Positions 1 to 46,457 of a stretch of 46,457 nucleotides of DNA are shown piece after piece. The DNA comes from a bacterium (lineage in GTDB: Bacteria > Sysuimicrobiota > Sysuimicrobiia > Sysuimicrobiales > Humicultoraceae). The notes under the pieces are model-generated. The model ran no database searches, was not told where the DNA came from, and saw only the letters and a list, made by a program, of their open reading frames with translations. Where the stretch lies: positions 1-46,457 of the forward strand of contig JBGQGY010000012.1 of assembly GCA_041497675.1 (NCBI GenBank), in the 5' to 3' direction. The position numbers and the translations under genes are program-made. Within the stretch, counting starts at the first letter, position 1. Each line of letters begins with the position of its first letter.

Positions 1-232
1 CGAGTTCAATCAGGCGCGGGTCATCCAGGAGCGCCTGATCGCTCTCTACGCCATTATCCGGCAGGGGCGCAGCGGGCAGTCGTATTCCGCCGCGGCGTTG
101 TCGGGCTTCAAGGCGGGGCTCAAGCTGTTGGGCGTGATCGCGACAAGCCGGATGCACGAGCCGATGCAGGGACTGACCACGGAGGAAGAGCAACGCGTAA
201 AGGCGATCATGCAACAGACGGGGTTTCTGTAA
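1..232 (+). CDS. C-terminal part of a dihydrodipicolinate synthase (DapA/NanA) family protein, truncated by the window edge
   Basis: Manual translation from base 2: EFNQARVIQERLIALYAII...SGFKAGLKLLGVIATSRMHEPMQGLTTEEEQRVKAIMQQTGFL*, TAA at 230-232. The A..lQ..l ... K.al.l.G....r.P...L.eee pattern is the typical DapA-family C-terminus. Confidence 0.7.
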   Translation, partial: EFNQARVIQERLIALYAIIRQGRSGQSYSAAALSGFKAGLKLLGVIATSRMHEPMQGLTTEEEQRVKAIMQQTGFL

Positions 233-466
233 ATGAAAGCGAGTGTCACGCTGAAGCTTGATGCCGATCTCTTGCGAGAAGCGCGCGTGCTCGCCGCCGA
301 GGAAGGACGTTCGCTCAGCGCCCTGCTGACCGATCTCCTTGAGGCGCTGATTCGCGAGCGGAAGGCGTACGATCGTGCGCGGCGACGGGCGCTCGTGTAC
401 CTCCGCGCAGGCACGGACCTACGTTGGACACCTCCTCGCTCGCGAGACGAGTTGCATGAGCGCTAG
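233..466 (+). CDS. ribbon-helix-helix (CopG/DUF6364/VapB-like) antitoxin
   Basis: 77 aa. N-terminal VTLKLDADLLREARVLAAEEGRSLSALL is an RHH pattern, and the C-terminal SRDELHER is typical of antitoxins upstream of PIN toxins. Confidence 0.75.
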   Translation: MKASVTLKLDADLLREARVLAAEEGRSLSALLTDLLEALIRERKAYDRARRRALVYLRAGTDLRWTPPRSRDELHER

Positions 467-488
467 GCAGTTTGTCGACACGCGGTAG
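456..488 (+). pseudogene. N-terminal stub of a PIN/VapC toxin (MSARQFVDTR*)
   Basis: ATG overlaps the antitoxin 3' end. FVDT matches the first PIN motif (FxDTN), then a TAG follows and no PIN-like sequence continues. Confidence 0.6.
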
Positions 489-684
489 GCTGAAAGAAGC
501 TACGTAATCGCAATTGGATTGAGCGGGCTGCCCGTGCCGCCCGTGAGCCGCAGCGGTGCATCCTACCGCGACGTGTTGGGCCGCGGCGCAGCGATCTAGA
601 TCTGCCGCGGTGACCGGTTCCCCCAGTGCCAGCCCCAGCGACCCCAGTTGCTGAGGTGCCCGTGCGGTGATTGTGTCATGGTTT

Positions 685-1089
685 TTACTTTCCCGGTAAT
701 CGGTGGGTGTAGGTCACCACGCCGTACTCTTTGGTCGTTGTGGACTCGTGGACGGTCTTGCCGTCCACCATCACCTTGATCCCGAGTTCGCCCGGCTGCG
801 TGCGCTTCTGAAAGGCCACACTGAACCCCACGCCCGTCCGGAACGTCAGAGTCCGTGGGACATCGCCGGCCAGCTGCTTGGGCTGGCCGAGTTCGCCGTA
901 CGAGCCGTCAAACCGGAGGCCTTGCGTGCCCACGACTTCGATGATGACGGCCGAGGATGGCGTCGCGACCACGACGGGTTGGCTGACCTGCCGGCGGCTG
1001 CGCACCATCGGAGTCTGGCAGGCCGATGCCAGCAGGATAACGGCCAGCAGCAGCACGCCTGAGCAGGCCATGCGTATACGGGTTCGCAT
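685..1089 (-). CDS. hypothetical lipoprotein
   Basis: ATG at 1089 is preceded by GGGGAGGT. Basic N-terminus, hydrophobic core and lipobox LASA-C, then a beta-rich domain. Confidence 0.65.
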   Translation of the reverse strand: MRTRIRMACSGVLLLAVILLASACQTPMVRSRRQVSQPVVVATPSSAVIIEVVGTQGLRFDGSYGELGQPKQLAGDVPRTLTFRTGVGFSVAFQKRTQPGELGIKVMVDGKTVHESTTTKEYGVVTYTHRLPGK

Positions 1090-1163
1090 GGGACGCGACA
1101 CCTCCCCATGGTCTAATACCCGTGCCGGGGACGGGGCAGACGCCCCCGCACGCGACGATGGGG

Positions 1164-1169
1164 TATAAT
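1164..1169 (+). promoter_or_regulatory. probable -10 element (TATAAT) for the copper operon leader
   Basis: Perfect TATAAT in the divergent intergenic region, 19 nt before ATG 1189. No clear -35. Confidence 0.45.
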
Positions 1170-1188
1170 CACGGGCAGGTCCAGGGCG

Positions 1189-1671
1189 ATGAGCAGATTG
1201 CTGCAATTCTGCACAGGGACGCTGTGGCCGGGTCGGCGCGGGTGGCGTGCGATCCTGGTGATTGCCTTCTTCGCGTTCTCATCGATGAATCTGCATCCCG
1301 TTGAATCGGATCCAGATCACGGGCACGTCGTCGTCGGCGGCAGCGATGCCGACCGCGCGCACGCGCTTACCGTCCACCTGGCGCGCATGAGACTGCACCC
1401 GGAGACGGACGGCGACGAGCATCCGGCTCCACACGCCGGCCGCGCGCAAACATCCTGCCCGATCGCGTCGACAGACGAGCCCGACGTGATCTCGATCCAC
1501 GGAGAGGCGGCGAGCATCGCCTCCTTCGGAGCGGGTGGCGCCGCCGTCGCCTCCGCAACCCCAGCGCTGCTTCCACCGAACACTCCCGCAGGCCCGCTGT
1601 TCGCGTCCACGGCGGCCGGGCTGCCTGATAGTGCGTTGCCGCCTCCCGAGCCCCCTCCCAGAGCCTCCTGA
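1189..1671 (+). CDS. His-rich exported leader protein with C-terminal poly-Pro motif (CutF/CruR/DUF2946-like translational regulator)
   Basis: Signal-like segment RRGWRAILVIAFFAFSS, a His/acidic-rich middle, C-terminus LPPPEPPPRAS*; first ORF of a copper operon. Confidence 0.6.
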   Translation: MSRLLQFCTGTLWPGRRGWRAILVIAFFAFSSMNLHPVESDPDHGHVVVGGSDADRAHALTVHLARMRLHPETDGDEHPAPHAGRAQTSCPIASTDEPDVISIHGEAASIASFGAGGAAVASATPALLPPNTPAGPLFASTAAGLPDSALPPPEPPPRAS

Positions 1672-1749
1672 CCGCGCGCTGACAACTCGCACTAGTCACC
1701 CGCCGCCTTCGGGCCGCGGTGGTTCGTGGATGCTCTGATACCGAGGGGG
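1651..1749 (+). promoter_or_regulatory. anti-SD/SD attenuator structure
   Basis: CCCCCTC 1651-1657 pairs with GAGGGGG 1743-1749; CAGAGC 1659-1664 with GCTCTG 1732-1737; TCC 1666-1668 with GGA 1728-1730. An internal C(UUCG)G hairpin lies at about 1700-1719. Confidence 0.65.
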
Positions 1750-1795
1750 ACATCATGAAGATCCGGGCGCAATTGCGGTTCCCGTAGCGGGCGGG

Positions 1796-3310
1796 TTGCA
1801 GGCGGCCACTCGAGCGCTGCTCTACCTGGGAACGATCGTGTTCCTCGGCGGAGGCATCTTCGCCCGATGGATCGCCCCGGCCCTGGCGCGAGGGCCGGCG
1901 AGAGGGCGCGTCCGGATCGGAGTGGTTGCCGGAGGCGTGCTGCTCGTGGTCGCAAGCGTCGCCGAGGCGGCCGGCGCGATGACACGCGCACTGGGGATAT
2001 TCGACGCTGGGCTCCTGCCCGAATACTTGTGGGGGACGCAGCACGGCCGCGCGGTACTGGCGCGCGCCGTACTTGCGGTGCCGCTCGCGTGGCTCGCCGT
2101 CCAGGAGCGTTCGTCGGCACGGTGGGGCCGGGTGTGGTATGCGGCGCTCGGCCTCGGCCTGCTCCTGACGTTCAGCCTCACCAGTCACGCCGCCGGGATG
2201 CGGAGCGTTCCGGCGATCGCCGCCGATCTGATCCACCTGGTTGGCGTGGCCGCGTGGGCCGGCGGGCTTCTGTATCTGGCGTGGTCCTCGGTGTGGCCGG
2301 ATCGCGCACCTGCCGCGCACCCGGTCGCCGTGGCGGTGCACCGCGTCTCGCACATCGGCCTCGTGTGTGTCGCGCTGATCGTGGCCACCGGGATCTACGC
2401 GTCCGTCGTGCACCTCTGGGGCCTGCGCGCGCTGACGGACAGTCCGTACGGGCGTGCCCTCCTGGTCAAGATCGCCTTCGTCGTGGTCGCGCTCGGATTG
2501 GCGAGTGTCAACCGGTGGGTGCTCGTGCCGGCCGTGTCTCGCCGCGGTGGCGCGGGGCGCTTGGGACGGATGGTCAAAGCCGAGTCGCTGGTCGTCGTCG
2601 CTATTCTCGGCGCCGCCGGCGTGCTGGCGAGTCAGGCGCCTCCGGAGCGGCCGGCGACCCTGGTGAGTGTCGTGACGTTCGACGAGACCGTTGGGCCGTG
2701 GATAGTGCAGGGCACGTTGACGCCGCGACTGCCCGAGGGGCTCGAGGTCACGTTTGCGGTGCGGGACCAGGCGGGTCATCCCGCGCCGCCGACCGTTGAG
2801 CCCGACATCGTGCTCAAGATGCTCGATCACCCGATGAGTCCGGTCACCATCAAGGCGGCACAGGTGGCCGCGGGCGTGTACCGGAAGGCGCTGTCGCTCC
2901 CGATGTCGGGGCGGTGGCAGGTGTCGATCCGCTTCGCCGAAGGCACTGTGGAGATCATGGTGCGGGCGCAGGAGCCGCCGCCAGAGATGCGCGCGGCGCG
3001 CGAGCGCGCGAATCCGATCCGGTTCTCGGCGCAGTCGATGGCGCGGGGCCGGACGATCTATCAGGCCGAGTGCCAAGCGTGCCACGGGATCACCGGTGGG
3101 GGCGATGGCCCGGCGGCTGCCGGTCTGAACCCCCGGCCGGCCGATCTGCGTATCCATATGGCGGCCGGGCACACCGACGGTCAGCTCTTCAACTGGATCA
3201 GCGAAGGCTTTACCGGCACGGCCATGCCGGCGTTCAAGAAGAATCTGTCAGAAGACGACCGCTGGCATGTCATCAACTTCCTCCGGACACTGGTGCCGCA
3301 GATTCGGTGA
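1796..3310 (+). CDS. copD: CopD-family copper transport membrane protein fused to a YtkA/FixH-like domain and a C-terminal cytochrome c
   Basis: Multiple TM helices with SLTSHAA, DLIHL...AWAGGLL and YGRALLVK (CopD); MLDHPM...LPMSGRWQV (YtkA-like); CQACH heme motif with AMPAF axial Met. The start codon is uncertain (see findings). Confidence 0.85.
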   Translation: MQAATRALLYLGTIVFLGGGIFARWIAPALARGPARGRVRIGVVAGGVLLVVASVAEAAGAMTRALGIFDAGLLPEYLWGTQHGRAVLARAVLAVPLAWLAVQERSSARWGRVWYAALGLGLLLTFSLTSHAAGMRSVPAIAADLIHLVGVAAWAGGLLYLAWSSVWPDRAPAAHPVAVAVHRVSHIGLVCVALIVATGIYASVVHLWGLRALTDSPYGRALLVKIAFVVVALGLASVNRWVLVPAVSRRGGAGRLGRMVKAESLVVVAILGAAGVLASQAPPERPATLVSVVTFDETVGPWIVQGTLTPRLPEGLEVTFAVRDQAGHPAPPTVEPDIVLKMLDHPMSPVTIKAAQVAAGVYRKALSLPMSGRWQVSIRFAEGTVEIMVRAQEPPPEMRAARERANPIRFSAQSMARGRTIYQAECQACHGITGGGDGPAAAGLNPRPADLRIHMAAGHTDGQLFNWISEGFTGTAMPAFKKNLSEDDRWHVINFLRTLVPQIR

Positions 3311-3339
3311 CCGGAGAACACTAAGAGGAGAGTGGAATC

Positions 3340-4086
3340 ATGCGTTCTGCCAAGATACTGTTGATCGCCGCAATGGTTGTCGTCAGCCTGATCGGTGCCC
3401 GGACGATCGTTCTGGCGCACGCGAAGATTCAAAGCGCCGACCCCAAACCGGGGAGTACCGTCGCCAAGGCGCCCGCGATGGTGAAGATCGTGTTCGCCCT
3501 CGCCCCCGACGAAAGCCTCGATCCCAAGACCAGCACGATCGCCGTCTTGGATAGTCACGGACGCCGCGTGGATGACGGCAAGGGCGGCGTCGATCTCAAC
3601 GATATGGACCGAAAGACGCTGATCGCGATGCTCAAGCCGCTCACGCACGGCACCTACACCGTGCGGTGGAAGGCGGTCTCTAGTCCCGACAAAGACGTCT
3701 CGCAGGGCAGCTTCACGTTCACGGTCGCCGCGGCGATGGGAAGCATGCCGATGGCCGCGGCGCTCCCGCCGCTCAAGATCATCTCGCCGGCGGCCGGCGC
3801 CACGGTGGCCAGCCCGGTCGACGTGGTGTTCGAGACGACGGCCGACCTCTCGAAGTTGACGGTGGGAGAGATGACGAGAATGCAGGGCGCGCATCTGCAC
3901 GCCGACCTCGCCGGGCGGGTCACCATGCCGGAGATGAAGCAGATCAAGGTGCTCGGCGACCACCGGTATCAACTCGGTCTGGGCAAAGCGGGGGCGGGCA
4001 AGCGCACGATCCGCCTCTACTGGGGCGACAACAAGACGCACAAGCCGGTCGGGCCGGTGCAGACGGTCTCGATCACCGTGAAGTGA
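3340..4086 (+). CDS. copC: CopC-family periplasmic copper-binding protein with an extra C-terminal HxH (DUF4399-like) domain
   Basis: SD GAGGAG; signal peptide ending VLA-HAKIQSADP; GTYTVRWKAVS; Met-rich linker; C-terminal domain LKIISPAAGATVASP...HLH. Confidence 0.8.
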   Translation: MRSAKILLIAAMVVVSLIGARTIVLAHAKIQSADPKPGSTVAKAPAMVKIVFALAPDESLDPKTSTIAVLDSHGRRVDDGKGGVDLNDMDRKTLIAMLKPLTHGTYTVRWKAVSSPDKDVSQGSFTFTVAAAMGSMPMAAALPPLKIISPAAGATVASPVDVVFETTADLSKLTVGEMTRMQGAHLHADLAGRVTMPEMKQIKVLGDHRYQLGLGKAGAGKRTIRLYWGDNKTHKPVGPVQTVSITVK

Positions 4087-4102
4087 GGAGGGAGGAGCCC
4101 CG

Positions 4103-4564
4103 ATGAGGATGAGACTCTTCGCCACTTGCGCTTTCTTGTGCGCGTTCATGGTCGTGACCGGGGACCCGGCATCCGCGCACGCGTTCTTGCGGGTCGCCGA
4201 CCCGGCCGAAGACAGCACCGTGAACGCCGCCCCGAGCGAGATCCGGCTCGGGTTTACCGAACCCGTCGAGATCCGGTTCAGCATCTTCAAGGTGTACCGC
4301 CTCGACGCCAACCCGTCGACCGAGCTGCGCCGTCTCAACACGCAGGCCGGCGCGCTCATGTCGGATGTATTGACTAAACGCGACGACGAGAGCGCCCGCG
4401 CCGACGCCGGTGTAAGCAACACCGCCCGGACGGCCACGGACATCACGCTTCGTTTGAAGCCCGACCCTCAGCCCGGCGTCTACGCCGTCATGTGGCGCGT
4501 CCTCTCGGTGGACACACACACGACGCAAGGGTTCCATATCTTTATCGTCGCGCCAAGGCGCTGA
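4103..4564 (+). CDS. copC: second CopC-family copper-binding protein
   Basis: Signal peptide ASA-HAFLRVADP; FTEPVE; GVYAVMWRVLSVDTH with the D-x-H Cu(II) site; SD GGAGGAG. Confidence 0.85.
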   Translation: MRMRLFATCAFLCAFMVVTGDPASAHAFLRVADPAEDSTVNAAPSEIRLGFTEPVEIRFSIFKVYRLDANPSTELRRLNTQAGALMSDVLTKRDDESARADAGVSNTARTATDITLRLKPDPQPGVYAVMWRVLSVDTHTTQGFHIFIVAPRR

Positions 4565-4576
4565 GGGAGGGCTACC

Positions 4577-5785
4577 GTGAGACGACTCTTGGGTGTATTG
4601 AGTGTTGTCCTGCTGGTGCTCACGATCGTTGGTCCCACTCCGAGTTACGCGGCCTCCACAGACTCCGGCGCGTTGCGCACGTCCGTCGTGTTGACGTACA
4701 AGTTCACGACGGCGCCGACACCTGCCGCGGCCGGCGACGAGAACTACAACGGTCCCACACCGGACACGCCGGATACGCACGCCGGCAGCCTGGATCTCGG
4801 GCTGAACTTGCGGTTGTCCGGGAACGTCAGGGTGTTTGCGCTCATCAGCCCGTCGGTAAAGACCGGCGAGGACGCGACGATCGAGATCGAACGTTTCTAC
4901 GTCGACCTCCGCGATCTGGGCCTGCGCGGGCTCGGCTTCCGGCTCGGCCGCGACGCCATCCAGTTGGGACAAATCGGTCTGCTGCTGGACGAAGTGAACT
5001 TCGACGAAGACCGGCGCGACGGATTTCAGGCCTGGATCCCGCTTGGACCGGTGCGGGTGTTTACATTCTATCAGTGGGCGCTCGACGACCACACGACCAC
5101 CCGGAGGCTCTGGGGCGCGCGCGCCGAGATGCAGATGATCCCCGGATGGACGCTTGGGGTCAACTACCGCGCCGACATCGCCGCCGACGTGGATGTGGGG
5201 ACCTGCCCGGGCACCGACTGCGCCACGGGGACCGGGTACAGCATCGATCTCGACGGTACCCTCCTGCCGGGTCTGGTGGTGACGCTTGCCTACGCGACGT
5301 ATACGCAGACAGACGATGTTGCGCGGGCGTACCTCCAGGCTATCGTCGTGCTGGATCTGTCGCGCCTGGTCGGTATCAAACGGTTTGAGCCTGTCGTCAC
5401 GCTTTGGTATAAGAACTTCGACCCCTACACGATGCCCGGCGCGTTGGAAGCCATGGTGCCTCGCGGAAACTTTGGGACGCCGGACGACTTCAAACTCTTC
5501 AACATCAACGACAACCTGACGGCGTTGGGCGCGGGTCTGCGGCTCCCGGTTTTGCAGAACGTCGTCGTGTTTGGTCTTGGTGAGTGGGGCATGTACAAGG
5601 ACGGAGGCCCCGGCTACACGGTCTTCTCTGCTGGGGTGAAGTACCGTCCGATGAGCAACACCGAGATCAAGATCACGTACAACACCTATACTGTTGCGGG
5701 CGCAGTCGTGACCACGAGCGCGGTATCCGGTTTTCAACTGGCTAATGTTCAGCTCTATCAGGTCGAGATGTCCGTCAATTGGTAG
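4577..5785 (+). CDS. putative outer-membrane beta-barrel (porin-like) protein
   Basis: Signal peptide (SYA-A), many amphipathic beta strands with aromatic residues, C-terminal strand YQVEMSVNW ending in an aromatic residue; SD GGGAGG. Confidence 0.6.
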   Translation: MRRLLGVLSVVLLVLTIVGPTPSYAASTDSGALRTSVVLTYKFTTAPTPAAAGDENYNGPTPDTPDTHAGSLDLGLNLRLSGNVRVFALISPSVKTGEDATIEIERFYVDLRDLGLRGLGFRLGRDAIQLGQIGLLLDEVNFDEDRRDGFQAWIPLGPVRVFTFYQWALDDHTTTRRLWGARAEMQMIPGWTLGVNYRADIAADVDVGTCPGTDCATGTGYSIDLDGTLLPGLVVTLAYATYTQTDDVARAYLQAIVVLDLSRLVGIKRFEPVVTLWYKNFDPYTMPGALEAMVPRGNFGTPDDFKLFNINDNLTALGAGLRLPVLQNVVVFGLGEWGMYKDGGPGYTVFSAGVKYRPMSNTEIKITYNTYTVAGAVVTTSAVSGFQLANVQLYQVEMSVNW

Positions 5786-5801
5786 GCCGCTGCTGGAAGC
5801 G

Positions 5802-5830
5802 GGGCCCCGGTCGTCCCGGGGCCCTTGTTT
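5802..5830 (+). terminator. intrinsic terminator of the copper operon
   Basis: GGGCCCCGG-TCGTC-CCGGGGCCC 9-bp stem followed by TTGTTT. Confidence 0.7.
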
Positions 5831-5855
5831 CCGGCGATCTTCCCCTCAACTTGCC

Positions 5856-5885
5856 TTGACCAAATGCGTCTAGCGTGTTTATGAT
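5856..5885 (+). promoter_or_regulatory. sigma70-type promoter for the riboswitch transcript
   Basis: TTGACC (5856-5861), 18 nt spacer, TATGAT (5880-5885). Confidence 0.6.
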
Positions 5886-5910
5886 AGGGGCAATTGAATA
5901 GCGGCTAAGA

Positions 5911-5999
5911 ACCTCCGAACGGGCAAACCCGGAGCAATCCGGGGACGCAAAGCCACAGGGCCATCGACAGTCCGATGGTCGGCTGGGTTGCCGAAGAGG
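5911..5999 (+). ncRNA. cyclic di-GMP-I (GEMM) riboswitch aptamer
   Basis: GGGCAAACCCGGA-GCAA-TCCGGGGACGCAAAGCCACAGGG...GGCTGGGTTGCCGAAG carries the GGCAAAC, GNRA tetraloop, GACGCAAAGCC and GGTTGCCGA hallmarks; P1 CCTC/GAGG. G at the position equivalent to Vc2 G20 favours c-di-GMP over cGAMP. Confidence 0.92.
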
Positions 6000-6006
6000 A
6001 AGCACA

Positions 6007-6050
6007 GCGAGGGCGAGTGCTTCCACATTCGCACCTCGCGTTTCGTTTCT
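6007..6050 (+). terminator. riboswitch expression-platform terminator
   Basis: GCGAGG/CCTCGC plus GCGAGTG/CATTCGC stem followed by GTTTCGTTTCT. Competing antiterminator: GGAAGCAC (5998-6005) with GTGCTTCC (6017-6024). Confidence 0.6.
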
Positions 6051-6300
6051 CTGGGGCTGCTCGTCGGAGACCGCGTCACCTCTGAAACGCACAGGTTCAG
6101 ATGGCGCGGCCGGGTCCGGGAGAGTTCACAGCTAGACGCCCACTCCGGCAGGGCGCTCTGGCAAACGTGACGACGTGAACACCTTCCCGTGGCGCCCAGG
6201 CGGGCAACTGAGGCGCACCGTCGCATCCCCATCGCTCATCACCGGCCCGGCCGCTGCCAGTTTTTTCCGCACCACTCCCTGCGCGCCATAAGCGTCGAGA

Positions 6301-6565
6301 TCAGCCTTCCAGCGTCGAGAGAATTGCCTGCGCGTAGATCTTCGTAAAATCCCACACTTCTGAGACAGGCACAAACTCACTCGCCAGCACGTCGGGTCCG
6401 GCTTCACGACGTCTTTCGGTCGGGGGGCCAAACATGACCGTCGGGATCCCCCGGAACCTTCGGATCCGTCGGCTCGATCTCGTTTTGGCCGAGCGGCACG
6501 TCCGTCGGCGTTTGGGCCAGGGTGATCAGGGTGTTGGTTATATAGTCCGGATCGAATCCACGCAC
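6301..6565 (-). pseudogene. M20 (ArgE/DapE-like) peptidase remnant with a large internal deletion and frameshift
   Basis: SD GAAGGAG and GTG give MRGFDPDYITNTLITLAQTPTDVPLGQNEIEPTDPK. Another frame then reads FRGIPTVMFGP...SEFVPVSEVWDFTKIYAQAILSTLEG*, which resembles an M20 C-terminus. Confidence 0.65.
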
Positions 6566-6575
6566 GGGGTCTCCT

Positions 6576-7553
6576 TCAGACCGTGACTGTCGGCATGACG
6601 TCTCGTGCGGCGCGCTTCAACTGTCCGAGCTGGTCGAAAGCGGCGAAACGAAGGATCGGGACCGTGCAGCCCGCCTCGACGTACGTCATGATCTTGCGCG
6701 AGACCGCCTCGGGTGGTCCGTACGCCACCCAGCCCTCCATCAACTCGGGCCCGGGATCAAACGAGTAGTAGAACTGCAGGAAACGCCGAGCCTCGTCGTA
6801 GGCCTTGGCCCGGTCATCGTTGATGTTGACCATGAGGTGCAGTGACGATTCCAAACCGGCGGGATCTCGGCCCTGCGCGCGCGCCGTCTCGTTGATCACC
6901 GCCCATCGGGCGGCGAACTCATTCGGGGGGACGTTGTCCGTCATGTAGCCGTCGCCGAGCCGGCCGATGCGCCGCATGGCCCGCCGGACCACGTCGGAGG
7001 TGGCGACGCTCCCTTTGGGGTTGCTGGCGATCCAGATGGGGCAGGGTTGTTGGATCGGTTTCGGCGCCAGCGAGAGGTCGCTGAACTGGTAAAATGTTCC
7101 CCTGTGCGAAACATGATCTTCGGCCCAAAGGCGTCGTACGATCTCGATGCCCTCGGTCATGCGGCCGACGCGCTCGTTCGCCGAAGCGCCGAACGGTGCG
7201 AGCTCGGCGGGCATGCCCCCGCCGAGGCAGACGCCCAGCACGGCGCGTCCCTCGCTGACGACGTCGAGCGACGCCCATTGCGACGCGACCCAGATCGGGT
7301 GCCGGATGACAAACGTGGCCAGGCACACCGTCCCGAGACGCACACGGCGCGTCCGCCCCGCGATCGCGGCCAGCGTGATCATCGCCTCGAGCCGCGGTTT
7401 GTGAAAGAGACTGTCGCCGACCCACACCGAATCGAAGAACCCGGTCTCTTCGGCCGCCACGGCGGTATCCAGGAGAACCCTGGTCGTGGCCGCGCCGATC
7501 AGCACGCCGCGGTTCGGCAGGCTCAGCCCAAACCGTGCCCTGCGTGTACCCAC
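6576..7553 (-). CDS. LLM-class flavin/F420-dependent oxidoreductase
   Basis: FDSVWVGDS, RVRLGT, LDVVSEGR.VLG, PKP.Q...PIWI and GDG motifs. Confidence 0.9.
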   Translation of the reverse strand: MGTRRARFGLSLPNRGVLIGAATTRVLLDTAVAAEETGFFDSVWVGDSLFHKPRLEAMITLAAIAGRTRRVRLGTVCLATFVIRHPIWVASQWASLDVVSEGRAVLGVCLGGGMPAELAPFGASANERVGRMTEGIEIVRRLWAEDHVSHRGTFYQFSDLSLAPKPIQQPCPIWIASNPKGSVATSDVVRRAMRRIGRLGDGYMTDNVPPNEFAARWAVINETARAQGRDPAGLESSLHLMVNINDDRAKAYDEARRFLQFYYSFDPGPELMEGWVAYGPPEAVSRKIMTYVEAGCTVPILRFAAFDQLGQLKRAARDVMPTVTV

Positions 7554-7573
7554 GTTCGGTTGCCCCCTTCGTG

Positions 7574-7627
7574 TTGACGTCGCCGGGTGGCCTTAGTATA
7601 CTCTTGAGCAAATGATACTGGTTCTCA
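7574..7627 (+). promoter_or_regulatory. znuA promoter with a Zur/Fur-type operator
   Basis: TTGACG, 17 nt, TATACT (7574-7602); imperfect palindrome TGATACTGGTTCTCA at 7613-7627. Confidence 0.7.
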
Positions 7628-7633
7628 AATAGA

Positions 7634-8524
7634 ATGACTCTCAAAACGCTCCTGGTGATCGCGCTCCTGTCGAGCGTTGCCGCGGCCGCCCCGGCGCCCG
7701 CGGGCAGGATCTCCGTCGTGGCCTCGTTTTATCCCCTGTACGAATTCGCCCGTCAGGTGGGCGGCAATCGGGTGACCGTCCGCAACCTCGTGCCGGCCGG
7801 CGCCGAGCCGCACGATTACGAATTGACGCCCCGCGACGTGATCGCGGTCAACGAGGCCCGAGTGCTGATCTACAACGGCGCGGGCCTCGAGCCGTGGGTG
7901 CAGAAGCTGCTGCCCCAGATCCCAGAGCGCGTCGTGAAGATCAACGCCAGCAACGGCATCCAACTCATGCGGCTCGGCTCGGGCGGGGGCAGAGGGCAGA
8001 TCGATCCACACGTCTGGCTCGACCCGGTGCTCGCGCAGCGCCAGGTCGACAATATCCTCGCCGGAATCGTGCAGGCCGATGTGTCCGACAGGGCGGTCTA
8101 CGAGGCCAACGCGGCGGCCTTCAAGGCGAAACTGGGCGCATTGCACGAGCGCATCCAGCGAACCCTCGCACCGTGCCGCAAGAAGGTGTTCATCACGACC
8201 CACACAACGTTTGGCTATTTCGCGGCGCGATACGCTCTGACGCAGTTCGCCATCAGCGGGGTCACGCCGGAGGGCGAGCCGTCGGCCGCCAAGATGCGCG
8301 AGATCCTGCGGATCGTGCGGCAACACGATATCCATGTCATCTACTATGAAACGTTGGTCAGCCCGCGGGTGGCCTCGGCCGTCGCGCGGGAGGTCGGCGC
8401 GCGCACCCTCGTCTTGAACCCCATAGAGGGTCTGACCGGCGCCGAGGTGCGGCAGGGGAGAGACTACCTGTCGGTGATGGATGAGAACGTCCGCAGCCTC
8501 GCGCAGGGCCTTGACTGCCCGTAA
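7634..8524 (+). CDS. znuA: zinc ABC transporter substrate-binding protein
   Basis: Signal peptide, GAEPHDYELTP, NGAGLEPW, DPHVWLDP, TH..FGY..RY, LNPIE. Confidence 0.92.
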   Translation: MTLKTLLVIALLSSVAAAAPAPAGRISVVASFYPLYEFARQVGGNRVTVRNLVPAGAEPHDYELTPRDVIAVNEARVLIYNGAGLEPWVQKLLPQIPERVVKINASNGIQLMRLGSGGGRGQIDPHVWLDPVLAQRQVDNILAGIVQADVSDRAVYEANAAAFKAKLGALHERIQRTLAPCRKKVFITTHTTFGYFAARYALTQFAISGVTPEGEPSAAKMREILRIVRQHDIHVIYYETLVSPRVASAVAREVGARTLVLNPIEGLTGAEVRQGRDYLSVMDENVRSLAQGLDCP

Positions 8525-8565
8525 TGCGGGGACTACCATACGAAACGTATTGAGAACAATTCTCA
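8511..8565 (+). promoter_or_regulatory. internal promoter and Zur box upstream of zur
   Basis: TTGACT, 17 nt, TACCAT (8511-8539); perfect inverted repeat TGAGAA-CAA-TTCTCA at 8551-8565. Confidence 0.7.
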
Positions 8566-8596
8566 CCGAATCGTTCGCCGCTGGAGACAGAGGACC

Positions 8597-8992
8597 GTGA
8601 CGCAGCAACTTCCAAGGACGCGCAAGACGTGGCAGCGGGACGTAATCCTACAGGCCATGGACGCGGCGAAATGCCACATCACGGCTGAGGAGCTCCACCG
8701 GCGCGTGCGGCGCGGCGTCCGGCCGATCGGTCTGGCGACCGTCTACCGGGCGCTCGAGACCTTCGTCCGCGAGGCTCTGGCGGAACCGGTGCACGTCGGC
8801 GACGGCAAGGTGCGGTACGGTCTGACTGCCAAACATCACGACCACCTCGTCTGTCTCAACTGTGGAGAATGGGAACCGCTGAACGAGTGCCTGCTCCCCA
8901 GGACGCCGCGGCGTCTCGGGACCTTCAAAGTGACCGGGCATCAACTGGACGTGTATGGGTACTGCGCGCAGTGCCAGACGGCCGGGGCCTGA
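8597..8992 (+). CDS. zur: Fur-family regulator, probably Zur
   Basis: HITAEEL, IGLATVYRAL, HHDHLVCLNC, HQLDVYGYCAQC; located inside the znu operon. Confidence 0.85.
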   Translation: MTQQLPRTRKTWQRDVILQAMDAAKCHITAEELHRRVRRGVRPIGLATVYRALETFVREALAEPVHVGDGKVRYGLTAKHHDHLVCLNCGEWEPLNECLLPRTPRRLGTFKVTGHQLDVYGYCAQCQTAGA

Positions 8993-8995
8993 TCC

Positions 8996-9766
8996 ATGAA
9001 GGCGGGCTCCGCGACGAACGGCGACCCGCTTGTTGAACTGACGGACATCTGCTTCAGCTACGGCGACGAGCGGGTGCTCGATCACGTCACCCTGCAGATT
9101 CGGTCCGGCGACTTCCTGGGGATCATCGGTCCAAACGGGTCTGGAAAGACGACCCTGTTGCGCATCATGCTTGGGTTGCTGCGGCCTGACAGTGGACACG
9201 TGCGACTCTTTGGCAGTGACCTCGCCGCGTTTCGCGATTGGAACAGGTTTGGCTACGTGCCGCAGAAGGCCGTGGCATTCGAAACCCGGTTTCCGGCCAG
9301 CGTGTTCGAGGTGGTGCTCAGCGGGCGGTGCGGTCGGGCCGGTCTGGGCCGGCGGTATGGCGCTGATGATCGCGCGGTGAGCGTGCAGGCGCTGGAGACG
9401 GTCGGCATGATCGAGTATCGCGACCGGTTGATCGGCCGGCTCTCCTCGGGGCAGCAGCAGCGCGTGTTCATCGCGCGCGCGCTGGCGAGCCGCCCCGACC
9501 TGTTGCTGCTCGACGAGCCGACCGTGGGGGTCGACGTCGAGGCGCAGGAGCAGTTCTATGGCCTGCTGCGCCGCCTGAATCGCGACATGGGGACGACATT
9601 GGTCCTGGTCTCGCACGACATCGCGGTCATCGCCCAAGAGGTCACGCAACTGGCCTGTCTGAACCGCAGCCTCGTATTTCACGGCAGCCTCGACGAAGCG
9701 ATGCGGTCGGGCGCCGTCGAGCGCATGTACCGGGCCGAAAGCCGCCTGGTGGCCCACCGGCACTGA
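8996..9766 (+). CDS. znuC: metal ABC transporter ATPase
   Basis: GPNGSGKT, GYVPQ, LSSGQQQRVFIARAL, LLLDEP, VSHD, CLN. Confidence 0.92.
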   Translation: MKAGSATNGDPLVELTDICFSYGDERVLDHVTLQIRSGDFLGIIGPNGSGKTTLLRIMLGLLRPDSGHVRLFGSDLAAFRDWNRFGYVPQKAVAFETRFPASVFEVVLSGRCGRAGLGRRYGADDRAVSVQALETVGMIEYRDRLIGRLSSGQQQRVFIARALASRPDLLLLDEPTVGVDVEAQEQFYGLLRRLNRDMGTTLVLVSHDIAVIAQEVTQLACLNRSLVFHGSLDEAMRSGAVERMYRAESRLVAHRH

Positions 9767-9774
9767 GCCTCCCC

Positions 9775-10584
9775 GTGCCCGAAATTCTCCAATATGGGTT
9801 CATGCAGCGCGCGCTGCTCGCGGGCGCCATCATCGGGACGATCGCGCCCATGATCGGCGTCTTCTTGGTGCTGCGCCGTCTCAGCCTGATCGCCGATACG
9901 CTGTCGCACGTGGCGCTGGCCGGCGTCGCCGCCGGTCTGCTGTTGCAGACCTACCCGCTGGCCGGCGCGCTGGTCGCGGCGCTGGTCGGCGCCGTCGGCA
10001 TCGAGCGGCTGCGGATGTCCGGACGGTTGTTCGGCGAAGCCGCGCTGGCGATCTTCCTCTCCGGAGGCTTCGCGGTGGCCGTCGTGCTCATCAGCCTCGC
10101 GCGCGGGTTCAACGTCGACCTGTTTTCGTATCTGTTTGGGGCGATCACGGTCGTCCAGCCGCGCGACCTGTGGGTCATCTTGGTGCTGGGTCTGGTCGTG
10201 TTCGGCGCGGTGACCGCGTTCTCGAAGGAACTCTTTGCCATCACCTTCGATGAGGAGAGCGCGCGCGTTCAGGGCGTGCCGGTCGACCGGCTCAACCTGC
10301 TGCTCACCGTGTTGGTCGCCGTGACCGTGGTCGTCGCCATGCGGATCGTCGGCATCCTGCTGACCAGCGCCCTGCTCGTGATCCCCGCGGTGACGGCGTT
10401 GCGGCTCGCCCGCAGCTTCCGCACGACGCTCGTGGTCGCCGTGGCGTGCTCGCTGGTTTCCGTGTTGGTCGGCATGATGGTGTCGTTCTACCTGGATATC
10501 GCCGCGGGCGGCGCGATCGTCCTCACGGCGCTGGCGTTATTTGGGGCGGCGATGCTGGCCAGGCGGGAGAAGGCGCCACGCTAG
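9775..10584 (+). CDS. znuB: metal ABC transporter permease
   Basis: FMQRALLAG, DTLSHVALAG, SYLFG, FDEE.AR, VG.LL.SALL.IPA. Confidence 0.92.
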   Translation: MPEILQYGFMQRALLAGAIIGTIAPMIGVFLVLRRLSLIADTLSHVALAGVAAGLLLQTYPLAGALVAALVGAVGIERLRMSGRLFGEAALAIFLSGGFAVAVVLISLARGFNVDLFSYLFGAITVVQPRDLWVILVLGLVVFGAVTAFSKELFAITFDEESARVQGVPVDRLNLLLTVLVAVTVVVAMRIVGILLTSALLVIPAVTALRLARSFRTTLVVAVACSLVSVLVGMMVSFYLDIAAGGAIVLTALALFGAAMLARREKAPR

Positions 10585-10629
10585 CCGAATGCACTGTCTA
10601 GATTACCGACACCCACTGGAGTGATAGCT

Positions 10630-11127
10630 ATGTCCCGTAGAGCCATTTCCGCGCCACCCGGTAGTACCACGCCGCTCTCACCGGCGATCATCGTCGATGG
10701 GATCGTCTACGCCTCGGGCCAGATCGGCCGCGATCCTGTCACCGGCGAGGTGCCGGCAGACATCGGCGCGCAGGTGCGCCACACCATCGATAATCTCCGC
10801 GCCGTCTTGCGCCAGGCGGGCGCCGACCTGAAGGACGTCGTGAAGACCACGGTCTTCCTGACGCGGCAGTCCGATTTTGGCGTGATGAACGACATCTACG
10901 CGCAGCAATTCCCCGAACCACGACCGGCGCGATCGACGATCGTCGTCGCGGCCTTGGCGCGCCCAGGCATCGACGTCGAGATCGAAGCGGTCGCCTACCC
11001 GGCGAAAGCCTCTGGCGCGGGGAAGGGCGCGAAAACGCGGGCGAAGACGCGGGCCAAGACTGGTGCGAAGAAGAGCGGCGCTACGCGGAAGGCGGCGCGG
11101 TCGTCTCGAGGGCGTCGCGGGCGATAG
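10630..11127 (+). CDS. RidA/YjgF/UK114 family protein with a basic low-complexity tail
   Basis: YASGQIG, DVVKTTVFL, MNDIY...F....PARS, VEIEAVA, then about 40 aa rich in K/R/A. Confidence 0.88.
   Translation: MSRRAISAPPGSTTPLSPAIIVDGIVYASGQIGRDPVTGEVPADIGAQVRHTIDNLRAVLRQAGADLKDVVKTTVFLTRQSDFGVMNDIYAQQFPEPRPARSTIVVAALARPGIDVEIEAVAYPAKASGAGKGAKTRAKTRAKTGAKKSGATRKAARSSRGRRGR
11029..11073 (+). repeat. imperfect 12-nt tandem repeat encoding AKTR-AKTR-AKTG-AKK
   Basis: gcgaaaacgcgg gcgaagacgcgg gccaagactggt gcgaagaag. Confidence 0.7.
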
Positions 11128-12016
11128 CCGCGAGGATCGCGACAAACTCGGGCGACGCGTTCAGCGACTCGGTTCTGACGAAACGCATTCCCAACTCATG
11201 CGCCAGCCGGTGGGCTTCGACGTCGAGGTCGTAGAGCACCTCGAGATGATCGGCCACGAAGCCAATCGGACAGACCGCGACGTCGTGCACGTCCTTGGCG
11301 CGCAGGTCCCGAAGCGCGTCGAGCACGTCCGGACCCAGCCACGCCTCACCAGTGGCGCTCGCGCTCTGAAACGCAAACGACCACCGGGTGACACCCGCGG
11401 CCTGGGCCACCGCCTTCGCCGATTCGACGAGTTGTAGGGGATAGGGATCCTGAAATTCGGCGATGCGTTTTGGCAGGCTGTGGGCGGTAAAGACAACGTG
11501 TGCCCCGCGTGACGCATCGAGGCGTGCCAGCGCTGCGCGTACGCGGTCTGCAAGCGCCGTGATGAAGAGGGGGTGCAGGTGCCACGACTCGACGAAGCGC
11601 AGGTGGGGCCCCCCGAGCCGTCCGATAGTTTCCTTGGCGGTCTTGATGTACGTACCGACGCTGATCCGCGAGTAGTGTGGGGCCAGCACGATCGCCGCGC
11701 CCCCCGTCACGCCATCGGCGTGCATCCGCTCGACGGTCGCGTCGATGAATGGGTGCCAGTGCTTCATCCCCATGTACACTGGGACGCCTGAGGCCGCCTG
11801 CAGCGCGTCTGCAACCGTGCGCGTGATATCCAGCAGGGGCGACAGACCGCCGATTGCGTCGTACCGGGCCGCGAGTTCGGCGATCTTCTCGGGGCTTGGC
11901 GTCCGACCGCCGCGGATGTGCGTGTAGTATGGCGCGATGTCGGCGGGGCCCGCGGGCGTGCCATAGGCCATCAACAGAATAGCGTTCGATGTGCGACGCG
12001 GTTCCGAGGGACTCAT
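11081..12016 (-). CDS. hemH: ferrochelatase (coproporphyrin ferrochelatase-like)
   Basis: LLMAYGTP, GGLSPL, GMKHWHPFI, LAPHYS, FTAHSLP, WLGPD, PIGFVADHLEVLYDLD. ATG 12016 chosen over the longer ORF. Confidence 0.93.
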   Translation of the reverse strand: MSPSEPRRTSNAILLMAYGTPAGPADIAPYYTHIRGGRTPSPEKIAELAARYDAIGGLSPLLDITRTVADALQAASGVPVYMGMKHWHPFIDATVERMHADGVTGGAAIVLAPHYSRISVGTYIKTAKETIGRLGGPHLRFVESWHLHPLFITALADRVRAALARLDASRGAHVVFTAHSLPKRIAEFQDPYPLQLVESAKAVAQAAGVTRWSFAFQSASATGEAWLGPDVLDALRDLRAKDVHDVAVCPIGFVADHLEVLYDLDVEAHRLAHELGMRFVRTESLNASPEFVAILAAIARDALETTAPPSA

Positions 12017-12041
12017 GACCGCACACAGAATAGCACAAGAC

Positions 12042-12884
12042 ATGAGCATGCTCACCGAGACCGAAGTTCGCCCCCATATCGTCGTGTGGACACCGGGCGG
12101 CGAGGATCTGTCGACGTCGTTTGGCGCCAACTGCACCGCTATCATCGCGGACCGCACTGTCGTCCTGGTGGATCCGCTGGCGAGCCCGGCGCACGCCCGG
12201 CAGGTGGACGCGGCGCTTCGGGCACGCACGCAGGCACCCGTGCGCTTCGTCGTGCTGACCCATCACCACTCCGACCACGCGTTGGGCGCCTCGTTGTTCG
12301 CCCGTCAGGGCGCCGCGGTCATCACGCACCGCGCCTGCCGCGAGCGCATGATCGCCGAGCACCCGGGGCTGATCGAGCAGCGGCGCGCGCAGCCGGCCAC
12401 GCGGGAGTGGTACGCGGACGCCGAGCCGGTCCTGCCGGCGGTCACTTTCGACGACGGTCTGACGCTGCACGCGGGCGGGCGCGAAATCGAAATCTGGCAC
12501 CAGGGGTGGGGGCACACGCCCGGCGACGCCTTTCTCTTTCTGCCGGCCGACCGCGTCGCCGTGTGCGGCGATCTGGCCTCGGCCGGGTATCATCACAACT
12601 ACGCCGACGCGTCGCTGGACGGCCTGCGCCGCGGGCTCGACGCGCTGCGGGCGTTGGATGCCGATGTGTTCATTCCCGGGCACGGCCCGGTGGGTGGCGC
12701 CGAGGTGATCGAACTGCAGGCGGCCTATCACGACGCGGTCGAAGCGATCGTGCGGGGCGCCGCGGACGAGGGACGCGACGCCGCCGCCACCGCGGCGGCG
12801 ATCCGCGAGCGATTTCCCGATTACAAGCTGACGATGGTGATTCCCACAGCGGTCGCGCGTCTGCGCGGGCCGTCGAAGGGCTAG
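12042..12884 (+). CDS. metallo-beta-lactamase-fold hydrolase (cyclase-like)
   Basis: THHHSDH, GHTPGD, GDL and PGHG motifs. Confidence 0.88.
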   Translation: MSMLTETEVRPHIVVWTPGGEDLSTSFGANCTAIIADRTVVLVDPLASPAHARQVDAALRARTQAPVRFVVLTHHHSDHALGASLFARQGAAVITHRACRERMIAEHPGLIEQRRAQPATREWYADAEPVLPAVTFDDGLTLHAGGREIEIWHQGWGHTPGDAFLFLPADRVAVCGDLASAGYHHNYADASLDGLRRGLDALRALDADVFIPGHGPVGGAEVIELQAAYHDAVEAIVRGAADEGRDAAATAAAIRERFPDYKLTMVIPTAVARLRGPSKG

Positions 12885-13444
12885 CCGAGGATCTCCTGCG
12901 CGACGTCTTTCATCGGACGGCGCTGATCGCGGCTGGTTTTCTGAATCTTCTTGAACGCATCGGCTTCTGAGAGCCCTTCGCGTTCCATCAAGACACCCTT
13001 GGCGCGCTCGATCAGCTTACGGGTCTCCAGCGCGTCTTCGAGATCCCTGATCTCGCCGGACAGCGCGCTCATCGTCTTGAAGTGCGTCATCGCCATCTCA
13101 ATCGTGGGGATCAGGTCGGCTTCCTTGATTGGCTTCACCAGGTACGCCATGACGCCGAGCTGTTTCGCGCGGTCGACGTAGTCGCGGTCGCCGTAGGCGC
13201 TCAAGATCACGATGGGCCGCGGGCCGCCGGCGAGCACCTGCTGCGCGACGGCCAGCCCGTCGAGTTCGGGCATCTTGAGATCCAGAAAGATCAGGTCGGG
13301 GTCGAGCTTGCGGATGAGGTCGAGCGTCCGGCGACCGTCGCCCGCTTCGCCCACGACCTGGTACCCGGCTTCGCTGAGCATGGCGCGGAGACCCATCCGG
13401 ATCAGAGCCTCGTCATCGGCGATCACCACGCGGACTTTCGGCAT
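12881..13444 (-). CDS. ANTAR-domain response regulator (PdtaR/EutV-like)
   Basis: REC domain (ADDE, LDLKMP, LSAY, YLVKP) plus ANTAR (LETRKLIERAKGVLM...SEADAF..IQK.S...RRPMKDVA). ATG 13444. Confidence 0.92.
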   Translation of the reverse strand: MPKVRVVIADDEALIRMGLRAMLSEAGYQVVGEAGDGRRTLDLIRKLDPDLIFLDLKMPELDGLAVAQQVLAGGPRPIVILSAYGDRDYVDRAKQLGVMAYLVKPIKEADLIPTIEMAMTHFKTMSALSGEIRDLEDALETRKLIERAKGVLMEREGLSEADAFKKIQKTSRDQRRPMKDVAQEILG

Positions 13445-13460
13445 CAGCGCGCCGGCGACC

Positions 13461-15128
13461 TCACCGCGTGACCCCCGGCGCCACGTCCCTGACGCGCGGC
13501 ACCGCGATGGTGGCCCGCGTCCCCGCCGTGTGGCCCGCACCCAGGTCAAACCGGCCCTTCAAATCCTCAATGGCCAGCGCACGGACGATCTTGAGACCGA
13601 GGTTGTCGGTCGACAGCGGATCGGTCCCGGTCGGCACGCCGACGCCGTCGTCGGTGACCTCCACGATCCACTCGCGCTCGGTCTGCCCGAGCACGATGCG
13701 GATGCGTCCCTCGGCGCGGCCGGGAAACGCGTGCTCGAGCGCATTCTGCACCAACTCGGTGACCGCGAGCGCGACCGACGTGGCCTGCTGTGACGGCATG
13801 TACAGCTCGTCGCCTTCGATGGCGACGGTGACGCGCAGCGGCGGGCGCGTCATGGTCTGGGAGACCGTCTGGGTGACCTTCTCGAGCAGCTCGCGCACGT
13901 TGATGAGCCGGAACCCTTCGACCGAGAGGATCTCGTGGACCGCGGCAATGCTCAGGATCCGGTTGATGGTCTCGGTGAGGACTTCGCGGCCCGAGACCTC
14001 ACGACCGTCGCGCAGCTGCAGCCGCAGCAGCATGGCGATCGTTTGGAGGTTGTTCTTCACGCGGTGATGCATCTCACGTACGACCGCCGAGCGCACGATC
14101 AGCGACGAGTTCTCGATGGCCAGCGCGGTCTGGTTGGCCAGCGTCGAGAGCAGCGAGATCTCGTCGGCCGTGAACTGGTGCGTGTGGTCCTTGTACAGGT
14201 TGAAGACGCCGATGATCTTGTCACGCACCGCCAGCGGCACGGCCAGCAGCGCTCGGAGTCCTTCTTCGCGCGCCATGTCCTTGTGCACGAAGCGCGGATC
14301 GTCGAGGACGTCGGCGACCGCCAGCGGCCGTCCGGTCTGCGCCACGAGACCCACGATGCCTTCGCCGGCGCGCAGGCTCGGGCGGCTCTGGTAGCGCTCG
14401 CCGGCCTGATGCGATGCCGTGAGCACGAGCTCGCCCGTCTGCTCGTCGAGCAGCATGAGCGAGCACAGCCGGGCATCCAGCATCCGGCTCGCCATCTCGA
14501 CGATGAGGCGGAGGATCTCCCCGAGATACAACGGGGAGGTGATCGTCTTGCTGGCTTCGGCCAGGGTCGAGAGTTCCATGATTTGACGGCGCATGTTGTC
14601 GTAGAGCGCCGCCTTCTCGATCGCCCCCGCCGCCAGGTCGGCAATGATGCCGAGCAACTCGATTTCGTCGACCCCGTATTCGTGCACCGCGGTGGTCTGG
14701 ACGTTCATCGCCCCGATGGTCTTGCCGCCGGTGCGGAGCGGCACGGCCAGCAGCGAGCGAAACGCGTACTCGCGGGTGCCCGGGACGTAGACGAATCGGG
14801 GATCGCTGGCGGCGTCGCTGCTGAAGACCGGCTGGCCATGTCGGCCGGCGTACCCGGTCAGACCCTCGCCGAAGCGCAGCCGCGCGCGCCCGATCGATTC
14901 GGCGGCCAGACCCGTGGTCGCCCGCAAGACGAGATACTCGCCGGCCGGGTCGAGCAGATAGATCGAGCACGAATCCATGCCCATGACTTCGGCCGTTTTC
15001 CCGGTGATGAGCTGCAGGGTGGAATCGAGGTCCAGCGCCGCGCTGATCGCCTGGCTGATCTCGCGCAGCGCGGCGATCTCGGCTTCCTTCCGTTCGAGAC
15101 GATCGCGCGCCGGTCGCACAGCACTCAC
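13461..15128 (-). CDS. soluble GAF-GAF-HisKA_2 sensor histidine kinase (PdtaS/EutW-like)
   Basis: Two GAF repeats (GEGL/IxG...DPRF...LLAVPL), EMHHRVKNNLQ, ELVQNALEHAF, DDGVG, LGL.IV; no TM segments seen. Confidence 0.92.
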   Translation of the reverse strand: MSAVRPARDRLERKEAEIAALREISQAISAALDLDSTLQLITGKTAEVMGMDSCSIYLLDPAGEYLVLRATTGLAAESIGRARLRFGEGLTGYAGRHGQPVFSSDAASDPRFVYVPGTREYAFRSLLAVPLRTGGKTIGAMNVQTTAVHEYGVDEIELLGIIADLAAGAIEKAALYDNMRRQIMELSTLAEASKTITSPLYLGEILRLIVEMASRMLDARLCSLMLLDEQTGELVLTASHQAGERYQSRPSLRAGEGIVGLVAQTGRPLAVADVLDDPRFVHKDMAREEGLRALLAVPLAVRDKIIGVFNLYKDHTHQFTADEISLLSTLANQTALAIENSSLIVRSAVVREMHHRVKNNLQTIAMLLRLQLRDGREVSGREVLTETINRILSIAAVHEILSVEGFRLINVRELLEKVTQTVSQTMTRPPLRVTVAIEGDELYMPSQQATSVALAVTELVQNALEHAFPGRAEGRIRIVLGQTEREWIVEVTDDGVGVPTGTDPLSTDNLGLKIVRALAIEDLKGRFDLGAGHTAGTRATIAVPRVRDVAPGVTR

Positions 15129-15133
15129 GGAGA

Positions 15134-15625
15134 CTAGCGGGTCCGAGTCAGTGTGAACTGGGCGCCGGGTGCAAACCCGTTCTTCTTGAAGAACCCCTGG
15201 TTGACCTCGAGCGCATACCGGTAGGCTGCGCTGGGCTCATAGATCGGCCACGGGCCGGCCTGCGGGTCGGCGGGAACCGCCATGTCGACGACCTCGAGCA
15301 GACGCCAGGTCTTGTCAATGAAACCGATCGACAGCGGGATGAGCGTGTTCTTCATCCAGAAACCCCACTTGGCGTCTTCCTCGAAGACGAAGAGCATCCC
15401 GGCCTGATCGGGCAGCGATTTTCGGTTCATCAATCCGTACGAACGGGTTTCGGTGGTCTCGGCGATCTCGACGGTCATCATCACGCGGCGTTCGTTTTGC
15501 GCGACAACGAGGGTGCCGCGGCCAAACGGCGGGGGCGGTGATGTGGCCGGGGTGGCCGCCGCGACGGCCAGCGTCGCCGCGCAGAGGGCGATCGCCGTCA
15601 CGGCCGGGTAGAGCACTCGCCTCAT
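15134..15625 (-). CDS. DUF192 family exported protein
   Basis: Signal peptide, VEIA.T...R..GLM.R, GMLFVF, FWMKNTLIPLSIGFID, YALEVNQG; SD GAGAGG. Confidence 0.88.
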   Translation of the reverse strand: MRRVLYPAVTAIALCAATLAVAAATPATSPPPPFGRGTLVVAQNERRVMMTVEIAETTETRSYGLMNRKSLPDQAGMLFVFEEDAKWGFWMKNTLIPLSIGFIDKTWRLLEVVDMAVPADPQAGPWPIYEPSAAYRYALEVNQGFFKKNGFAPGAQFTLTRTR

Positions 15626-15728
15626 CTGGAACATCCTCTCATCGATCTGGTATCCTAACGCAAGGACACGTGCGCAACACTCGTACAGTTCCACCGACGC
15701 GCAAATCAGCCCTGCCAGGGAGTCACGT

Positions 15729-17006
15729 GTGACGTGTGACGTGTTGATCGTTGGCGCCGGTCCGGCCGGTTCGACCGCGGCCCGGACGTGCGCCTCGTTG
15801 GGTCTCCGCACGATCCTGCTGGAGGAGCATCCCGAGGTCGGGTGTCCGACCCATTGCACCGGCAAGCTCTCGCTCCACGGCTTCGAGCGATTCGACATCC
15901 CGGCGTCGCTCATCCAGACGACCCTGCGGGCCGCCGGTCTGTATGCTCCCGACGGCACGGTCGCGCGCGTCCGCCGGGCGGTCGCCGACTCACACGTTGT
16001 CGATCGCGATCCCTTTGACCGTTTTCTCGCGCAACGGGCCGCGGATGCCGGGGCAGACATCATCACCGGTGCTCGGGCCCGGACAGTCGAGCGGGTGACC
16101 GTCGGCCGCGGCTTGCTGCGCGTGCGCGTCGAGCGGCGCGCCGACCCGCTGGTCATCACCACGCCGCTGGTCATCGACGCCGAGGGCGCGAACCCGATCC
16201 TGCCGCCGCAGTTGAACATCTCGCCCCGCCGCACGTTGGTGCACGGGTTGCAATACGAACTCGAAGGCGTCGAGGTCGATGCCGAAGACGCGCCGGACCT
16301 CTACTTTGGCCGCGACGTCGCGCCCGGATTCTTCGCCTGGCTGATGCCGATCGGGTCCGGACGCGGGCGCCTCGGTCTGGCCGTCGACCCTCGTCTGACG
16401 AACCGGCCGCCGGTCTTCTACCTCGAACGCCTCATCGAATCGCACCCCGCCGTCGCGCCTCGAATGGGGCGTGCCACAATCGTGAGAAAGCTGGCCGGGC
16501 GTATCCCGATCCTCGGCCTGCGGCGGCCGACGTACACCGACGGCATGATGGTGATCGGTGACGCCGCCGGTCAGGTGAAGGCGACCAGCGGCGGCGGGAT
16601 CTACTTTTCCATGCTGGCCGGCGAGATCGCCGGACAGGCGGCGGCCCGCTATCTCGGCGGCGATGCGGCGAAGGCGCGAGGCGCGCTGGCCGACTACGAA
16701 CATCAGTGGCAGGCGGCGTTTGGGCGCGAAGTACGGTTCACCACGATCGTGCGCCAGACCGTCAATCGTCTCTCCGACCGTCACATCAACGCCGTCATTC
16801 GTGCGTTAGCGACCGACGAGGGGCTGCGCCGAGCGGTCGAGGAACACGGCGACACGCAGTACCAGTCCCGGTTGTTTCGACCGGTGCTGGCCGCGGCCGT
16901 GCGCGCGGGCGTCCGCGACCTCCGCCTCGCCCCGACGGTGCTGGCCGCGCTCGGGGCCGCCATGCTCTCGCTGTGGAGCGACGGCGCCCCGGCTTCCATT
17001 CAATGA
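15729..17006 (+). CDS. geranylgeranyl reductase family FAD oxidoreductase
   Basis: VGAGPAGS, EEHPEVGCPTHCTG, DRD.FD..LA, DAEG, APGFFAW..P, GDAAGQVKATSGGGI. Confidence 0.85.
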   Translation: MTCDVLIVGAGPAGSTAARTCASLGLRTILLEEHPEVGCPTHCTGKLSLHGFERFDIPASLIQTTLRAAGLYAPDGTVARVRRAVADSHVVDRDPFDRFLAQRAADAGADIITGARARTVERVTVGRGLLRVRVERRADPLVITTPLVIDAEGANPILPPQLNISPRRTLVHGLQYELEGVEVDAEDAPDLYFGRDVAPGFFAWLMPIGSGRGRLGLAVDPRLTNRPPVFYLERLIESHPAVAPRMGRATIVRKLAGRIPILGLRRPTYTDGMMVIGDAAGQVKATSGGGIYFSMLAGEIAGQAAARYLGGDAAKARGALADYEHQWQAAFGREVRFTTIVRQTVNRLSDRHINAVIRALATDEGLRRAVEEHGDTQYQSRLFRPVLAAAVRAGVRDLRLAPTVLAALGAAMLSLWSDGAPASIQ

Positions 17007-17707
17007 TTGCGCCCACGAACGCGCCCAGGTTCTCGATCGGCGAGGCGGTGCGGTTCGGGTGGGGTGTGACCAGACGCAACTTCGGCTTCTTCGTCGTCAT
17101 GGTCATTGTGACCACGATCGTGGACGGCATCCCCGGAAAGATCCAGGTGGCGACACAGAAGAGTGCGCCGCTCATCTCGATCCTCGCCGGTCTACTCGGC
17201 GGAGCGATCGGGCTGGTCACGAGCATCGGCTGGACCAAGATCCTGCTGCGCTTCGTCGACGGCGAGCAGCCGACCCATGCCGACCTCTACGCGCACCACC
17301 GGCTGCTCTTCAAGTACTTTCTGGTGAGCCTGCTCACCATGCTCGCCATTGCCGCGGGGTTTGTCCTGTTCATCATCCCGGGGTTCCTTGCGATGATGCG
17401 CTATAGCATGAGCGCGTTCCTGGTGGTGGATCGTGGTCTGGGACCGATCGAGGCCATGCGCAAGAGCGCCGAGATCACCCGCGGGGCTCGATGGCAGCTG
17501 TTCGTCGCCGGCTTCGCCCTGCTGGGGGTAATGATCCTCGGCTTCATGGCGTTGGCGATCGGGGTCCTGTGGGCATTTCCCACGGTCATGGTCGCCGGCG
17601 CGTTCATCTACCGCCGCCTGTCCCCGCGTGAGCCTGGTGCCGGCGCGGGAGTCCCGGCCGCCGTCCTTCCGGGCGGGCCAAAGGAGTGGTGGACCACTCC
17701 GCGCTAG
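17003..17707 (+). CDS. integral membrane protein (DUF975-like)
   Basis: ATGA overlap with the previous stop; FSIGEAVRFGW, several TM helices, IIPG, G.IEAMRKS.EITRG.RW.LF. Confidence 0.75.
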   Translation: MIAPTNAPRFSIGEAVRFGWGVTRRNFGFFVVMVIVTTIVDGIPGKIQVATQKSAPLISILAGLLGGAIGLVTSIGWTKILLRFVDGEQPTHADLYAHHRLLFKYFLVSLLTMLAIAAGFVLFIIPGFLAMMRYSMSAFLVVDRGLGPIEAMRKSAEITRGARWQLFVAGFALLGVMILGFMALAIGVLWAFPTVMVAGAFIYRRLSPREPGAGAGVPAAVLPGGPKEWWTTPR

Positions 17708-17781
17708 GCAGGAACTACTATATACTGTATAGAAGGAATCGGCGAACCCCTACATCTTGAGGTTATGGGTGGCTATCCCCG

Positions 17782-19044
17782 ATGAGGATCATCGCGGACC
17801 TACACCTGCACTCCAGATACAGCCGGGCAACCAGCCGGGACATGGACGTCGAAAACATGGCCCGCTGGGCCAAGATCAAGGGCATCACGATCCTCGGGAC
17901 CGGCGATTTCACCCACCCGGTGTGGCTGCGCGAGTTGCGCGCGAAGTTGCGGCCGACCGACCGTGGTCTGTACACCCACGATGGCTCCCACTTCATGCTC
18001 ACCGTCGAGGTCTCGAGCATCTATCAGGTCGGCGCGCGGCTTCGAAAGATCCACAACATCATCTTTGCCCCGTCGTTTGAGGTCGTCGACAAGATCAACG
18101 CCGTCCTCGGCCGGTTCGGCAACCTGATGGCCGACGGCCGGCCCACGCTTACGCTGCCCAGCGACAGGCTCGTCGAATACATCATGGAGATCTCGTCCGA
18201 CTGCATGGTCGTGCCGGCCCACGCGTGGACCCCGTGGTTCTCGCTCTACGGCAGCAACTCGGGATTCGACTCGATCGAGGAATGTTTCGGCGACCAGGTC
18301 AAGCACATCGCGGCGGTGGAGACCGGGCTGTCGAGCGATCCGCCGATGAACTGGCGGCTGTCGGAGCTCGACCAGGTGATGCTGGTCAGCAACTCCGACG
18401 CCCACTCGCCGCCGAAGCTGGGCCGCGAGGCGAACGTGTTTGATTGCGCCCCCGACTACTTCGAGATTCTGCGCGTGCTGCGAGAGAAGGACACGTCGCG
18501 CTTCCTCTATACCATCGAATTCTTCCCCGAAGAAGGCAAGTATCACTTCGACGGGCATCGGGCGTGCAACAGCCGCCTGACGCCGAAGGAGACCGCGGCC
18601 GCGGGCGGCCGCTGCCCCGTGTGCGGCCGGCCCACGACGGTGGGCGTGCTCCACCGGGTCGAGCGTCTGGCCGATCGTGAGGAAGGCTACGTGCCCGAGG
18701 GCGCGGTGCCGTATCGCAACCTGATCCCGTTGGAAGAGATCATCGCGGAAGCCAACGGCACGCAGCCGGGCACGACGGGCGTGCGGGAGGAATATTTCAA
18801 GCTCTGCAAGATCTTCGGATCCGAGTTCTCGATCCTGCTCGACGTGCCGCCGGAGGAGCTGGCCCGCCATACGGCGCCCCGGATCGCCGAAGGCCTCCGC
18901 CGCGTCCGCGAAGGTCGCGTGACCATCGCGCCGGGCTATGACGGGGTCTTCGGCGAAATCAGTATCCTCGACGACAAAGACACAAAAGAAGAGGACACTC
19001 CACACCATACGGCCGCGCGGCCGGCGCAGACCACGCTCTTCTAG
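17782..19044 (+). CDS. endonuclease Q family protein (PHP domain plus Zn finger)
   Basis: ADLHLHSRYSRATS, GTGDFTHP.W, PAHAWTPWFS, ETGLSSDP.MN, SNSDAHS, GKYHFDGHR.C, CPVCG, PGYDGVFG. Confidence 0.9.
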   Translation: MRIIADLHLHSRYSRATSRDMDVENMARWAKIKGITILGTGDFTHPVWLRELRAKLRPTDRGLYTHDGSHFMLTVEVSSIYQVGARLRKIHNIIFAPSFEVVDKINAVLGRFGNLMADGRPTLTLPSDRLVEYIMEISSDCMVVPAHAWTPWFSLYGSNSGFDSIEECFGDQVKHIAAVETGLSSDPPMNWRLSELDQVMLVSNSDAHSPPKLGREANVFDCAPDYFEILRVLREKDTSRFLYTIEFFPEEGKYHFDGHRACNSRLTPKETAAAGGRCPVCGRPTTVGVLHRVERLADREEGYVPEGAVPYRNLIPLEEIIAEANGTQPGTTGVREEYFKLCKIFGSEFSILLDVPPEELARHTAPRIAEGLRRVREGRVTIAPGYDGVFGEISILDDKDTKEEDTPHHTAARPAQTTLF

Positions 19045-19145
19045 CCCCACGTTCGAGGCAGGACTCGGCACACGCCGCGAGGAAACAGCGCGTGTATCGT
19101 GTCGACACCATACAAGCGGTTGTGCCGCCCCTGAGGAGGGTTTCC

Positions 19146-20855
19146 GTGCGTCTCGCCCGGGTTCGTTCTTACGTGGTCGTTGTGATGCTTGCCGCCATCG
19201 TGCTGACGATGATCCCCAGCGTCGTGCGCTCCGCGCCGGCTTCTTTTCGCAAGGAACTCGTGCTCGGGAACATTCAGGAACCGTCGGGACTGAACGCGCT
19301 GACCTCGGTGGCATCCACCGAGGTCCAGTTCATGCCGCTGTTCACCGCGTATTCGTTCCTGCGGAGCGATCACTTCGACCAGATCAACGACTACGTCACC
19401 CAGGTGCCCACGCTCGCCAACGGGCTGTGGAAAGTGTCTGCCGACGGGAGAATGGAAGTCACCTGGAAGCTCCGGCCCAACATGAAATGGCACGACGGGC
19501 AGCCGTTCACCACCGAGGACTTCAAGTTCACCTGGGACGTGTACAAGAATCCGAAGGCCCCGCTGGGTACGCGGCCGGCGCTGGACGACATCGAGTCCGT
19601 CGCGTTTCCCGACGCGCTGACGATGATCGCGCGCTACAAGCGGCCGTCGTCACAGGCCAACCTGCTGTGGCTGGGCGCGTTCGCCGCGCCCCTGCCGAAG
19701 CACGTGGTCGGCCCGATGCTGCAGCGGGTGGGTATCGAGCGCTATCCTGAGATTCCATACGGGTCCGATGCCAGCCAAACGGTCGGCGTCGGGCCCTATA
19801 TCTTCAAGTCCTGGCAGCGCGGCGTCGAGATGGTCTTTGAGGCCAACCCCAACTATCATCTGGGCCGCCCGGTGCTCGACCGGATTGTTGTGCGGTTCTT
19901 CACCGACGTGAACGCACTCGTCACCACCATCTTGGCCGGGCAGATCGATGCCGTCTCGCCCAATCCGGGCGGCATCCCGCTGGCGCAGGCGCTGGAGATC
20001 GACGACCGCATCCAGCGCGGGCAGCTCCAGAAGTATCGCGTGGCCTTCTACGACGCGCCGGCAAGCGAGGCGTACATCATCAACAATGAGAGCCCGCTGC
20101 TACAAGACAGGCGCGTCCGGCAGGCGTTGCTGCTGGCCATCGACCGGGAAGGCATCGCGCAGACGGTGTTCAGGGGCCGCGTGTCCGTGGCCCACTCGTA
20201 TCTCCCTGCGAAGCACCCGTGGTACCTGCAGGACATCCGCAAGTACAATCACGACCCCGCGGCGGCCCGACGGCTGCTCGATGAGGCCGGGTGGAGGGCC
20301 GGGCCCGATGGGATCCGCCGCAACGCCGCCGGAGAGCGGTTGAGTCTGGTCGTGACGGTGCCGTCGGGTGACCGCACCCGCGAGCGGATTCAAGAAATCA
20401 TTCAAGCGCAATGGAAAGACGTCGGCGTCGAGATGACTATCGACAACAAGCCGATCAGGCTCATCCTCGGCGAGCTGTGGGGCACCGGCCGGCGGCCGCC
20501 GGATCTCTTGAACCTGAGCCACCCCATTGACGAGTTCAATGACATCGACGTGATCTATCACTCGGAGAACGTCCCGGCGGTCGGACAGCGCGGGCGCAAC
20601 TACCTGCGGTGGAAGAATCCCCAGTACGACGCGATCCTGAACGAGTACGCGAAGACGTTCGACGTCAAGAAACGCAAAGAGCTGTCGCAGCGTTTCCAGC
20701 GGATGTGGGCGGAGGATGTGCCGATCCTGCTCATCTACACGTTCGTCGGGGCCTCGGTCGTCCGCGACGATCTCGTCGGGTTCAAACCGCTCGGGCTGGC
20801 GTGCGTGCCCGGCTGCTACACGTGGAACGCGCGCTCGTGGCGCTGGTCGCGCTAA
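19146..20855 (+). CDS. peptide/nickel-type (family 5) ABC substrate-binding protein
   Basis: SD GAGGAGG then GTG; KWHDGQPFT.EDFKFTW, GPY, D.RVRQAL..AIDR, A.RLLDEAGW. Confidence 0.9.
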   Translation: MRLARVRSYVVVVMLAAIVLTMIPSVVRSAPASFRKELVLGNIQEPSGLNALTSVASTEVQFMPLFTAYSFLRSDHFDQINDYVTQVPTLANGLWKVSADGRMEVTWKLRPNMKWHDGQPFTTEDFKFTWDVYKNPKAPLGTRPALDDIESVAFPDALTMIARYKRPSSQANLLWLGAFAAPLPKHVVGPMLQRVGIERYPEIPYGSDASQTVGVGPYIFKSWQRGVEMVFEANPNYHLGRPVLDRIVVRFFTDVNALVTTILAGQIDAVSPNPGGIPLAQALEIDDRIQRGQLQKYRVAFYDAPASEAYIINNESPLLQDRRVRQALLLAIDREGIAQTVFRGRVSVAHSYLPAKHPWYLQDIRKYNHDPAAARRLLDEAGWRAGPDGIRRNAAGERLSLVVTVPSGDRTRERIQEIIQAQWKDVGVEMTIDNKPIRLILGELWGTGRRPPDLLNLSHPIDEFNDIDVIYHSENVPAVGQRGRNYLRWKNPQYDAILNEYAKTFDVKKRKELSQRFQRMWAEDVPILLIYTFVGASVVRDDLVGFKPLGLACVPGCYTWNARSWRWSR

Positions 20856-20874
20856 CCGCATCCGGTCCGGGACC

Positions 20875-21840
20875 ATGCGACGGTATCTGCTGCGGCGGCT
20901 GTTGCTGACCGTGCCGTTCCTGCTCGCCGTCTCGGCGATGCTGTTCTTGATCCTCACGCTGGCGCCCGGCGATCCCATCGATCTGTTCATCTTGAGCAAC
21001 CGTGAGGTGCAGCCCAAGGACATCGAGGCGCTCAAGAAAGCCTACGGGTTGGACCGGCCGATCCCTGTGCGCTATGTGCGCTGGCTCGGCCGTGTGGTTT
21101 CCGGAGATCTCGGCTGGTCGCTCTACTACCGCCAGCCCGTGATGACCATCCTGCGAGAACGGGTGCCGAACAGCCTGCTCCTGACCTTGCCCGCGCTGGC
21201 CGTAGCCCTCGCGCTGGCCGTCCCTGTCGGGATTCTTTCTGCGGTGCGCCAATACTCCGTCGTCGATCACGTCACGAACCTCGTGGCGTTTGCGGGTTTT
21301 TCGATCCCGCTCTTCTGGTTCGGGATCGTGGCGATGTACGTCTTTGCGGTCGTCCTGCACTGGCTGCCGCCTGGCGGGTTCCCGGGGGCCGGGACGGTTG
21401 GGGCGGAGGTGACGGTGCTGACGAAGCTGCGCTACATGATCCTGCCGATGCTGGTGATCAGCTTTCACCTGATTGCGCTGTTGGTCCGCCACGTGCGCAG
21501 CAGCGTGCTCGAAGTCATCCGGCAGGACTTCGTTCGCACCGCGCGGGCCAAGGGGCTCCCCGAGGCGCGGGTGATCAACCGGCACGTGGTGCGCAATGCC
21601 CTGCTGCCCATCGTGACGATCCTGTCGCTCGTGATTCCGGCGCTGTTCGGCGGCGCGCCGGTGACTGAGAGTGTGTTTGGGTGGCCCGGGATCGGGCACC
21701 TGTTGGTGCAATCGGTGCTCGTCGGGGACCATCTCGTGTCGATGGCGGTGCTGATGATGATCGCGCTGCTGATCGTCGCGTTCAGCCTCGCCGCCGATGT
21801 CGCGTACGCCTGGCTCGATCCGCGGATTCAATACGCGTGA
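20875..21840 (+). CDS. ABC permease (DppB/OppB-like)
   Basis: YLLRRLL, APGDP, YGLDRP...Y..W, GDLG.S, EAA-like TARAKGL, E.VF.WPG.G, LDPRI. Confidence 0.92.
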   Translation: MRRYLLRRLLLTVPFLLAVSAMLFLILTLAPGDPIDLFILSNREVQPKDIEALKKAYGLDRPIPVRYVRWLGRVVSGDLGWSLYYRQPVMTILRERVPNSLLLTLPALAVALALAVPVGILSAVRQYSVVDHVTNLVAFAGFSIPLFWFGIVAMYVFAVVLHWLPPGGFPGAGTVGAEVTVLTKLRYMILPMLVISFHLIALLVRHVRSSVLEVIRQDFVRTARAKGLPEARVINRHVVRNALLPIVTILSLVIPALFGGAPVTESVFGWPGIGHLLVQSVLVGDHLVSMAVLMMIALLIVAFSLAADVAYAWLDPRIQYA

Positions 21841-22676
21841 GTCGTGCGACCTGGCGGCGCTTCCTGCGTCATCGACCCGCCGCCGCCGGAGGCGCCGTCG
21901 TGTGCATCCTCATCGTGCTCGCGGTGCTGGCGCCCGCGGTTGCGCCGTATGCTTTCGATGCGATCGACATCCGGCACACGCTCATACCGCCGGGTGGGCG
22001 CCACCTGCTCGGCACCGATGACGTGGGGCGCGACGTGCTGACGCGCCTCATGTTTGCCGGCCGGATCAGCCTGACCGTGGGGCTGGTGACGACGGCCATC
22101 GGGTCCGGTCTCGGCACGGCCGTGGGGCTGCTGGCCGGGTTCTACCGCGGCGCCGTCGATGGGTTGCTGGCGCGGGCGATCGAACTCTTTCTCACGATTC
22201 CACCGCTGGCGATGATGTTCGTCCTGGCGGGGTATCTGGGGCCCGGTCTGCGGACGATCATCATCGTGCTGAGTCTCTTTGGGTGGATGTTCACCGCGCG
22301 GCTGGTGCGGGGCGAAGTGTTGCGGGCGGCCTCGTTGGAGTTCATCGAAGCGGCCCGCGCGCTGGGCGTCTCAGACGGTCGCATCATGGTGCGCCACCTG
22401 CTGCCCAATGTCATGGCGCCGATCATCGTGAGCGCCACGGCGGCGGTCGGACAGGCGATTCTCGCGGAGAGCACGATCAGCTACTTCGGGCTTGGGATCC
22501 AGCCGCCGGTGGCGACGTGGGGCAACATGCTACGCAACGCGCAGGAATATCTGTTCTCGGCGCCGTGGCTCGCGCTGCTGCCGGGCTGCGCCATCTTCTT
22601 GACCGTGATGGCGTTCAATCTGCTGGGTGATGGTCTACGCGACGCCATCGACCCGCGCTCGAGGGCTCGCGCGTGA
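21837..22676 (+). CDS. ABC permease (DppC/OppC-like)
   Basis: HLLGTDDVGRDV, R.SL.VG, FIEAARALG, RHLLPN, GLGIQPP..TWG.ML, GDGLRDAIDPR. Confidence 0.92.
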   Translation: MSRATWRRFLRHRPAAAGGAVVCILIVLAVLAPAVAPYAFDAIDIRHTLIPPGGRHLLGTDDVGRDVLTRLMFAGRISLTVGLVTTAIGSGLGTAVGLLAGFYRGAVDGLLARAIELFLTIPPLAMMFVLAGYLGPGLRTIIIVLSLFGWMFTARLVRGEVLRAASLEFIEAARALGVSDGRIMVRHLLPNVMAPIIVSATAAVGQAILAESTISYFGLGIQPPVATWGNMLRNAQEYLFSAPWLALLPGCAIFLTVMAFNLLGDGLRDAIDPRSRARA

Positions 22677-23698
22677 AGACGTCGTTTGGCCTGACGCTGT
22701 CGAATCGCGGCGTGGCGCTGGGGCGGTTCACGACCGCAGAGTTGCTCCACCTGGCGGAGGTCGCCGACCGCAGCGGATGGCTGCACCACGTGTGGGTCGG
22801 CGACAGCATCCTCAACAAGCCGCGGCTGGAACCGATCGCCCTGCTGGGCGCGGTCGCCGGCAGGACGGGCCGGGTGGAGCTGGGCGTTGGCTGCATGGCG
22901 ACGTTGGTGCAGCGTCATCCGGTGTTGTTCGCACTCCAATGGGCCAGCCTGGACGTGATCTCTAACGGCCGGATGCTTCTCGCCGCCTGTCTGGGCTACC
23001 CCGGCGGCATGACGCCATCGGGCGACAAAGAGTACGAGGTCATGGGGATCAAGGCCAGAGAGCGGCCTCAGCGCTTCGTCGAGATGATCGAGGCGCTGCG
23101 ACTGCTGTGGAGCGACGAGCACGCGACCTTCCATGGCAAGTACTACGCGTTCGACGACGTGAACCTCGACCCCAAGCCGGTGCGCCGGCCTTGCCCAATC
23201 TGGATCGCGAGCAACCCGACCGAGCGTGCGATCGGGCCGGAGGGCGTCGAGCGCGCGCTGCGCCGCGTGGCGCGGTACGCCGACGGCTGGATGACGGGGA
23301 CCACACAGCCCTCCGATTTTGCGGCCAAGTGGAACCGGATCCGCGAGTACGCGGCTGAGGCCGGGCGCGATCCGGCGCCGCTCAAGTCGTGCATGTACTA
23401 TGGCTTTAACGTGCAGCCGAATGCGCGAGACGCCACGCGCCAGACGAAGGAGTTCCTCGAGGCATACTACGCGCCGCTGCAGTTTCCGGAGGACTGGCTG
23501 CCGTCGTGGGCCGCGTCCGGGACGCTCGATCAGGTGGTGACGATGCTGCGCGAGTACGTGGCGGCCGGCGCCGATCTGATCACCCTGCGTCCCACGTCAT
23601 GGGATCAGGAAGGGCAGGTCCGCATCTTGATCGAGCAGGTGCTCCCAGCGCTCAAGGACGTCGCCGTCCACCACACGCCGGCCGGGACGAGAGGATGA
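22673..23698 (+). CDS. LLM-class oxidoreductase
   Basis: VWVGDSILNKPRLE, WASLDVISNGR, PKP...PIWIASNP, YADGW. Confidence 0.9.
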   Translation: MKTSFGLTLSNRGVALGRFTTAELLHLAEVADRSGWLHHVWVGDSILNKPRLEPIALLGAVAGRTGRVELGVGCMATLVQRHPVLFALQWASLDVISNGRMLLAACLGYPGGMTPSGDKEYEVMGIKARERPQRFVEMIEALRLLWSDEHATFHGKYYAFDDVNLDPKPVRRPCPIWIASNPTERAIGPEGVERALRRVARYADGWMTGTTQPSDFAAKWNRIREYAAEAGRDPAPLKSCMYYGFNVQPNARDATRQTKEFLEAYYAPLQFPEDWLPSWAASGTLDQVVTMLREYVAAGADLITLRPTSWDQEGQVRILIEQVLPALKDVAVHHTPAGTRG

Positions 23699-24900
23699 AG
23701 GCGACCATGCCAGAGGAAGGTATTGCCAAGGAAGAGATTCTCCACCGGATCGAGCGGGTCAAGACTGCCGCGGCCTCGCGGGGCCTGAAGGGGCTGCTCG
23801 CGATCGCCCGGCCGTTCTTTGAACGGCCGGCCAACGTCGCCTATCTGGCGAACCATTTCCCACCGTTTCCGACGGGCATGTACTGGGGCGAGATGCGCGG
23901 GATGGGACACTCGGTCTTGATCCTCCCGCTGGCGGGCGACCCTGTGTTGATCGTGGACACGACATACCGCCGTGATCTGGTACCCATCGAAGACGTACGG
24001 CATGCGCGTTCCAAGTCGGGGCCGAAGACGTCGTTTCTGCCGAACTTTGCCGAAGCCATCGCCGACGTCCTCGAAGAAAAGGGTCTCGGGTCGGCGCGGG
24101 TGGGGTTGATCGGCGATGACGTGATGCCCGTGCGGATGCACCGCGACATCACTGCGCGCCTTCCTCGACTCGCATTCGAATCCTTCGACGACGTGTTTGG
24201 GGAAATCCGCATGATCAAGAGCGACGCCGAACTGCGCCTGCACCGGCGCGCGGCCGCCGTCTGCGACGCCGGGTACGAAGGGACGCTGCCCCTGATTCGC
24301 GACGGCGCGAAGGAAACCGATGTCTGCGCGGCGGGGTACGCCGCCACGATCAAGGCGGGCGCCGACTTCGTCCGGTACGTGCGCACCTACTCCGGACCGT
24401 ACAGCGCGATGGGCGTCCGGTGGCCTCAGGCCACCGACCGGCGCATGGCCAACGGCGAGCTGTTGGTCACCGACATCGTCGGGGCGTGCTGGGGCGCGCA
24501 GTTCGACGTCAACCGTACGTTCGTGATTGGGCGCAAACCGACCGATGAGAAGCGGCGGCAGCTCGACGCGGCGCTGGAGGCGACGCGGGCCGCGATCGCG
24601 GCGGCGCGGCCCGGAGTCCCGGCGGAGCAACTCGTGGTCGCGGCCAACAAGGTGCTCGAGGCGCGCGGGTTTGGCCAGCACGCGCGGCCCTTCATCGGCC
24701 ACGGCATCGGCTATGAGACGATGGAGCCGCCGCTGCTGTATACGGGGGATACCACACCGCTCGCGCCCGGCATGGTGTTGTGCGTTGAACCCGGGATCGA
24801 GATCCCGGGCGCCGAGGGCGTGCGGATCGAGGAAGAGATCATCGTGAGGGACGGGGAGCCGGAGTTGATCACCCGGTTCAATCCACGGCAGTGGGAGTAG
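23695..24900 (+). CDS. M24 (Xaa-Pro peptidase/creatinase) family protein
   Basis: RMIKS.AE, D...D..RT, GHGIG, EPG, GVRIEE; ATGA overlap with the LLM gene. Confidence 0.88.
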   Translation: MKATMPEEGIAKEEILHRIERVKTAAASRGLKGLLAIARPFFERPANVAYLANHFPPFPTGMYWGEMRGMGHSVLILPLAGDPVLIVDTTYRRDLVPIEDVRHARSKSGPKTSFLPNFAEAIADVLEEKGLGSARVGLIGDDVMPVRMHRDITARLPRLAFESFDDVFGEIRMIKSDAELRLHRRAAAVCDAGYEGTLPLIRDGAKETDVCAAGYAATIKAGADFVRYVRTYSGPYSAMGVRWPQATDRRMANGELLVTDIVGACWGAQFDVNRTFVIGRKPTDEKRRQLDAALEATRAAIAAARPGVPAEQLVVAANKVLEARGFGQHARPFIGHGIGYETMEPPLLYTGDTTPLAPGMVLCVEPGIEIPGAEGVRIEEEIIVRDGEPELITRFNPRQWE

Positions 24901-24902
24901 CA

Positions 24903-26078
24903 GTGGACGTCCGGCAGGCCGTCCTGGCGCAGATCGACGCGGAGTCGGCACCGCTGGTCGCGCTGAGCCTGGATCTTCACGCGCATCCCGAACTGGCCTT
25001 CGAGGAGCACGAGAGCGTCCGAAAGTTGCTCGGATATTTGCGGCGCCATCAGGGGATTACGATCGAGGGAGGAACCGGCGGGCTGCCGACCGCCTTTCGC
25101 GCGTGGGTTGGCGCAACGAGCGGTCCCACGATCGGCATCGTGTGCGAGTACGACGCGCTCGCGGGGTTGGGGCACGGCTGCGGTCACAACCTGATCGCGA
25201 CCGCGGCCGTCGCCGTGCTGGCCGGGTTGGCCCCGCAAGCCTCGACGCTGGGCGGCCGCGTGATCGTCATCGGGTCGCCGGCCGAAGAAGGCAAGGGCGG
25301 GAAGCTGATCCTGGCCGAGCGCGGCGCCTACAACGGTCTGGCCGCGGTGCTGCAGACCCACCCCGCCGATCGTCACCGGCTGAGCGGCCCGACGATCGGG
25401 ATGGCAACGCTCCACATCGCGTTCCGGGGTCGGGCGGCGCACGTCGGCAGCGCCAACGACCGCGGCATCAACGCGCTCGACGCGCTGCTGCAACTCTTCA
25501 ACGCCATGAACGCGATGCGGCAACAGGTGCGCGATGGCTGTCGGCTCTATGGGATCATCACGCGTGGAGGCGATGCGGTCAACACGATCCCCGATCACAC
25601 GGCGGCGGAGATCGGCGTGCGCGCCCAGACCGAGGACTACGTGCGCGAGTTGCTCGAGCGTGTCGAGGCCTGCGCCAGAGGCGCGGCGACCGCCACGGGG
25701 TGCACCGTGTCGATCCAGCGGCCGCCGCTCTCGTACTATCCCCCCATGCGGCTCAACCGGACGTTGGGCCGGATCCTCGGCGATACGCTGAGAAGCCTCG
25801 GCGAGCCGGTCGAAGACTTTCCCCAGGGCTTTGAAGGCTACGCGAACGACGTGGGCGCGGTCAGCCGTATTGCGCCGGCTGCCTTGCTGAACTATAGGAT
25901 CGGCCGGGCAGGCGTCGCGGAACACTCCGTGGAATTCCGGGACGCCGCGGCGTCTGACGAGGGGCATCGGGGGATGGTGCTGGCGGCCAAGACGATGGCG
26001 CTCGCGGCGCTCGCGCTCCTATCGGATGCGCCGCTCCGGGCGCGGGTAAGCGCCGAATTCGAACGAGGAGACGGCTGA
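24903..26078 (+). CDS. M20D family amidohydrolase
   Basis: HAHPELAFEE, EYDAL, GHGCGHN, PAEE, HP, G.NALDA, NTIPD. Confidence 0.9.
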   Translation: MDVRQAVLAQIDAESAPLVALSLDLHAHPELAFEEHESVRKLLGYLRRHQGITIEGGTGGLPTAFRAWVGATSGPTIGIVCEYDALAGLGHGCGHNLIATAAVAVLAGLAPQASTLGGRVIVIGSPAEEGKGGKLILAERGAYNGLAAVLQTHPADRHRLSGPTIGMATLHIAFRGRAAHVGSANDRGINALDALLQLFNAMNAMRQQVRDGCRLYGIITRGGDAVNTIPDHTAAEIGVRAQTEDYVRELLERVEACARGAATATGCTVSIQRPPLSYYPPMRLNRTLGRILGDTLRSLGEPVEDFPQGFEGYANDVGAVSRIAPAALLNYRIGRAGVAEHSVEFRDAAASDEGHRGMVLAAKTMALAALALLSDAPLRARVSAEFERGDG

Positions 26079-26079
26079 G

Positions 26080-26754
26080 ATGCGACCCTTCGACAACGTC
26101 ACGCTGAGCCAGCGGGTGCGCGATCACCTGCGCGACGAGATCCTGTCCAACCGTCTCTCGCCTGGGACCCACCTGCAGGAAGAGGTCGTCGCCGAACAGT
26201 TGGGCATCAGCCGCGCGCCGGTGCGCGAAGCATTGCGCCTGCTGGCGGCCGAAGATCTGGTGATGATCGCCCCGCGGCGTGGCGCGATCGTGAAGTCGCT
26301 CTCGCCGCTGGAGTTCCTGGCCGCGTACCAGGTGCGCGAGGCGTTGGAGATGCTGGCGATCCGGCTGGCCGTGCCCCGGTTCACCGCCGATGACTTCCAG
26401 TCGTTGCGCGCGCTGCACCGACAGATGACGACGCTGGCGGAACGCGGCGATATCGAAGGATTTTTCCAGGCCAATGGTGCCTTTCACGCCCTGATCATGG
26501 AACGCTCCGGCAATGACCGGCTGCGCGCCACCTACCGGCAGTTGATGAACGAGATGCGGCGCTACCGGATGCGCTCGCTGTCGCTGCGCGGCGGCATCGA
26601 ACGGTCGCTGACCGAGCACGCGGCCATCATCGACGCGGTGGAACGCCGCGATACTCAGGCGGCGGTGGGACTGCTCAGCGAGCATATCCAGGTGCCCCAG
26701 CGGATTCTTCAAACGTCGCCGGAAGAAGAGCTGGTCCAGGCGGGAGGACACTGA
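26080..26754 (+). CDS. GntR/FCD transcriptional regulator
   Basis: LGISRAPVREALR.L wHTH; FCD motifs N..FH, SGN..L, EH..I.DA, HI. Confidence 0.92.
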   Translation: MRPFDNVTLSQRVRDHLRDEILSNRLSPGTHLQEEVVAEQLGISRAPVREALRLLAAEDLVMIAPRRGAIVKSLSPLEFLAAYQVREALEMLAIRLAVPRFTADDFQSLRALHRQMTTLAERGDIEGFFQANGAFHALIMERSGNDRLRATYRQLMNEMRRYRMRSLSLRGGIERSLTEHAAIIDAVERRDTQAAVGLLSEHIQVPQRILQTSPEEELVQAGGH

Positions 26755-26756
26755 TC

Positions 26757-27794
26757 GTGACCCAGCCGGTGCCGCACTTCGGCGTGAACCTGAACAACCG
26801 CGAGCCGCTACTCTCGCCGCAGTACGACATTCCGGCGCTGCTCGATCTCTCGTCCGTGGCCGAAGAGGCGGGGTTCGAGTCGGTGTGGGTGGGGGACAGC
26901 CTGTTCTCGAAGCCCCGCTACGAACCCATCTCGCTGCTCTCGGCGATCTCGCAACGTACGAAACGTGTGCGGCTGGGAACGGCGTGTCTGGTCTCGGCGA
27001 CGCGCAACCCGCTCTATCTGGCGTTGGAATGGGCGACGCTGGACGTGATCTCCGGCGGTCGCACCATCCTGGGCGCCTGCATGGGCAACCCCGAAGAAGG
27101 CGTGCGGCGTGAGTACCGCGCGCTGGGGCTGGACTTCAACAAGCGCGCGGCGATCTTCGAGGAAGGGCTGCACGTGCTGCGCGCGCTGTGGACCGAGGGG
27201 CGCGTGGATGTCCGCGGGCGCTTCTTCGAGTACGACAACATCAGTTTCTCGTCCGGGGTCGAGATGGGGCCGCTGATGCCCATCCAGCAACCACCGCCGA
27301 TCTGGATCGTCAGCAACCCGCGTCTGATCCGCGGCGTCGAAGAAGAGACGGTCGCGCGCGTCATCGATCGCTCGGCGGCCCGCATCGTCCGATACGGCGA
27401 CGGGTGGATGACCTGCTGCCGGGCGCGTCATCCGGTAGAACTCTCCGACCAACTGGCGCACATCCACGACGCGGCGCGCGCGGCGGGCCGGCACCCATCG
27501 GAGATCACGGTGGCCTACCAGGTCACCATGAACATCGCCGATAGCGAGGCCGAAGCCCAGCGCGGGATCAATGAGTACATCACGCAGTACTACCCAGAGC
27601 TCAGCAAAGCGGTCGACCTCAGCGAGTGGGGGCCCGTGGGCACACCCGACCAGATCGGCCGGTGGATCGCCGAGTTCGCCCAGGCGGGCGTCACGTACTT
27701 CATCTGCAGGTTTGGCGCGCTCGACCAGTTTGGCCAGGTGACACGGTTTGCCAGGGACGTGCTGCCCAGGTTCGCGGCTGCGGGCCTGCGCTAA
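26757..27794 (+). CDS. LLM-class oxidoreductase
   Basis: VWVGDSLFSKPRYE, RVRLGT, WATLDVISGGR, PPIWIVSNP, YGDGW. Confidence 0.9.
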   Translation: MTQPVPHFGVNLNNREPLLSPQYDIPALLDLSSVAEEAGFESVWVGDSLFSKPRYEPISLLSAISQRTKRVRLGTACLVSATRNPLYLALEWATLDVISGGRTILGACMGNPEEGVRREYRALGLDFNKRAAIFEEGLHVLRALWTEGRVDVRGRFFEYDNISFSSGVEMGPLMPIQQPPPIWIVSNPRLIRGVEEETVARVIDRSAARIVRYGDGWMTCCRARHPVELSDQLAHIHDAARAAGRHPSEITVAYQVTMNIADSEAEAQRGINEYITQYYPELSKAVDLSEWGPVGTPDQIGRWIAEFAQAGVTYFICRFGALDQFGQVTRFARDVLPRFAAAGLR

Positions 27795-27809
27795 CAGGAG
27801 GGATGGGGG

Positions 27810-28817
27810 ATGGCGGTATCGACATCGACGTTGCGGCGCGACGCCGACCTTGTGGTGGGCACCTGCATGTCCGTCGAGAAGGGCGACGTCGTCACGATCA
27901 TTACCGATGATGCGCACGTAGGCGAAGCCGGCGCGCTGGCCGCGTCTGTGCTGGGGCACGGCGGGGTTCCCGTCATCATGAACAACGAGGCGCAGGTGCA
28001 GCGCGGGATGCAGGACATGCGATTCCCGATGGCGCCGCCGCGCAACCTGCACCAGGCGATGATTTCATCGGATGAAATCATCATCATCACCAACCTCGAG
28101 TGGGCGAACCGCTTCGCCCACGTGTCCGCCGTGAAAGAGTCGTGCGCGAACATGGCCAAGATCGCCTCGGTCGAAGAAGGCATCGGAACCTGGAGCCTCA
28201 CCGAGCAGGATATCCAGGTCGCCACGCAGCGGGCGCGTGACGCCATCAAAGCGATGTCCGGGGCCACGCGGTGCCGGGTGACGTCCGCCAAGGGCACTGA
28301 CGTCACGGTGTGCATCGACGGCCGGCCGGCGCTCGAAGTCACGCCGATCAAACACCGCGGTCAAATGATGGGCCCGGTGCCGTTGTGGGCCGAGGTGGCG
28401 TTTGCCGCGGTGGAGGATCAGACGGCGGGCCGCGTGGTGGTCGACGGCGTCATGCTGGGCGTGGGGCTGAAGGGGCAGGTGAAGGAGCAGATCGTCTGGA
28501 CGATCAAGGACGGGCGCGCGGTTTCGATCGAAGGCGGCGCTGAAGCCAAACGATTGAAGGAAGTCATCAGCGGCGTGGACGGGGCCGACGTGATCGGCGA
28601 GTTTGCGTTTGGCACGTCCACCAAGTCGCCGTTCGGGTCGCCGTCGGAAAAGGGGCGGTTGGGGACGGTCCACTTCGCGCTGGGTGACAATCACAACGCC
28701 TATCCGGGCGGCAAGAACGTGAGCACGCTCCACCTGGACGGCAACATCCTCGACGCGACGCTGCAGGTTCTCGACACGGGCCAGTACATCGTGAAGGATG
28801 GTAAGTGGGCGCTGTGA
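27810..28817 (+). CDS. M29/aminopeptidase T-like metalloenzyme (NicX-related fold)
   Basis: VTSAKGTD, AEV, G..VVDG, IGEFAFG, EK..GTVHFALGDN...GG.....HLD. Confidence 0.75.
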   Translation: MAVSTSTLRRDADLVVGTCMSVEKGDVVTIITDDAHVGEAGALAASVLGHGGVPVIMNNEAQVQRGMQDMRFPMAPPRNLHQAMISSDEIIIITNLEWANRFAHVSAVKESCANMAKIASVEEGIGTWSLTEQDIQVATQRARDAIKAMSGATRCRVTSAKGTDVTVCIDGRPALEVTPIKHRGQMMGPVPLWAEVAFAAVEDQTAGRVVVDGVMLGVGLKGQVKEQIVWTIKDGRAVSIEGGAEAKRLKEVISGVDGADVIGEFAFGTSTKSPFGSPSEKGRLGTVHFALGDNHNAYPGGKNVSTLHLDGNILDATLQVLDTGQYIVKDGKWAL

Positions 28818-29986
28818 GCGGGATGAACTGGCCATACCTCACGATGGCCTCTGGGCCGGGCGACGTTACCGATCGGACGCTGCGCGACCAGGTCCGGCAG
28901 GTTACCTATCATTATGATCCTAAGTTCATCGAGCTGTTTTCCCGGGCCACGGATCTGGCCAAATCGGTCTTTCGGACGAGCAACGACGTGGTCATCATGC
29001 AGGGGGAAGTTGTGCTGGGCATGGAGGCCGCCGTCGCCTCGTTGATCTCCCCCGGCGATCGCGTCCTTGCGCTGGTCTCGGGCATCTACGGCCGATCGTT
29101 CCAGGCGCTCTGCGAGCGATTTGGGGCCGAGGTGATCCCGCTGGAAGTGCCGCCGAACGAGGTTGTGGATCCCGATGCGGTCCGTGCGGCGTTCCGCCGG
29201 TATCCGAACGTCCGATTCCTGACCGTGGTGCATAGCGAGATGCCATCTGGCACGCTCAACCCGGTCGAGTACATTTGCCCAATCGCCCGCGAGTTCGGCG
29301 CGATCTCCATCGTGGATGCCTCCGCGGGGCTCGGCGGCGAGCCCTTCCAGACCGACGACTGGGCGGTCGATGTGGCCATCGCCGGACCGCAAAAGTGTCT
29401 CGGCGGCGTGCCGGGGCTCGCGCTGCTGGCAGTCAGCCCCGCCGCCTGGGACGCGATGGACCGGCGCACCCCACCGCTACGAGACAGCTACCTCTCTGTC
29501 TTGGATTGGCGGGAGAGCTGGATTCGCAAGCGGCGGTTTCCGTACACGATCTCGATTAGTCTGATCTACGCGCTGGAATCGGTGCTGTCGCAGGCCATGG
29601 AGGCCGGGCTGGATCGGTGCGTCGCGAGACATGCCGCGATCGGCCGCGCCTGCCGGGCCGGCGTGCGGGCGCTTGGGTTCGCGCTGTGGCCGGCGCGTGA
29701 CGAGATCATGGCGTCAGCCGTGACGGTGCTCCGCGCGCCGGAAGGGTTTCCGGAGGCCGAGGTGCGGCGGGAGATGCGCGAGCGCTACGGGGTCATGGTC
29801 GCCGGAGGCCTGGGTGAGTTCGCGGGCAAGCAGATCCGGCTCGGACACATGGCGGTTGGCGCGCACCCCACACACCTCGCTGCCCAGCTGGCGGTCTTCG
29901 AACGCAGCCTGGCAAATCTCGGGATCCACGTGCCGCCCGGCGCCGGGGTGGGCGCGGCCATGGCCACGCTGGGCGACTGGCAGTAG
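28814..29986 (+). CDS. pyridoxamine--pyruvate transaminase-like class V aminotransferase
   Basis: YHYDPKF, QGEVVLGMEAAVASLISP, PSGTLNP, IVDA, GPQKCLG, DW...W....FPYT, RYGV...G.GE..GK..RLGHM; colinear with the Mesorhizobium loti PPAT sequence as recalled. Confidence 0.8.
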   Translation: MSGMNWPYLTMASGPGDVTDRTLRDQVRQVTYHYDPKFIELFSRATDLAKSVFRTSNDVVIMQGEVVLGMEAAVASLISPGDRVLALVSGIYGRSFQALCERFGAEVIPLEVPPNEVVDPDAVRAAFRRYPNVRFLTVVHSEMPSGTLNPVEYICPIAREFGAISIVDASAGLGGEPFQTDDWAVDVAIAGPQKCLGGVPGLALLAVSPAAWDAMDRRTPPLRDSYLSVLDWRESWIRKRRFPYTISISLIYALESVLSQAMEAGLDRCVARHAAIGRACRAGVRALGFALWPARDEIMASAVTVLRAPEGFPEAEVRREMRERYGVMVAGGLGEFAGKQIRLGHMAVGAHPTHLAAQLAVFERSLANLGIHVPPGAGVGAAMATLGDWQ

Positions 29987-30014
29987 TGACAAGCCCGAGG
30001 GGCGGGGGTACGTG

Positions 30015-30965
30015 ATGAACGGAGATGCAATCCGCACGGTGGCGTTGATCGGCGCGGGTACGATGGGGCCGGGCATGGCGGCGGTGTTTGCCGGTCACGG
30101 CTTCGAGGTCCGGCTGGCCGACGTCAAACCCGACGTGCTCGAACGGGCCAAGACGACGATCGAGACGGTCTACGCGACGCTGAGCAGCGGCGGGATGCTG
30201 ACGCCGGACGCCGTCGAGGCCGCGAGACCGCGCGTGCGCTTCACGCTCGACGTGGCGGAGGCCGTGCGCGGCGCCGAGTTCGTCGTGGAGGCGATCCCCG
30301 AGCGGCTCGATCTCAAACAGCGTCTGTTCGCCGAGATCGAGCCACAGGTCGCCGCCGAGACGATCCTGGCCTCGAACACCTCGGGCATCCCGATCACCGG
30401 GCTCGGCAAGGCGGTCAAGCGACCCGAGCGCGTGGTCGGCATGCACTGGTCGAACCCGCCGCACCTGATCCCGGTGATCGAGGTCATCCGCGGCGATCGC
30501 ACGAGCCAGGCGGCCGTGGAGGCCACCCGCCGCGTCGTCGAACGTCTAGAGATGGTCCCGGTGCTCGTGCGGCGCGACGTGCCGGGGTTTGTCGAGAACC
30601 GCATCCTCTACGCCATCATGCGCGAGGCGCTGCATCTGCTCGAAGAGGGCATCGCCAGCGCCGAAGATATCGACACGATTGCCAAGTGGGGCATCGGATA
30701 CAAACTGGCGGTCATCGGCCCGCTCGAGTTGCTCGACGTGGCCGGTCTCGACATCTATCAGAGTGTGGCCTCGTATTTGAACGCCGATCTGTCGAGCCGC
30801 GCCGACGTCAGCCCCATGATTGTTCGCAAGGTGGGGGCGGGCGAGTTAGGGGTCAAGACAGGCAGGGGGATGTACGATTACCGCCCGGAAGAGATCGCCC
30901 CGCTGATGCAGCGGCGCATGAGACTCCTGCTGGCGGCGCGGAAGGCGCTCTCGGCCCCGGCGTGA
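30015..30965 (+). CDS. 5-formyl-3-hydroxy-2-methylpyridine-4-carboxylate (FHMPC) dehydrogenase-like, 3-hydroxyacyl-CoA dehydrogenase family
   Basis: GTMGPGMAA, TSGIPIT, VGMHWSNPPH.IP.IEVI, DVPGFVENR.LYA, WGIGYK.AVIGP, AGLDIY.SV.S.LNADLS.R.DV.PM; closely matches the recalled M. loti enzyme. Confidence 0.85.
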   Translation: MNGDAIRTVALIGAGTMGPGMAAVFAGHGFEVRLADVKPDVLERAKTTIETVYATLSSGGMLTPDAVEAARPRVRFTLDVAEAVRGAEFVVEAIPERLDLKQRLFAEIEPQVAAETILASNTSGIPITGLGKAVKRPERVVGMHWSNPPHLIPVIEVIRGDRTSQAAVEATRRVVERLEMVPVLVRRDVPGFVENRILYAIMREALHLLEEGIASAEDIDTIAKWGIGYKLAVIGPLELLDVAGLDIYQSVASYLNADLSSRADVSPMIVRKVGAGELGVKTGRGMYDYRPEEIAPLMQRRMRLLLAARKALSAPA

Positions 30966-31696
30966 GCACCATGCGGGCCGCGGTCGCGTGGGCCGGCCGG
31001 ATCCTGGCGCTGTACGGCCACGGCGACCTGACGCTTGGACACGTGAGCGCGCGCGACGGCAACCGCATCCATATGAAGCGCAAGGGCATCGGGCTCGAGG
31101 AAGTGACGCCCGCCGACGTGCTGACGCTCGATCTCGACGGGCGGAAGACCGCGGGCACCGGCACGGTGCACCTCGAGGTAGTCCTGCACACCGAGGTCTA
31201 CCGGGCGCGTGACGACGTCGGCGCCGTCATCCACACGCACCCCTTTTACGCGACCGCGCTCAGCGCGGTCGCCGCCGACTTGCAATATTTGACGCACGAC
31301 GCGGTGCTGTTTCCCGAGGGGATCGGCGTGTTTGAGGAGACTGCCGATCTAGTCGTCACCCCGGAGATGGCCGCCGTGGTAGCGAGGGCACTTGGGCCAC
31401 GCCGGGCCGTCCTGCTCCGCAATCACGGCGTGCTCGTCGTCGGGAGGGACGTGCGCTGGGGAGTGCTGGCGGCGCTGACGCTTGAACGGGCCGTGCGGAT
31501 GCAGGCGGTGGCCGGGTCGTTGGGAATCCTGAGACCCATCCCCGAATCGATGATCGCCGCGCAGCATGCGTCGAAATACCGAGAGAGTTTTCTCGACGAG
31601 TATTGGGAGTACTGGGTTCGCTGTGTGCGCCGGGCGGGGCTTGATGACGGGATGCCGCGCTCGCCCCGCGCCGCGGGCCGGAGGCGCGCGCGATGA
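30962..31696 (+). CDS. class II aldolase/adducin family protein (HMPD decarboxylase-like)
   Basis: GHVSAR, E..LH.EVY.AR.DV.AVIHTH, LRNHG, C-terminal W..W....RRAGL. Confidence 0.8.
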   Translation: MSTMRAAVAWAGRILALYGHGDLTLGHVSARDGNRIHMKRKGIGLEEVTPADVLTLDLDGRKTAGTGTVHLEVVLHTEVYRARDDVGAVIHTHPFYATALSAVAADLQYLTHDAVLFPEGIGVFEETADLVVTPEMAAVVARALGPRRAVLLRNHGVLVVGRDVRWGVLAALTLERAVRMQAVAGSLGILRPIPESMIAAQHASKYRESFLDEYWEYWVRCVRRAGLDDGMPRSPRAAGRRRAR

Positions 31697-32187
31697 GTCG
31701 CTCGTCGATGCGCATTGTGCTGACAGTGAACGGGCGGCCGGTCGAGGCCGACATCGAGCCTCGCGAGGTGCTGCTGGACTTCGTCCGCGATCGGCTCGGG
31801 CTGACCGGCGCCAAGCGGTCGTGTGACATGCAGGTGTGCGGCGCGTGTACCGTGCTGCTCGACGGGCTGCCGATCAGCGCCTGTTGCACGCTGGCCTACG
31901 AGGCGCGCGGCCGCGAGGTACTGACGATCGAAGGGCTGACATCGGACGGGCGTCTGCATCCGCTGCAGGAGGCTTTCGTCGATCACGCCGCGGTGCAGTG
32001 TGGCTTTTGCACGCCCGGCATGATCCTGACCGCGCTGGTCCTGCTGCGCGAGACGCCGACACCCGATGCGGGTCACGTCAAGGCGCACATGAACGGTACG
32101 CTGTGCCGGTGCACGGGGTACTGGAAGATCATCGACGCCGTCGTCGACGCGGGTCGGCGTCTGCGCGCGTCCGGAGCGGACCGGTGA
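31693..32187 (+). CDS. molybdo-hydroxylase 2x[2Fe-2S] small subunit (CoxS/XdhA-like)
   Basis: CDMQVCGACTV...C, TIEGL, QCGFCTPG, LCRCTGY. Confidence 0.93.
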   Translation: MSRSSMRIVLTVNGRPVEADIEPREVLLDFVRDRLGLTGAKRSCDMQVCGACTVLLDGLPISACCTLAYEARGREVLTIEGLTSDGRLHPLQEAFVDHAAVQCGFCTPGMILTALVLLRETPTPDAGHVKAHMNGTLCRCTGYWKIIDAVVDAGRRLRASGADR

Positions 32188-34445
32188 AGCCGGAGCGCGT
32201 CGTCGGCACGCCGATGCGCCGCGTGGACGCCGAGGAGAAGGCCGTCGGTGCGGCGCGGTTCACCGGCGACCTGGTCGTGTCCGGGATGCTGCACGGCCGG
32301 GTCCTGCGCAGCCCCCTGCCGTCTGCGCGTATTGCGCGCATTGATGGCTCGGCCGCCGAACGACTTGCGGGCGTTCGGGCGGTGCTGACCGGTCGCGATC
32401 TCGTTGACATGGATCCGTACTACGGCCATGCGATCAAGGATCGACCGGTCATCGCGATCGATCGCGTGCGGTTCGCCGGCGCACCGGTGGCCGCGGTCGC
32501 CGCGGATGACCCGGCGACCGCCGATGATGCCCTGGCGGCGATCCGGGTCGAGTATGAGGATCTCCCCGCCGCGGCGACCCTGGACGCAGCGCTGTCGTCC
32601 GGCGCCCCGCGGCTCCATGAGGGACCCCTGCGTCCGGGGTTGTTTCACGGGCTGGGCGAGTTGCGGCGCGAGGACGGCAACATCTGCTATCATTACCACT
32701 TTTCACGCGGCGATCTCGATACGGCGTTCGCGGGCGCCGACCTCACCGTCGAAGGCGAGTATACGTTTCCCGCCGTCTATCAGTACGCGATGGAACCCCA
32801 CACCGTCATCGCGCAGTGGGGCGCCGACGGTTTGACGGTGTGGGCCTGTTGCCAGCATCCGTATCTGGTCCGGGCCGAGCTGGCCGATCTGTTCCGCCTG
32901 CCGCTCTCATCGGTGCGCGTGATCGTCCCCTACATCGGTGGCGGGTTCGGCAGCAAATCCTACACCAAGATGGAACCGCTGACCGCCGCGCTGGCCCGCA
33001 AAGCCGGTCGGCCCGTCCGCATCGCCAACCGCGTCGACGAAGCGATGGTGACGACACGCCGGCACAACATGAAGTGCTGGATGCGCACGGCCGCGACGCG
33101 CGCGGGCGAGGTCGTGGCCCGGCAGTGCCGGATCTGGCTCGACACGGGCGCCTACGCGGACAACGGCCCGCGCGTCGCCGCGACCGCGGGCGACGCTGCT
33201 CCCGGTCCCTATAGGTGGAAGGCCGCCGGGGTTGACGCCTGGGCCGTGTACACGAACACGCCGCCCGCCGGGTCGTATCGCGCCTTTGGCGCCGCGCATC
33301 TTTGTTGGATAGGTGAATCGCAGATCGACGCGCTCGCCCGCAAGACCGGTCTCGACCCGCTGGAGTTCCGCCGGCGCAACCTGCTGAGACCGGGTGAAGA
33401 GGTTCGCCCCGGCGGCAAGCCGTTGGACGCCGACCTCATCGGCGACGTGACGAAGGTGGCGGCCGCCGTTGGCTGGGGCGAACACAAGCCGCCGATGGTC
33501 GGCCGCGGGTTGAGCGTCGGATTGCTGGCCGCCGGTGCGAACCCCGTCTCGACGGCGGCAATCCGGCTGCAGGCCGACGGGAGCGCGGTGGTCCTGGTCG
33601 GCACGTCGGAGATGGGTCAGGGGTCGCGCACGGTCTTTACCCAGATCGCGGCCGACGAGCTGGCGGTGCCTCCCGCGCGCATCAGGGTGATGGGCACGGA
33701 CACGCAGTTCACACCCTACGATCGGTCCACCGGCGCCAGCCGCTCGACGACCATTGCCGGCAAGGCCGTGCAGCGGGCGGCGGCCGACGTGCGCGATCAG
33801 TTGCTCGAGATCGCCGCGGGCGCGTGGGGGCTCCCGGTGGGGTCGCTCGACGTGCGGGCGGGTGCGGTGTGGCACGAAACCGAATCGCTGTCCTACCAGG
33901 ATCTGATCAAACGGCACTTCGGGATGGTCGGCGGCGAGTTGATCGGCCACGGCGAGGTGCGGCCCGAGCGCGGCACCGGATCGTACGCCGAAGGCCCGGT
34001 CTTCTGGGAAGTGTGTGTTGGCGGGGCCGAGGTCGAAGTCGATCCTGAGACCGGGCGTGTGCACGTGCGACGCCTGGCCAGCGTGGCGGACGTGGGGAAG
34101 GCCATCAACCCGGTGCTTGTCGAGGCCCAAGACGAGGGCGCGTGTTTGCAGGGAGTGGGCAACGCGCTGTTCGAGGAAATGCGGTTCGAGGATGGCCAGT
34201 TGATCAACGGGACGCTGCTCGATTACCGCATCCCGTCGATGGCCGACCTGCCCGACGAGTTTCGCTCGATCATCGTGGAAAACGCCGACGGCCCCGGGCC
34301 GTATGGGGCGAAAGGCATCGGTGAGGGCGCCCAGGCCGGCGTGCCCGGCGCGATCGTCAACGCGCTTGGAGATCTCGGCATCGATGCGCGAGAGCTGCCG
34401 TTGACCCCCGAACGTCTGTGGAGACTCATGCGGGGTTCGCGCTGA
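32184..34445 (+). CDS. xanthine oxidase family molybdopterin-binding large subunit 1
   Basis: GTGA overlap; GMLHGRVLRSP, MEPH, GGGFGSK, YRAFG, EMGQG, TGASRST, AINP, DYRIP, GPYGAKGIGE. Confidence 0.92.
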   Translation: MKPERVVGTPMRRVDAEEKAVGAARFTGDLVVSGMLHGRVLRSPLPSARIARIDGSAAERLAGVRAVLTGRDLVDMDPYYGHAIKDRPVIAIDRVRFAGAPVAAVAADDPATADDALAAIRVEYEDLPAAATLDAALSSGAPRLHEGPLRPGLFHGLGELRREDGNICYHYHFSRGDLDTAFAGADLTVEGEYTFPAVYQYAMEPHTVIAQWGADGLTVWACCQHPYLVRAELADLFRLPLSSVRVIVPYIGGGFGSKSYTKMEPLTAALARKAGRPVRIANRVDEAMVTTRRHNMKCWMRTAATRAGEVVARQCRIWLDTGAYADNGPRVAATAGDAAPGPYRWKAAGVDAWAVYTNTPPAGSYRAFGAAHLCWIGESQIDALARKTGLDPLEFRRRNLLRPGEEVRPGGKPLDADLIGDVTKVAAAVGWGEHKPPMVGRGLSVGLLAAGANPVSTAAIRLQADGSAVVLVGTSEMGQGSRTVFTQIAADELAVPPARIRVMGTDTQFTPYDRSTGASRSTTIAGKAVQRAAADVRDQLLEIAAGAWGLPVGSLDVRAGAVWHETESLSYQDLIKRHFGMVGGELIGHGEVRPERGTGSYAEGPVFWEVCVGGAEVEVDPETGRVHVRRLASVADVGKAINPVLVEAQDEGACLQGVGNALFEEMRFEDGQLINGTLLDYRIPSMADLPDEFRSIIVENADGPGPYGAKGIGEGAQAGVPGAIVNALGDLGIDARELPLTPERLWRLMRGSR

Positions 34446-35194
34446 TGGGCGTCCGCGCCGTGCTCTTCGATTTCCACGAGACGCTGATCTCGGCGGATCG
34501 CTGGATGGTGTTGGAGACGCGCGGCATCGCGACGGAAGTCCTACAGGCGATTGGTGTGTGGAACGGCGGCATGCCCGAGCCCGCCCGGGCCCGAGCAGAA
34601 GAGGCGCACGCGCGCCTGCGCGCGATCAGCCGTGACACGGGCATCGAGTACAGCGCCCCCGAGATCGCCCGGATCGTCCTTGCCGAGCTTGGGCTTGATG
34701 GGCAATATGGCGCCGCGGCGGTCGATGCGGCGGTCGAGACGCTGTTCCGCTCGTATCTCCCCGACGTGCAGTTGAAGCCGTCGGTCGCCGAAGGGCTCGA
34801 CGGTCTGGCCCGCGCCGGGTACCGGATGGGCATCGTCTCAAACGCCACGTACGGGTCTTTTATCGCGTGGGCGCTGGAGGCCCTGGGTGTCGGCGGACAC
34901 TTCGAGCACATCACCGTGTCGGCCGACGTAGGGTTGCGCAAACCGCGTCGCGAGATCTTCGACGCGGCGCTCGCCGCGATGGGTCTGCCCGCCGCCGAAG
35001 CCGTCTACGTGGGCAACGACTACCTCAAGGATGTTGTCGGCGCCAAGCTGGCAGGTCTACGCGCCATATGGCTTCCTGATCCCGGCGCGCGAGACGACCG
35101 TCCGTACACCCGGTGGCACCCCGACGCCGTCGCGGACCAGATGGCGGCGCTCCCCGGCATCATCGCGCCGTGGCGCGCGGGGAGGGTGTCGTGA
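34445..35194 (+). CDS. HAD-superfamily hydrolase (phosphatase-like)
   Basis: LFDFHETL, IVSN, RKP...IF, YVGNDYLKDVVGA...G. Confidence 0.85.
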   Translation: MGVRAVLFDFHETLISADRWMVLETRGIATEVLQAIGVWNGGMPEPARARAEEAHARLRAISRDTGIEYSAPEIARIVLAELGLDGQYGAAAVDAAVETLFRSYLPDVQLKPSVAEGLDGLARAGYRMGIVSNATYGSFIAWALEALGVGGHFEHITVSADVGLRKPRREIFDAALAAMGLPAAEAVYVGNDYLKDVVGAKLAGLRAIWLPDPGARDDRPYTRWHPDAVADQMAALPGIIAPWRAGRVS

Positions 35195-37479
35195 GCGGCG
35201 ATCTGCAGCGCCTGCTGACCGGGGGCGGGACGTTTGTGGACGATATCCGTCTTCCCGGGATGCTGTACGCGGTATTTGCGCGCAGCCCGCACGCGCACGC
35301 CCGCATCATCGGCATCGACTCCCGCGAGGCCCTCACCGCGCCCGGTGTCGTCGCGGCGATCACGGCGCACGACCTTGGATCGTTGAACGGGCCGCTCCCG
35401 GTGCGGTTTGTGCACCCGGGGCTGCGCCGCCCGCAGATGCCTCGCCTGCTCGCTGATGCGACCGTGCGTCACGTAGGAGAGCCGGTGGCCCTCGTGCTCG
35501 CGGACGGCCGGTACGAGGCGGCGGATGCGGCCGCCGTGCTGGGTGTCGACTACGAGCCACTCGCGGTCGCCGCGACGGTGGAGCAGGCTAGGAGCCCCGG
35601 CGCGCCGTTGGTGCACGACGAGGCGCCCGGCAACGTGGCCGGGATCTATCGCTGGCGGGTCGGCAATCCCGACGACGCGTTCCTGAACGCGCCCGTCCGC
35701 CTGTCCGTCAAGTTGCAGATCAGCAGGGGCGCGGCGGTTCCCATCGAGACGCGCGGCTGTGTCGCGTCTTACGACCCGGCGACCAACACGCTCACGATGT
35801 GGGCCTCAACGCAGAGCCCACACTATCTGCAACGCATCATCGCCAGACGGCTGGGGCTACCGGAGCGCCTCGTGCGGGTCATTGCCCCCGACGTCGGTGG
35901 CGCATTCGGCGTGAAAGGCGGCGCGCCGCGCGAATACGTGCTGATCGCGTGCCTGGCCGTGCGCACGGGGCGGCCGGTCAAGTGGGTCGAAGGGCGGCAG
36001 GAGAACTTTGTCGCCTGCCAGCAGGACCGCGAGCAGACGCACCACGTCGATGTGGCGGCGACGCGCGACGGACGGCTGCTGGCCTTCCGCGATCGCTTCG
36101 CGATCGACATCGGTGCGTATGCCCTGTACGGTTCGTTGATCGGCTTTCACACGACCGCGCACCTCATCGGGCCCTACCGCCTGGCCAGCCTCGACGTGCA
36201 GTTTGAGGCCGTCCACACGCATCGCGTGCCGACCGGCGCGTATCGCGGGGCGGGGCGCCCCCAGGGGACGTTCGTGATCGAACGCGCGGTGGATCAGCTG
36301 GCACACGTGGTCGATCTCGATCCCGCAACCGTAAGGGAGCGAAACCTGATCCCGCCGTCGGCGATGCCGTGGCGCACCGGTCTGCGGCAGCCGGACGGCC
36401 GGTTGGTGGAGTATGACAGCGGCGACTACCCGCGCGTGCTCGAGGTCGCGCTCGACCGCTTCGGGTACGCGTCGTGGCGCGCCGAGCAGCGGCGCCGGCG
36501 GTTGCAGGCCACCGAACCGCTGTTGGGTCTTGGGCTCGCGATGTACGTGCAGGAGACTGCCGCCCACGGCTCCGAGACCGTGACACTGCGGATGGAGCCA
36601 ACCGGCCGCGTCGTGATGACCGCCGGGCCACCATCACAGGGCCAGCGACTGGTGCCGGTGCTGTCGCGCGTGATCGGTCGCGAACTGGCCATTCCCGCCG
36701 GATGGGTCGATATCGCGACCGGTGATACGGCGGCGATGCCGGAGAGTTTCGGCACGCACGGCAGCCGTGTGGCCACCGTCATCGGCAACGCGGCGACCCA
36801 GGCCGCGCGCGATCTGGCGGCCCGCCTGCGCGCGCTGGCGGCGGAGGCGATCGCCTGCCGTCCCGATGACATCGTGCTGCGCGATGGGCGCACGGTGCGA
36901 CGCGACGATCCCCGCACGGGTTTCGGCTACGCGGAGTTGCTCGAGCGGCTGGCACGAACCGGAGCGTCCGGCAGCCTCGAGGTGAGCGCGGGCTTTGAAC
37001 CCGAGGGCGCCGCCTGGTCCAGCGGCGCGCACCTCGTGGCGCTCGAGATCGATCGGGACACCGGAGACGTCCGTCTGCTCCGGTACCTGGTCGTCCATGA
37101 CTCGGGGGCCGTGCTCGATGAAGACGCGGTCCGTGGACAGATTCTTGGCGGTCTCGCTCAGGGTCTCGGAGGCTCGCTCTACGAACGCCTGATCTGGGAC
37201 GAGGCGGCGCAGCCGATTGTCACGACGCTCGCAGATTACGCGGTGCCGCGGGCGGCACAACTACCCCCGGTTGAGATCATCCGCATCGAGACGCCCTCGC
37301 CGCACAACCCTTTGGGACTCAAGGGCGCCGGCGAGAGCGGGTGCATGGCGGCCTACGCGGCGTTAGCGTCGGCCGTCGAGGATGCGCTCGACACCGCCCG
37401 TCCTTCCGTGACGACCCTACCGCTGCCCTCGCCGCAGATCTGGGCGCTGATGCAATCATCGCCACAAAGGAGGTCGTGA
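35191..37479 (+). CDS. xanthine oxidase family molybdopterin-binding large subunit 2 (CoxL form II-like)
   Basis: RLLTG.G.FVDD, RSPHAHA, ETRG, STQ.PH, DVGGAFGVK, AYRGAGRP, YDSGDY, GG.AQG.G, NPLGLKGAGESG. Confidence 0.9.
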   Translation: MSGDLQRLLTGGGTFVDDIRLPGMLYAVFARSPHAHARIIGIDSREALTAPGVVAAITAHDLGSLNGPLPVRFVHPGLRRPQMPRLLADATVRHVGEPVALVLADGRYEAADAAAVLGVDYEPLAVAATVEQARSPGAPLVHDEAPGNVAGIYRWRVGNPDDAFLNAPVRLSVKLQISRGAAVPIETRGCVASYDPATNTLTMWASTQSPHYLQRIIARRLGLPERLVRVIAPDVGGAFGVKGGAPREYVLIACLAVRTGRPVKWVEGRQENFVACQQDREQTHHVDVAATRDGRLLAFRDRFAIDIGAYALYGSLIGFHTTAHLIGPYRLASLDVQFEAVHTHRVPTGAYRGAGRPQGTFVIERAVDQLAHVVDLDPATVRERNLIPPSAMPWRTGLRQPDGRLVEYDSGDYPRVLEVALDRFGYASWRAEQRRRRLQATEPLLGLGLAMYVQETAAHGSETVTLRMEPTGRVVMTAGPPSQGQRLVPVLSRVIGRELAIPAGWVDIATGDTAAMPESFGTHGSRVATVIGNAATQAARDLAARLRALAAEAIACRPDDIVLRDGRTVRRDDPRTGFGYAELLERLARTGASGSLEVSAGFEPEGAAWSSGAHLVALEIDRDTGDVRLLRYLVVHDSGAVLDEDAVRGQILGGLAQGLGGSLYERLIWDEAAQPIVTTLADYAVPRAAQLPPVEIIRIETPSPHNPLGLKGAGESGCMAAYAALASAVEDALDTARPSVTTLPLPSPQIWALMQSSPQRRS

Positions 37480-37481
37480 AA

Positions 37482-38723
37482 ATGGCCCAAACGCTGCAAC
37501 CGGTGCGTGCCGGGCGACGCCGCTGGCCGGAGGGCATCGACGTCAAAGTCTGGCACCGCTACTGTGGGAGCGAGTTTGGCATCGAAGAGGTGCAGGCGCT
37601 CCTCGATGTCCTCCAACAAGAGTTTCTCACCAACGGGCCGCAGACCCTGGCGTTTCAAGAAGAGTTCGCCGACTTCTGCGGTGTGCCGCACGCGTTCGCG
37701 ACGTCCAGTTGCACGACGGCGCTGGCGCTCGGCGCGCAGTTATGCGGGCTGGGCCCCGGCGACGAAGTGGTCACGACGCCGCTGACGTTCATCTCCACGA
37801 GCCAGGCCGTGCTCGCCTGCGGGGCGACACCGATCTTCGCCGACGTGGACCCGCTGACGTTCAACATCGACCCGGCCAGCGTCGCCGAGAAGATCACGCT
37901 TCGAACCAAAGCGATTTTCGTCGTCCACCTGAACGGCCAATGCTGCGATATGGATCGGATCAACGCGATCGCGTCTTCCCGCGACCTGCGCGTCGTGGCC
38001 GACGCGGCGCACGTGGTGGGCGCCACGTACAAGGGCCGGCCGTCAGGCTCGCTGGGCGACGCGGCGGCGTTCAGCTTTCACTCGAGCAAGAACATGACCA
38101 CGCTCGGCGAGGGCGGCATGCTGACGACGCCGCGCGACGATTGGGCCGCAAAGGTGCCGCCCCTGCGGTCGATGGGCGTGATGCACACGCTCGACGAGCC
38201 GCGTCCAGATCCTCTCGACTACTGGCTGCCGCTCCCCTACGAGGTGGACGACCCCGACGGGTACATCCCTGACAACTATCGGATGAGCGAAGCGCAGGCG
38301 GCGGTCGGCCGCGTGCAGCTGCGCAAGGTGGCGCGTCCGAACGCGAGGCGGAGAGCCATCGCCCACCGATACACCGAGGCCCTGCAGAATCTCGACGGGA
38401 TCGTGCCGCCGTATGAGGACCCCAACGGGCAGCACGTCTACTACCTCTACAGCCTGCTGGTGGACGAAGTGGTAGCCGGAGTGTCGCGCGACGACCTGAT
38501 GCGCACGCTGTTCCGCGACTTCGGCGTCCAGACGATTACGGGATATCCGCCTGCCTACTGGTTCAAGACCTATCGCAAGCGCGGGTACAGTCGCGGGCTC
38601 TGCCCGGTGGCTGAGCGTGTCTATGGTCAGATCATGACGCTGCCGCTGAACCCGCGGATGACCGACGACGAGGTCGACTATGTCATCGAGAGTACGCGGA
38701 AAGCCGTCACCAAACTCCGGTAA
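37482..38723 (+). CDS. DegT/DnrJ/EryC1/StrS family PLP aminotransferase
   Basis: SSCTTAL, GDEVVTTP.TF, DAAH, FSFHSSKNMTTLGEGG, NYRMSE.QAA, LPL.P; SD AGGAGG. Confidence 0.9.
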   Translation: MAQTLQPVRAGRRRWPEGIDVKVWHRYCGSEFGIEEVQALLDVLQQEFLTNGPQTLAFQEEFADFCGVPHAFATSSCTTALALGAQLCGLGPGDEVVTTPLTFISTSQAVLACGATPIFADVDPLTFNIDPASVAEKITLRTKAIFVVHLNGQCCDMDRINAIASSRDLRVVADAAHVVGATYKGRPSGSLGDAAAFSFHSSKNMTTLGEGGMLTTPRDDWAAKVPPLRSMGVMHTLDEPRPDPLDYWLPLPYEVDDPDGYIPDNYRMSEAQAAVGRVQLRKVARPNARRRAIAHRYTEALQNLDGIVPPYEDPNGQHVYYLYSLLVDEVVAGVSRDDLMRTLFRDFGVQTITGYPPAYWFKTYRKRGYSRGLCPVAERVYGQIMTLPLNPRMTDDEVDYVIESTRKAVTKLR

Positions 38724-38741
38724 CACGACGCCGGTGGCGCT

Positions 38742-39725
38742 ATGAGGCCGGGCAAGGTCACGCCCGCGGCACTGCGGGGGCGGATCTTCCCGCACCTGGG
38801 CCGCCGCGCCGATGTGCTCGTCCACGCCACGGTCGGTCAAGACTGCGCGGTGCTGGACTTCGGACCGACCGTGTGCGTCGCCACGTGCGACCCGATCACC
38901 GGGGCGGGCGAGCACGTGGGGCGCCTCGCCGTACACATTGCCTGCAACGACCTGGCCACGACGGGGGCCGAACCGGTTGGGTTGCTGCTCACGCTGCTGC
39001 TGGCGGAGGAGACGGCGGAAGCCGACCTGGACCGCATCATGCGGGAGGCCGGTGAAGCCGCCCAACGCGTCGGCGTCGAGATCGTCGGCGGACACACGGA
39101 GGTGACGGCGGGGATCCACCGATCGATCGTCGTCACCGCAGCCATCGGCCGCGCACCGAAGGACGCGTACGTGTCTGCCGCCGGCGGCCGGCCCGGCCAC
39201 GCGCTCGTGCTGACCAAGGGGGCCGGCATCGAAGGCACCGCGATCCTGGCCGCCGATCTGGCCGACCGTCTGCGCCCGACCGTGGACGACGCCACGCTGA
39301 CCCGGGCGCGGGCGTTCATCGACCGGATCAGCGTCGTTCCCGAAGGGCGGATCGGCGCACGGTGCGGCGCGACGGCGATGCACGATGTCACCGAAGGCGG
39401 CGTGGTGACGGGCGTGTGGGAACTGGCAGAGGCGTCCGGTTGTGGCGTCCATCTCGACGCGGACGCCGTGCCGGTCGCGCCGGAGACGCACTCGATCTGC
39501 GCGGTGCTTGGCGTGGACCCGCTGGCACTGATCAGCAGCGGGGCGATGCTCATCGCCACACCCGATCCCGGCCCGCTACAGGCCGAACTCCGGCAGGCGG
39601 GAATTCCTTCAGCGGTGATCGGCGCGCTGACGAACGGCGAGCGGGTCATGGTCCGGCAGGGCCGGACGTCGGCGTTGGTCCCACCCGATCGCGACGAGCT
39701 CTGGAGAGTGTTGGAAGGCGGTTGA
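38742..39725 (+). CDS. AIR synthase family protein (HypE/ThiL/PurM-like)
   Basis: GK, GQDCA, DPITG, NDLAT.GA.P, GGHTE, TKG.GIEGT, AMHDVTEGG, ISSG, DELW. Confidence 0.88.
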   Translation: MRPGKVTPAALRGRIFPHLGRRADVLVHATVGQDCAVLDFGPTVCVATCDPITGAGEHVGRLAVHIACNDLATTGAEPVGLLLTLLLAEETAEADLDRIMREAGEAAQRVGVEIVGGHTEVTAGIHRSIVVTAAIGRAPKDAYVSAAGGRPGHALVLTKGAGIEGTAILAADLADRLRPTVDDATLTRARAFIDRISVVPEGRIGARCGATAMHDVTEGGVVTGVWELAEASGCGVHLDADAVPVAPETHSICAVLGVDPLALISSGAMLIATPDPGPLQAELRQAGIPSAVIGALTNGERVMVRQGRTSALVPPDRDELWRVLEGG

Positions 39726-39781
39726 ACGATACGAGCCCGGCAGGTATCCTGGTGGATATCCGTCGATACGGAGGCAGGCCA

Positions 39782-41353
39782 ATGAGCAGAGGCATCGCAA
39801 GTCGTGTGCTGGTGCACGTGATCGCCCTGGTCCTCGTGCTGACCGCACTCGCGCCGGTGTCCGCGCAGCAGACCCAGCCGCAGCCACGGAAAGGCGGCGT
39901 GTTGCGTATCGCGCACATCGGTGAGCCGCCCACGATGGACTGGCACTGGTCGTCCGGCGCCATCGTGTCGCACATCCTCAACAACCTCTACGAGGCCCCG
40001 GTGGCGATGGACAGCAAGTTCCAGGTCCATCCCATGCTCGCCGAGAAGGTCGACCTGAGCGGGGACCGGCTGACCTACACGTTCCATCTCCGCAAGGGCG
40101 TCCGGTTCCACAACGGCAAGGAGATGACCAGCGAGGACGTGCGTGCATCGCTCGACCGCTGGGGGCGCGTCAACTTCAGGGGCCGCATCGTGTTTGCCAA
40201 TGTCGCCACGCTGACAAGCCCCGACGGCTCAACCGTTGTGATGAAGCTCAAAGAGCCCTACGCGCTGCTGCTGCAGGACATCGGCTCGTTCCAGTCACCG
40301 GCCGCGGTCTACCCCAAAGAAGTGGTTGACGAAGCCGGCGCGACGGGTCCTATCCGGCAGTTCATCGGCACCGGTCCCTACAAGCTGGTCGAGCGGATCC
40401 CCGACCGGCACATCCGGTTGGATCGTTTTGATCAGTACGCCAGCCGCACCGAGCCGGCGGAAGGCAACACCGGCCGCAAGAACGCCTACTTCGACTCGAT
40501 CTACTTCGTCCCGATCCCCGACGTCGCCGTCCGGATCGCCGGCGTGCGGCGCGGTGAGTACCAGTTTGCCGAACAGATTCCCAGCGACCAGTACGATCAG
40601 CTCCGCGCCGATCCGAACCTGACCCCGTACGTGGCGACGCTGCCGTTTTGGAACGCCGCGATCTTCAACAATCGCCAGGGTTTGATGGCGAACAAGAAGA
40701 TCCGCCAGGCGTTCCTGGCCGCGCTCGACGACCAGCCGGTCATGCGCGCCGCGTTTGGCCCGCAGCAGTTCTGGCGCCTGGACGCCGGCATCATGCCAAA
40801 AGAACACCCGATGTACACGGATTCCGGCAGGGAGTTCTACAATCAGAAGAATCCCGACAAGGCCCGGCAGCTGCTGGCCGAGTCGGGCTACAACAAGGAG
40901 CCCATCCGGTGGATGACCACCACCGAGTTCCCGCACCAGGCGGTCTCGGCGCAGGTCGTCAAGCCGATGCTCGAGCGCGTGGGCTTTGTCGTCGATCTGC
41001 AGGTCACGGACTGGGCCACGGTGGTCGGCCGGCGTGTGCGGCCCGAGCTCTGGGAGGTGTTCAGCACGCAAATCGCCTTCTTCCCCGACCCGGTGTTTCA
41101 GGTGCCGCTGCAGTTCACGTGGCCGGGCTGGTGGAGCGACCGCGACGGGATGGCGATGATGGAGTTGCTGCGCCGCCACACCAACCCGCAGACGCGTCTG
41201 GAGATCTGGAAGCGGCTGCAAAAGACCTGGTATGAGGACGCGGGGTCGATAAAGTTCGGAGACTATTTCGAGATGCACCTGCACCGGAAAGAGCTCAAAG
41301 GATTCGTCGAAAACCCCACCCACACGTGGTGGAACGCCTGGCTCGATCGCTAG
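39782..41353 (+). CDS. family 5 ABC substrate-binding protein (orphan)
   Basis: Signal peptide, P.KGG.LR, PMLAE, F.LR.GV.FHNG...T.EDV.AS, IGTGPY, IRQA, A..LL.E.GY. Confidence 0.9.
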   Translation: MSRGIASRVLVHVIALVLVLTALAPVSAQQTQPQPRKGGVLRIAHIGEPPTMDWHWSSGAIVSHILNNLYEAPVAMDSKFQVHPMLAEKVDLSGDRLTYTFHLRKGVRFHNGKEMTSEDVRASLDRWGRVNFRGRIVFANVATLTSPDGSTVVMKLKEPYALLLQDIGSFQSPAAVYPKEVVDEAGATGPIRQFIGTGPYKLVERIPDRHIRLDRFDQYASRTEPAEGNTGRKNAYFDSIYFVPIPDVAVRIAGVRRGEYQFAEQIPSDQYDQLRADPNLTPYVATLPFWNAAIFNNRQGLMANKKIRQAFLAALDDQPVMRAAFGPQQFWRLDAGIMPKEHPMYTDSGREFYNQKNPDKARQLLAESGYNKEPIRWMTTTEFPHQAVSAQVVKPMLERVGFVVDLQVTDWATVVGRRVRPELWEVFSTQIAFFPDPVFQVPLQFTWPGWWSDRDGMAMMELLRRHTNPQTRLEIWKRLQKTWYEDAGSIKFGDYFEMHLHRKELKGFVENPTHTWWNAWLDR

Positions 41354-41389
41354 TTCGCTCCCCTTCGAATGTTGACGGAGGATTTGAAC

Positions 41390-42466
41390 ATGCGAACGCT
41401 TCGGATCGGCGCGACGGCAGCGCTCGTGGCGGCGCTCCTCTTCGGGGGGCTGGTGCCTGCCGGACGGGGGGCGCCCGGCCGGCGGTTGGTCGTCTACAGC
41501 GCCGCGCCGCTGGACTTTGCCGAAGCCCTGAAGCGCGACTTCGAGGCGCAAACCCCCGGAGTGACGGTGGAGATACTGGCCGGTCTGGGGGCCGAGGCCA
41601 TGATGGCCAGGCTCGAGGCCGAGCGCGCCAGCCCGCGTGCCGACATCATGCACTCCGGTGCCGTGTTCGAATTCATCGACGCGACCAAAAAGGGTCTGCT
41701 GGCGCCGACCCAGCCGCGCGAGATCGCCGGGGTCTTTCCTGCCAGCCTGTTCCTCGGCGGATCGAAGATCCCGCTTTTTGACGCCCAAGGACGCTGGTAC
41801 GTCTGGGGTTTCTCGCTTGGCGTCATCGGCTACAACCGCGATCGTCTGACGGCGCTGCGGCTCCCAGTGCCAAAGACCTGGTCCGATCTGGCGAATCCCG
41901 TGTATCGGGGGCAGGTCGTCTTCAACATGCCGCAGCTCTCGTCATCGGCCTTCAACACCATCGTCGCGCTTTATCAAATCATGGGTCCACGCGCCGTCTG
42001 GGCCTATTGGGATCGCGCCAACGAGAACATAACCTTCTACTCGCGATCCACCTCGGCGCTCTATACACTGGTCGCCCGTGGTGAGGTGCCGATCAGTTTT
42101 GGTGTCGCGCGACCCTACTATGAAGGACAGTCTCGCGGGGTAGCGGTCGAGGTGGTGTATCCGACGGAGGGTGCGTGGGTGTTTGCCACGGCCGTCGGCA
42201 TGGTCAACGGCGCGCCCAACCCCGAGCTGGCCAAGGAGTTCATGAAGTTCATCCTGTCGCCCGCGGGTCAGATTCAGGCTGCCAACCAGTTCCAGAACCC
42301 CATCCGGGCGGGCATCCGTCCATCCACACATTCGATCGACCTCTCTATCGACGCCGTGCTGCGCAGCGTGCCGAAGATCGTCGTCGTGGACCTCGAACTG
42401 GCCGAGCAGGTGCGTACCGAAGTCATGCGCCGGTTTGATGCCTACACCACCGGTCGGGCGCGCTGA
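41390..42466 (+). CDS. AfuA/thiamine/polyamine-type ABC substrate-binding protein (orphan)
   Basis: SD GGAGG, signal peptide, LVVYS, RLEAE...P.AD, PKTW.DL..P.Y.G, GE..I, P.EG, ELAK.F..F.LS..GQ. Confidence 0.85.
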   Translation: MRTLRIGATAALVAALLFGGLVPAGRGAPGRRLVVYSAAPLDFAEALKRDFEAQTPGVTVEILAGLGAEAMMARLEAERASPRADIMHSGAVFEFIDATKKGLLAPTQPREIAGVFPASLFLGGSKIPLFDAQGRWYVWGFSLGVIGYNRDRLTALRLPVPKTWSDLANPVYRGQVVFNMPQLSSSAFNTIVALYQIMGPRAVWAYWDRANENITFYSRSTSALYTLVARGEVPISFGVARPYYEGQSRGVAVEVVYPTEGAWVFATAVGMVNGAPNPELAKEFMKFILSPAGQIQAANQFQNPIRAGIRPSTHSIDLSIDAVLRSVPKIVVVDLELAEQVRTEVMRRFDAYTTGRAR

Positions 42467-42480
42467 CGCGACCGGTCGTC

Positions 42481-42510
42481 TTGCGTCTTCGCCCGATGGG
42501 CACGTATAAT
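42481..42510 (+). promoter_or_regulatory. sigma70-type promoter
   Basis: TTGCGT, 18 nt, TATAAT. Confidence 0.65.
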
Positions 42511-42653
42511 TCGAGAGAGGCGAACAGGACTGCCACCGAGGACCACTTGAGACGCTGCACTTCTCTGTCGCCGGACGACGCCACGAGATGATTGTTGCCA
42601 AGGGGAGCCCACGGGTTCCCCTTCATGCTTCCACGCCCCCCGGAGGGAGTCGC

Positions 42654-44195
42654 GTGGCACCTCGGCAGATCGGGATCACCGACAACCTGGACCTCCTGCT
42701 CGGCGTCCTCCCGCCGCATCTTCGCGCTGCGTTGGAGCGCCGCGACCCCGACGAACTGCTCGAAGTGATCGTGGACCTGGGCCGCAAGCCCGAGGGGCGC
42801 TTCCCCAATGAGTCGGTTGCACTCGACGATGCCTTTGTGGACCGCGACACCCTGCGGCACATCACCGAGCGCGTCGGGACGTTCGGCAAGGACAACCGGG
42901 CGGGCATCGAGCGCACCCTGCACCGGATCAGCGCGATCCGCAACCGGCGGGGCGATATCATCGGGCTGACGCTGCGCGTGGGTCGGGCCGTGATCGGCAC
43001 CGTGGATATCGTCCGCGACGTCATCGAGTCCGGGCGATCGATCTTGTTGCTGGGACGGCCGGGCGTCGGCAAGACGACGCTGCTCCGCGAAGCCGCCAGG
43101 GTGCTCGCCGACGAGTTGCGCAAGCGCGTCGTCGTCGTCGACACGTCGAACGAGATTGCCGGCGACGGCGACATCCCACACCCCGGGATCGGCGCCGCCC
43201 GGCGCATGCAGGTGCCCGTGCCGACGCTGCAGCACGCCGTGATGATCGAGGCGGTCGAGAACCACATGCCCGAGGTCATCGTGATCGACGAGATCGGGAC
43301 CGAAGCCGAGTCGCTGGCCGCGCGGACCATCGCCGAGCGCGGCGTCCAGTTGATCGCCACGGCCCACGGCAACACGCTGGATAATCTCTTGCAAAACCCG
43401 ACGCTGATGGATCTGGTGGGCGGGATCCAGGCCGTGACGCTCTCCGACGAGGAAGCGCGGCGCCGCGGCACGCAAAAGACCGTGCTCGAGCGCAAGCAGC
43501 CGCCGACGTTCGACGTCGTGATCGAGATTCAGGACAAGGATAAACTCGCCGTCCATCATGAAGTCGCGAAGGTCGTGGACCGTTACCTGCGGGGGGTCGC
43601 GCCGCGTCCCGAGCTGCGCATGCGCACCGAAGGCGGCGACGTGGAGATCTCGGCGCCTGCCACGGCGACAACGCCGCGCTGGGCGCCCGAAGGCCCCTTT
43701 GTCCCCGAGCCGCCGGACGACCAGTCGCGGCCGGGCCGGCGGGTGCTACGCATCTTCCCGTTCGCCGTCAGCCGCAACCGGCTCGAGCGTGCCATCCGTG
43801 AGCTGCAGGTGCCCGCGTACATCTCCGAGACCTTGGGCGAGGCCGATCTCGTCCTGACCCTCAAGTCTCAGGAGAAACGTCAGCCCAGACGGTTGAAGGA
43901 CGCCGCCGAGCGGGGCATGCCGGTCCACGTGCTGCGAAGCAACACCGGCACGCAGATCCAGCAGTTTCTCCGGAGCATCTTTGAAGTCGAAGAGGAACCG
44001 GCCGAAGACGAGAGCGCCCTCTCCGCAGTGGAGGAGGCGATCAGCGAGGTCTTCGAGTCGGCGCAACCGGTCGAACTGGAGCCCCAAAACTCCTACGTCC
44101 GCCGACTGCAGCATCAACTGGTGCAGCGCTTCGGCCTCGCGTCCGAGAGCAAGGGCGACGAGCCGTTTCGCCGCGTCGTCATCTATCCGAAGTAG
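42654..44195 (+). CDS. Ycf45/SpoIIIAA-like AAA ATPase with C-terminal R3H domain
   Basis: SD GGAGGGAG then GTG; DNRAGIERTLHRIS, GRPGVGKTT, VDTSNEIAGDGD.PH, IDEIG, RRLQH (R3H). Confidence 0.9.
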   Translation: MAPRQIGITDNLDLLLGVLPPHLRAALERRDPDELLEVIVDLGRKPEGRFPNESVALDDAFVDRDTLRHITERVGTFGKDNRAGIERTLHRISAIRNRRGDIIGLTLRVGRAVIGTVDIVRDVIESGRSILLLGRPGVGKTTLLREAARVLADELRKRVVVVDTSNEIAGDGDIPHPGIGAARRMQVPVPTLQHAVMIEAVENHMPEVIVIDEIGTEAESLAARTIAERGVQLIATAHGNTLDNLLQNPTLMDLVGGIQAVTLSDEEARRRGTQKTVLERKQPPTFDVVIEIQDKDKLAVHHEVAKVVDRYLRGVAPRPELRMRTEGGDVEISAPATATTPRWAPEGPFVPEPPDDQSRPGRRVLRIFPFAVSRNRLERAIRELQVPAYISETLGEADLVLTLKSQEKRQPRRLKDAAERGMPVHVLRSNTGTQIQQFLRSIFEVEEEPAEDESALSAVEEAISEVFESAQPVELEPQNSYVRRLQHQLVQRFGLASESKGDEPFRRVVIYPK

Positions 44196-44206
44196 TCGAA
44201 CCGGCC

Positions 44207-44887
44207 GTGACGACGCCCGCCGAACGCGCACCCCGCCGAGGGTTGTTCATCACCATTGAGGGTCCGGAAGGCTCGGGAAAGAGCACGCAGGCGCGGCGGC
44301 TCTATGAGGCACTGCGGGGCGAATGGCCGCTCGTCCTGTCCCGTGAGCCGGGTGGCACGCCAATCGGCGAGGCGATTCGGGCCATCGTGCTCGACGAGCG
44401 CTACGCCGGGATGGCGCCGGAGGCCGAGATGCTGCTCTTCGCGGCGAGCCGCGCGCAATATGTCCGCGAGGTGGTCCGGCCCGTGTTGGAGGCCGGGAGG
44501 TGCGTCCTCTCCGAGCGGTTCGTCGACGCGTCGATCGCCTACCAGGCCTACGGTCGAGGGTTGCCGGTGGACGTCGTGCGCCGCGTCAACGACATCGCGA
44601 CCGGGGGACTTGTCCCCGATCTGACGGTGTTGATCGATGTGGATCCTGCGATCGGGCTGGCGCGGGCCCGCAACACCTCCGGCAAGGAAGGGACCCCCGG
44701 GAGGGGCGACAGGCTCGAACAGGAAGACGTCGCGTTTCACAACAGGGTGCGCGCAGGATTCCTCCAACTGGCGCGCGAACAGCCCAGGCGATTTGCCGTT
44801 GTTGACGGGAGCCGGCCCACCGACGAGGTGCATACCGCGCTGGTGGATGTAGTCCGGCGGCTGTTGCACCAAAGCGGCAGGGGATGA
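44207..44887 (+). CDS. tmk: thymidylate kinase
   Basis: FITIEGPEGSGKST, REPGGT..GE.IR, LLFAASRAQ, RF.DAS.AYQ..GRG, DRLE. Confidence 0.95.
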   Translation: MTTPAERAPRRGLFITIEGPEGSGKSTQARRLYEALRGEWPLVLSREPGGTPIGEAIRAIVLDERYAGMAPEAEMLLFAASRAQYVREVVRPVLEAGRCVLSERFVDASIAYQAYGRGLPVDVVRRVNDIATGGLVPDLTVLIDVDPAIGLARARNTSGKEGTPGRGDRLEQEDVAFHNRVRAGFLQLAREQPRRFAVVDGSRPTDEVHTALVDVVRRLLHQSGRG

Positions 44888-44902
44888 AGGGGGGCGAGGG
44901 CG

Positions 44903-45232
44903 ATCAAGCTTGTACTCGCAATCGTCCAGGGAAAGGACGCCGCTCGGCTGATCGATGCCCTCACCGAAGCCGAGGTGCAGTCGACGATGCTCGCCAGCAC
45001 CGGCGGTTTTCTGCGCGAGGGCAATACCACCATTCTGACCGGGATCGAGGACGACCAGGTTGAACGGGTCCTTCAGGTCATCGGGAAGACCTGCCACCGG
45101 CGGGAGCAATTGATGACGCCGATCCCGCCCGTCGTGGAACCCGTCGACTCCTATGTGACGTACCCCGTCAAGGTCGAAGTGGGCGGCGCGATCGTCTTCG
45201 TGCTGAACGTCGAGCGCATGGAACGCATTTAG
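44903..45232 (+). CDS. darA: cyclic di-AMP receptor DarA/PstA (YaaQ, PII-like), apparent ATC start
   Basis: (I)KLVLAIVQ..D..RL...L...LASTGGFLREGNTT...YPVKVEVGGA.VFV; 109 codons from ATC; lies between tmk and holB. Confidence 0.9.
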   Translation: MKLVLAIVQGKDAARLIDALTEAEVQSTMLASTGGFLREGNTTILTGIEDDQVERVLQVIGKTCHRREQLMTPIPPVVEPVDSYVTYPVKVEVGGAIVFVLNVERMERI

Positions 45233-45241
45233 GCGGGCCGG

Positions 45242-46291
45242 ATGGCATTTCGGGACATCGTCAACCAGGATCACGCGGTGCTGCTGCTGCGCACGGCGGT
45301 CCGCGTGGACAAGGTCGGGCACGCCTACCTGCTGGTCGGGCCGGCGGGCGTCGGTCGCCGGTCGCTTGCCCTGGCCTTCGCGCAGCTCGTCAACTGCGAT
45401 CGCCCGGACGGCGACGCGTGCGGTGAGTGCGGCCCCTGCCGGAAGATCGCCGCGGAGAATCACCCCGACGTGCGCGTGCTGGACATCGCGCACGCGAAGT
45501 TCCTCGAGACGCCCGGCAAAGAGTATAAGGGCAAAGAGATCCCCATCGATCAGATTCGAGCGCTGCGGCATGACGCGGCGTTTCCACCCTACGAAGGGAA
45601 ACGCAAGGTCTACATCATCGCCGACGCCGAGCGGATGAACTCCAGCGCCGGTAACAGCCTGCTGAAGGTGCTTGAAGAACCTACGGCGCGTGTGACCTTC
45701 ATACTCATCGCCGAGTCGAGCGTCGCGCTGCTGCCGACCGTTGTCTCGCGGTGCCAGCTCGTCCGCTGCACGTTTCTACGCGCCGACGACATCGAGCGTG
45801 CGCTGGTCGACCGCCACGGGATCTCACCGGAGCGCGCACGCGTCCTGTCGGTGCTCGCCGACGGGCGGCTCGGCCGAGCGCTGGAGTGGGCGAAATCGGA
45901 AGAACGGCTGGAGGCCAGGGAGCGACTGCTGGATCTGCTGCCCGCGCTCGAAGGTGGTGACCTGCTCGCCCGGCTGGATGCCGCCGACACACTGTTGAAG
46001 GAAGCGCAGCGGGGCGAAGGCGATCTGCTGCCGGAACTGCTCGACCTCGCGGAGTACTGGTATCGTGACCTGCTGGTGTGGAAGCAACTCGCGCAGCCGG
46101 CGCTCCTCACCAACCGCGACCGGCAGGACCAGATCGAGCGACTCGCCTCGGCCTACACCGATGCGGCGCTCGGCGCGCGTATCGCGGCCATCGAAGAAGC
46201 CAAGGACGCCCTCAAACGCAACGGCAATCCCCGGCTGGTGCTGGAGAAGCTGTTCCTCTCGTTCGGGCAGGCGCCAACGCCAACTCGATAG
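45242..46291 (+). CDS. holB: DNA polymerase III delta' subunit
   Basis: HAYL..GP.GVG, C.....CGEC..C Zn module, HPD, IDQIR, NSLLK.LEEP, LLPT.VSRC. Confidence 0.93.
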   Translation: MAFRDIVNQDHAVLLLRTAVRVDKVGHAYLLVGPAGVGRRSLALAFAQLVNCDRPDGDACGECGPCRKIAAENHPDVRVLDIAHAKFLETPGKEYKGKEIPIDQIRALRHDAAFPPYEGKRKVYIIADAERMNSSAGNSLLKVLEEPTARVTFILIAESSVALLPTVVSRCQLVRCTFLRADDIERALVDRHGISPERARVLSVLADGRLGRALEWAKSEERLEARERLLDLLPALEGGDLLARLDAADTLLKEAQRGEGDLLPELLDLAEYWYRDLLVWKQLAQPALLTNRDRQDQIERLASAYTDAALGARIAAIEEAKDALKRNGNPRLVLEKLFLSFGQAPTPTR

Positions 46292-46393
46292 ACCACCCAA
46301 GAGGATTCACGCAGCGCCCACTCGAACCGGGGTGTTCTGTATCCCCAGTTGGCCGTGCCGTCGAAGAGCGCGGCTTTCACAGGAGGGGACGAG

Positions 46394-46457
46394 ATGCAGC
46401 GGATCGTGCGATGGTGCGTGCTCGGACTCGTAGGACTCGCTCTGCTCCTTCCCGTTC
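46394..46457 (+). CDS. start of an exported or membrane protein (truncated by the window edge)
   Basis: SD AGGAGG; MQRIVRWCVLGLVGLALLLPV is signal-peptide-like. Confidence 0.6.
   Translation, partial: MQRIVRWCVLGLVGLALLLPV

Follow-up and report, generated by a model that had tools for sequence, protein, structure and literature searches.

The analysed window, the whole stretch of 46,457 nucleotides, carries a copper operon on the forward strand that is headed by a small leader gene. A likely -10 element of the leader and operon promoter (TATAAT, 1164-1169, forward strand) is retained in the related loci L032 and L080; it was not called by the consensus promoter scan, which requires a -35 element too. 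The leader ORF (1189-1671, forward strand) encodes 160 amino acids and, as judged from its sequence and family searches, is a member of an unnamed family, here called the His3/PPPR family. It is followed on the same strand by a ten-codon ORF (1755-1787), a copD-YtkA-like-cytochrome c fusion with a TTG start and a weak Shine-Dalgarno sequence (SD) of its own (1796-3310; Pfam CopD, Cytochrom_C and, below the cut-off, YtkA), genes for a protein that combines a CopC domain with another, Ig-like one (3340-4086; Pfam) and for CopC (4103-4564; Pfam), both with their own SD, and a gene for a 402-aa secreted protein without an informative Pfam match (4577-5785). From its signal peptide and C-terminal Trp, the 402-aa protein is likely an outer-membrane barrel. 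Its homologues flank copD in L005 and L010, and these proteins could be a copper entry channel.

Several neighbouring features lie outside the operon. A small ORF that resembles a lipoprotein gene and has no match in Pfam (685-1088, reverse strand) diverges from the leader, and the same layout was found in genomes G002 and G085. Just past the operon, a c-di-GMP-I-GGC riboswitch (RF03167; 5913-5996, forward strand) was detected at 60.8 bits, above the gathering score, with a good sigma-70-like promoter upstream at 5856-5885. Further along, 6 kb away from the copper genes, a locus (7634-10584, forward strand) encodes ZnuA, a Fur-family regulator, an ABC ATPase and a permease, and is likely used for zinc uptake.

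The leader protein, its family and its neighbours

An earlier note on this DNA had described an exported 160-aa ORF ending in LPPPEPPPRAS, and the ORF with this tail is present in the sequence as claimed. It contains nine His and two Cys, with C8 preceding the hydrophobic stretch and C90 belonging to the mature protein; the protein has neither CxxC nor CxxxC, in agreement with the note. The description of the leader as His-rich has to be corrected, because only three of the nine His are conserved, which points to a defined His3 site. In the AlphaFold model, a hydrophobic helix of residues 17-33 (1237-1287), which coincides with the hydrophobic segment of the family and is a signal peptide or membrane anchor, is followed by strands 45-49 and 99-103 and a helix of residues 53-69. 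These elements form a predicted beta-alpha-beta mini-domain (residues 44-103, 1318-1497) in which the conserved H44, H46 and H63 are the predicted metal site. Past residue 103 the model is unstructured and shows no secondary structure in the spacer (1498-1650), whose length is fixed among 123 members, and the spacer leads to the PPPR codons (1651-1662), the predicted stall site according to conservation, folds and covariation, with the anti-SD at 1651-1657. The model is of modest quality (pLDDT 70.8, pTM 0.41), and the three His may meet in it. A Foldseek search with the model gave nothing at E<=0.001, and the best Z of 2.7 in a VIA-align fold search supports neither a new fold nor a known fold.

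By a profile search of 1.84 billion representatives, 131 family clusters at 50% identity were recovered, while single-sequence searches had given 8 proteins and had matched 23 of 151 genomes, in part spuriously. The family profile matched 26/94 genomes of the source phylum and 0/307 genomes outside it in a scan that scored nine candidates per genome and, outside the phylum, one or two genomes for each family, which leaves room for a wider distribution. The source phylum comprises 94 species in one order, seems to resemble Ca. Sysuimicrobiota (CSP1-3) and is not Pseudomonadota; the lineage is non-proteobacterial, as had been supposed. Mean column identity of the family is 17%, despite three near-invariant His in the aligned members (H44 in 125/125, H46 in 126/126 and H63 in 128/129). 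The tail is also well kept, with a C-terminal PPPR in 107/131 clusters and PP within the last 15 residues in 126/131. The distance from V100 to P157 is constant at 57.9 +/- 1.5 residues (n=123), and the loop from H63 to V100 is variable (31.3 +/- 7.5 residues). Of 115 full-length members, 113 have a hydrophobic N-terminal segment; none of the 115 shows a Tat-like motif, and export by Tat was therefore rejected. The hydrophobicity of the spacer would suffice for a second membrane helix in 33/122 members.

CxxC or CxxxC occurs in 3/131 members and never in a conserved column, R[AG]PP was found in the last 20 residues of 0/131, and Pfam PF11162 (DUF2946) matched 0/127 members at E<=0.1. The same Pfam family was found in 0/94 genomes of the phylum, with 2/14 control genomes positive. 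In searches of Pfam with sets of 24 and of 127 members, and of NCBIfam with the 127, every family matched at most two members, and no Rfam match was obtained over the leader and intergenic region. The nearest clusters in the ESM Atlas are labelled 'hypothetical' (0.95-0.96), a few of the neighbours there bear labels from other phyla, and a CzcI-labelled set at 0.94 with only 113 shared features serves as a lead only. P0126, a distant member, found no match when used as the query against plasmids. No paper on the His3/PPPR family was found in the open literature searched, and the member list of PMC9973294 may include members.

The genes behind the leaders are related to copper. A gene for CopC, CopD or SCO lies at most 1.5 kb downstream on the same strand at 29/30 leader loci, all of which were found by searches with the leader itself; at the exceptional 30th locus the contig stops 59 nt past the leader stop. 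These counts exclude two degenerate leader copies (L077 and L078) and seven weak matches (L046 and L048-L053), of which the five inspected (L046 and L048-L051) proved unrelated. Among the first genes of the 30 loci, 15 encode secreted proteins for which an N-terminal His is predicted, 8 encode SCO, 3 CopC, 1 CopD and 1 a protein with a cytochrome c domain, and the other 2 are short or cut ORFs; no oxidase, efflux or HupE/UreJ-kind gene is among them. Gaps between leader and same-strand neighbour are 36-219 nt. The His-N-terminal secreted proteins (141-222 aa, with HE or HQ after the signal; L032 847-1272 on the reverse strand and 14 other loci) have no PDB sequence match and only weak FixH/YtkA-like Pfam matches, and they are a candidate new copper chaperone family. 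Taken together, comparison of the sequences allowed us to demonstrate the hydrophobic N-terminus, the His3 site, the fixed spacer, the PPPR tail and the operon-head position, as well as the selection on anti-SD:SD pairing described below.

Predicted pairing between the leader tail and the downstream SD

The predicted fold joins CCCCCTC (1651-1657) to the SD GAGGGGG (1743-1749), CAGAGC (1659-1664) to GCTCTG (1732-1737) and TCC (1666-1668) to GGA (1728-1730), exactly as the earlier note had proposed, and the Pro codons thereby mask the SD; opening-cost calculations gave the same picture. The paired segments enclose an intergenic multibranch stem (1672-1742) including a C(UUCG)G hairpin at 1705-1714 (loop 1707-1712). 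This hairpin was considered as the key element and rejected, since its loop is altered in the close homologue L080 and is therefore not essential. No intrinsic terminator was called between the leader and copD.

Folding and a search for covariation had been suggested as the check on this pairing, and the outcome differed between the single locus and the family. At the locus alone, the pairing is not clearly beyond chance: the fold of 1630-1780 gave a z of 0.18, that of a tighter range picked post hoc (1645-1760) a z of -1.94, and the pairing was no better than that of synonymous tail recodings (p 0.27-0.28), a test in which only 4-7 of 25 loci singly reached p<0.05. Across the family, the pairing is beyond chance and under selection. 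Because any run of Pro codons is bound to match G-rich SDs in part, the specificity of the pairing was tested by comparing cognate with non-cognate combinations of tail and SD. The duplex energies were -17.7 (cognate) versus -15.0 kcal/mol (non-cognate) for 20 loci (P 3e-5) and -16.7 versus -14.4 kcal/mol for 24 non-redundant loci (permutation P 5e-5), the loci being kin, the downstream start codons being picked by eye and near-duplicates having been removed (5 from the 20-locus test and 6 from the 24-locus test). With one-per-genus draws (n=15), P<0.05 was obtained in 20/20. The five last-found loci were mixed, with cognate ranks of 3, 15, 5 and 22 of 24 and 7 of 25.

Codon usage in the tail points in the same direction. 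The middle Pro codon is the rare CCT at 13/24 loci, compared with 17/170 other PPP runs in the source genome and 23/205 other Pro codons of 20 leaders. Synonymous codon changes track SD changes in five loci (L034, L038, L040, L041 and L033), and L040 and L041 have a compensatory change adjoining the SD. At 5/25 loci (L036, L037, L044, L070 and L073), the tail:SD pairing is nearly absent in the ensemble. We conclude that the Pro-codon:SD pairing is under selection across the family, and that an anti-SD switch has good computational support.

The effect of a ribosome on the pairing was modelled with a 30-nt footprint. When the footprint was placed on PPP, the cost of opening the SD fell from 11.3 to 4.1 kcal/mol at this locus and from 11.5 to 6.9 kcal/mol in the mean of 22 loci, for which L044 and L045 were additionally left out, whereas footprints 12-18 codons upstream of PPP left the cost unchanged (11.3-11.8 kcal/mol). 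With the ribosome placed at the ORF end, the SD is opened about as well as with one on PPP (7.4 versus 6.9 kcal/mol); the RNA data therefore demonstrate coupling with translation of the leader and not stalling itself.

The ten-codon ORF in front of copD

The masked SD had been taken for that of the downstream copper gene. This proved to be incorrect, as it starts a ten-codon ORF, MKIRAQLRFP (ATG at 1755, stop at 1785-1787), and not copD, which begins at TTG 1796, in a different frame and 8 nt past the stop. In L032, whose leader is 75% identical, and in L080, the same SD starts an intact gene for a 142-aa secreted His-N-terminal protein, which contains ...LKIRAQF... and ends in ...ELRFP. Alignment with the intact gene in these two loci shows the ten-codon ORF as its remnant, with 258 and 138 nt missing from the window relative to L032, both multiples of 3, and a 6-nt repeat at the first deletion junction that is found at both ends in the intact gene. 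On this comparison, the ten-codon ORF is a remnant of the 142-aa gene after two in-frame deletions. An assembly error was rejected as its source, because contigs from 4/4 runs span it gap-free (all are sediment metagenomes, possibly from one campaign; the 24 runs listed included no RNA data set), and one query found no intact copy of the gene in the source genome. Frameshifting or readthrough across 1730-1796 was also rejected, because the homologues place the copD start at 1796; a TTG or GTG start of copD is present at the equivalent position in L032 and L080.

We suggest that the remnant likely relays ribosomes to the weak TTG start of copD. It retains SD, start and stop, so that ribosomes starting there would pass to this TTG. 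Compared with L032 and L080, the SD of copD itself is weaker in the window. At most intact loci inspected, genes 1 and 2 overlap or are at most 8 nt apart, which suggests translational coupling. Leader, anti-SD, SD, start, stop and copD distance are intact in the window, where the intergenic region shares 92% identity with that of the intact loci. Two deletions would both be in frame by chance in 1 of 9 cases, which is weak evidence that the relay was selected. A separate 427-nt deletion in G027 (L042), relative to G007 (L056), fuses copC in frame with the opening codons of gene 1, and this fusion leaves copC under the leader-controlled SD. In G001 the leader lies immediately upstream of copD, and in G002, of the same genus, leader and gene 1 are lost with copD retained at 91% identity. 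The G002 join (L002 near 1480-1500) falls inside the likely -10 element, and this genome is 59% complete, so a misassembly is possible there. If it works as proposed, the ten-codon remnant illustrates how a switch can retain control of its operon after the loss of the first gene.

A proposed His-based copper switch, related systems and alternatives

The leader heads the copper operon and is likely a His-based, ribosome-pausing copper switch. For the best explanation in its full form, we see about an even chance: a cis-acting leader whose Pro codons mask the next SD and whose three His sense copper outside the cytoplasm while the chain is still bound to the ribosome. The steps beyond the RNA pairing are what we infer. 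The leader chain would be exported co-translationally via Sec, and a pause of the ribosome on PPPR would melt the anti-SD helix and allow the operon to be translated. The ribosome tunnel holds about 30-40 residues and the translocon about 20 more, so that at the pause the 58-residue spacer would set the last strand of the mini-domain just beyond the membrane, at its outer face. Copper bound at H44/H46/H63 may then complete the fold of the mini-domain, tug on the chain and release the pause, upon which the anti-SD helix would re-form and the uptake and delivery genes would be switched off. This copper-off sign, with a CruR-like direction and a CutF-like output, is modestly favoured in our analysis, because the controlled genes are of the uptake and delivery classes found behind the copper-repressed CruR. 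YcnJ and YebZ, which are of the CopD type, have been proposed to be importers. A point against the model is that PPP is normally rescued by EF-P (bioRxiv 2025.02.05.636593).

The design resembles known leaders in different respects. With CutF of the Rhodobacter capsulatus cutFOG operon, the leader shares small size, export, a position at the head of a copper operon, a C-terminal PPP and an SD-masking stem (PMC9973294; bioRxiv 10.1101/2025.02.05.636593), and the opening of this stem by a ribosome on PPP is reproduced here computationally. It differs in its His3 site, in the lack of a DUF2946 match, in the rarity of CxxxC or CxxC (3/131 members) and in its 160 aa. The downstream genes for CopC, CopD and SCO, in place of the multicopper oxidase, suggest that the sign is likely opposite to that of CutF. 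With CruR of Bordetella pertussis (Bp2923, DUF2946/PF11162), whose arrest has been demonstrated (PMC12992588), the family has in common the export signal and the constrained spacing between a metal motif and a Pro arrest motif, and both head operons with CopC, Sco and YcnI-type genes; the CruR operon classes are ScoC, CopC and YcnI, and the CruR operon is copper-repressed (PMC9426467). Compared with CruR as described there, PPPR replaces RAPP (0/131), His3 replaces CxxC, the fixed 58 residues are counted from the last strand of the mini-domain rather than from the ligand motif as are the 45 of CruR, and SD masking seems to be the output, in place of the Rho termination used by CruR. The family is not part of DUF2946, as it lacks PF11162, CxxC and RAPP; it has the export signal, the operon-head position and the spacing. 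Its parts (export signal, PPP and SD-masking stem) thus appear CutF-like, and its neighbours and constrained spacing CruR-like.

Two further groups of published leaders come close. The rule-based CutF-like class of PMC9973294 has PP in the last 15 residues, a signal peptide and a same-strand neighbour within 1000 nt, all of which were found for this family, and a length below 150 aa, which the 160-aa leader exceeds; since members mostly have 125-190 aa, many would fail this filter. His-only CutF-like leaders have already been published as clusters 14 and 17 (PMC9973294), which share with the family a His-only metal motif, an export signal and PP near the C-terminus. These clusters precede HupE/UreJ genes (Ni/Co), whereas the family precedes copper genes at 29/30 loci; an overlap with the list of that paper is possible. 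The RAPP/RGPP arrest peptides, including SLIV_18480, likewise precede metal genes and have predicted His-containing copper sites; unlike this His3 family they carry Cys, and SLIV_18480 has four membrane helices. The idea of a His-based CutF/CruR-like leader in the earlier note is supported by computation as far as the His-only site, export signal, Pro tail, first position in copper operons and family-wide anti-SD are concerned.

Other explanations have to be weighed against the copper-off switch. The same switch may work with the opposite, CutF-like sign, in which copper prolongs the stall, the operon is turned on and CopC and CopD serve copper tolerance. The sequence and RNA results fit this sign equally well, and the PPP tail and SD-masking stem are nearer to CutF than to CruR (PMC9973294, bioRxiv 2025.02.05.636593), but the 30 first genes include no oxidase or efflux gene and their classes match CruR-type operons; we regard this sign as possible, though doubtful. 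It would be rather unlikely that the leader acts without metal sensing, as a translation coupler or secretion monitor, with the His3 domain being set free as a metal-binding protein of the periplasm, or with a pause that responds to Sec activity or EF-P. SecM-type monitors do share the design of export signal and Pro tail, and a ribosome ending the ORF opens the SD comparably (7.4 vs 6.9 kcal/mol). However, three His that are near-invariant at 17% mean column identity, a spacer of fixed length next to a free intra-domain loop, and copper genes behind the leader at 29/30 loci all argue against this reading.

His3 sites often bind Zn, and the site may sense Zn, Ni or Co instead of copper, for which the ZnuA/Fur-family/ABC locus 6 kb downstream in the window and the Ni/Co HupE/UreJ genes behind the published His-only CutF-like clusters could be taken as hints. 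The neighbours of this family are, however, copper-specific (CopC, CopD and SCO), and HupE/UreJ-kind first genes are absent, which makes another metal quite improbable. Least probable of all is that the locus in the window is a decoupled relic, in which the ten-codon ORF is nothing but a product of decay, with copD being translated independently or hardly at all. Gene 1 or the entire leader has been lost in the relatives G001, G002 and G027, and two leader copies elsewhere (L077 and L078) are degenerate, but the elements from leader to copD are all intact here with 92% intergenic identity to intact loci, and the SD of copD itself is weaker than in L032 and L080, where gene 1 is complete.

Returning to the copper-off switch, we put forward a broader version tentatively, at somewhat less than even confidence: a separately evolved copper-sensor family whose His3 mini-domain folds on copper across the membrane, 58 residues from PPPR, so that the folding force frees the ribosome and shuts the copper-uptake operon. 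This family would replace DUF2946 leaders phylum-wide, and its output here would pass through a naturally evolved ten-codon relay that held copD after the deletion of the first gene. If true, post-transcriptional copper control would be extended to a phylum in which DUF2946 was not found (0/94 genomes). The CutF model is one of disulfides competing with copper. The family is Cys-free and has three fixed His, a ruler-like spacer and a tiny predicted domain, so that the idea of metal-induced folding pulling on the chain becomes directly testable without redox effects; it fits a standard force-profile assay and bears on how copper alters the CutF and CruR pause.

Leaders have also been duplicated and lost. 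The degenerate copy L077 (G053) has its tail out of frame and is without PPP, and L078 (G035) has an internal TAG and is still upstream of an SCO-like gene. Contig C45 of G007 carries three paralogous leaders within 30 kb (L039, L054 and L056), two of which precede SCO genes and one a His-N-terminal/CopC/CopD operon.

What the first reader, a model, noticed from the sequence alone, without database searches (positions are those of the whole stretch)
26080..39725. Candidate new vitamin B6 (pyridoxamine) degradation pathway using molybdo-hydroxylase and LLM enzymes
Seen: a tightly coupled run of GntR, LLM, M29-like, PPAT-like aminotransferase, FHMPC dehydrogenase-like, class II aldolase, 2Fe-2S subunit, Mo subunit, HAD, Mo subunit, DegT and AIRS-family genes. 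Known: M. loti pathway I uses pyridoxamine-pyruvate transaminase, FHMPC dehydrogenase and a class II aldolase-fold HMPD decarboxylase, plus GMC-type pyridoxine oxidase and pyridoxate dehydrogenase, an SDR pyridoxal dehydrogenase, a lactonase, the flavoprotein MHPCO and an alpha/beta hydrolase. The first three have counterparts here in a row and none of the others do. Animal Mo aldehyde oxidase converts pyridoxal directly to 4-pyridoxate. Inference: HAD dephosphorylates PMP/PLP, PPAT makes pyridoxal, the Mo enzyme gives 4-pyridoxate without the lactone and/or hydroxylates the ring, and LLM plus M29/M24/M20 enzymes replace MHPCO and the amide hydrolase.
Basis: partly seen in the sequence, partly recalled or inferred. 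Interest (0 to 1): 0.85.

Follow-up and report, generated by a model that had tools for sequence, protein, structure and literature searches.

The report
Molybdenum-linked vitamin B6 breakdown operon
This is a tightly packed bacterial operon that most likely breaks down vitamin B6, pairing three enzymes like those of the known pathway with molybdenum enzymes and metal hydrolases in place of the known later steps.

Summary
Twelve co-directional, mostly overlapping genes of the named families lie at 26080-39725. They sit inside a longer + strand run, 19092-42466.

The vitamin B6 reading is supported by comparative genomics. I fetched 80 loci that encode the same aminotransferase clade. Of these, 32 also carry the FHMPC-dehydrogenase-like gene and 19 carry the MoA-type molybdenum subunit. 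In Thermomicrobiales, Bipolaricaulia and other loci the same block also holds genes whose best NCBIfam models are 4-pyridoxolactonase, SDR pyridoxal 4-dehydrogenase and a "putative B6 ABC transporter" binding protein.

The aminotransferase keeps Lys197 and Glu68 of M. loti PPAT. Its clade is sister to the one that holds the most canonical PPAT representative.

The window's lineage lacks the SDR and lactonase genes. It has a HAD-fold gene plus a second, form-II-CoxL-like molybdenum subunit instead. This swap is seen in 4 of 4 sources without the lactonase and 0 of 16 with it.

- The HAD lacks the phosphatase Asp+2.
- The "M29-like" protein belongs to Pfam's NicX family but keeps peptidase-type ligands.
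- The aldolase-fold protein is not a close HMPDC-decarboxylase orthologue.

Step assignments after HMPDC are inferred. I rate it a new variant of a known pathway.

The parts
19092..20855 (+). Family-5 (Opp/Dpp-type) solute-binding protein; first gene of the co-directional run. The start is uncertain (an ATG lies at 19185).
   Evidence: Pfam SBP_bac_5, E 4.5e-75; start candidates.
20716..22676 (+). Two ABC permease genes (20716-21840 and 21681-22676). No ATPase gene was seen among the window ORFs I scanned.
   Evidence: Pfam BPD_transp_1; NCBIfam Opp4C-like, 310 bits, below cutoff.
22673..23698 (+). LLM1, a luciferase-like oxidoreductase. Its best models are F420-dependent LLM subfamilies.
   Evidence: Pfam Bac_luciferase, E 1.1e-42; TIGR03619, 159.7 bits against a cutoff of 166.9; 81% identical orthologue in L063.
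23695..24900 (+). M24 (creatinase/prolidase-fold) metallohydrolase. Its ATG overlaps the LLM1 stop.
   Evidence: Pfam Peptidase_M24 plus Creatinase_N; weak matches to PepQ and the ectoine hydrolase DoeA; start; orthologues in L063 (85%) and L065 (75%).
24891..26078 (+). M20 amidohydrolase, a candidate N-acyl deacylase.
   Evidence: TIGR01891 'amidohydrolases', 158.1 bits against a cutoff of 153.75, so it passes; Pfam M20_dimer and Peptidase_M20; orthologues in L063 and L065.
26080..26754 (+). GntR/FCD-family transcription regulator.
   Evidence: Pfam GntR plus FCD; orthologues directly upstream of LLM2 or PPAT in L001, L015, L063 and L065.
26757..27794 (+). LLM2, a luciferase-like oxidoreductase. 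An F420 cofactor is suspected but not shown.
   Evidence: Pfam Bac_luciferase, E 3.4e-47; TIGR03619, 139 bits, below cutoff. Best solved relatives are mostly F420 enzymes such as Mer, FGD and fHMAD, at 43-55 bits. It sits next to the M29-like gene in L001, L006, L008 and L063 (in L065 a DegT gene lies between them); F420 biosynthesis genes follow the cluster in L008.
27810..28817 (+). M29-like / NicX-family (PF26233) metalloprotein of 335 aa. It is predicted to be a metal hydrolase rather than a NicX-type dioxygenase.
   Evidence: - Pfam Peptidase_M29, E 1.2e-10.
- All 120 listed homologues carry PF26233, most with PF02073 as well; Pfam names PF26233 'NicX'.
- Profile search against PDB: top hit NicX 7cn3, E 1e-4.
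- AF2 model, pLDDT 88.2; top Foldseek hit NicX, TM 0.75/0.72.
- Invariant E195, E264, H288, Y298, H308 and D310 match the order of the M29 'EEHYHD' set (PMC7023490, passages).
- The NicX ligands His and Ser are not kept.
28823..29986 (+). PPAT-like class-V aminotransferase (ORF open from 28805). Glu68, Tyr95, Lys197 and Arg345 are kept; Arg336 is replaced by Leu.
   Evidence: PDB top hit 2z9u, 296 bits; NF046070, 363.7 bits against a cutoff of 600. The window clade (15 rows, support 100) is sister (support 90) to the clade that holds P0252.
30015..30965 (+). FHMPC-dehydrogenase-like NAD enzyme of the 3-hydroxyacyl-CoA dehydrogenase fold.
   Evidence: NF042925, 404 bits against a cutoff of 500; the next model scores 249. 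PDB top hit 4om8, 330 bits; the next scores 194. The residues aligned to Ser116, His137 and Glu149 of 4om8 are kept.
30962..31696 (+). Class II aldolase-fold metalloenzyme with the His triad kept. It is a candidate HMPDC decarboxylase, assigned from context only.
   Evidence: Pfam Aldolase_II. PDB hits: pyruvic oxime dioxygenases 8ix6/8iqa/8il8 at 94-98 bits, Mlr6791 (2z7b) at 72.7 bits. It lies next to the Mo genes or FHMPCDH in 10 of 80 loci. A fusion with a cupin domain exists, P0443.
31693..32187 (+). [2Fe-2S] small subunit of a xanthine-oxidase-family Mo enzyme. It is the only such subunit in the window.
   Evidence: Pfam Fer2_2 plus Fer2; orthologues in 13 of 80 loci.
32184..34445 (+). 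MoA, a molybdopterin-binding large subunit. This Mo subunit is found in the B6-type clusters of every lineage seen.
   Evidence: Pfam Ald_Xan_dh_C, MoCoBD_1 and MoCoBD_2. PDB top hit is 4-hydroxybenzoyl-CoA reductase alpha (1rm6, 347 bits), followed by CoxL, 6-hydroxypseudooxynicotine dehydrogenase, quinoline 2-oxidoreductase and nicotinate dehydrogenase. Found in 19 of 80 loci at 61-84% identity.
34445..35194 (+). HAD-fold hydrolase with an atypical motif I (D-F-H-E-T).
   Evidence: Pfam Hydrolase/HAD_2. The four orthologues aligned have D-x-H or D-x-N. AF2 model pLDDT 90.7; nearest folds are haloacid dehalogenases, cis-epoxysuccinate hydrolase and NANP. It occurs only with a second Mo subunit.
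35191..37479 (+). MoB, a second Mo large subunit of the form-II CoxL-like type (AYRGAGR motif).
   Evidence: Pfam. NCBIfam CODH_aero_grp5, 627.8 bits against a cutoff of 950; glyceraldehyde dehydrogenase alpha, 536.8 bits against 790. Motif found. Orthologues in L063 and L065 only.
37482..38723 (+). DegT/DnrJ/EryC1-family aminotransferase; role unknown.
   Evidence: Pfam, E 2.5e-107; best NCBIfam model PseC, 273.7 bits against a cutoff of 423.5; orthologues in L015, L063 and L065.
38742..39725 (+). AIR-synthase-related (PurM-superfamily) protein; role unknown.
   Evidence: Pfam AIRS plus AIRS_C; HypE and ThiL models score below cutoff; next to or near the PPAT-like gene in 6 of 80 loci; nearest Atlas clusters are unnamed 'AIR synthase family'.
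39782..42466 (+). Two solute-binding proteins: a family-5 protein with a signal peptide (39782-41353) and a PhnS/thiamine-type protein (41369-42466). These are the last genes of the run.
   Evidence: Pfam SBP_bac_5 and SBP_bac_6/8/1; start and signal peptide; orthologues in L003, L015 (SBP5b) and L065 (PhnS-type). Housekeeping genes follow: a SpoIIIAA-like ATPase, tmk and holB.

Best explanation
The region is the core of a catabolic operon (about 19.1-42.5 kb) for vitamin B6 vitamers (pyridoxamine and pyridoxal). It comes from a bacterium of the Sysuimicrobiota/CSP1-3 type, a group often labelled Armatimonadota in public records. It belongs to a conserved, undescribed family of B6 clusters in which a xanthine-oxidase-family Mo enzyme (MoA with its FeS subunit, plus FAD and CoxG subunits in relatives) is a constant member.

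Proposed route. Every step is inferred; no activity was tested.
1. An ABC system with periplasmic binding proteins takes up the vitamer.
2. The PPAT-like, PLP-phosphate-excluding transaminase converts pyridoxamine to pyridoxal.
3. In most relatives an SDR and a metallo-beta-lactamase-fold lactonase make 4-pyridoxate via the lactone. In this lineage the form-II-CoxL-like MoB, together with the atypical HAD hydrolase, does that job.
4. The FHMPCDH-like NAD enzyme yields the 4,5-dicarboxylate.
5. The aldolase-fold enzyme removes one carboxylate.
6. MoA hydroxylates the only free ring carbon next to N (C6), using water. This takes the place of the O2-dependent flavoprotein MHPCO.
7. LLM2 (probably F420-dependent) and the M29-like, M24 and M20 metal hydrolases reduce, open and deacylate the ring.
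For: **B6 link of the two anchor enzymes**
- PDB top hits are M. loti PPAT and FHMPC dehydrogenase, far ahead of the next hits: 296 against 157 bits and 330 against 194 bits.
- Their best NCBIfam models are the two B6 equivalogs.
- Glu68 and Lys197 are kept in the window protein and all 13 locus proteins aligned.
- In an 83-row tree, Glu68 separates PPAT-like proteins from ordinary class-V transaminases with one change. The window clade is sister (support 90) to the clade containing P0252, which scores 578.6 of the 600 bits needed for the PPAT equivalog.

**Context in the 80 related loci**
- FHMPCDH-like gene in 32, SDR next to PPAT in 29, lactonase-like gene in 18, MoA in 19, BMP-type binding protein in 50. 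These are lower bounds because many contigs are short.
- Best NCBIfam models of those neighbours are 4-pyridoxolactonase (273 and 302 bits, cutoff 325), SDR pyridoxal 4-dehydrogenase (218 and 206 bits, cutoff 325) and the putative B6 ABC transporter binding protein (324 bits, cutoff 400).
- The top PDB hit of the L075 lactonase-like protein is 4-pyridoxolactonase 3aj3, 202 bits against 109 for AiiA.

**Mo link**
- MoA is found with the B6 genes in three gene orders and in several phyla: Thermomicrobiales/Chloroflexota, Caldilineaceae, Bipolaricaulia and Sysuimicrobiota-type.
- In L075 MoA overlaps the lactonase-like gene by 4 nt.

**Swap of SDR and lactonase for HAD and a second Mo subunit**
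- Of 20 sources with MoA and PPAT, 16 have the lactonase-like gene, and 0 of those 16 have the HAD or a second Mo subunit.
- The 4 without the lactonase (window, L063, L065, L023) all have both.

**Lower pathway**
- LLM2, the M29-like gene and a cupin are contiguous with aldolase and MoA in L008 (L005 is cut off before LLM2), and with PPAT in L006 and L063 (L065 has a DegT gene between LLM2 and M29).
- An aldolase-cupin fusion exists.
- The M29 'EEHYHD' residues are kept (PMC7023490, passages).
- M20 passes the amidohydrolase subfamily cutoff.
- F420 biosynthesis genes adjoin the cluster in L008.

**Literature**
- Four full-text searches found no description of a Mo enzyme in bacterial B6 catabolism.
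Against: - No enzyme activity is known for any protein of these clades.
- PPAT-like and FHMPCDH-like proteins fall below the curated equivalog cutoffs: 363.7 of 600 and 404 of 500 bits.
- PPAT's Arg336 is replaced, so the co-substrate, or even the substrate, may differ.
- The aldolase-fold protein is nearer to Fe dioxygenases (94-98 bits) than to Mlr6791 (72.7 bits).
- Xanthine-oxidase-family enzymes are not known to oxidise alcohols. The canonical 4-pyridoxate dehydrogenase step therefore has no obvious catalyst, unless the FHMPCDH-like enzyme does both oxidations.
- MoA's nearest solved relative is a reductive dehydroxylase, 4-hydroxybenzoyl-CoA reductase, not a ring hydroxylase.
- The window has one FeS gene for two Mo subunits and no FAD-subunit, CoxG or cupin gene, all of which relatives have.
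- The second Mo subunit in L023 is XdhA-like, not a MoB orthologue. The swap therefore rests on about two independent lineages.
- 48 of the 80 PPAT-like loci have none of the other window genes by tblastn at E 1e-8. Many of them have only a BMP-type binding-protein gene beside PPAT, so the transaminase alone does not prove catabolism.
- A GMC oxidoreductase lies 5-6 kb downstream in L075 and L080 and could supply canonical steps there.
Confidence: 0.62

Rival explanations
1. The cluster is the same B6 operon, but MoA is not a ring hydroxylase. Instead it replaces the missing membrane GMC enzyme, 4-pyridoxate dehydrogenase, oxidising the 5-hydroxymethyl or 5-formyl group. The ring-opening genes are then LLM2 (as an oxygenase) and the hydrolases, or lie elsewhere in the genome.
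For: In Thermomicrobiales-type loci every upper-pathway enzyme has a homologue except 4-pyridoxate dehydrogenase. MoA with its FAD and FeS subunits is the only conserved extra oxidoreductase there. Those loci lack the LLM2 and M29-like genes within 10 kb.
Against: From recalled family knowledge, xanthine-oxidase-family enzymes hydroxylate sp2 carbons (heterocycles, aldehydes), not alcohols. The FHMPCDH-like enzyme already covers the aldehyde oxidation. MoA always lies next to the aldolase-fold gene, whose product would be the decarboxylated ring.
Confidence: 0.25
2. The operon degrades a different substituted aminomethyl- or hydroxymethyl-heteroaromatic compound, such as another pyridine or pyrimidine natural product, using paralogues of the B6 enzymes.
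For: All B6-type matches fall below the curated equivalog cutoffs. Arg336 of PPAT is not kept. The window's transporter is Opp-type with an added PhnS/thiamine-type binding protein, not the BMP type of other loci. The unexplained DegT, AIRS and HAD genes are also present.
Against: In related loci, five different neighbours each have a B6-pathway model as their single best hit: PPAT, SDR pyridoxal dehydrogenase, 4-pyridoxolactonase, FHMPC dehydrogenase and the B6 binding protein. Glu68 is kept; from recall, it excludes the phosphate of PLP in M. loti PPAT. The window's genes are orthologous to those loci at 54-86% identity.
Confidence: 0.12
3. Two unrelated pathways merely lie side by side: a short B6 interconversion or salvage module (PPAT, dehydrogenase, transporter) and a separate N-heterocycle or aldehyde oxidation module (Mo enzymes, LLM, hydrolases).
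For: 48 of 80 loci have PPAT-like without any other window gene by tblastn, and many of these have only a BMP-type binding-protein gene beside it, which suggests a salvage role. Mo hydroxylase operons are common in catabolic islands.
Against: The Mo genes stay linked to the B6 genes through at least three rearrangements in different phyla. They are interleaved with them: MoA lies between the aldolase and lactonase genes in L075, and CoxG-FAD-FeS follows FHMPCDH directly in L008. Overlapping start and stop codons in the window point to co-translation.
Confidence: 0.08
4. The M29-like protein is a NicX-type Fe(II) dioxygenase. After Mo-dependent hydroxylation, it cleaves a 2,5-dihydroxypyridine-type intermediate, giving an aerobic, nicotinate-like lower pathway.
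For: The best solved structure by profile and by fold is NicX. Its homologues carry Pfam PF26233 'NicX'. Hydroxylation at C6 would put the two ring hydroxyls para to each other, as in 2,5-dihydroxypyridine (chemistry, inferred). A true NicX-type gene lies beside a PGAP-named PPAT on a Rhizobium daejeonense plasmid.
Against: In the alignment with that NicX, the NicX ligand His aligns with Glu264 of the window protein. The stretch holding the NicX ligand Ser aligns with Gly292-Asp293. The window protein also keeps E195, H288 and Y298, which NicX lacks. This is the M29 hydrolase set (PMC7910607 and PMC7023490, passages). Identity to NicX is only 16%.
Confidence: 0.25

Closest known systems
Vitamin B6 degradation pathway I of Mesorhizobium loti MAFF303099 / Pseudomonas sp. 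MA-1 (enzyme list recalled; structures 2z9u, 4om8, 2z7b, 3aj3 and 3ndr seen as PDB hits)
   Same: It has a PLP-independent-type pyridoxamine transaminase, an FHMPC-dehydrogenase-type NAD enzyme and a class II aldolase-fold enzyme in a row. Relatives also have SDR pyridoxal-dehydrogenase-like and 4-pyridoxolactonase-like genes and a BMP-type 'B6' binding protein.
   Different: None of the five loci annotated in full nor the window has a MHPCO-type flavoprotein or an alpha/beta-fold AAMS hydrolase; a GMC oxidoreductase was seen only in L075, about 5 kb downstream of the cluster. A xanthine-oxidase-family Mo enzyme is a constant member instead. In the window's lineage the SDR and lactonase are also replaced, by a HAD and a second Mo subunit. 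All homologues fall below the equivalog cutoffs.
Nicotinate catabolism: the aerobic nic cluster of Pseudomonas putida (Mo hydroxylase NicAB, then the NicX dioxygenase and amidases) and the anaerobic Eubacterium barkeri route (Mo nicotinate dehydrogenase, ring reductase, enamidase). The outline of both is recalled; NicX details come from PMC7910607 passages.
   Same: The logic proposed here is the same: water-derived hydroxylation next to the ring N by a Mo enzyme, followed by ring opening by a NicX-family or metal-amidohydrolase protein and deacylation by amidases. MoA's solved relatives include nicotinate dehydrogenase 3hrd and quinoline 2-oxidoreductase 1t3q.
   Different: The substrate ring is the fully substituted B6 ring. 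The NicX-family protein keeps peptidase-type ligands. A luciferase-like (probably F420) enzyme stands where the E. barkeri route uses a ferredoxin-dependent reductase. None of this has been tested.
Animal aldehyde oxidase / insect pyridoxal oxidase (Mo enzymes that oxidise pyridoxal to 4-pyridoxate; recalled)
   Same: The proposed role of MoB is direct oxidation of pyridoxal to 4-pyridoxate without the lactone. The support is that the SDR and lactonase genes are absent wherever the HAD and a second Mo subunit are present.
   Different: MoB is a separate bacterial large subunit of the form-II CoxL-like type (AYRGAGR motif). The window has no FAD subunit. MoB is only distantly related to eukaryotic aldehyde oxidases (120 bits to TIGR02969).
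Unnamed cluster on Rhizobium daejeonense plasmid NZ_CP048425.1 (L081)
   Same: It has a PGAP-named pyridoxamine--pyruvate transaminase (40% identical to the window's), an SDR, a lactonase-family protein, a GntR regulator and a BMP ABC transporter, beside a NicX-family gene and amidases.
   Different: It uses a true-type NicX, an HpaB-like two-component oxygenase with a flavin reductase, and a GMC oxidoreductase. It has no Mo enzyme, no FHMPCDH-like or aldolase-fold homologue and no LLM.

Membership tests
Pyridoxamine--pyruvate transaminase (EC 2.6.1.30; NCBIfam NF046070) | Score at or above the curated equivalog cutoff (600 bits) | tested here: not met
   363.7 bits; it is still the best model, with the next (BhcA) at 192 bits. 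Relatives in B6-type loci score 351-453 bits.
Pyridoxamine--pyruvate transaminase (EC 2.6.1.30; NCBIfam NF046070) | Schiff-base Lys197, and Glu68 in place of the Ser/Thr-Gly phosphate-binding motif (role of Glu68 recalled from the M. loti structure paper, which is not held) | tested here: met
   Lys197 and Glu68 are present in the window protein and all 13 locus proteins aligned. In the 83-row tree, 36 rows have Glu68 and 47 do not, with one change on the tree.
Pyridoxamine--pyruvate transaminase (EC 2.6.1.30; NCBIfam NF046070) | Arg336 and Arg345 binding the carboxylate of the amino or keto acid (recalled) | tested here: not met
   Arg345 is kept. Position 336 is Leu in the window and Tyr in the 13 locus proteins; Arg is seen there only in P0252, P0255, P0273 and P0293.
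FHMPC dehydrogenase (EC 1.2.1.100; NCBIfam NF042925) | Score at or above the curated equivalog cutoff (500 bits) | tested here: not met
   404 bits, the best model; the next scores 248.6. L075 and L008 orthologues score 415 and 380 bits.
FHMPC dehydrogenase (EC 1.2.1.100; NCBIfam NF042925) | Closest solved relative is 4om8, with Ser116, His137 and Glu149 kept | tested here: met
   4om8 scores 330 bits against 194 for the next hit. The three positions are conserved in the printed alignment. Their roles are recalled.
HMPDC 4-decarboxylase (Mlr6791, class II aldolase fold) | Closest characterised relative is Mlr6791 | tested here: not met
   Mlr6791 (2z7b) is the fourth PDB hit at 72.7 bits. Pyruvic oxime dioxygenases score 94-98 bits. 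JGI gives its homologues only generic aldolase names. The fold and the metal His triad are present.
M. loti-type pathway I as a whole | SDR pyridoxal 4-dehydrogenase and metallo-beta-lactamase-fold 4-pyridoxolactonase present | tested here: not met
   tblastn with the locus homologues found no hit in the window. They are present in relatives: the SDR in 29 of 80 loci and the lactonase-like gene in 18 of 80.
M. loti-type pathway I as a whole | GMC oxidases, the MHPCO flavoprotein and the alpha/beta-fold AAMS hydrolase present | tested here: not met
   No such Pfam families were found among the window ORFs scanned. The L075 GMC protein has no window hit. The rest of the genome is not available.
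NicX, 2,5-dihydroxypyridine 5,6-dioxygenase (Pfam PF26233) | Fold and family membership | tested here: met
   All 120 listed homologues carry PF26233, which Pfam names NicX. NicX is the top hit by profile (E 1e-4), by fold (TM 0.75/0.72) and by hhalign (93.7% probability). The local Pfam copy lacks PF26233, so the window protein itself was not scored against it.
NicX, 2,5-dihydroxypyridine 5,6-dioxygenase (Pfam PF26233) | Fe(II) ligands His265, Ser302, His318 and Asp320 (PMC7910607, passages) | tested here: not met
   Only the His-x-Asp pair is kept (H308, D310). The first His aligns with Glu264, and the stretch holding the Ser aligns with Gly292-Asp293 (MAFFT alignment with the R. daejeonense NicX). 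An alignment at 16% identity is uncertain.
Peptidase family M29 | Conserved catalytic residues E-E-H-Y-H-D (PMC7023490, passages) | tested here: met
   E195, E264, H288, Y298, H308 and D310 are invariant, and in that order, in 28 sequences. The Pfam M29 match covers only residues 140-320. The protein is about 75 aa shorter than M29 aminopeptidases.
Xanthine-oxidase-family Mo hydroxylase (three-subunit bacterial type) | Large Mo subunit plus [2Fe-2S] subunit plus FAD (CoxM-like) subunit | tested here: inconclusive
   The window has two large subunits and one FeS subunit but no FAD-subunit gene. FAD subunits are present in 13 of 80 loci, including L006 and L063. One may be encoded elsewhere in the genome.
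   Motif I reads D-F-H-E-T in the window. The orthologues have D-x-H (L063, L065) or D-x-N (L023). Nearest folds include haloacid dehalogenases and cis-epoxysuccinate hydrolase.
F420-dependent LLM oxidoreductases | Score above a curated F420-LLM subfamily cutoff, or the F420 pathway present in the genome | tested here: inconclusive
   LLM2 scores 139 bits and LLM1 159.7 bits to TIGR03619, cutoff 166.9. Nearest solved relatives are mostly F420 enzymes, at low scores. cofG/H-like and cofD genes adjoin the cluster in L008 only.

The most novel reading that the evidence does not exclude
The operon encodes an oxygenase-free way to destroy the vitamin B6 ring. A molybdenum hydroxylase adds oxygen from water at C6. 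A luciferase-like F420H2-dependent enzyme reduces the resulting pyridone. A NicX-family protein that has kept M29 hydrolase chemistry (with M24 and M20 helpers) opens and deacylates the ring hydrolytically. This would be a B6 counterpart of the anaerobic nicotinate fermentation route. It would be widespread in uncultured Sysuimicrobiota, Chloroflexota and Bipolaricaulia, and it would give first functions to the short NicX-like 'aminopeptidases' and to a form-II CoxL-like enzyme (as a pyridoxal oxidase).
Probability: 0.2. Interest if true: 0.85.

Novelty: new variant of a known kind. Interest (0 to 1): 0.66.

Why it matters
Only two bacterial routes for vitamin B6 breakdown have been worked out (recalled), both in aerobic soil isolates and both relying on flavin oxygenases for ring opening. 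These clusters suggest a third solution built on molybdenum hydroxylases and metal hydrolases. It is carried by abundant but uncultured or little-studied phyla: Sysuimicrobiota/CSP1-3, Thermomicrobiales, Caldilineaceae and Bipolaricaulia.

If confirmed, it would:
- assign functions to several large families of unknown role: form-II CoxL-like Mo subunits, the short NicX/M29-like proteins, an aldolase-fold clade, and a HAD clade with Asp-x-His;
- widen the known chemistry of the PLP-independent transaminase family;
- matter for vitamin cycling in soils, hot springs and sediments.

The proposal can be tested directly with recombinant enzymes and commercially available B6 vitamers.

Tried and rejected
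- **M29-like protein against PDB.** phmmer with the whole protein found nothing, and neither did its C-terminal 85 residues. Only the profile, the fold search and hhalign reached NicX.
- **M29-like protein as a NicX-type dioxygenase.** This was my working idea. I downgraded it after the alignment with a PGAP-named NicX showed that the NicX-specific ligands are not kept and the M29 'EEHYHD' set is.
- **L023's second Mo subunit as a MoB orthologue.** Rejected. Its best models are XdhA and 4-hydroxybenzoyl-CoA-reductase types, like MoA.
- **SDR of L030 against PDB.** Pyridoxal 4-dehydrogenase is only the fifth hit. NCBIfam does put the B6 SDR model first, but by a small margin.
- **Names for aldolase-fold homologues.** Only generic aldolase or epimerase names were found.
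- **HAD fold search.** It did not separate phosphatase from dehalogenase-type relatives.
- **Promoter and terminator scans at both ends of the run.** Nothing usable: none at 42300-42700, and one weak terminator-like site inside the first ORF.
- **Papers.** The M. loti PPAT and HMPDC-decarboxylase structure papers are not held. A search for Glu68/Lys197 gave only unrelated papers. One search failed on term format and was re-sent.
- **Rhodococcus plasmid homologue of the M29-like gene (L082).** It lies among enoyl-CoA hydratases, SDRs and an Opp-type transporter, which says nothing about B6.

Full report
**1. What is in the sequence**

The window has about 66% G+C. From 19092 to 42466 every credible gene lies on the + strand.

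I refined several starts from junction sequences and homologue coverage:

| Gene | Start |
|---|---|
| M24 | 23695 |
| PPAT-like | 28823 |
| FHMPCDH-like | 30015 |
| HAD | 34445 |
| MoB | 35191 |
| DegT | 37482 |
| SBP5b | 39782 (signal peptide) |

Five junctions overlap by 4 nt: LLM1/M24, FHMPCDH/aldolase, aldolase/FeS, FeS/MoA and HAD/MoB. The other gaps are 1-28 nt, apart from about 56 nt before SBP5b.

Upstream of GntR lie a family-5 binding protein, two permeases, a second LLM, an M24 and an M20 hydrolase. Downstream lie two more binding proteins. After these come housekeeping genes: a SpoIIIAA-like ATPase, tmk and holB.

**2. The two anchor enzymes**

The aminotransferase's best solved relative is M. 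loti PPAT (2z9u, 296 bits); the next hit scores 157 bits. The dehydrogenase's best solved relative is M. loti FHMPC dehydrogenase (4om8, 330 bits); the next hit scores 194 bits. The residues aligned to Ser116, His137 and Glu149 of 4om8 are kept.

Both have the B6 equivalog as their best NCBIfam model, but both score below the curated cutoff: 363.7 of 600 bits and 404 of 500 bits.

I searched 1.84 billion representative proteins with the aminotransferase and aligned 129 full-length representatives with the window protein and 13 locus proteins.
- The window protein and all 13 locus proteins have Glu at position 68, followed by Ala, Thr or Val. Ordinary class-V transaminases have Ser/Thr-Gly there.
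- From recall, in M. loti PPAT this Glu blocks the phosphate of PLP. The paper is not held.
- Lys197 and Arg345 are kept. Arg336 is Leu in the window and Tyr in the 13 locus proteins.

In an 83-row tree (quick IQ-TREE, LG+G4, SH-aLRT support):
- The 36 Glu68 rows fall on one side of a single branch (support 82). A core of 34 has support 98.
- The window's clade (15 rows, support 100) is sister (support 90) to a 13-row clade containing P0252.
- P0252 is the representative closest to the canonical enzyme, at 578.6 bits to NF046070.

I left out representatives shorter than 340 or longer than 430 residues, and three of every four representatives numbered above P0300.

Verdict: these are PPAT-like and FHMPCDH-like proteins, sister to the characterised enzymes but not inside their curated families.

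**3. Related loci**

A scan of one genome per species (genome contigs) with an alignment of the clade gave 353 confirmed matches. The best 80 were kept, with up to 10 kb on each side.

tblastn with the window's proteins, and with proteins taken from the loci themselves, gave these counts out of 80 loci:

| Gene | Loci |
|---|---|
| FHMPCDH-like | 32 |
| SDR next to PPAT | 29 (31 hits; two weak ones at 31-34% set aside) |
| Metallo-beta-lactamase-fold (lactonase-like) | 18 |
| MoA | 19 |
| FeS subunit | 13 |
| FAD subunit | 13 |
| Aldolase-fold | 10 |
| M29-like | 6 |
| LLM2 | 5 |
| Cupin | 5 |
| AIRS | 6 |
| BMP/PnrA-type binding protein | 50 |

Many contigs are short or are cut at the 10-kb flank, so these are lower bounds.

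My own ORF calls plus Pfam gave three recurring layouts:
- **Thermomicrobiales type (for example L075):** aldolase, FAD, FeS, MoA, lactonase-like, BMP-type ABC transporter, PPAT, SDR, FHMPCDH. MoA overlaps the lactonase-like gene by 4 nt.
- **L008 / L005 (Bipolaricaulia):** LLM2, M29-like, cupin, aldolase, MoA, ABC transporter, PPAT, SDR, lactonase-like, FHMPCDH, CoxG, FAD, FeS, M20. In L008 F420 biosynthesis genes follow directly. L005 is cut off before LLM2 and after the FAD subunit.
- **Window's type (L063, L065, L006, L001):** L063 carries every window gene from LLM1 to the start of AIRS in the same order, plus a cupin and an FAD subunit.

NCBIfam's best models for the neighbours:
- 4-pyridoxolactonase: 273 and 302 bits, cutoff 325
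- SDR-type pyridoxal 4-dehydrogenase: 218 and 206 bits, cutoff 325
- "putative B6 ABC transporter substrate-binding protein": 324 bits, cutoff 400

The L075 lactonase-like protein's top PDB hit is 4-pyridoxolactonase 3aj3, at 202 bits against 109 for AiiA.

Five different genes thus point independently at vitamin B6. The Mo genes are interleaved with them in several phyla.

**4. What differs in the window's lineage**

Twenty sources have both MoA and the PPAT-like gene (19 loci plus the window). Sixteen of them have the lactonase-like gene, and none of those 16 has a HAD or a second Mo large subunit in the stretch held. The four without the lactonase (window, L063, L065, L023) all have both.

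Three caveats apply:
- Three of the four are close relatives.
- L023's second Mo subunit is XdhA-like, not a MoB orthologue.
- Only 10 kb on each side was examined.

MoB carries the AYRGAGR motif. From recall, this marks form-II CoxL-like proteins of unknown function. Its best models are CODH group 5 and archaeal glyceraldehyde dehydrogenase, both below cutoff.

- Motif I is Asp-x-His in three orthologues and Asp-x-Asn in L023. From recall, HAD phosphatases need a second Asp there.
- The nearest folds of a confident model (pLDDT 90.7) include haloacid dehalogenases and cis-epoxysuccinate hydrolase as well as phosphatases.
- Because it occurs exactly where the lactonase is missing, it may act on the lactone or on another intermediate. 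This is inference.

The window also lacks the cupin, FAD-subunit and CoxG genes that its relatives L006 and L063 have. These may be lost or may lie elsewhere in the genome.

**5. The remaining proteins**

*MoA.* Its nearest solved relative is 4-hydroxybenzoyl-CoA reductase alpha (347 bits). Next come CoxL, 6-hydroxypseudooxynicotine dehydrogenase, quinoline 2-oxidoreductase and nicotinate dehydrogenase.

*Aldolase-fold protein.* It keeps the metal His triad. It scores higher against pyruvic oxime dioxygenases (8ix6, 8iqa, 8il8; identified from PMC11841055 passages) than against the M. loti decarboxylase Mlr6791: 94-98 against 72.7 bits. Its decarboxylase role therefore rests on position alone, next to FHMPCDH or the Mo genes. 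A natural fusion with a cupin domain exists (P0443).

*M29-like protein.* It belongs to the family Pfam now calls NicX (PF26233).
- NicX is its best solved match by profile (E 1e-4), by fold (TM 0.75/0.72, 16% identity) and by hhalign (93.7% probability).
- However, when aligned with a PGAP-named NicX from a Rhizobium daejeonense plasmid, the NicX ligand His aligns with Glu264, and the stretch holding the ligand Ser aligns with Gly292-Asp293. The NicX ligands are taken from PMC7910607 passages.
- The family's invariant E195, E264, H288, Y298, H308 and D310 reproduce, in order, the M29 catalytic set EEHYHD (PMC7023490, passages).
- I therefore read it as a metal hydrolase with NicX-like architecture, not as a dioxygenase. 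At 16% identity this alignment is not secure.

*M20, LLM1 and LLM2.* M20 passes the amidohydrolase subfamily cutoff. LLM1 and LLM2 are nearest to F420-dependent subfamilies but score below cutoff.

*DegT and AIRS.* These stay unexplained. AIRS lies next to or near the PPAT-like gene in 6 of 80 loci.

**6. Mechanism I commit to**

Shown by sequence and context:
- a B6-type transaminase and dehydrogenase;
- conserved linkage to a Mo enzyme;
- a lineage-specific swap of SDR and lactonase for HAD and a second Mo subunit.

Inferred:
1. Pyridoxamine goes to pyridoxal (PPAT-like).
2. Pyridoxal goes to 4-pyridoxate (MoB, with or without the HAD).
3. 4-Pyridoxate goes to the 4,5-dicarboxylate (FHMPCDH-like, possibly catalysing both oxidations).
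4. One carboxylate is removed (aldolase-fold protein).
5. C6 is hydroxylated with water (MoA).
6. The ring is reduced, opened and deacylated (LLM2, M29-like, M24, M20).

The main rival on mechanism is that MoA stands in for the missing 4-pyridoxate dehydrogenase. The main rival on identity is a related but different substrate.

The carriers are described as likely facultative anaerobes (PMC11604079, passages). Candidatus Fervidifonticultor is placed in Sysuimicrobiota. Bipolaricaulia also carry the cluster (L005). This makes an oxygenase-free lower route attractive, but it is unproven.

**7. Novelty**

Four full-text searches found nothing on a Mo enzyme in bacterial B6 catabolism. Of the papers listed, only the one 2026 preprint on B6 catabolites was opened, in passages, and it mentions no such cluster. 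NCBIfam already models the B6 transporter, lactonase and SDR, so curators know the upper pathway's neighbourhood.

I rate this a new variant of a known kind of pathway. The subscription literature and the closed metagenome collections remain unchecked.

Noticed in passing
window 38742-39725; L002, L003, L015, L023, L027, L063: An AIR-synthase-related (PurM-superfamily) gene lies next to or near the PPAT-like gene in 6 of 80 loci and in the window. In some loci only a transporter is nearby. It matches no curated family (HypE and ThiL models score below cutoff). It could be an unknown ATP-using step of B6 metabolism.
   Followed up: partly
L007, L010, L036 and others (50 of 80 loci): A BMP/PnrA-type binding protein lies just upstream of the PPAT-like gene. 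Its best NCBIfam model is 'putative B6 ABC transporter substrate-binding protein'. Many of these loci have no other pathway gene, which suggests the transaminase also serves vitamer uptake or salvage.
   Followed up: partly
P0443; cupin genes at L008:1576-1962, L065:9610-9984, and in L005, L006, L063: A natural fusion of the aldolase-fold protein with a Cupin_2 domain exists (389 aa, 66% identical to the window's aldolase). A free cupin gene sits between the M29-like and PPAT or aldolase genes in five loci. It is absent from the window and from L001.
   Followed up: partly
window 30962-32187 compared with L063:11829-13943 and L006:5579-7141: Relatives have an FAD (CoxM-like) subunit gene between the aldolase and FeS genes. 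In the window the aldolase stop overlaps the FeS start, so that gene is missing. The window has one FeS gene for two Mo large subunits.
   Followed up: partly
L008:17880-21160: Two radical-SAM genes, one of them carrying the CofH/MqnC C-terminal domain, and a CofD gene (F420 biosynthesis) follow the cluster about 1 kb after its last gene (M20). This fits an F420-dependent role for the luciferase-like enzymes.
   Followed up: no
L081 (Rhizobium daejeonense plasmid NZ_CP048425.1, 118845-149939): A PGAP-named pyridoxamine--pyruvate transaminase sits with lactonase-family, SDR, GntR and BMP ABC transporter genes. Beside these, on the opposite strand, lies a block with a true-type 2,5-dihydroxypyridine dioxygenase (NicX), an HpaB-like oxygenase, a flavin reductase, two amidases and a GMC oxidoreductase. 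There is no FHMPCDH or aldolase homologue. This looks like yet another undescribed B6-type cluster.
   Followed up: partly
window 34445-35194; L063, L065, L023 orthologues: This HAD-fold clade has Asp-x-His or Asp-x-Asn in motif I instead of the phosphatase Asp-x-Asp. It is always encoded beside or close to a xanthine-oxidase-family large subunit.
   Followed up: partly
L075:18196-21163; L080:14078-15685: A GMC oxidoreductase lies 5-6 kb downstream of the B6 genes in two Thermomicrobiales loci; in L075 a flavin amine oxidase follows it. No NCBIfam model matches at E 1e-25. These could be pyridoxine oxidase or pyridoxate dehydrogenase analogues.
   Followed up: no
window 6576-7553 (-): A third luciferase-like gene, 44% identical to LLM1, lies outside the operon on the opposite strand.
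   Followed up: no
window 1796-4086, 7634-10584, 12881-15128: Unrelated neighbours: a CopD-cytochrome c fusion and CopC; a ZnuA/ABC/ABC-3 metal uptake system; an ANTAR response regulator with a GAF histidine kinase on the - strand; ferrochelatase at 11081-12229 (-).
   Followed up: no
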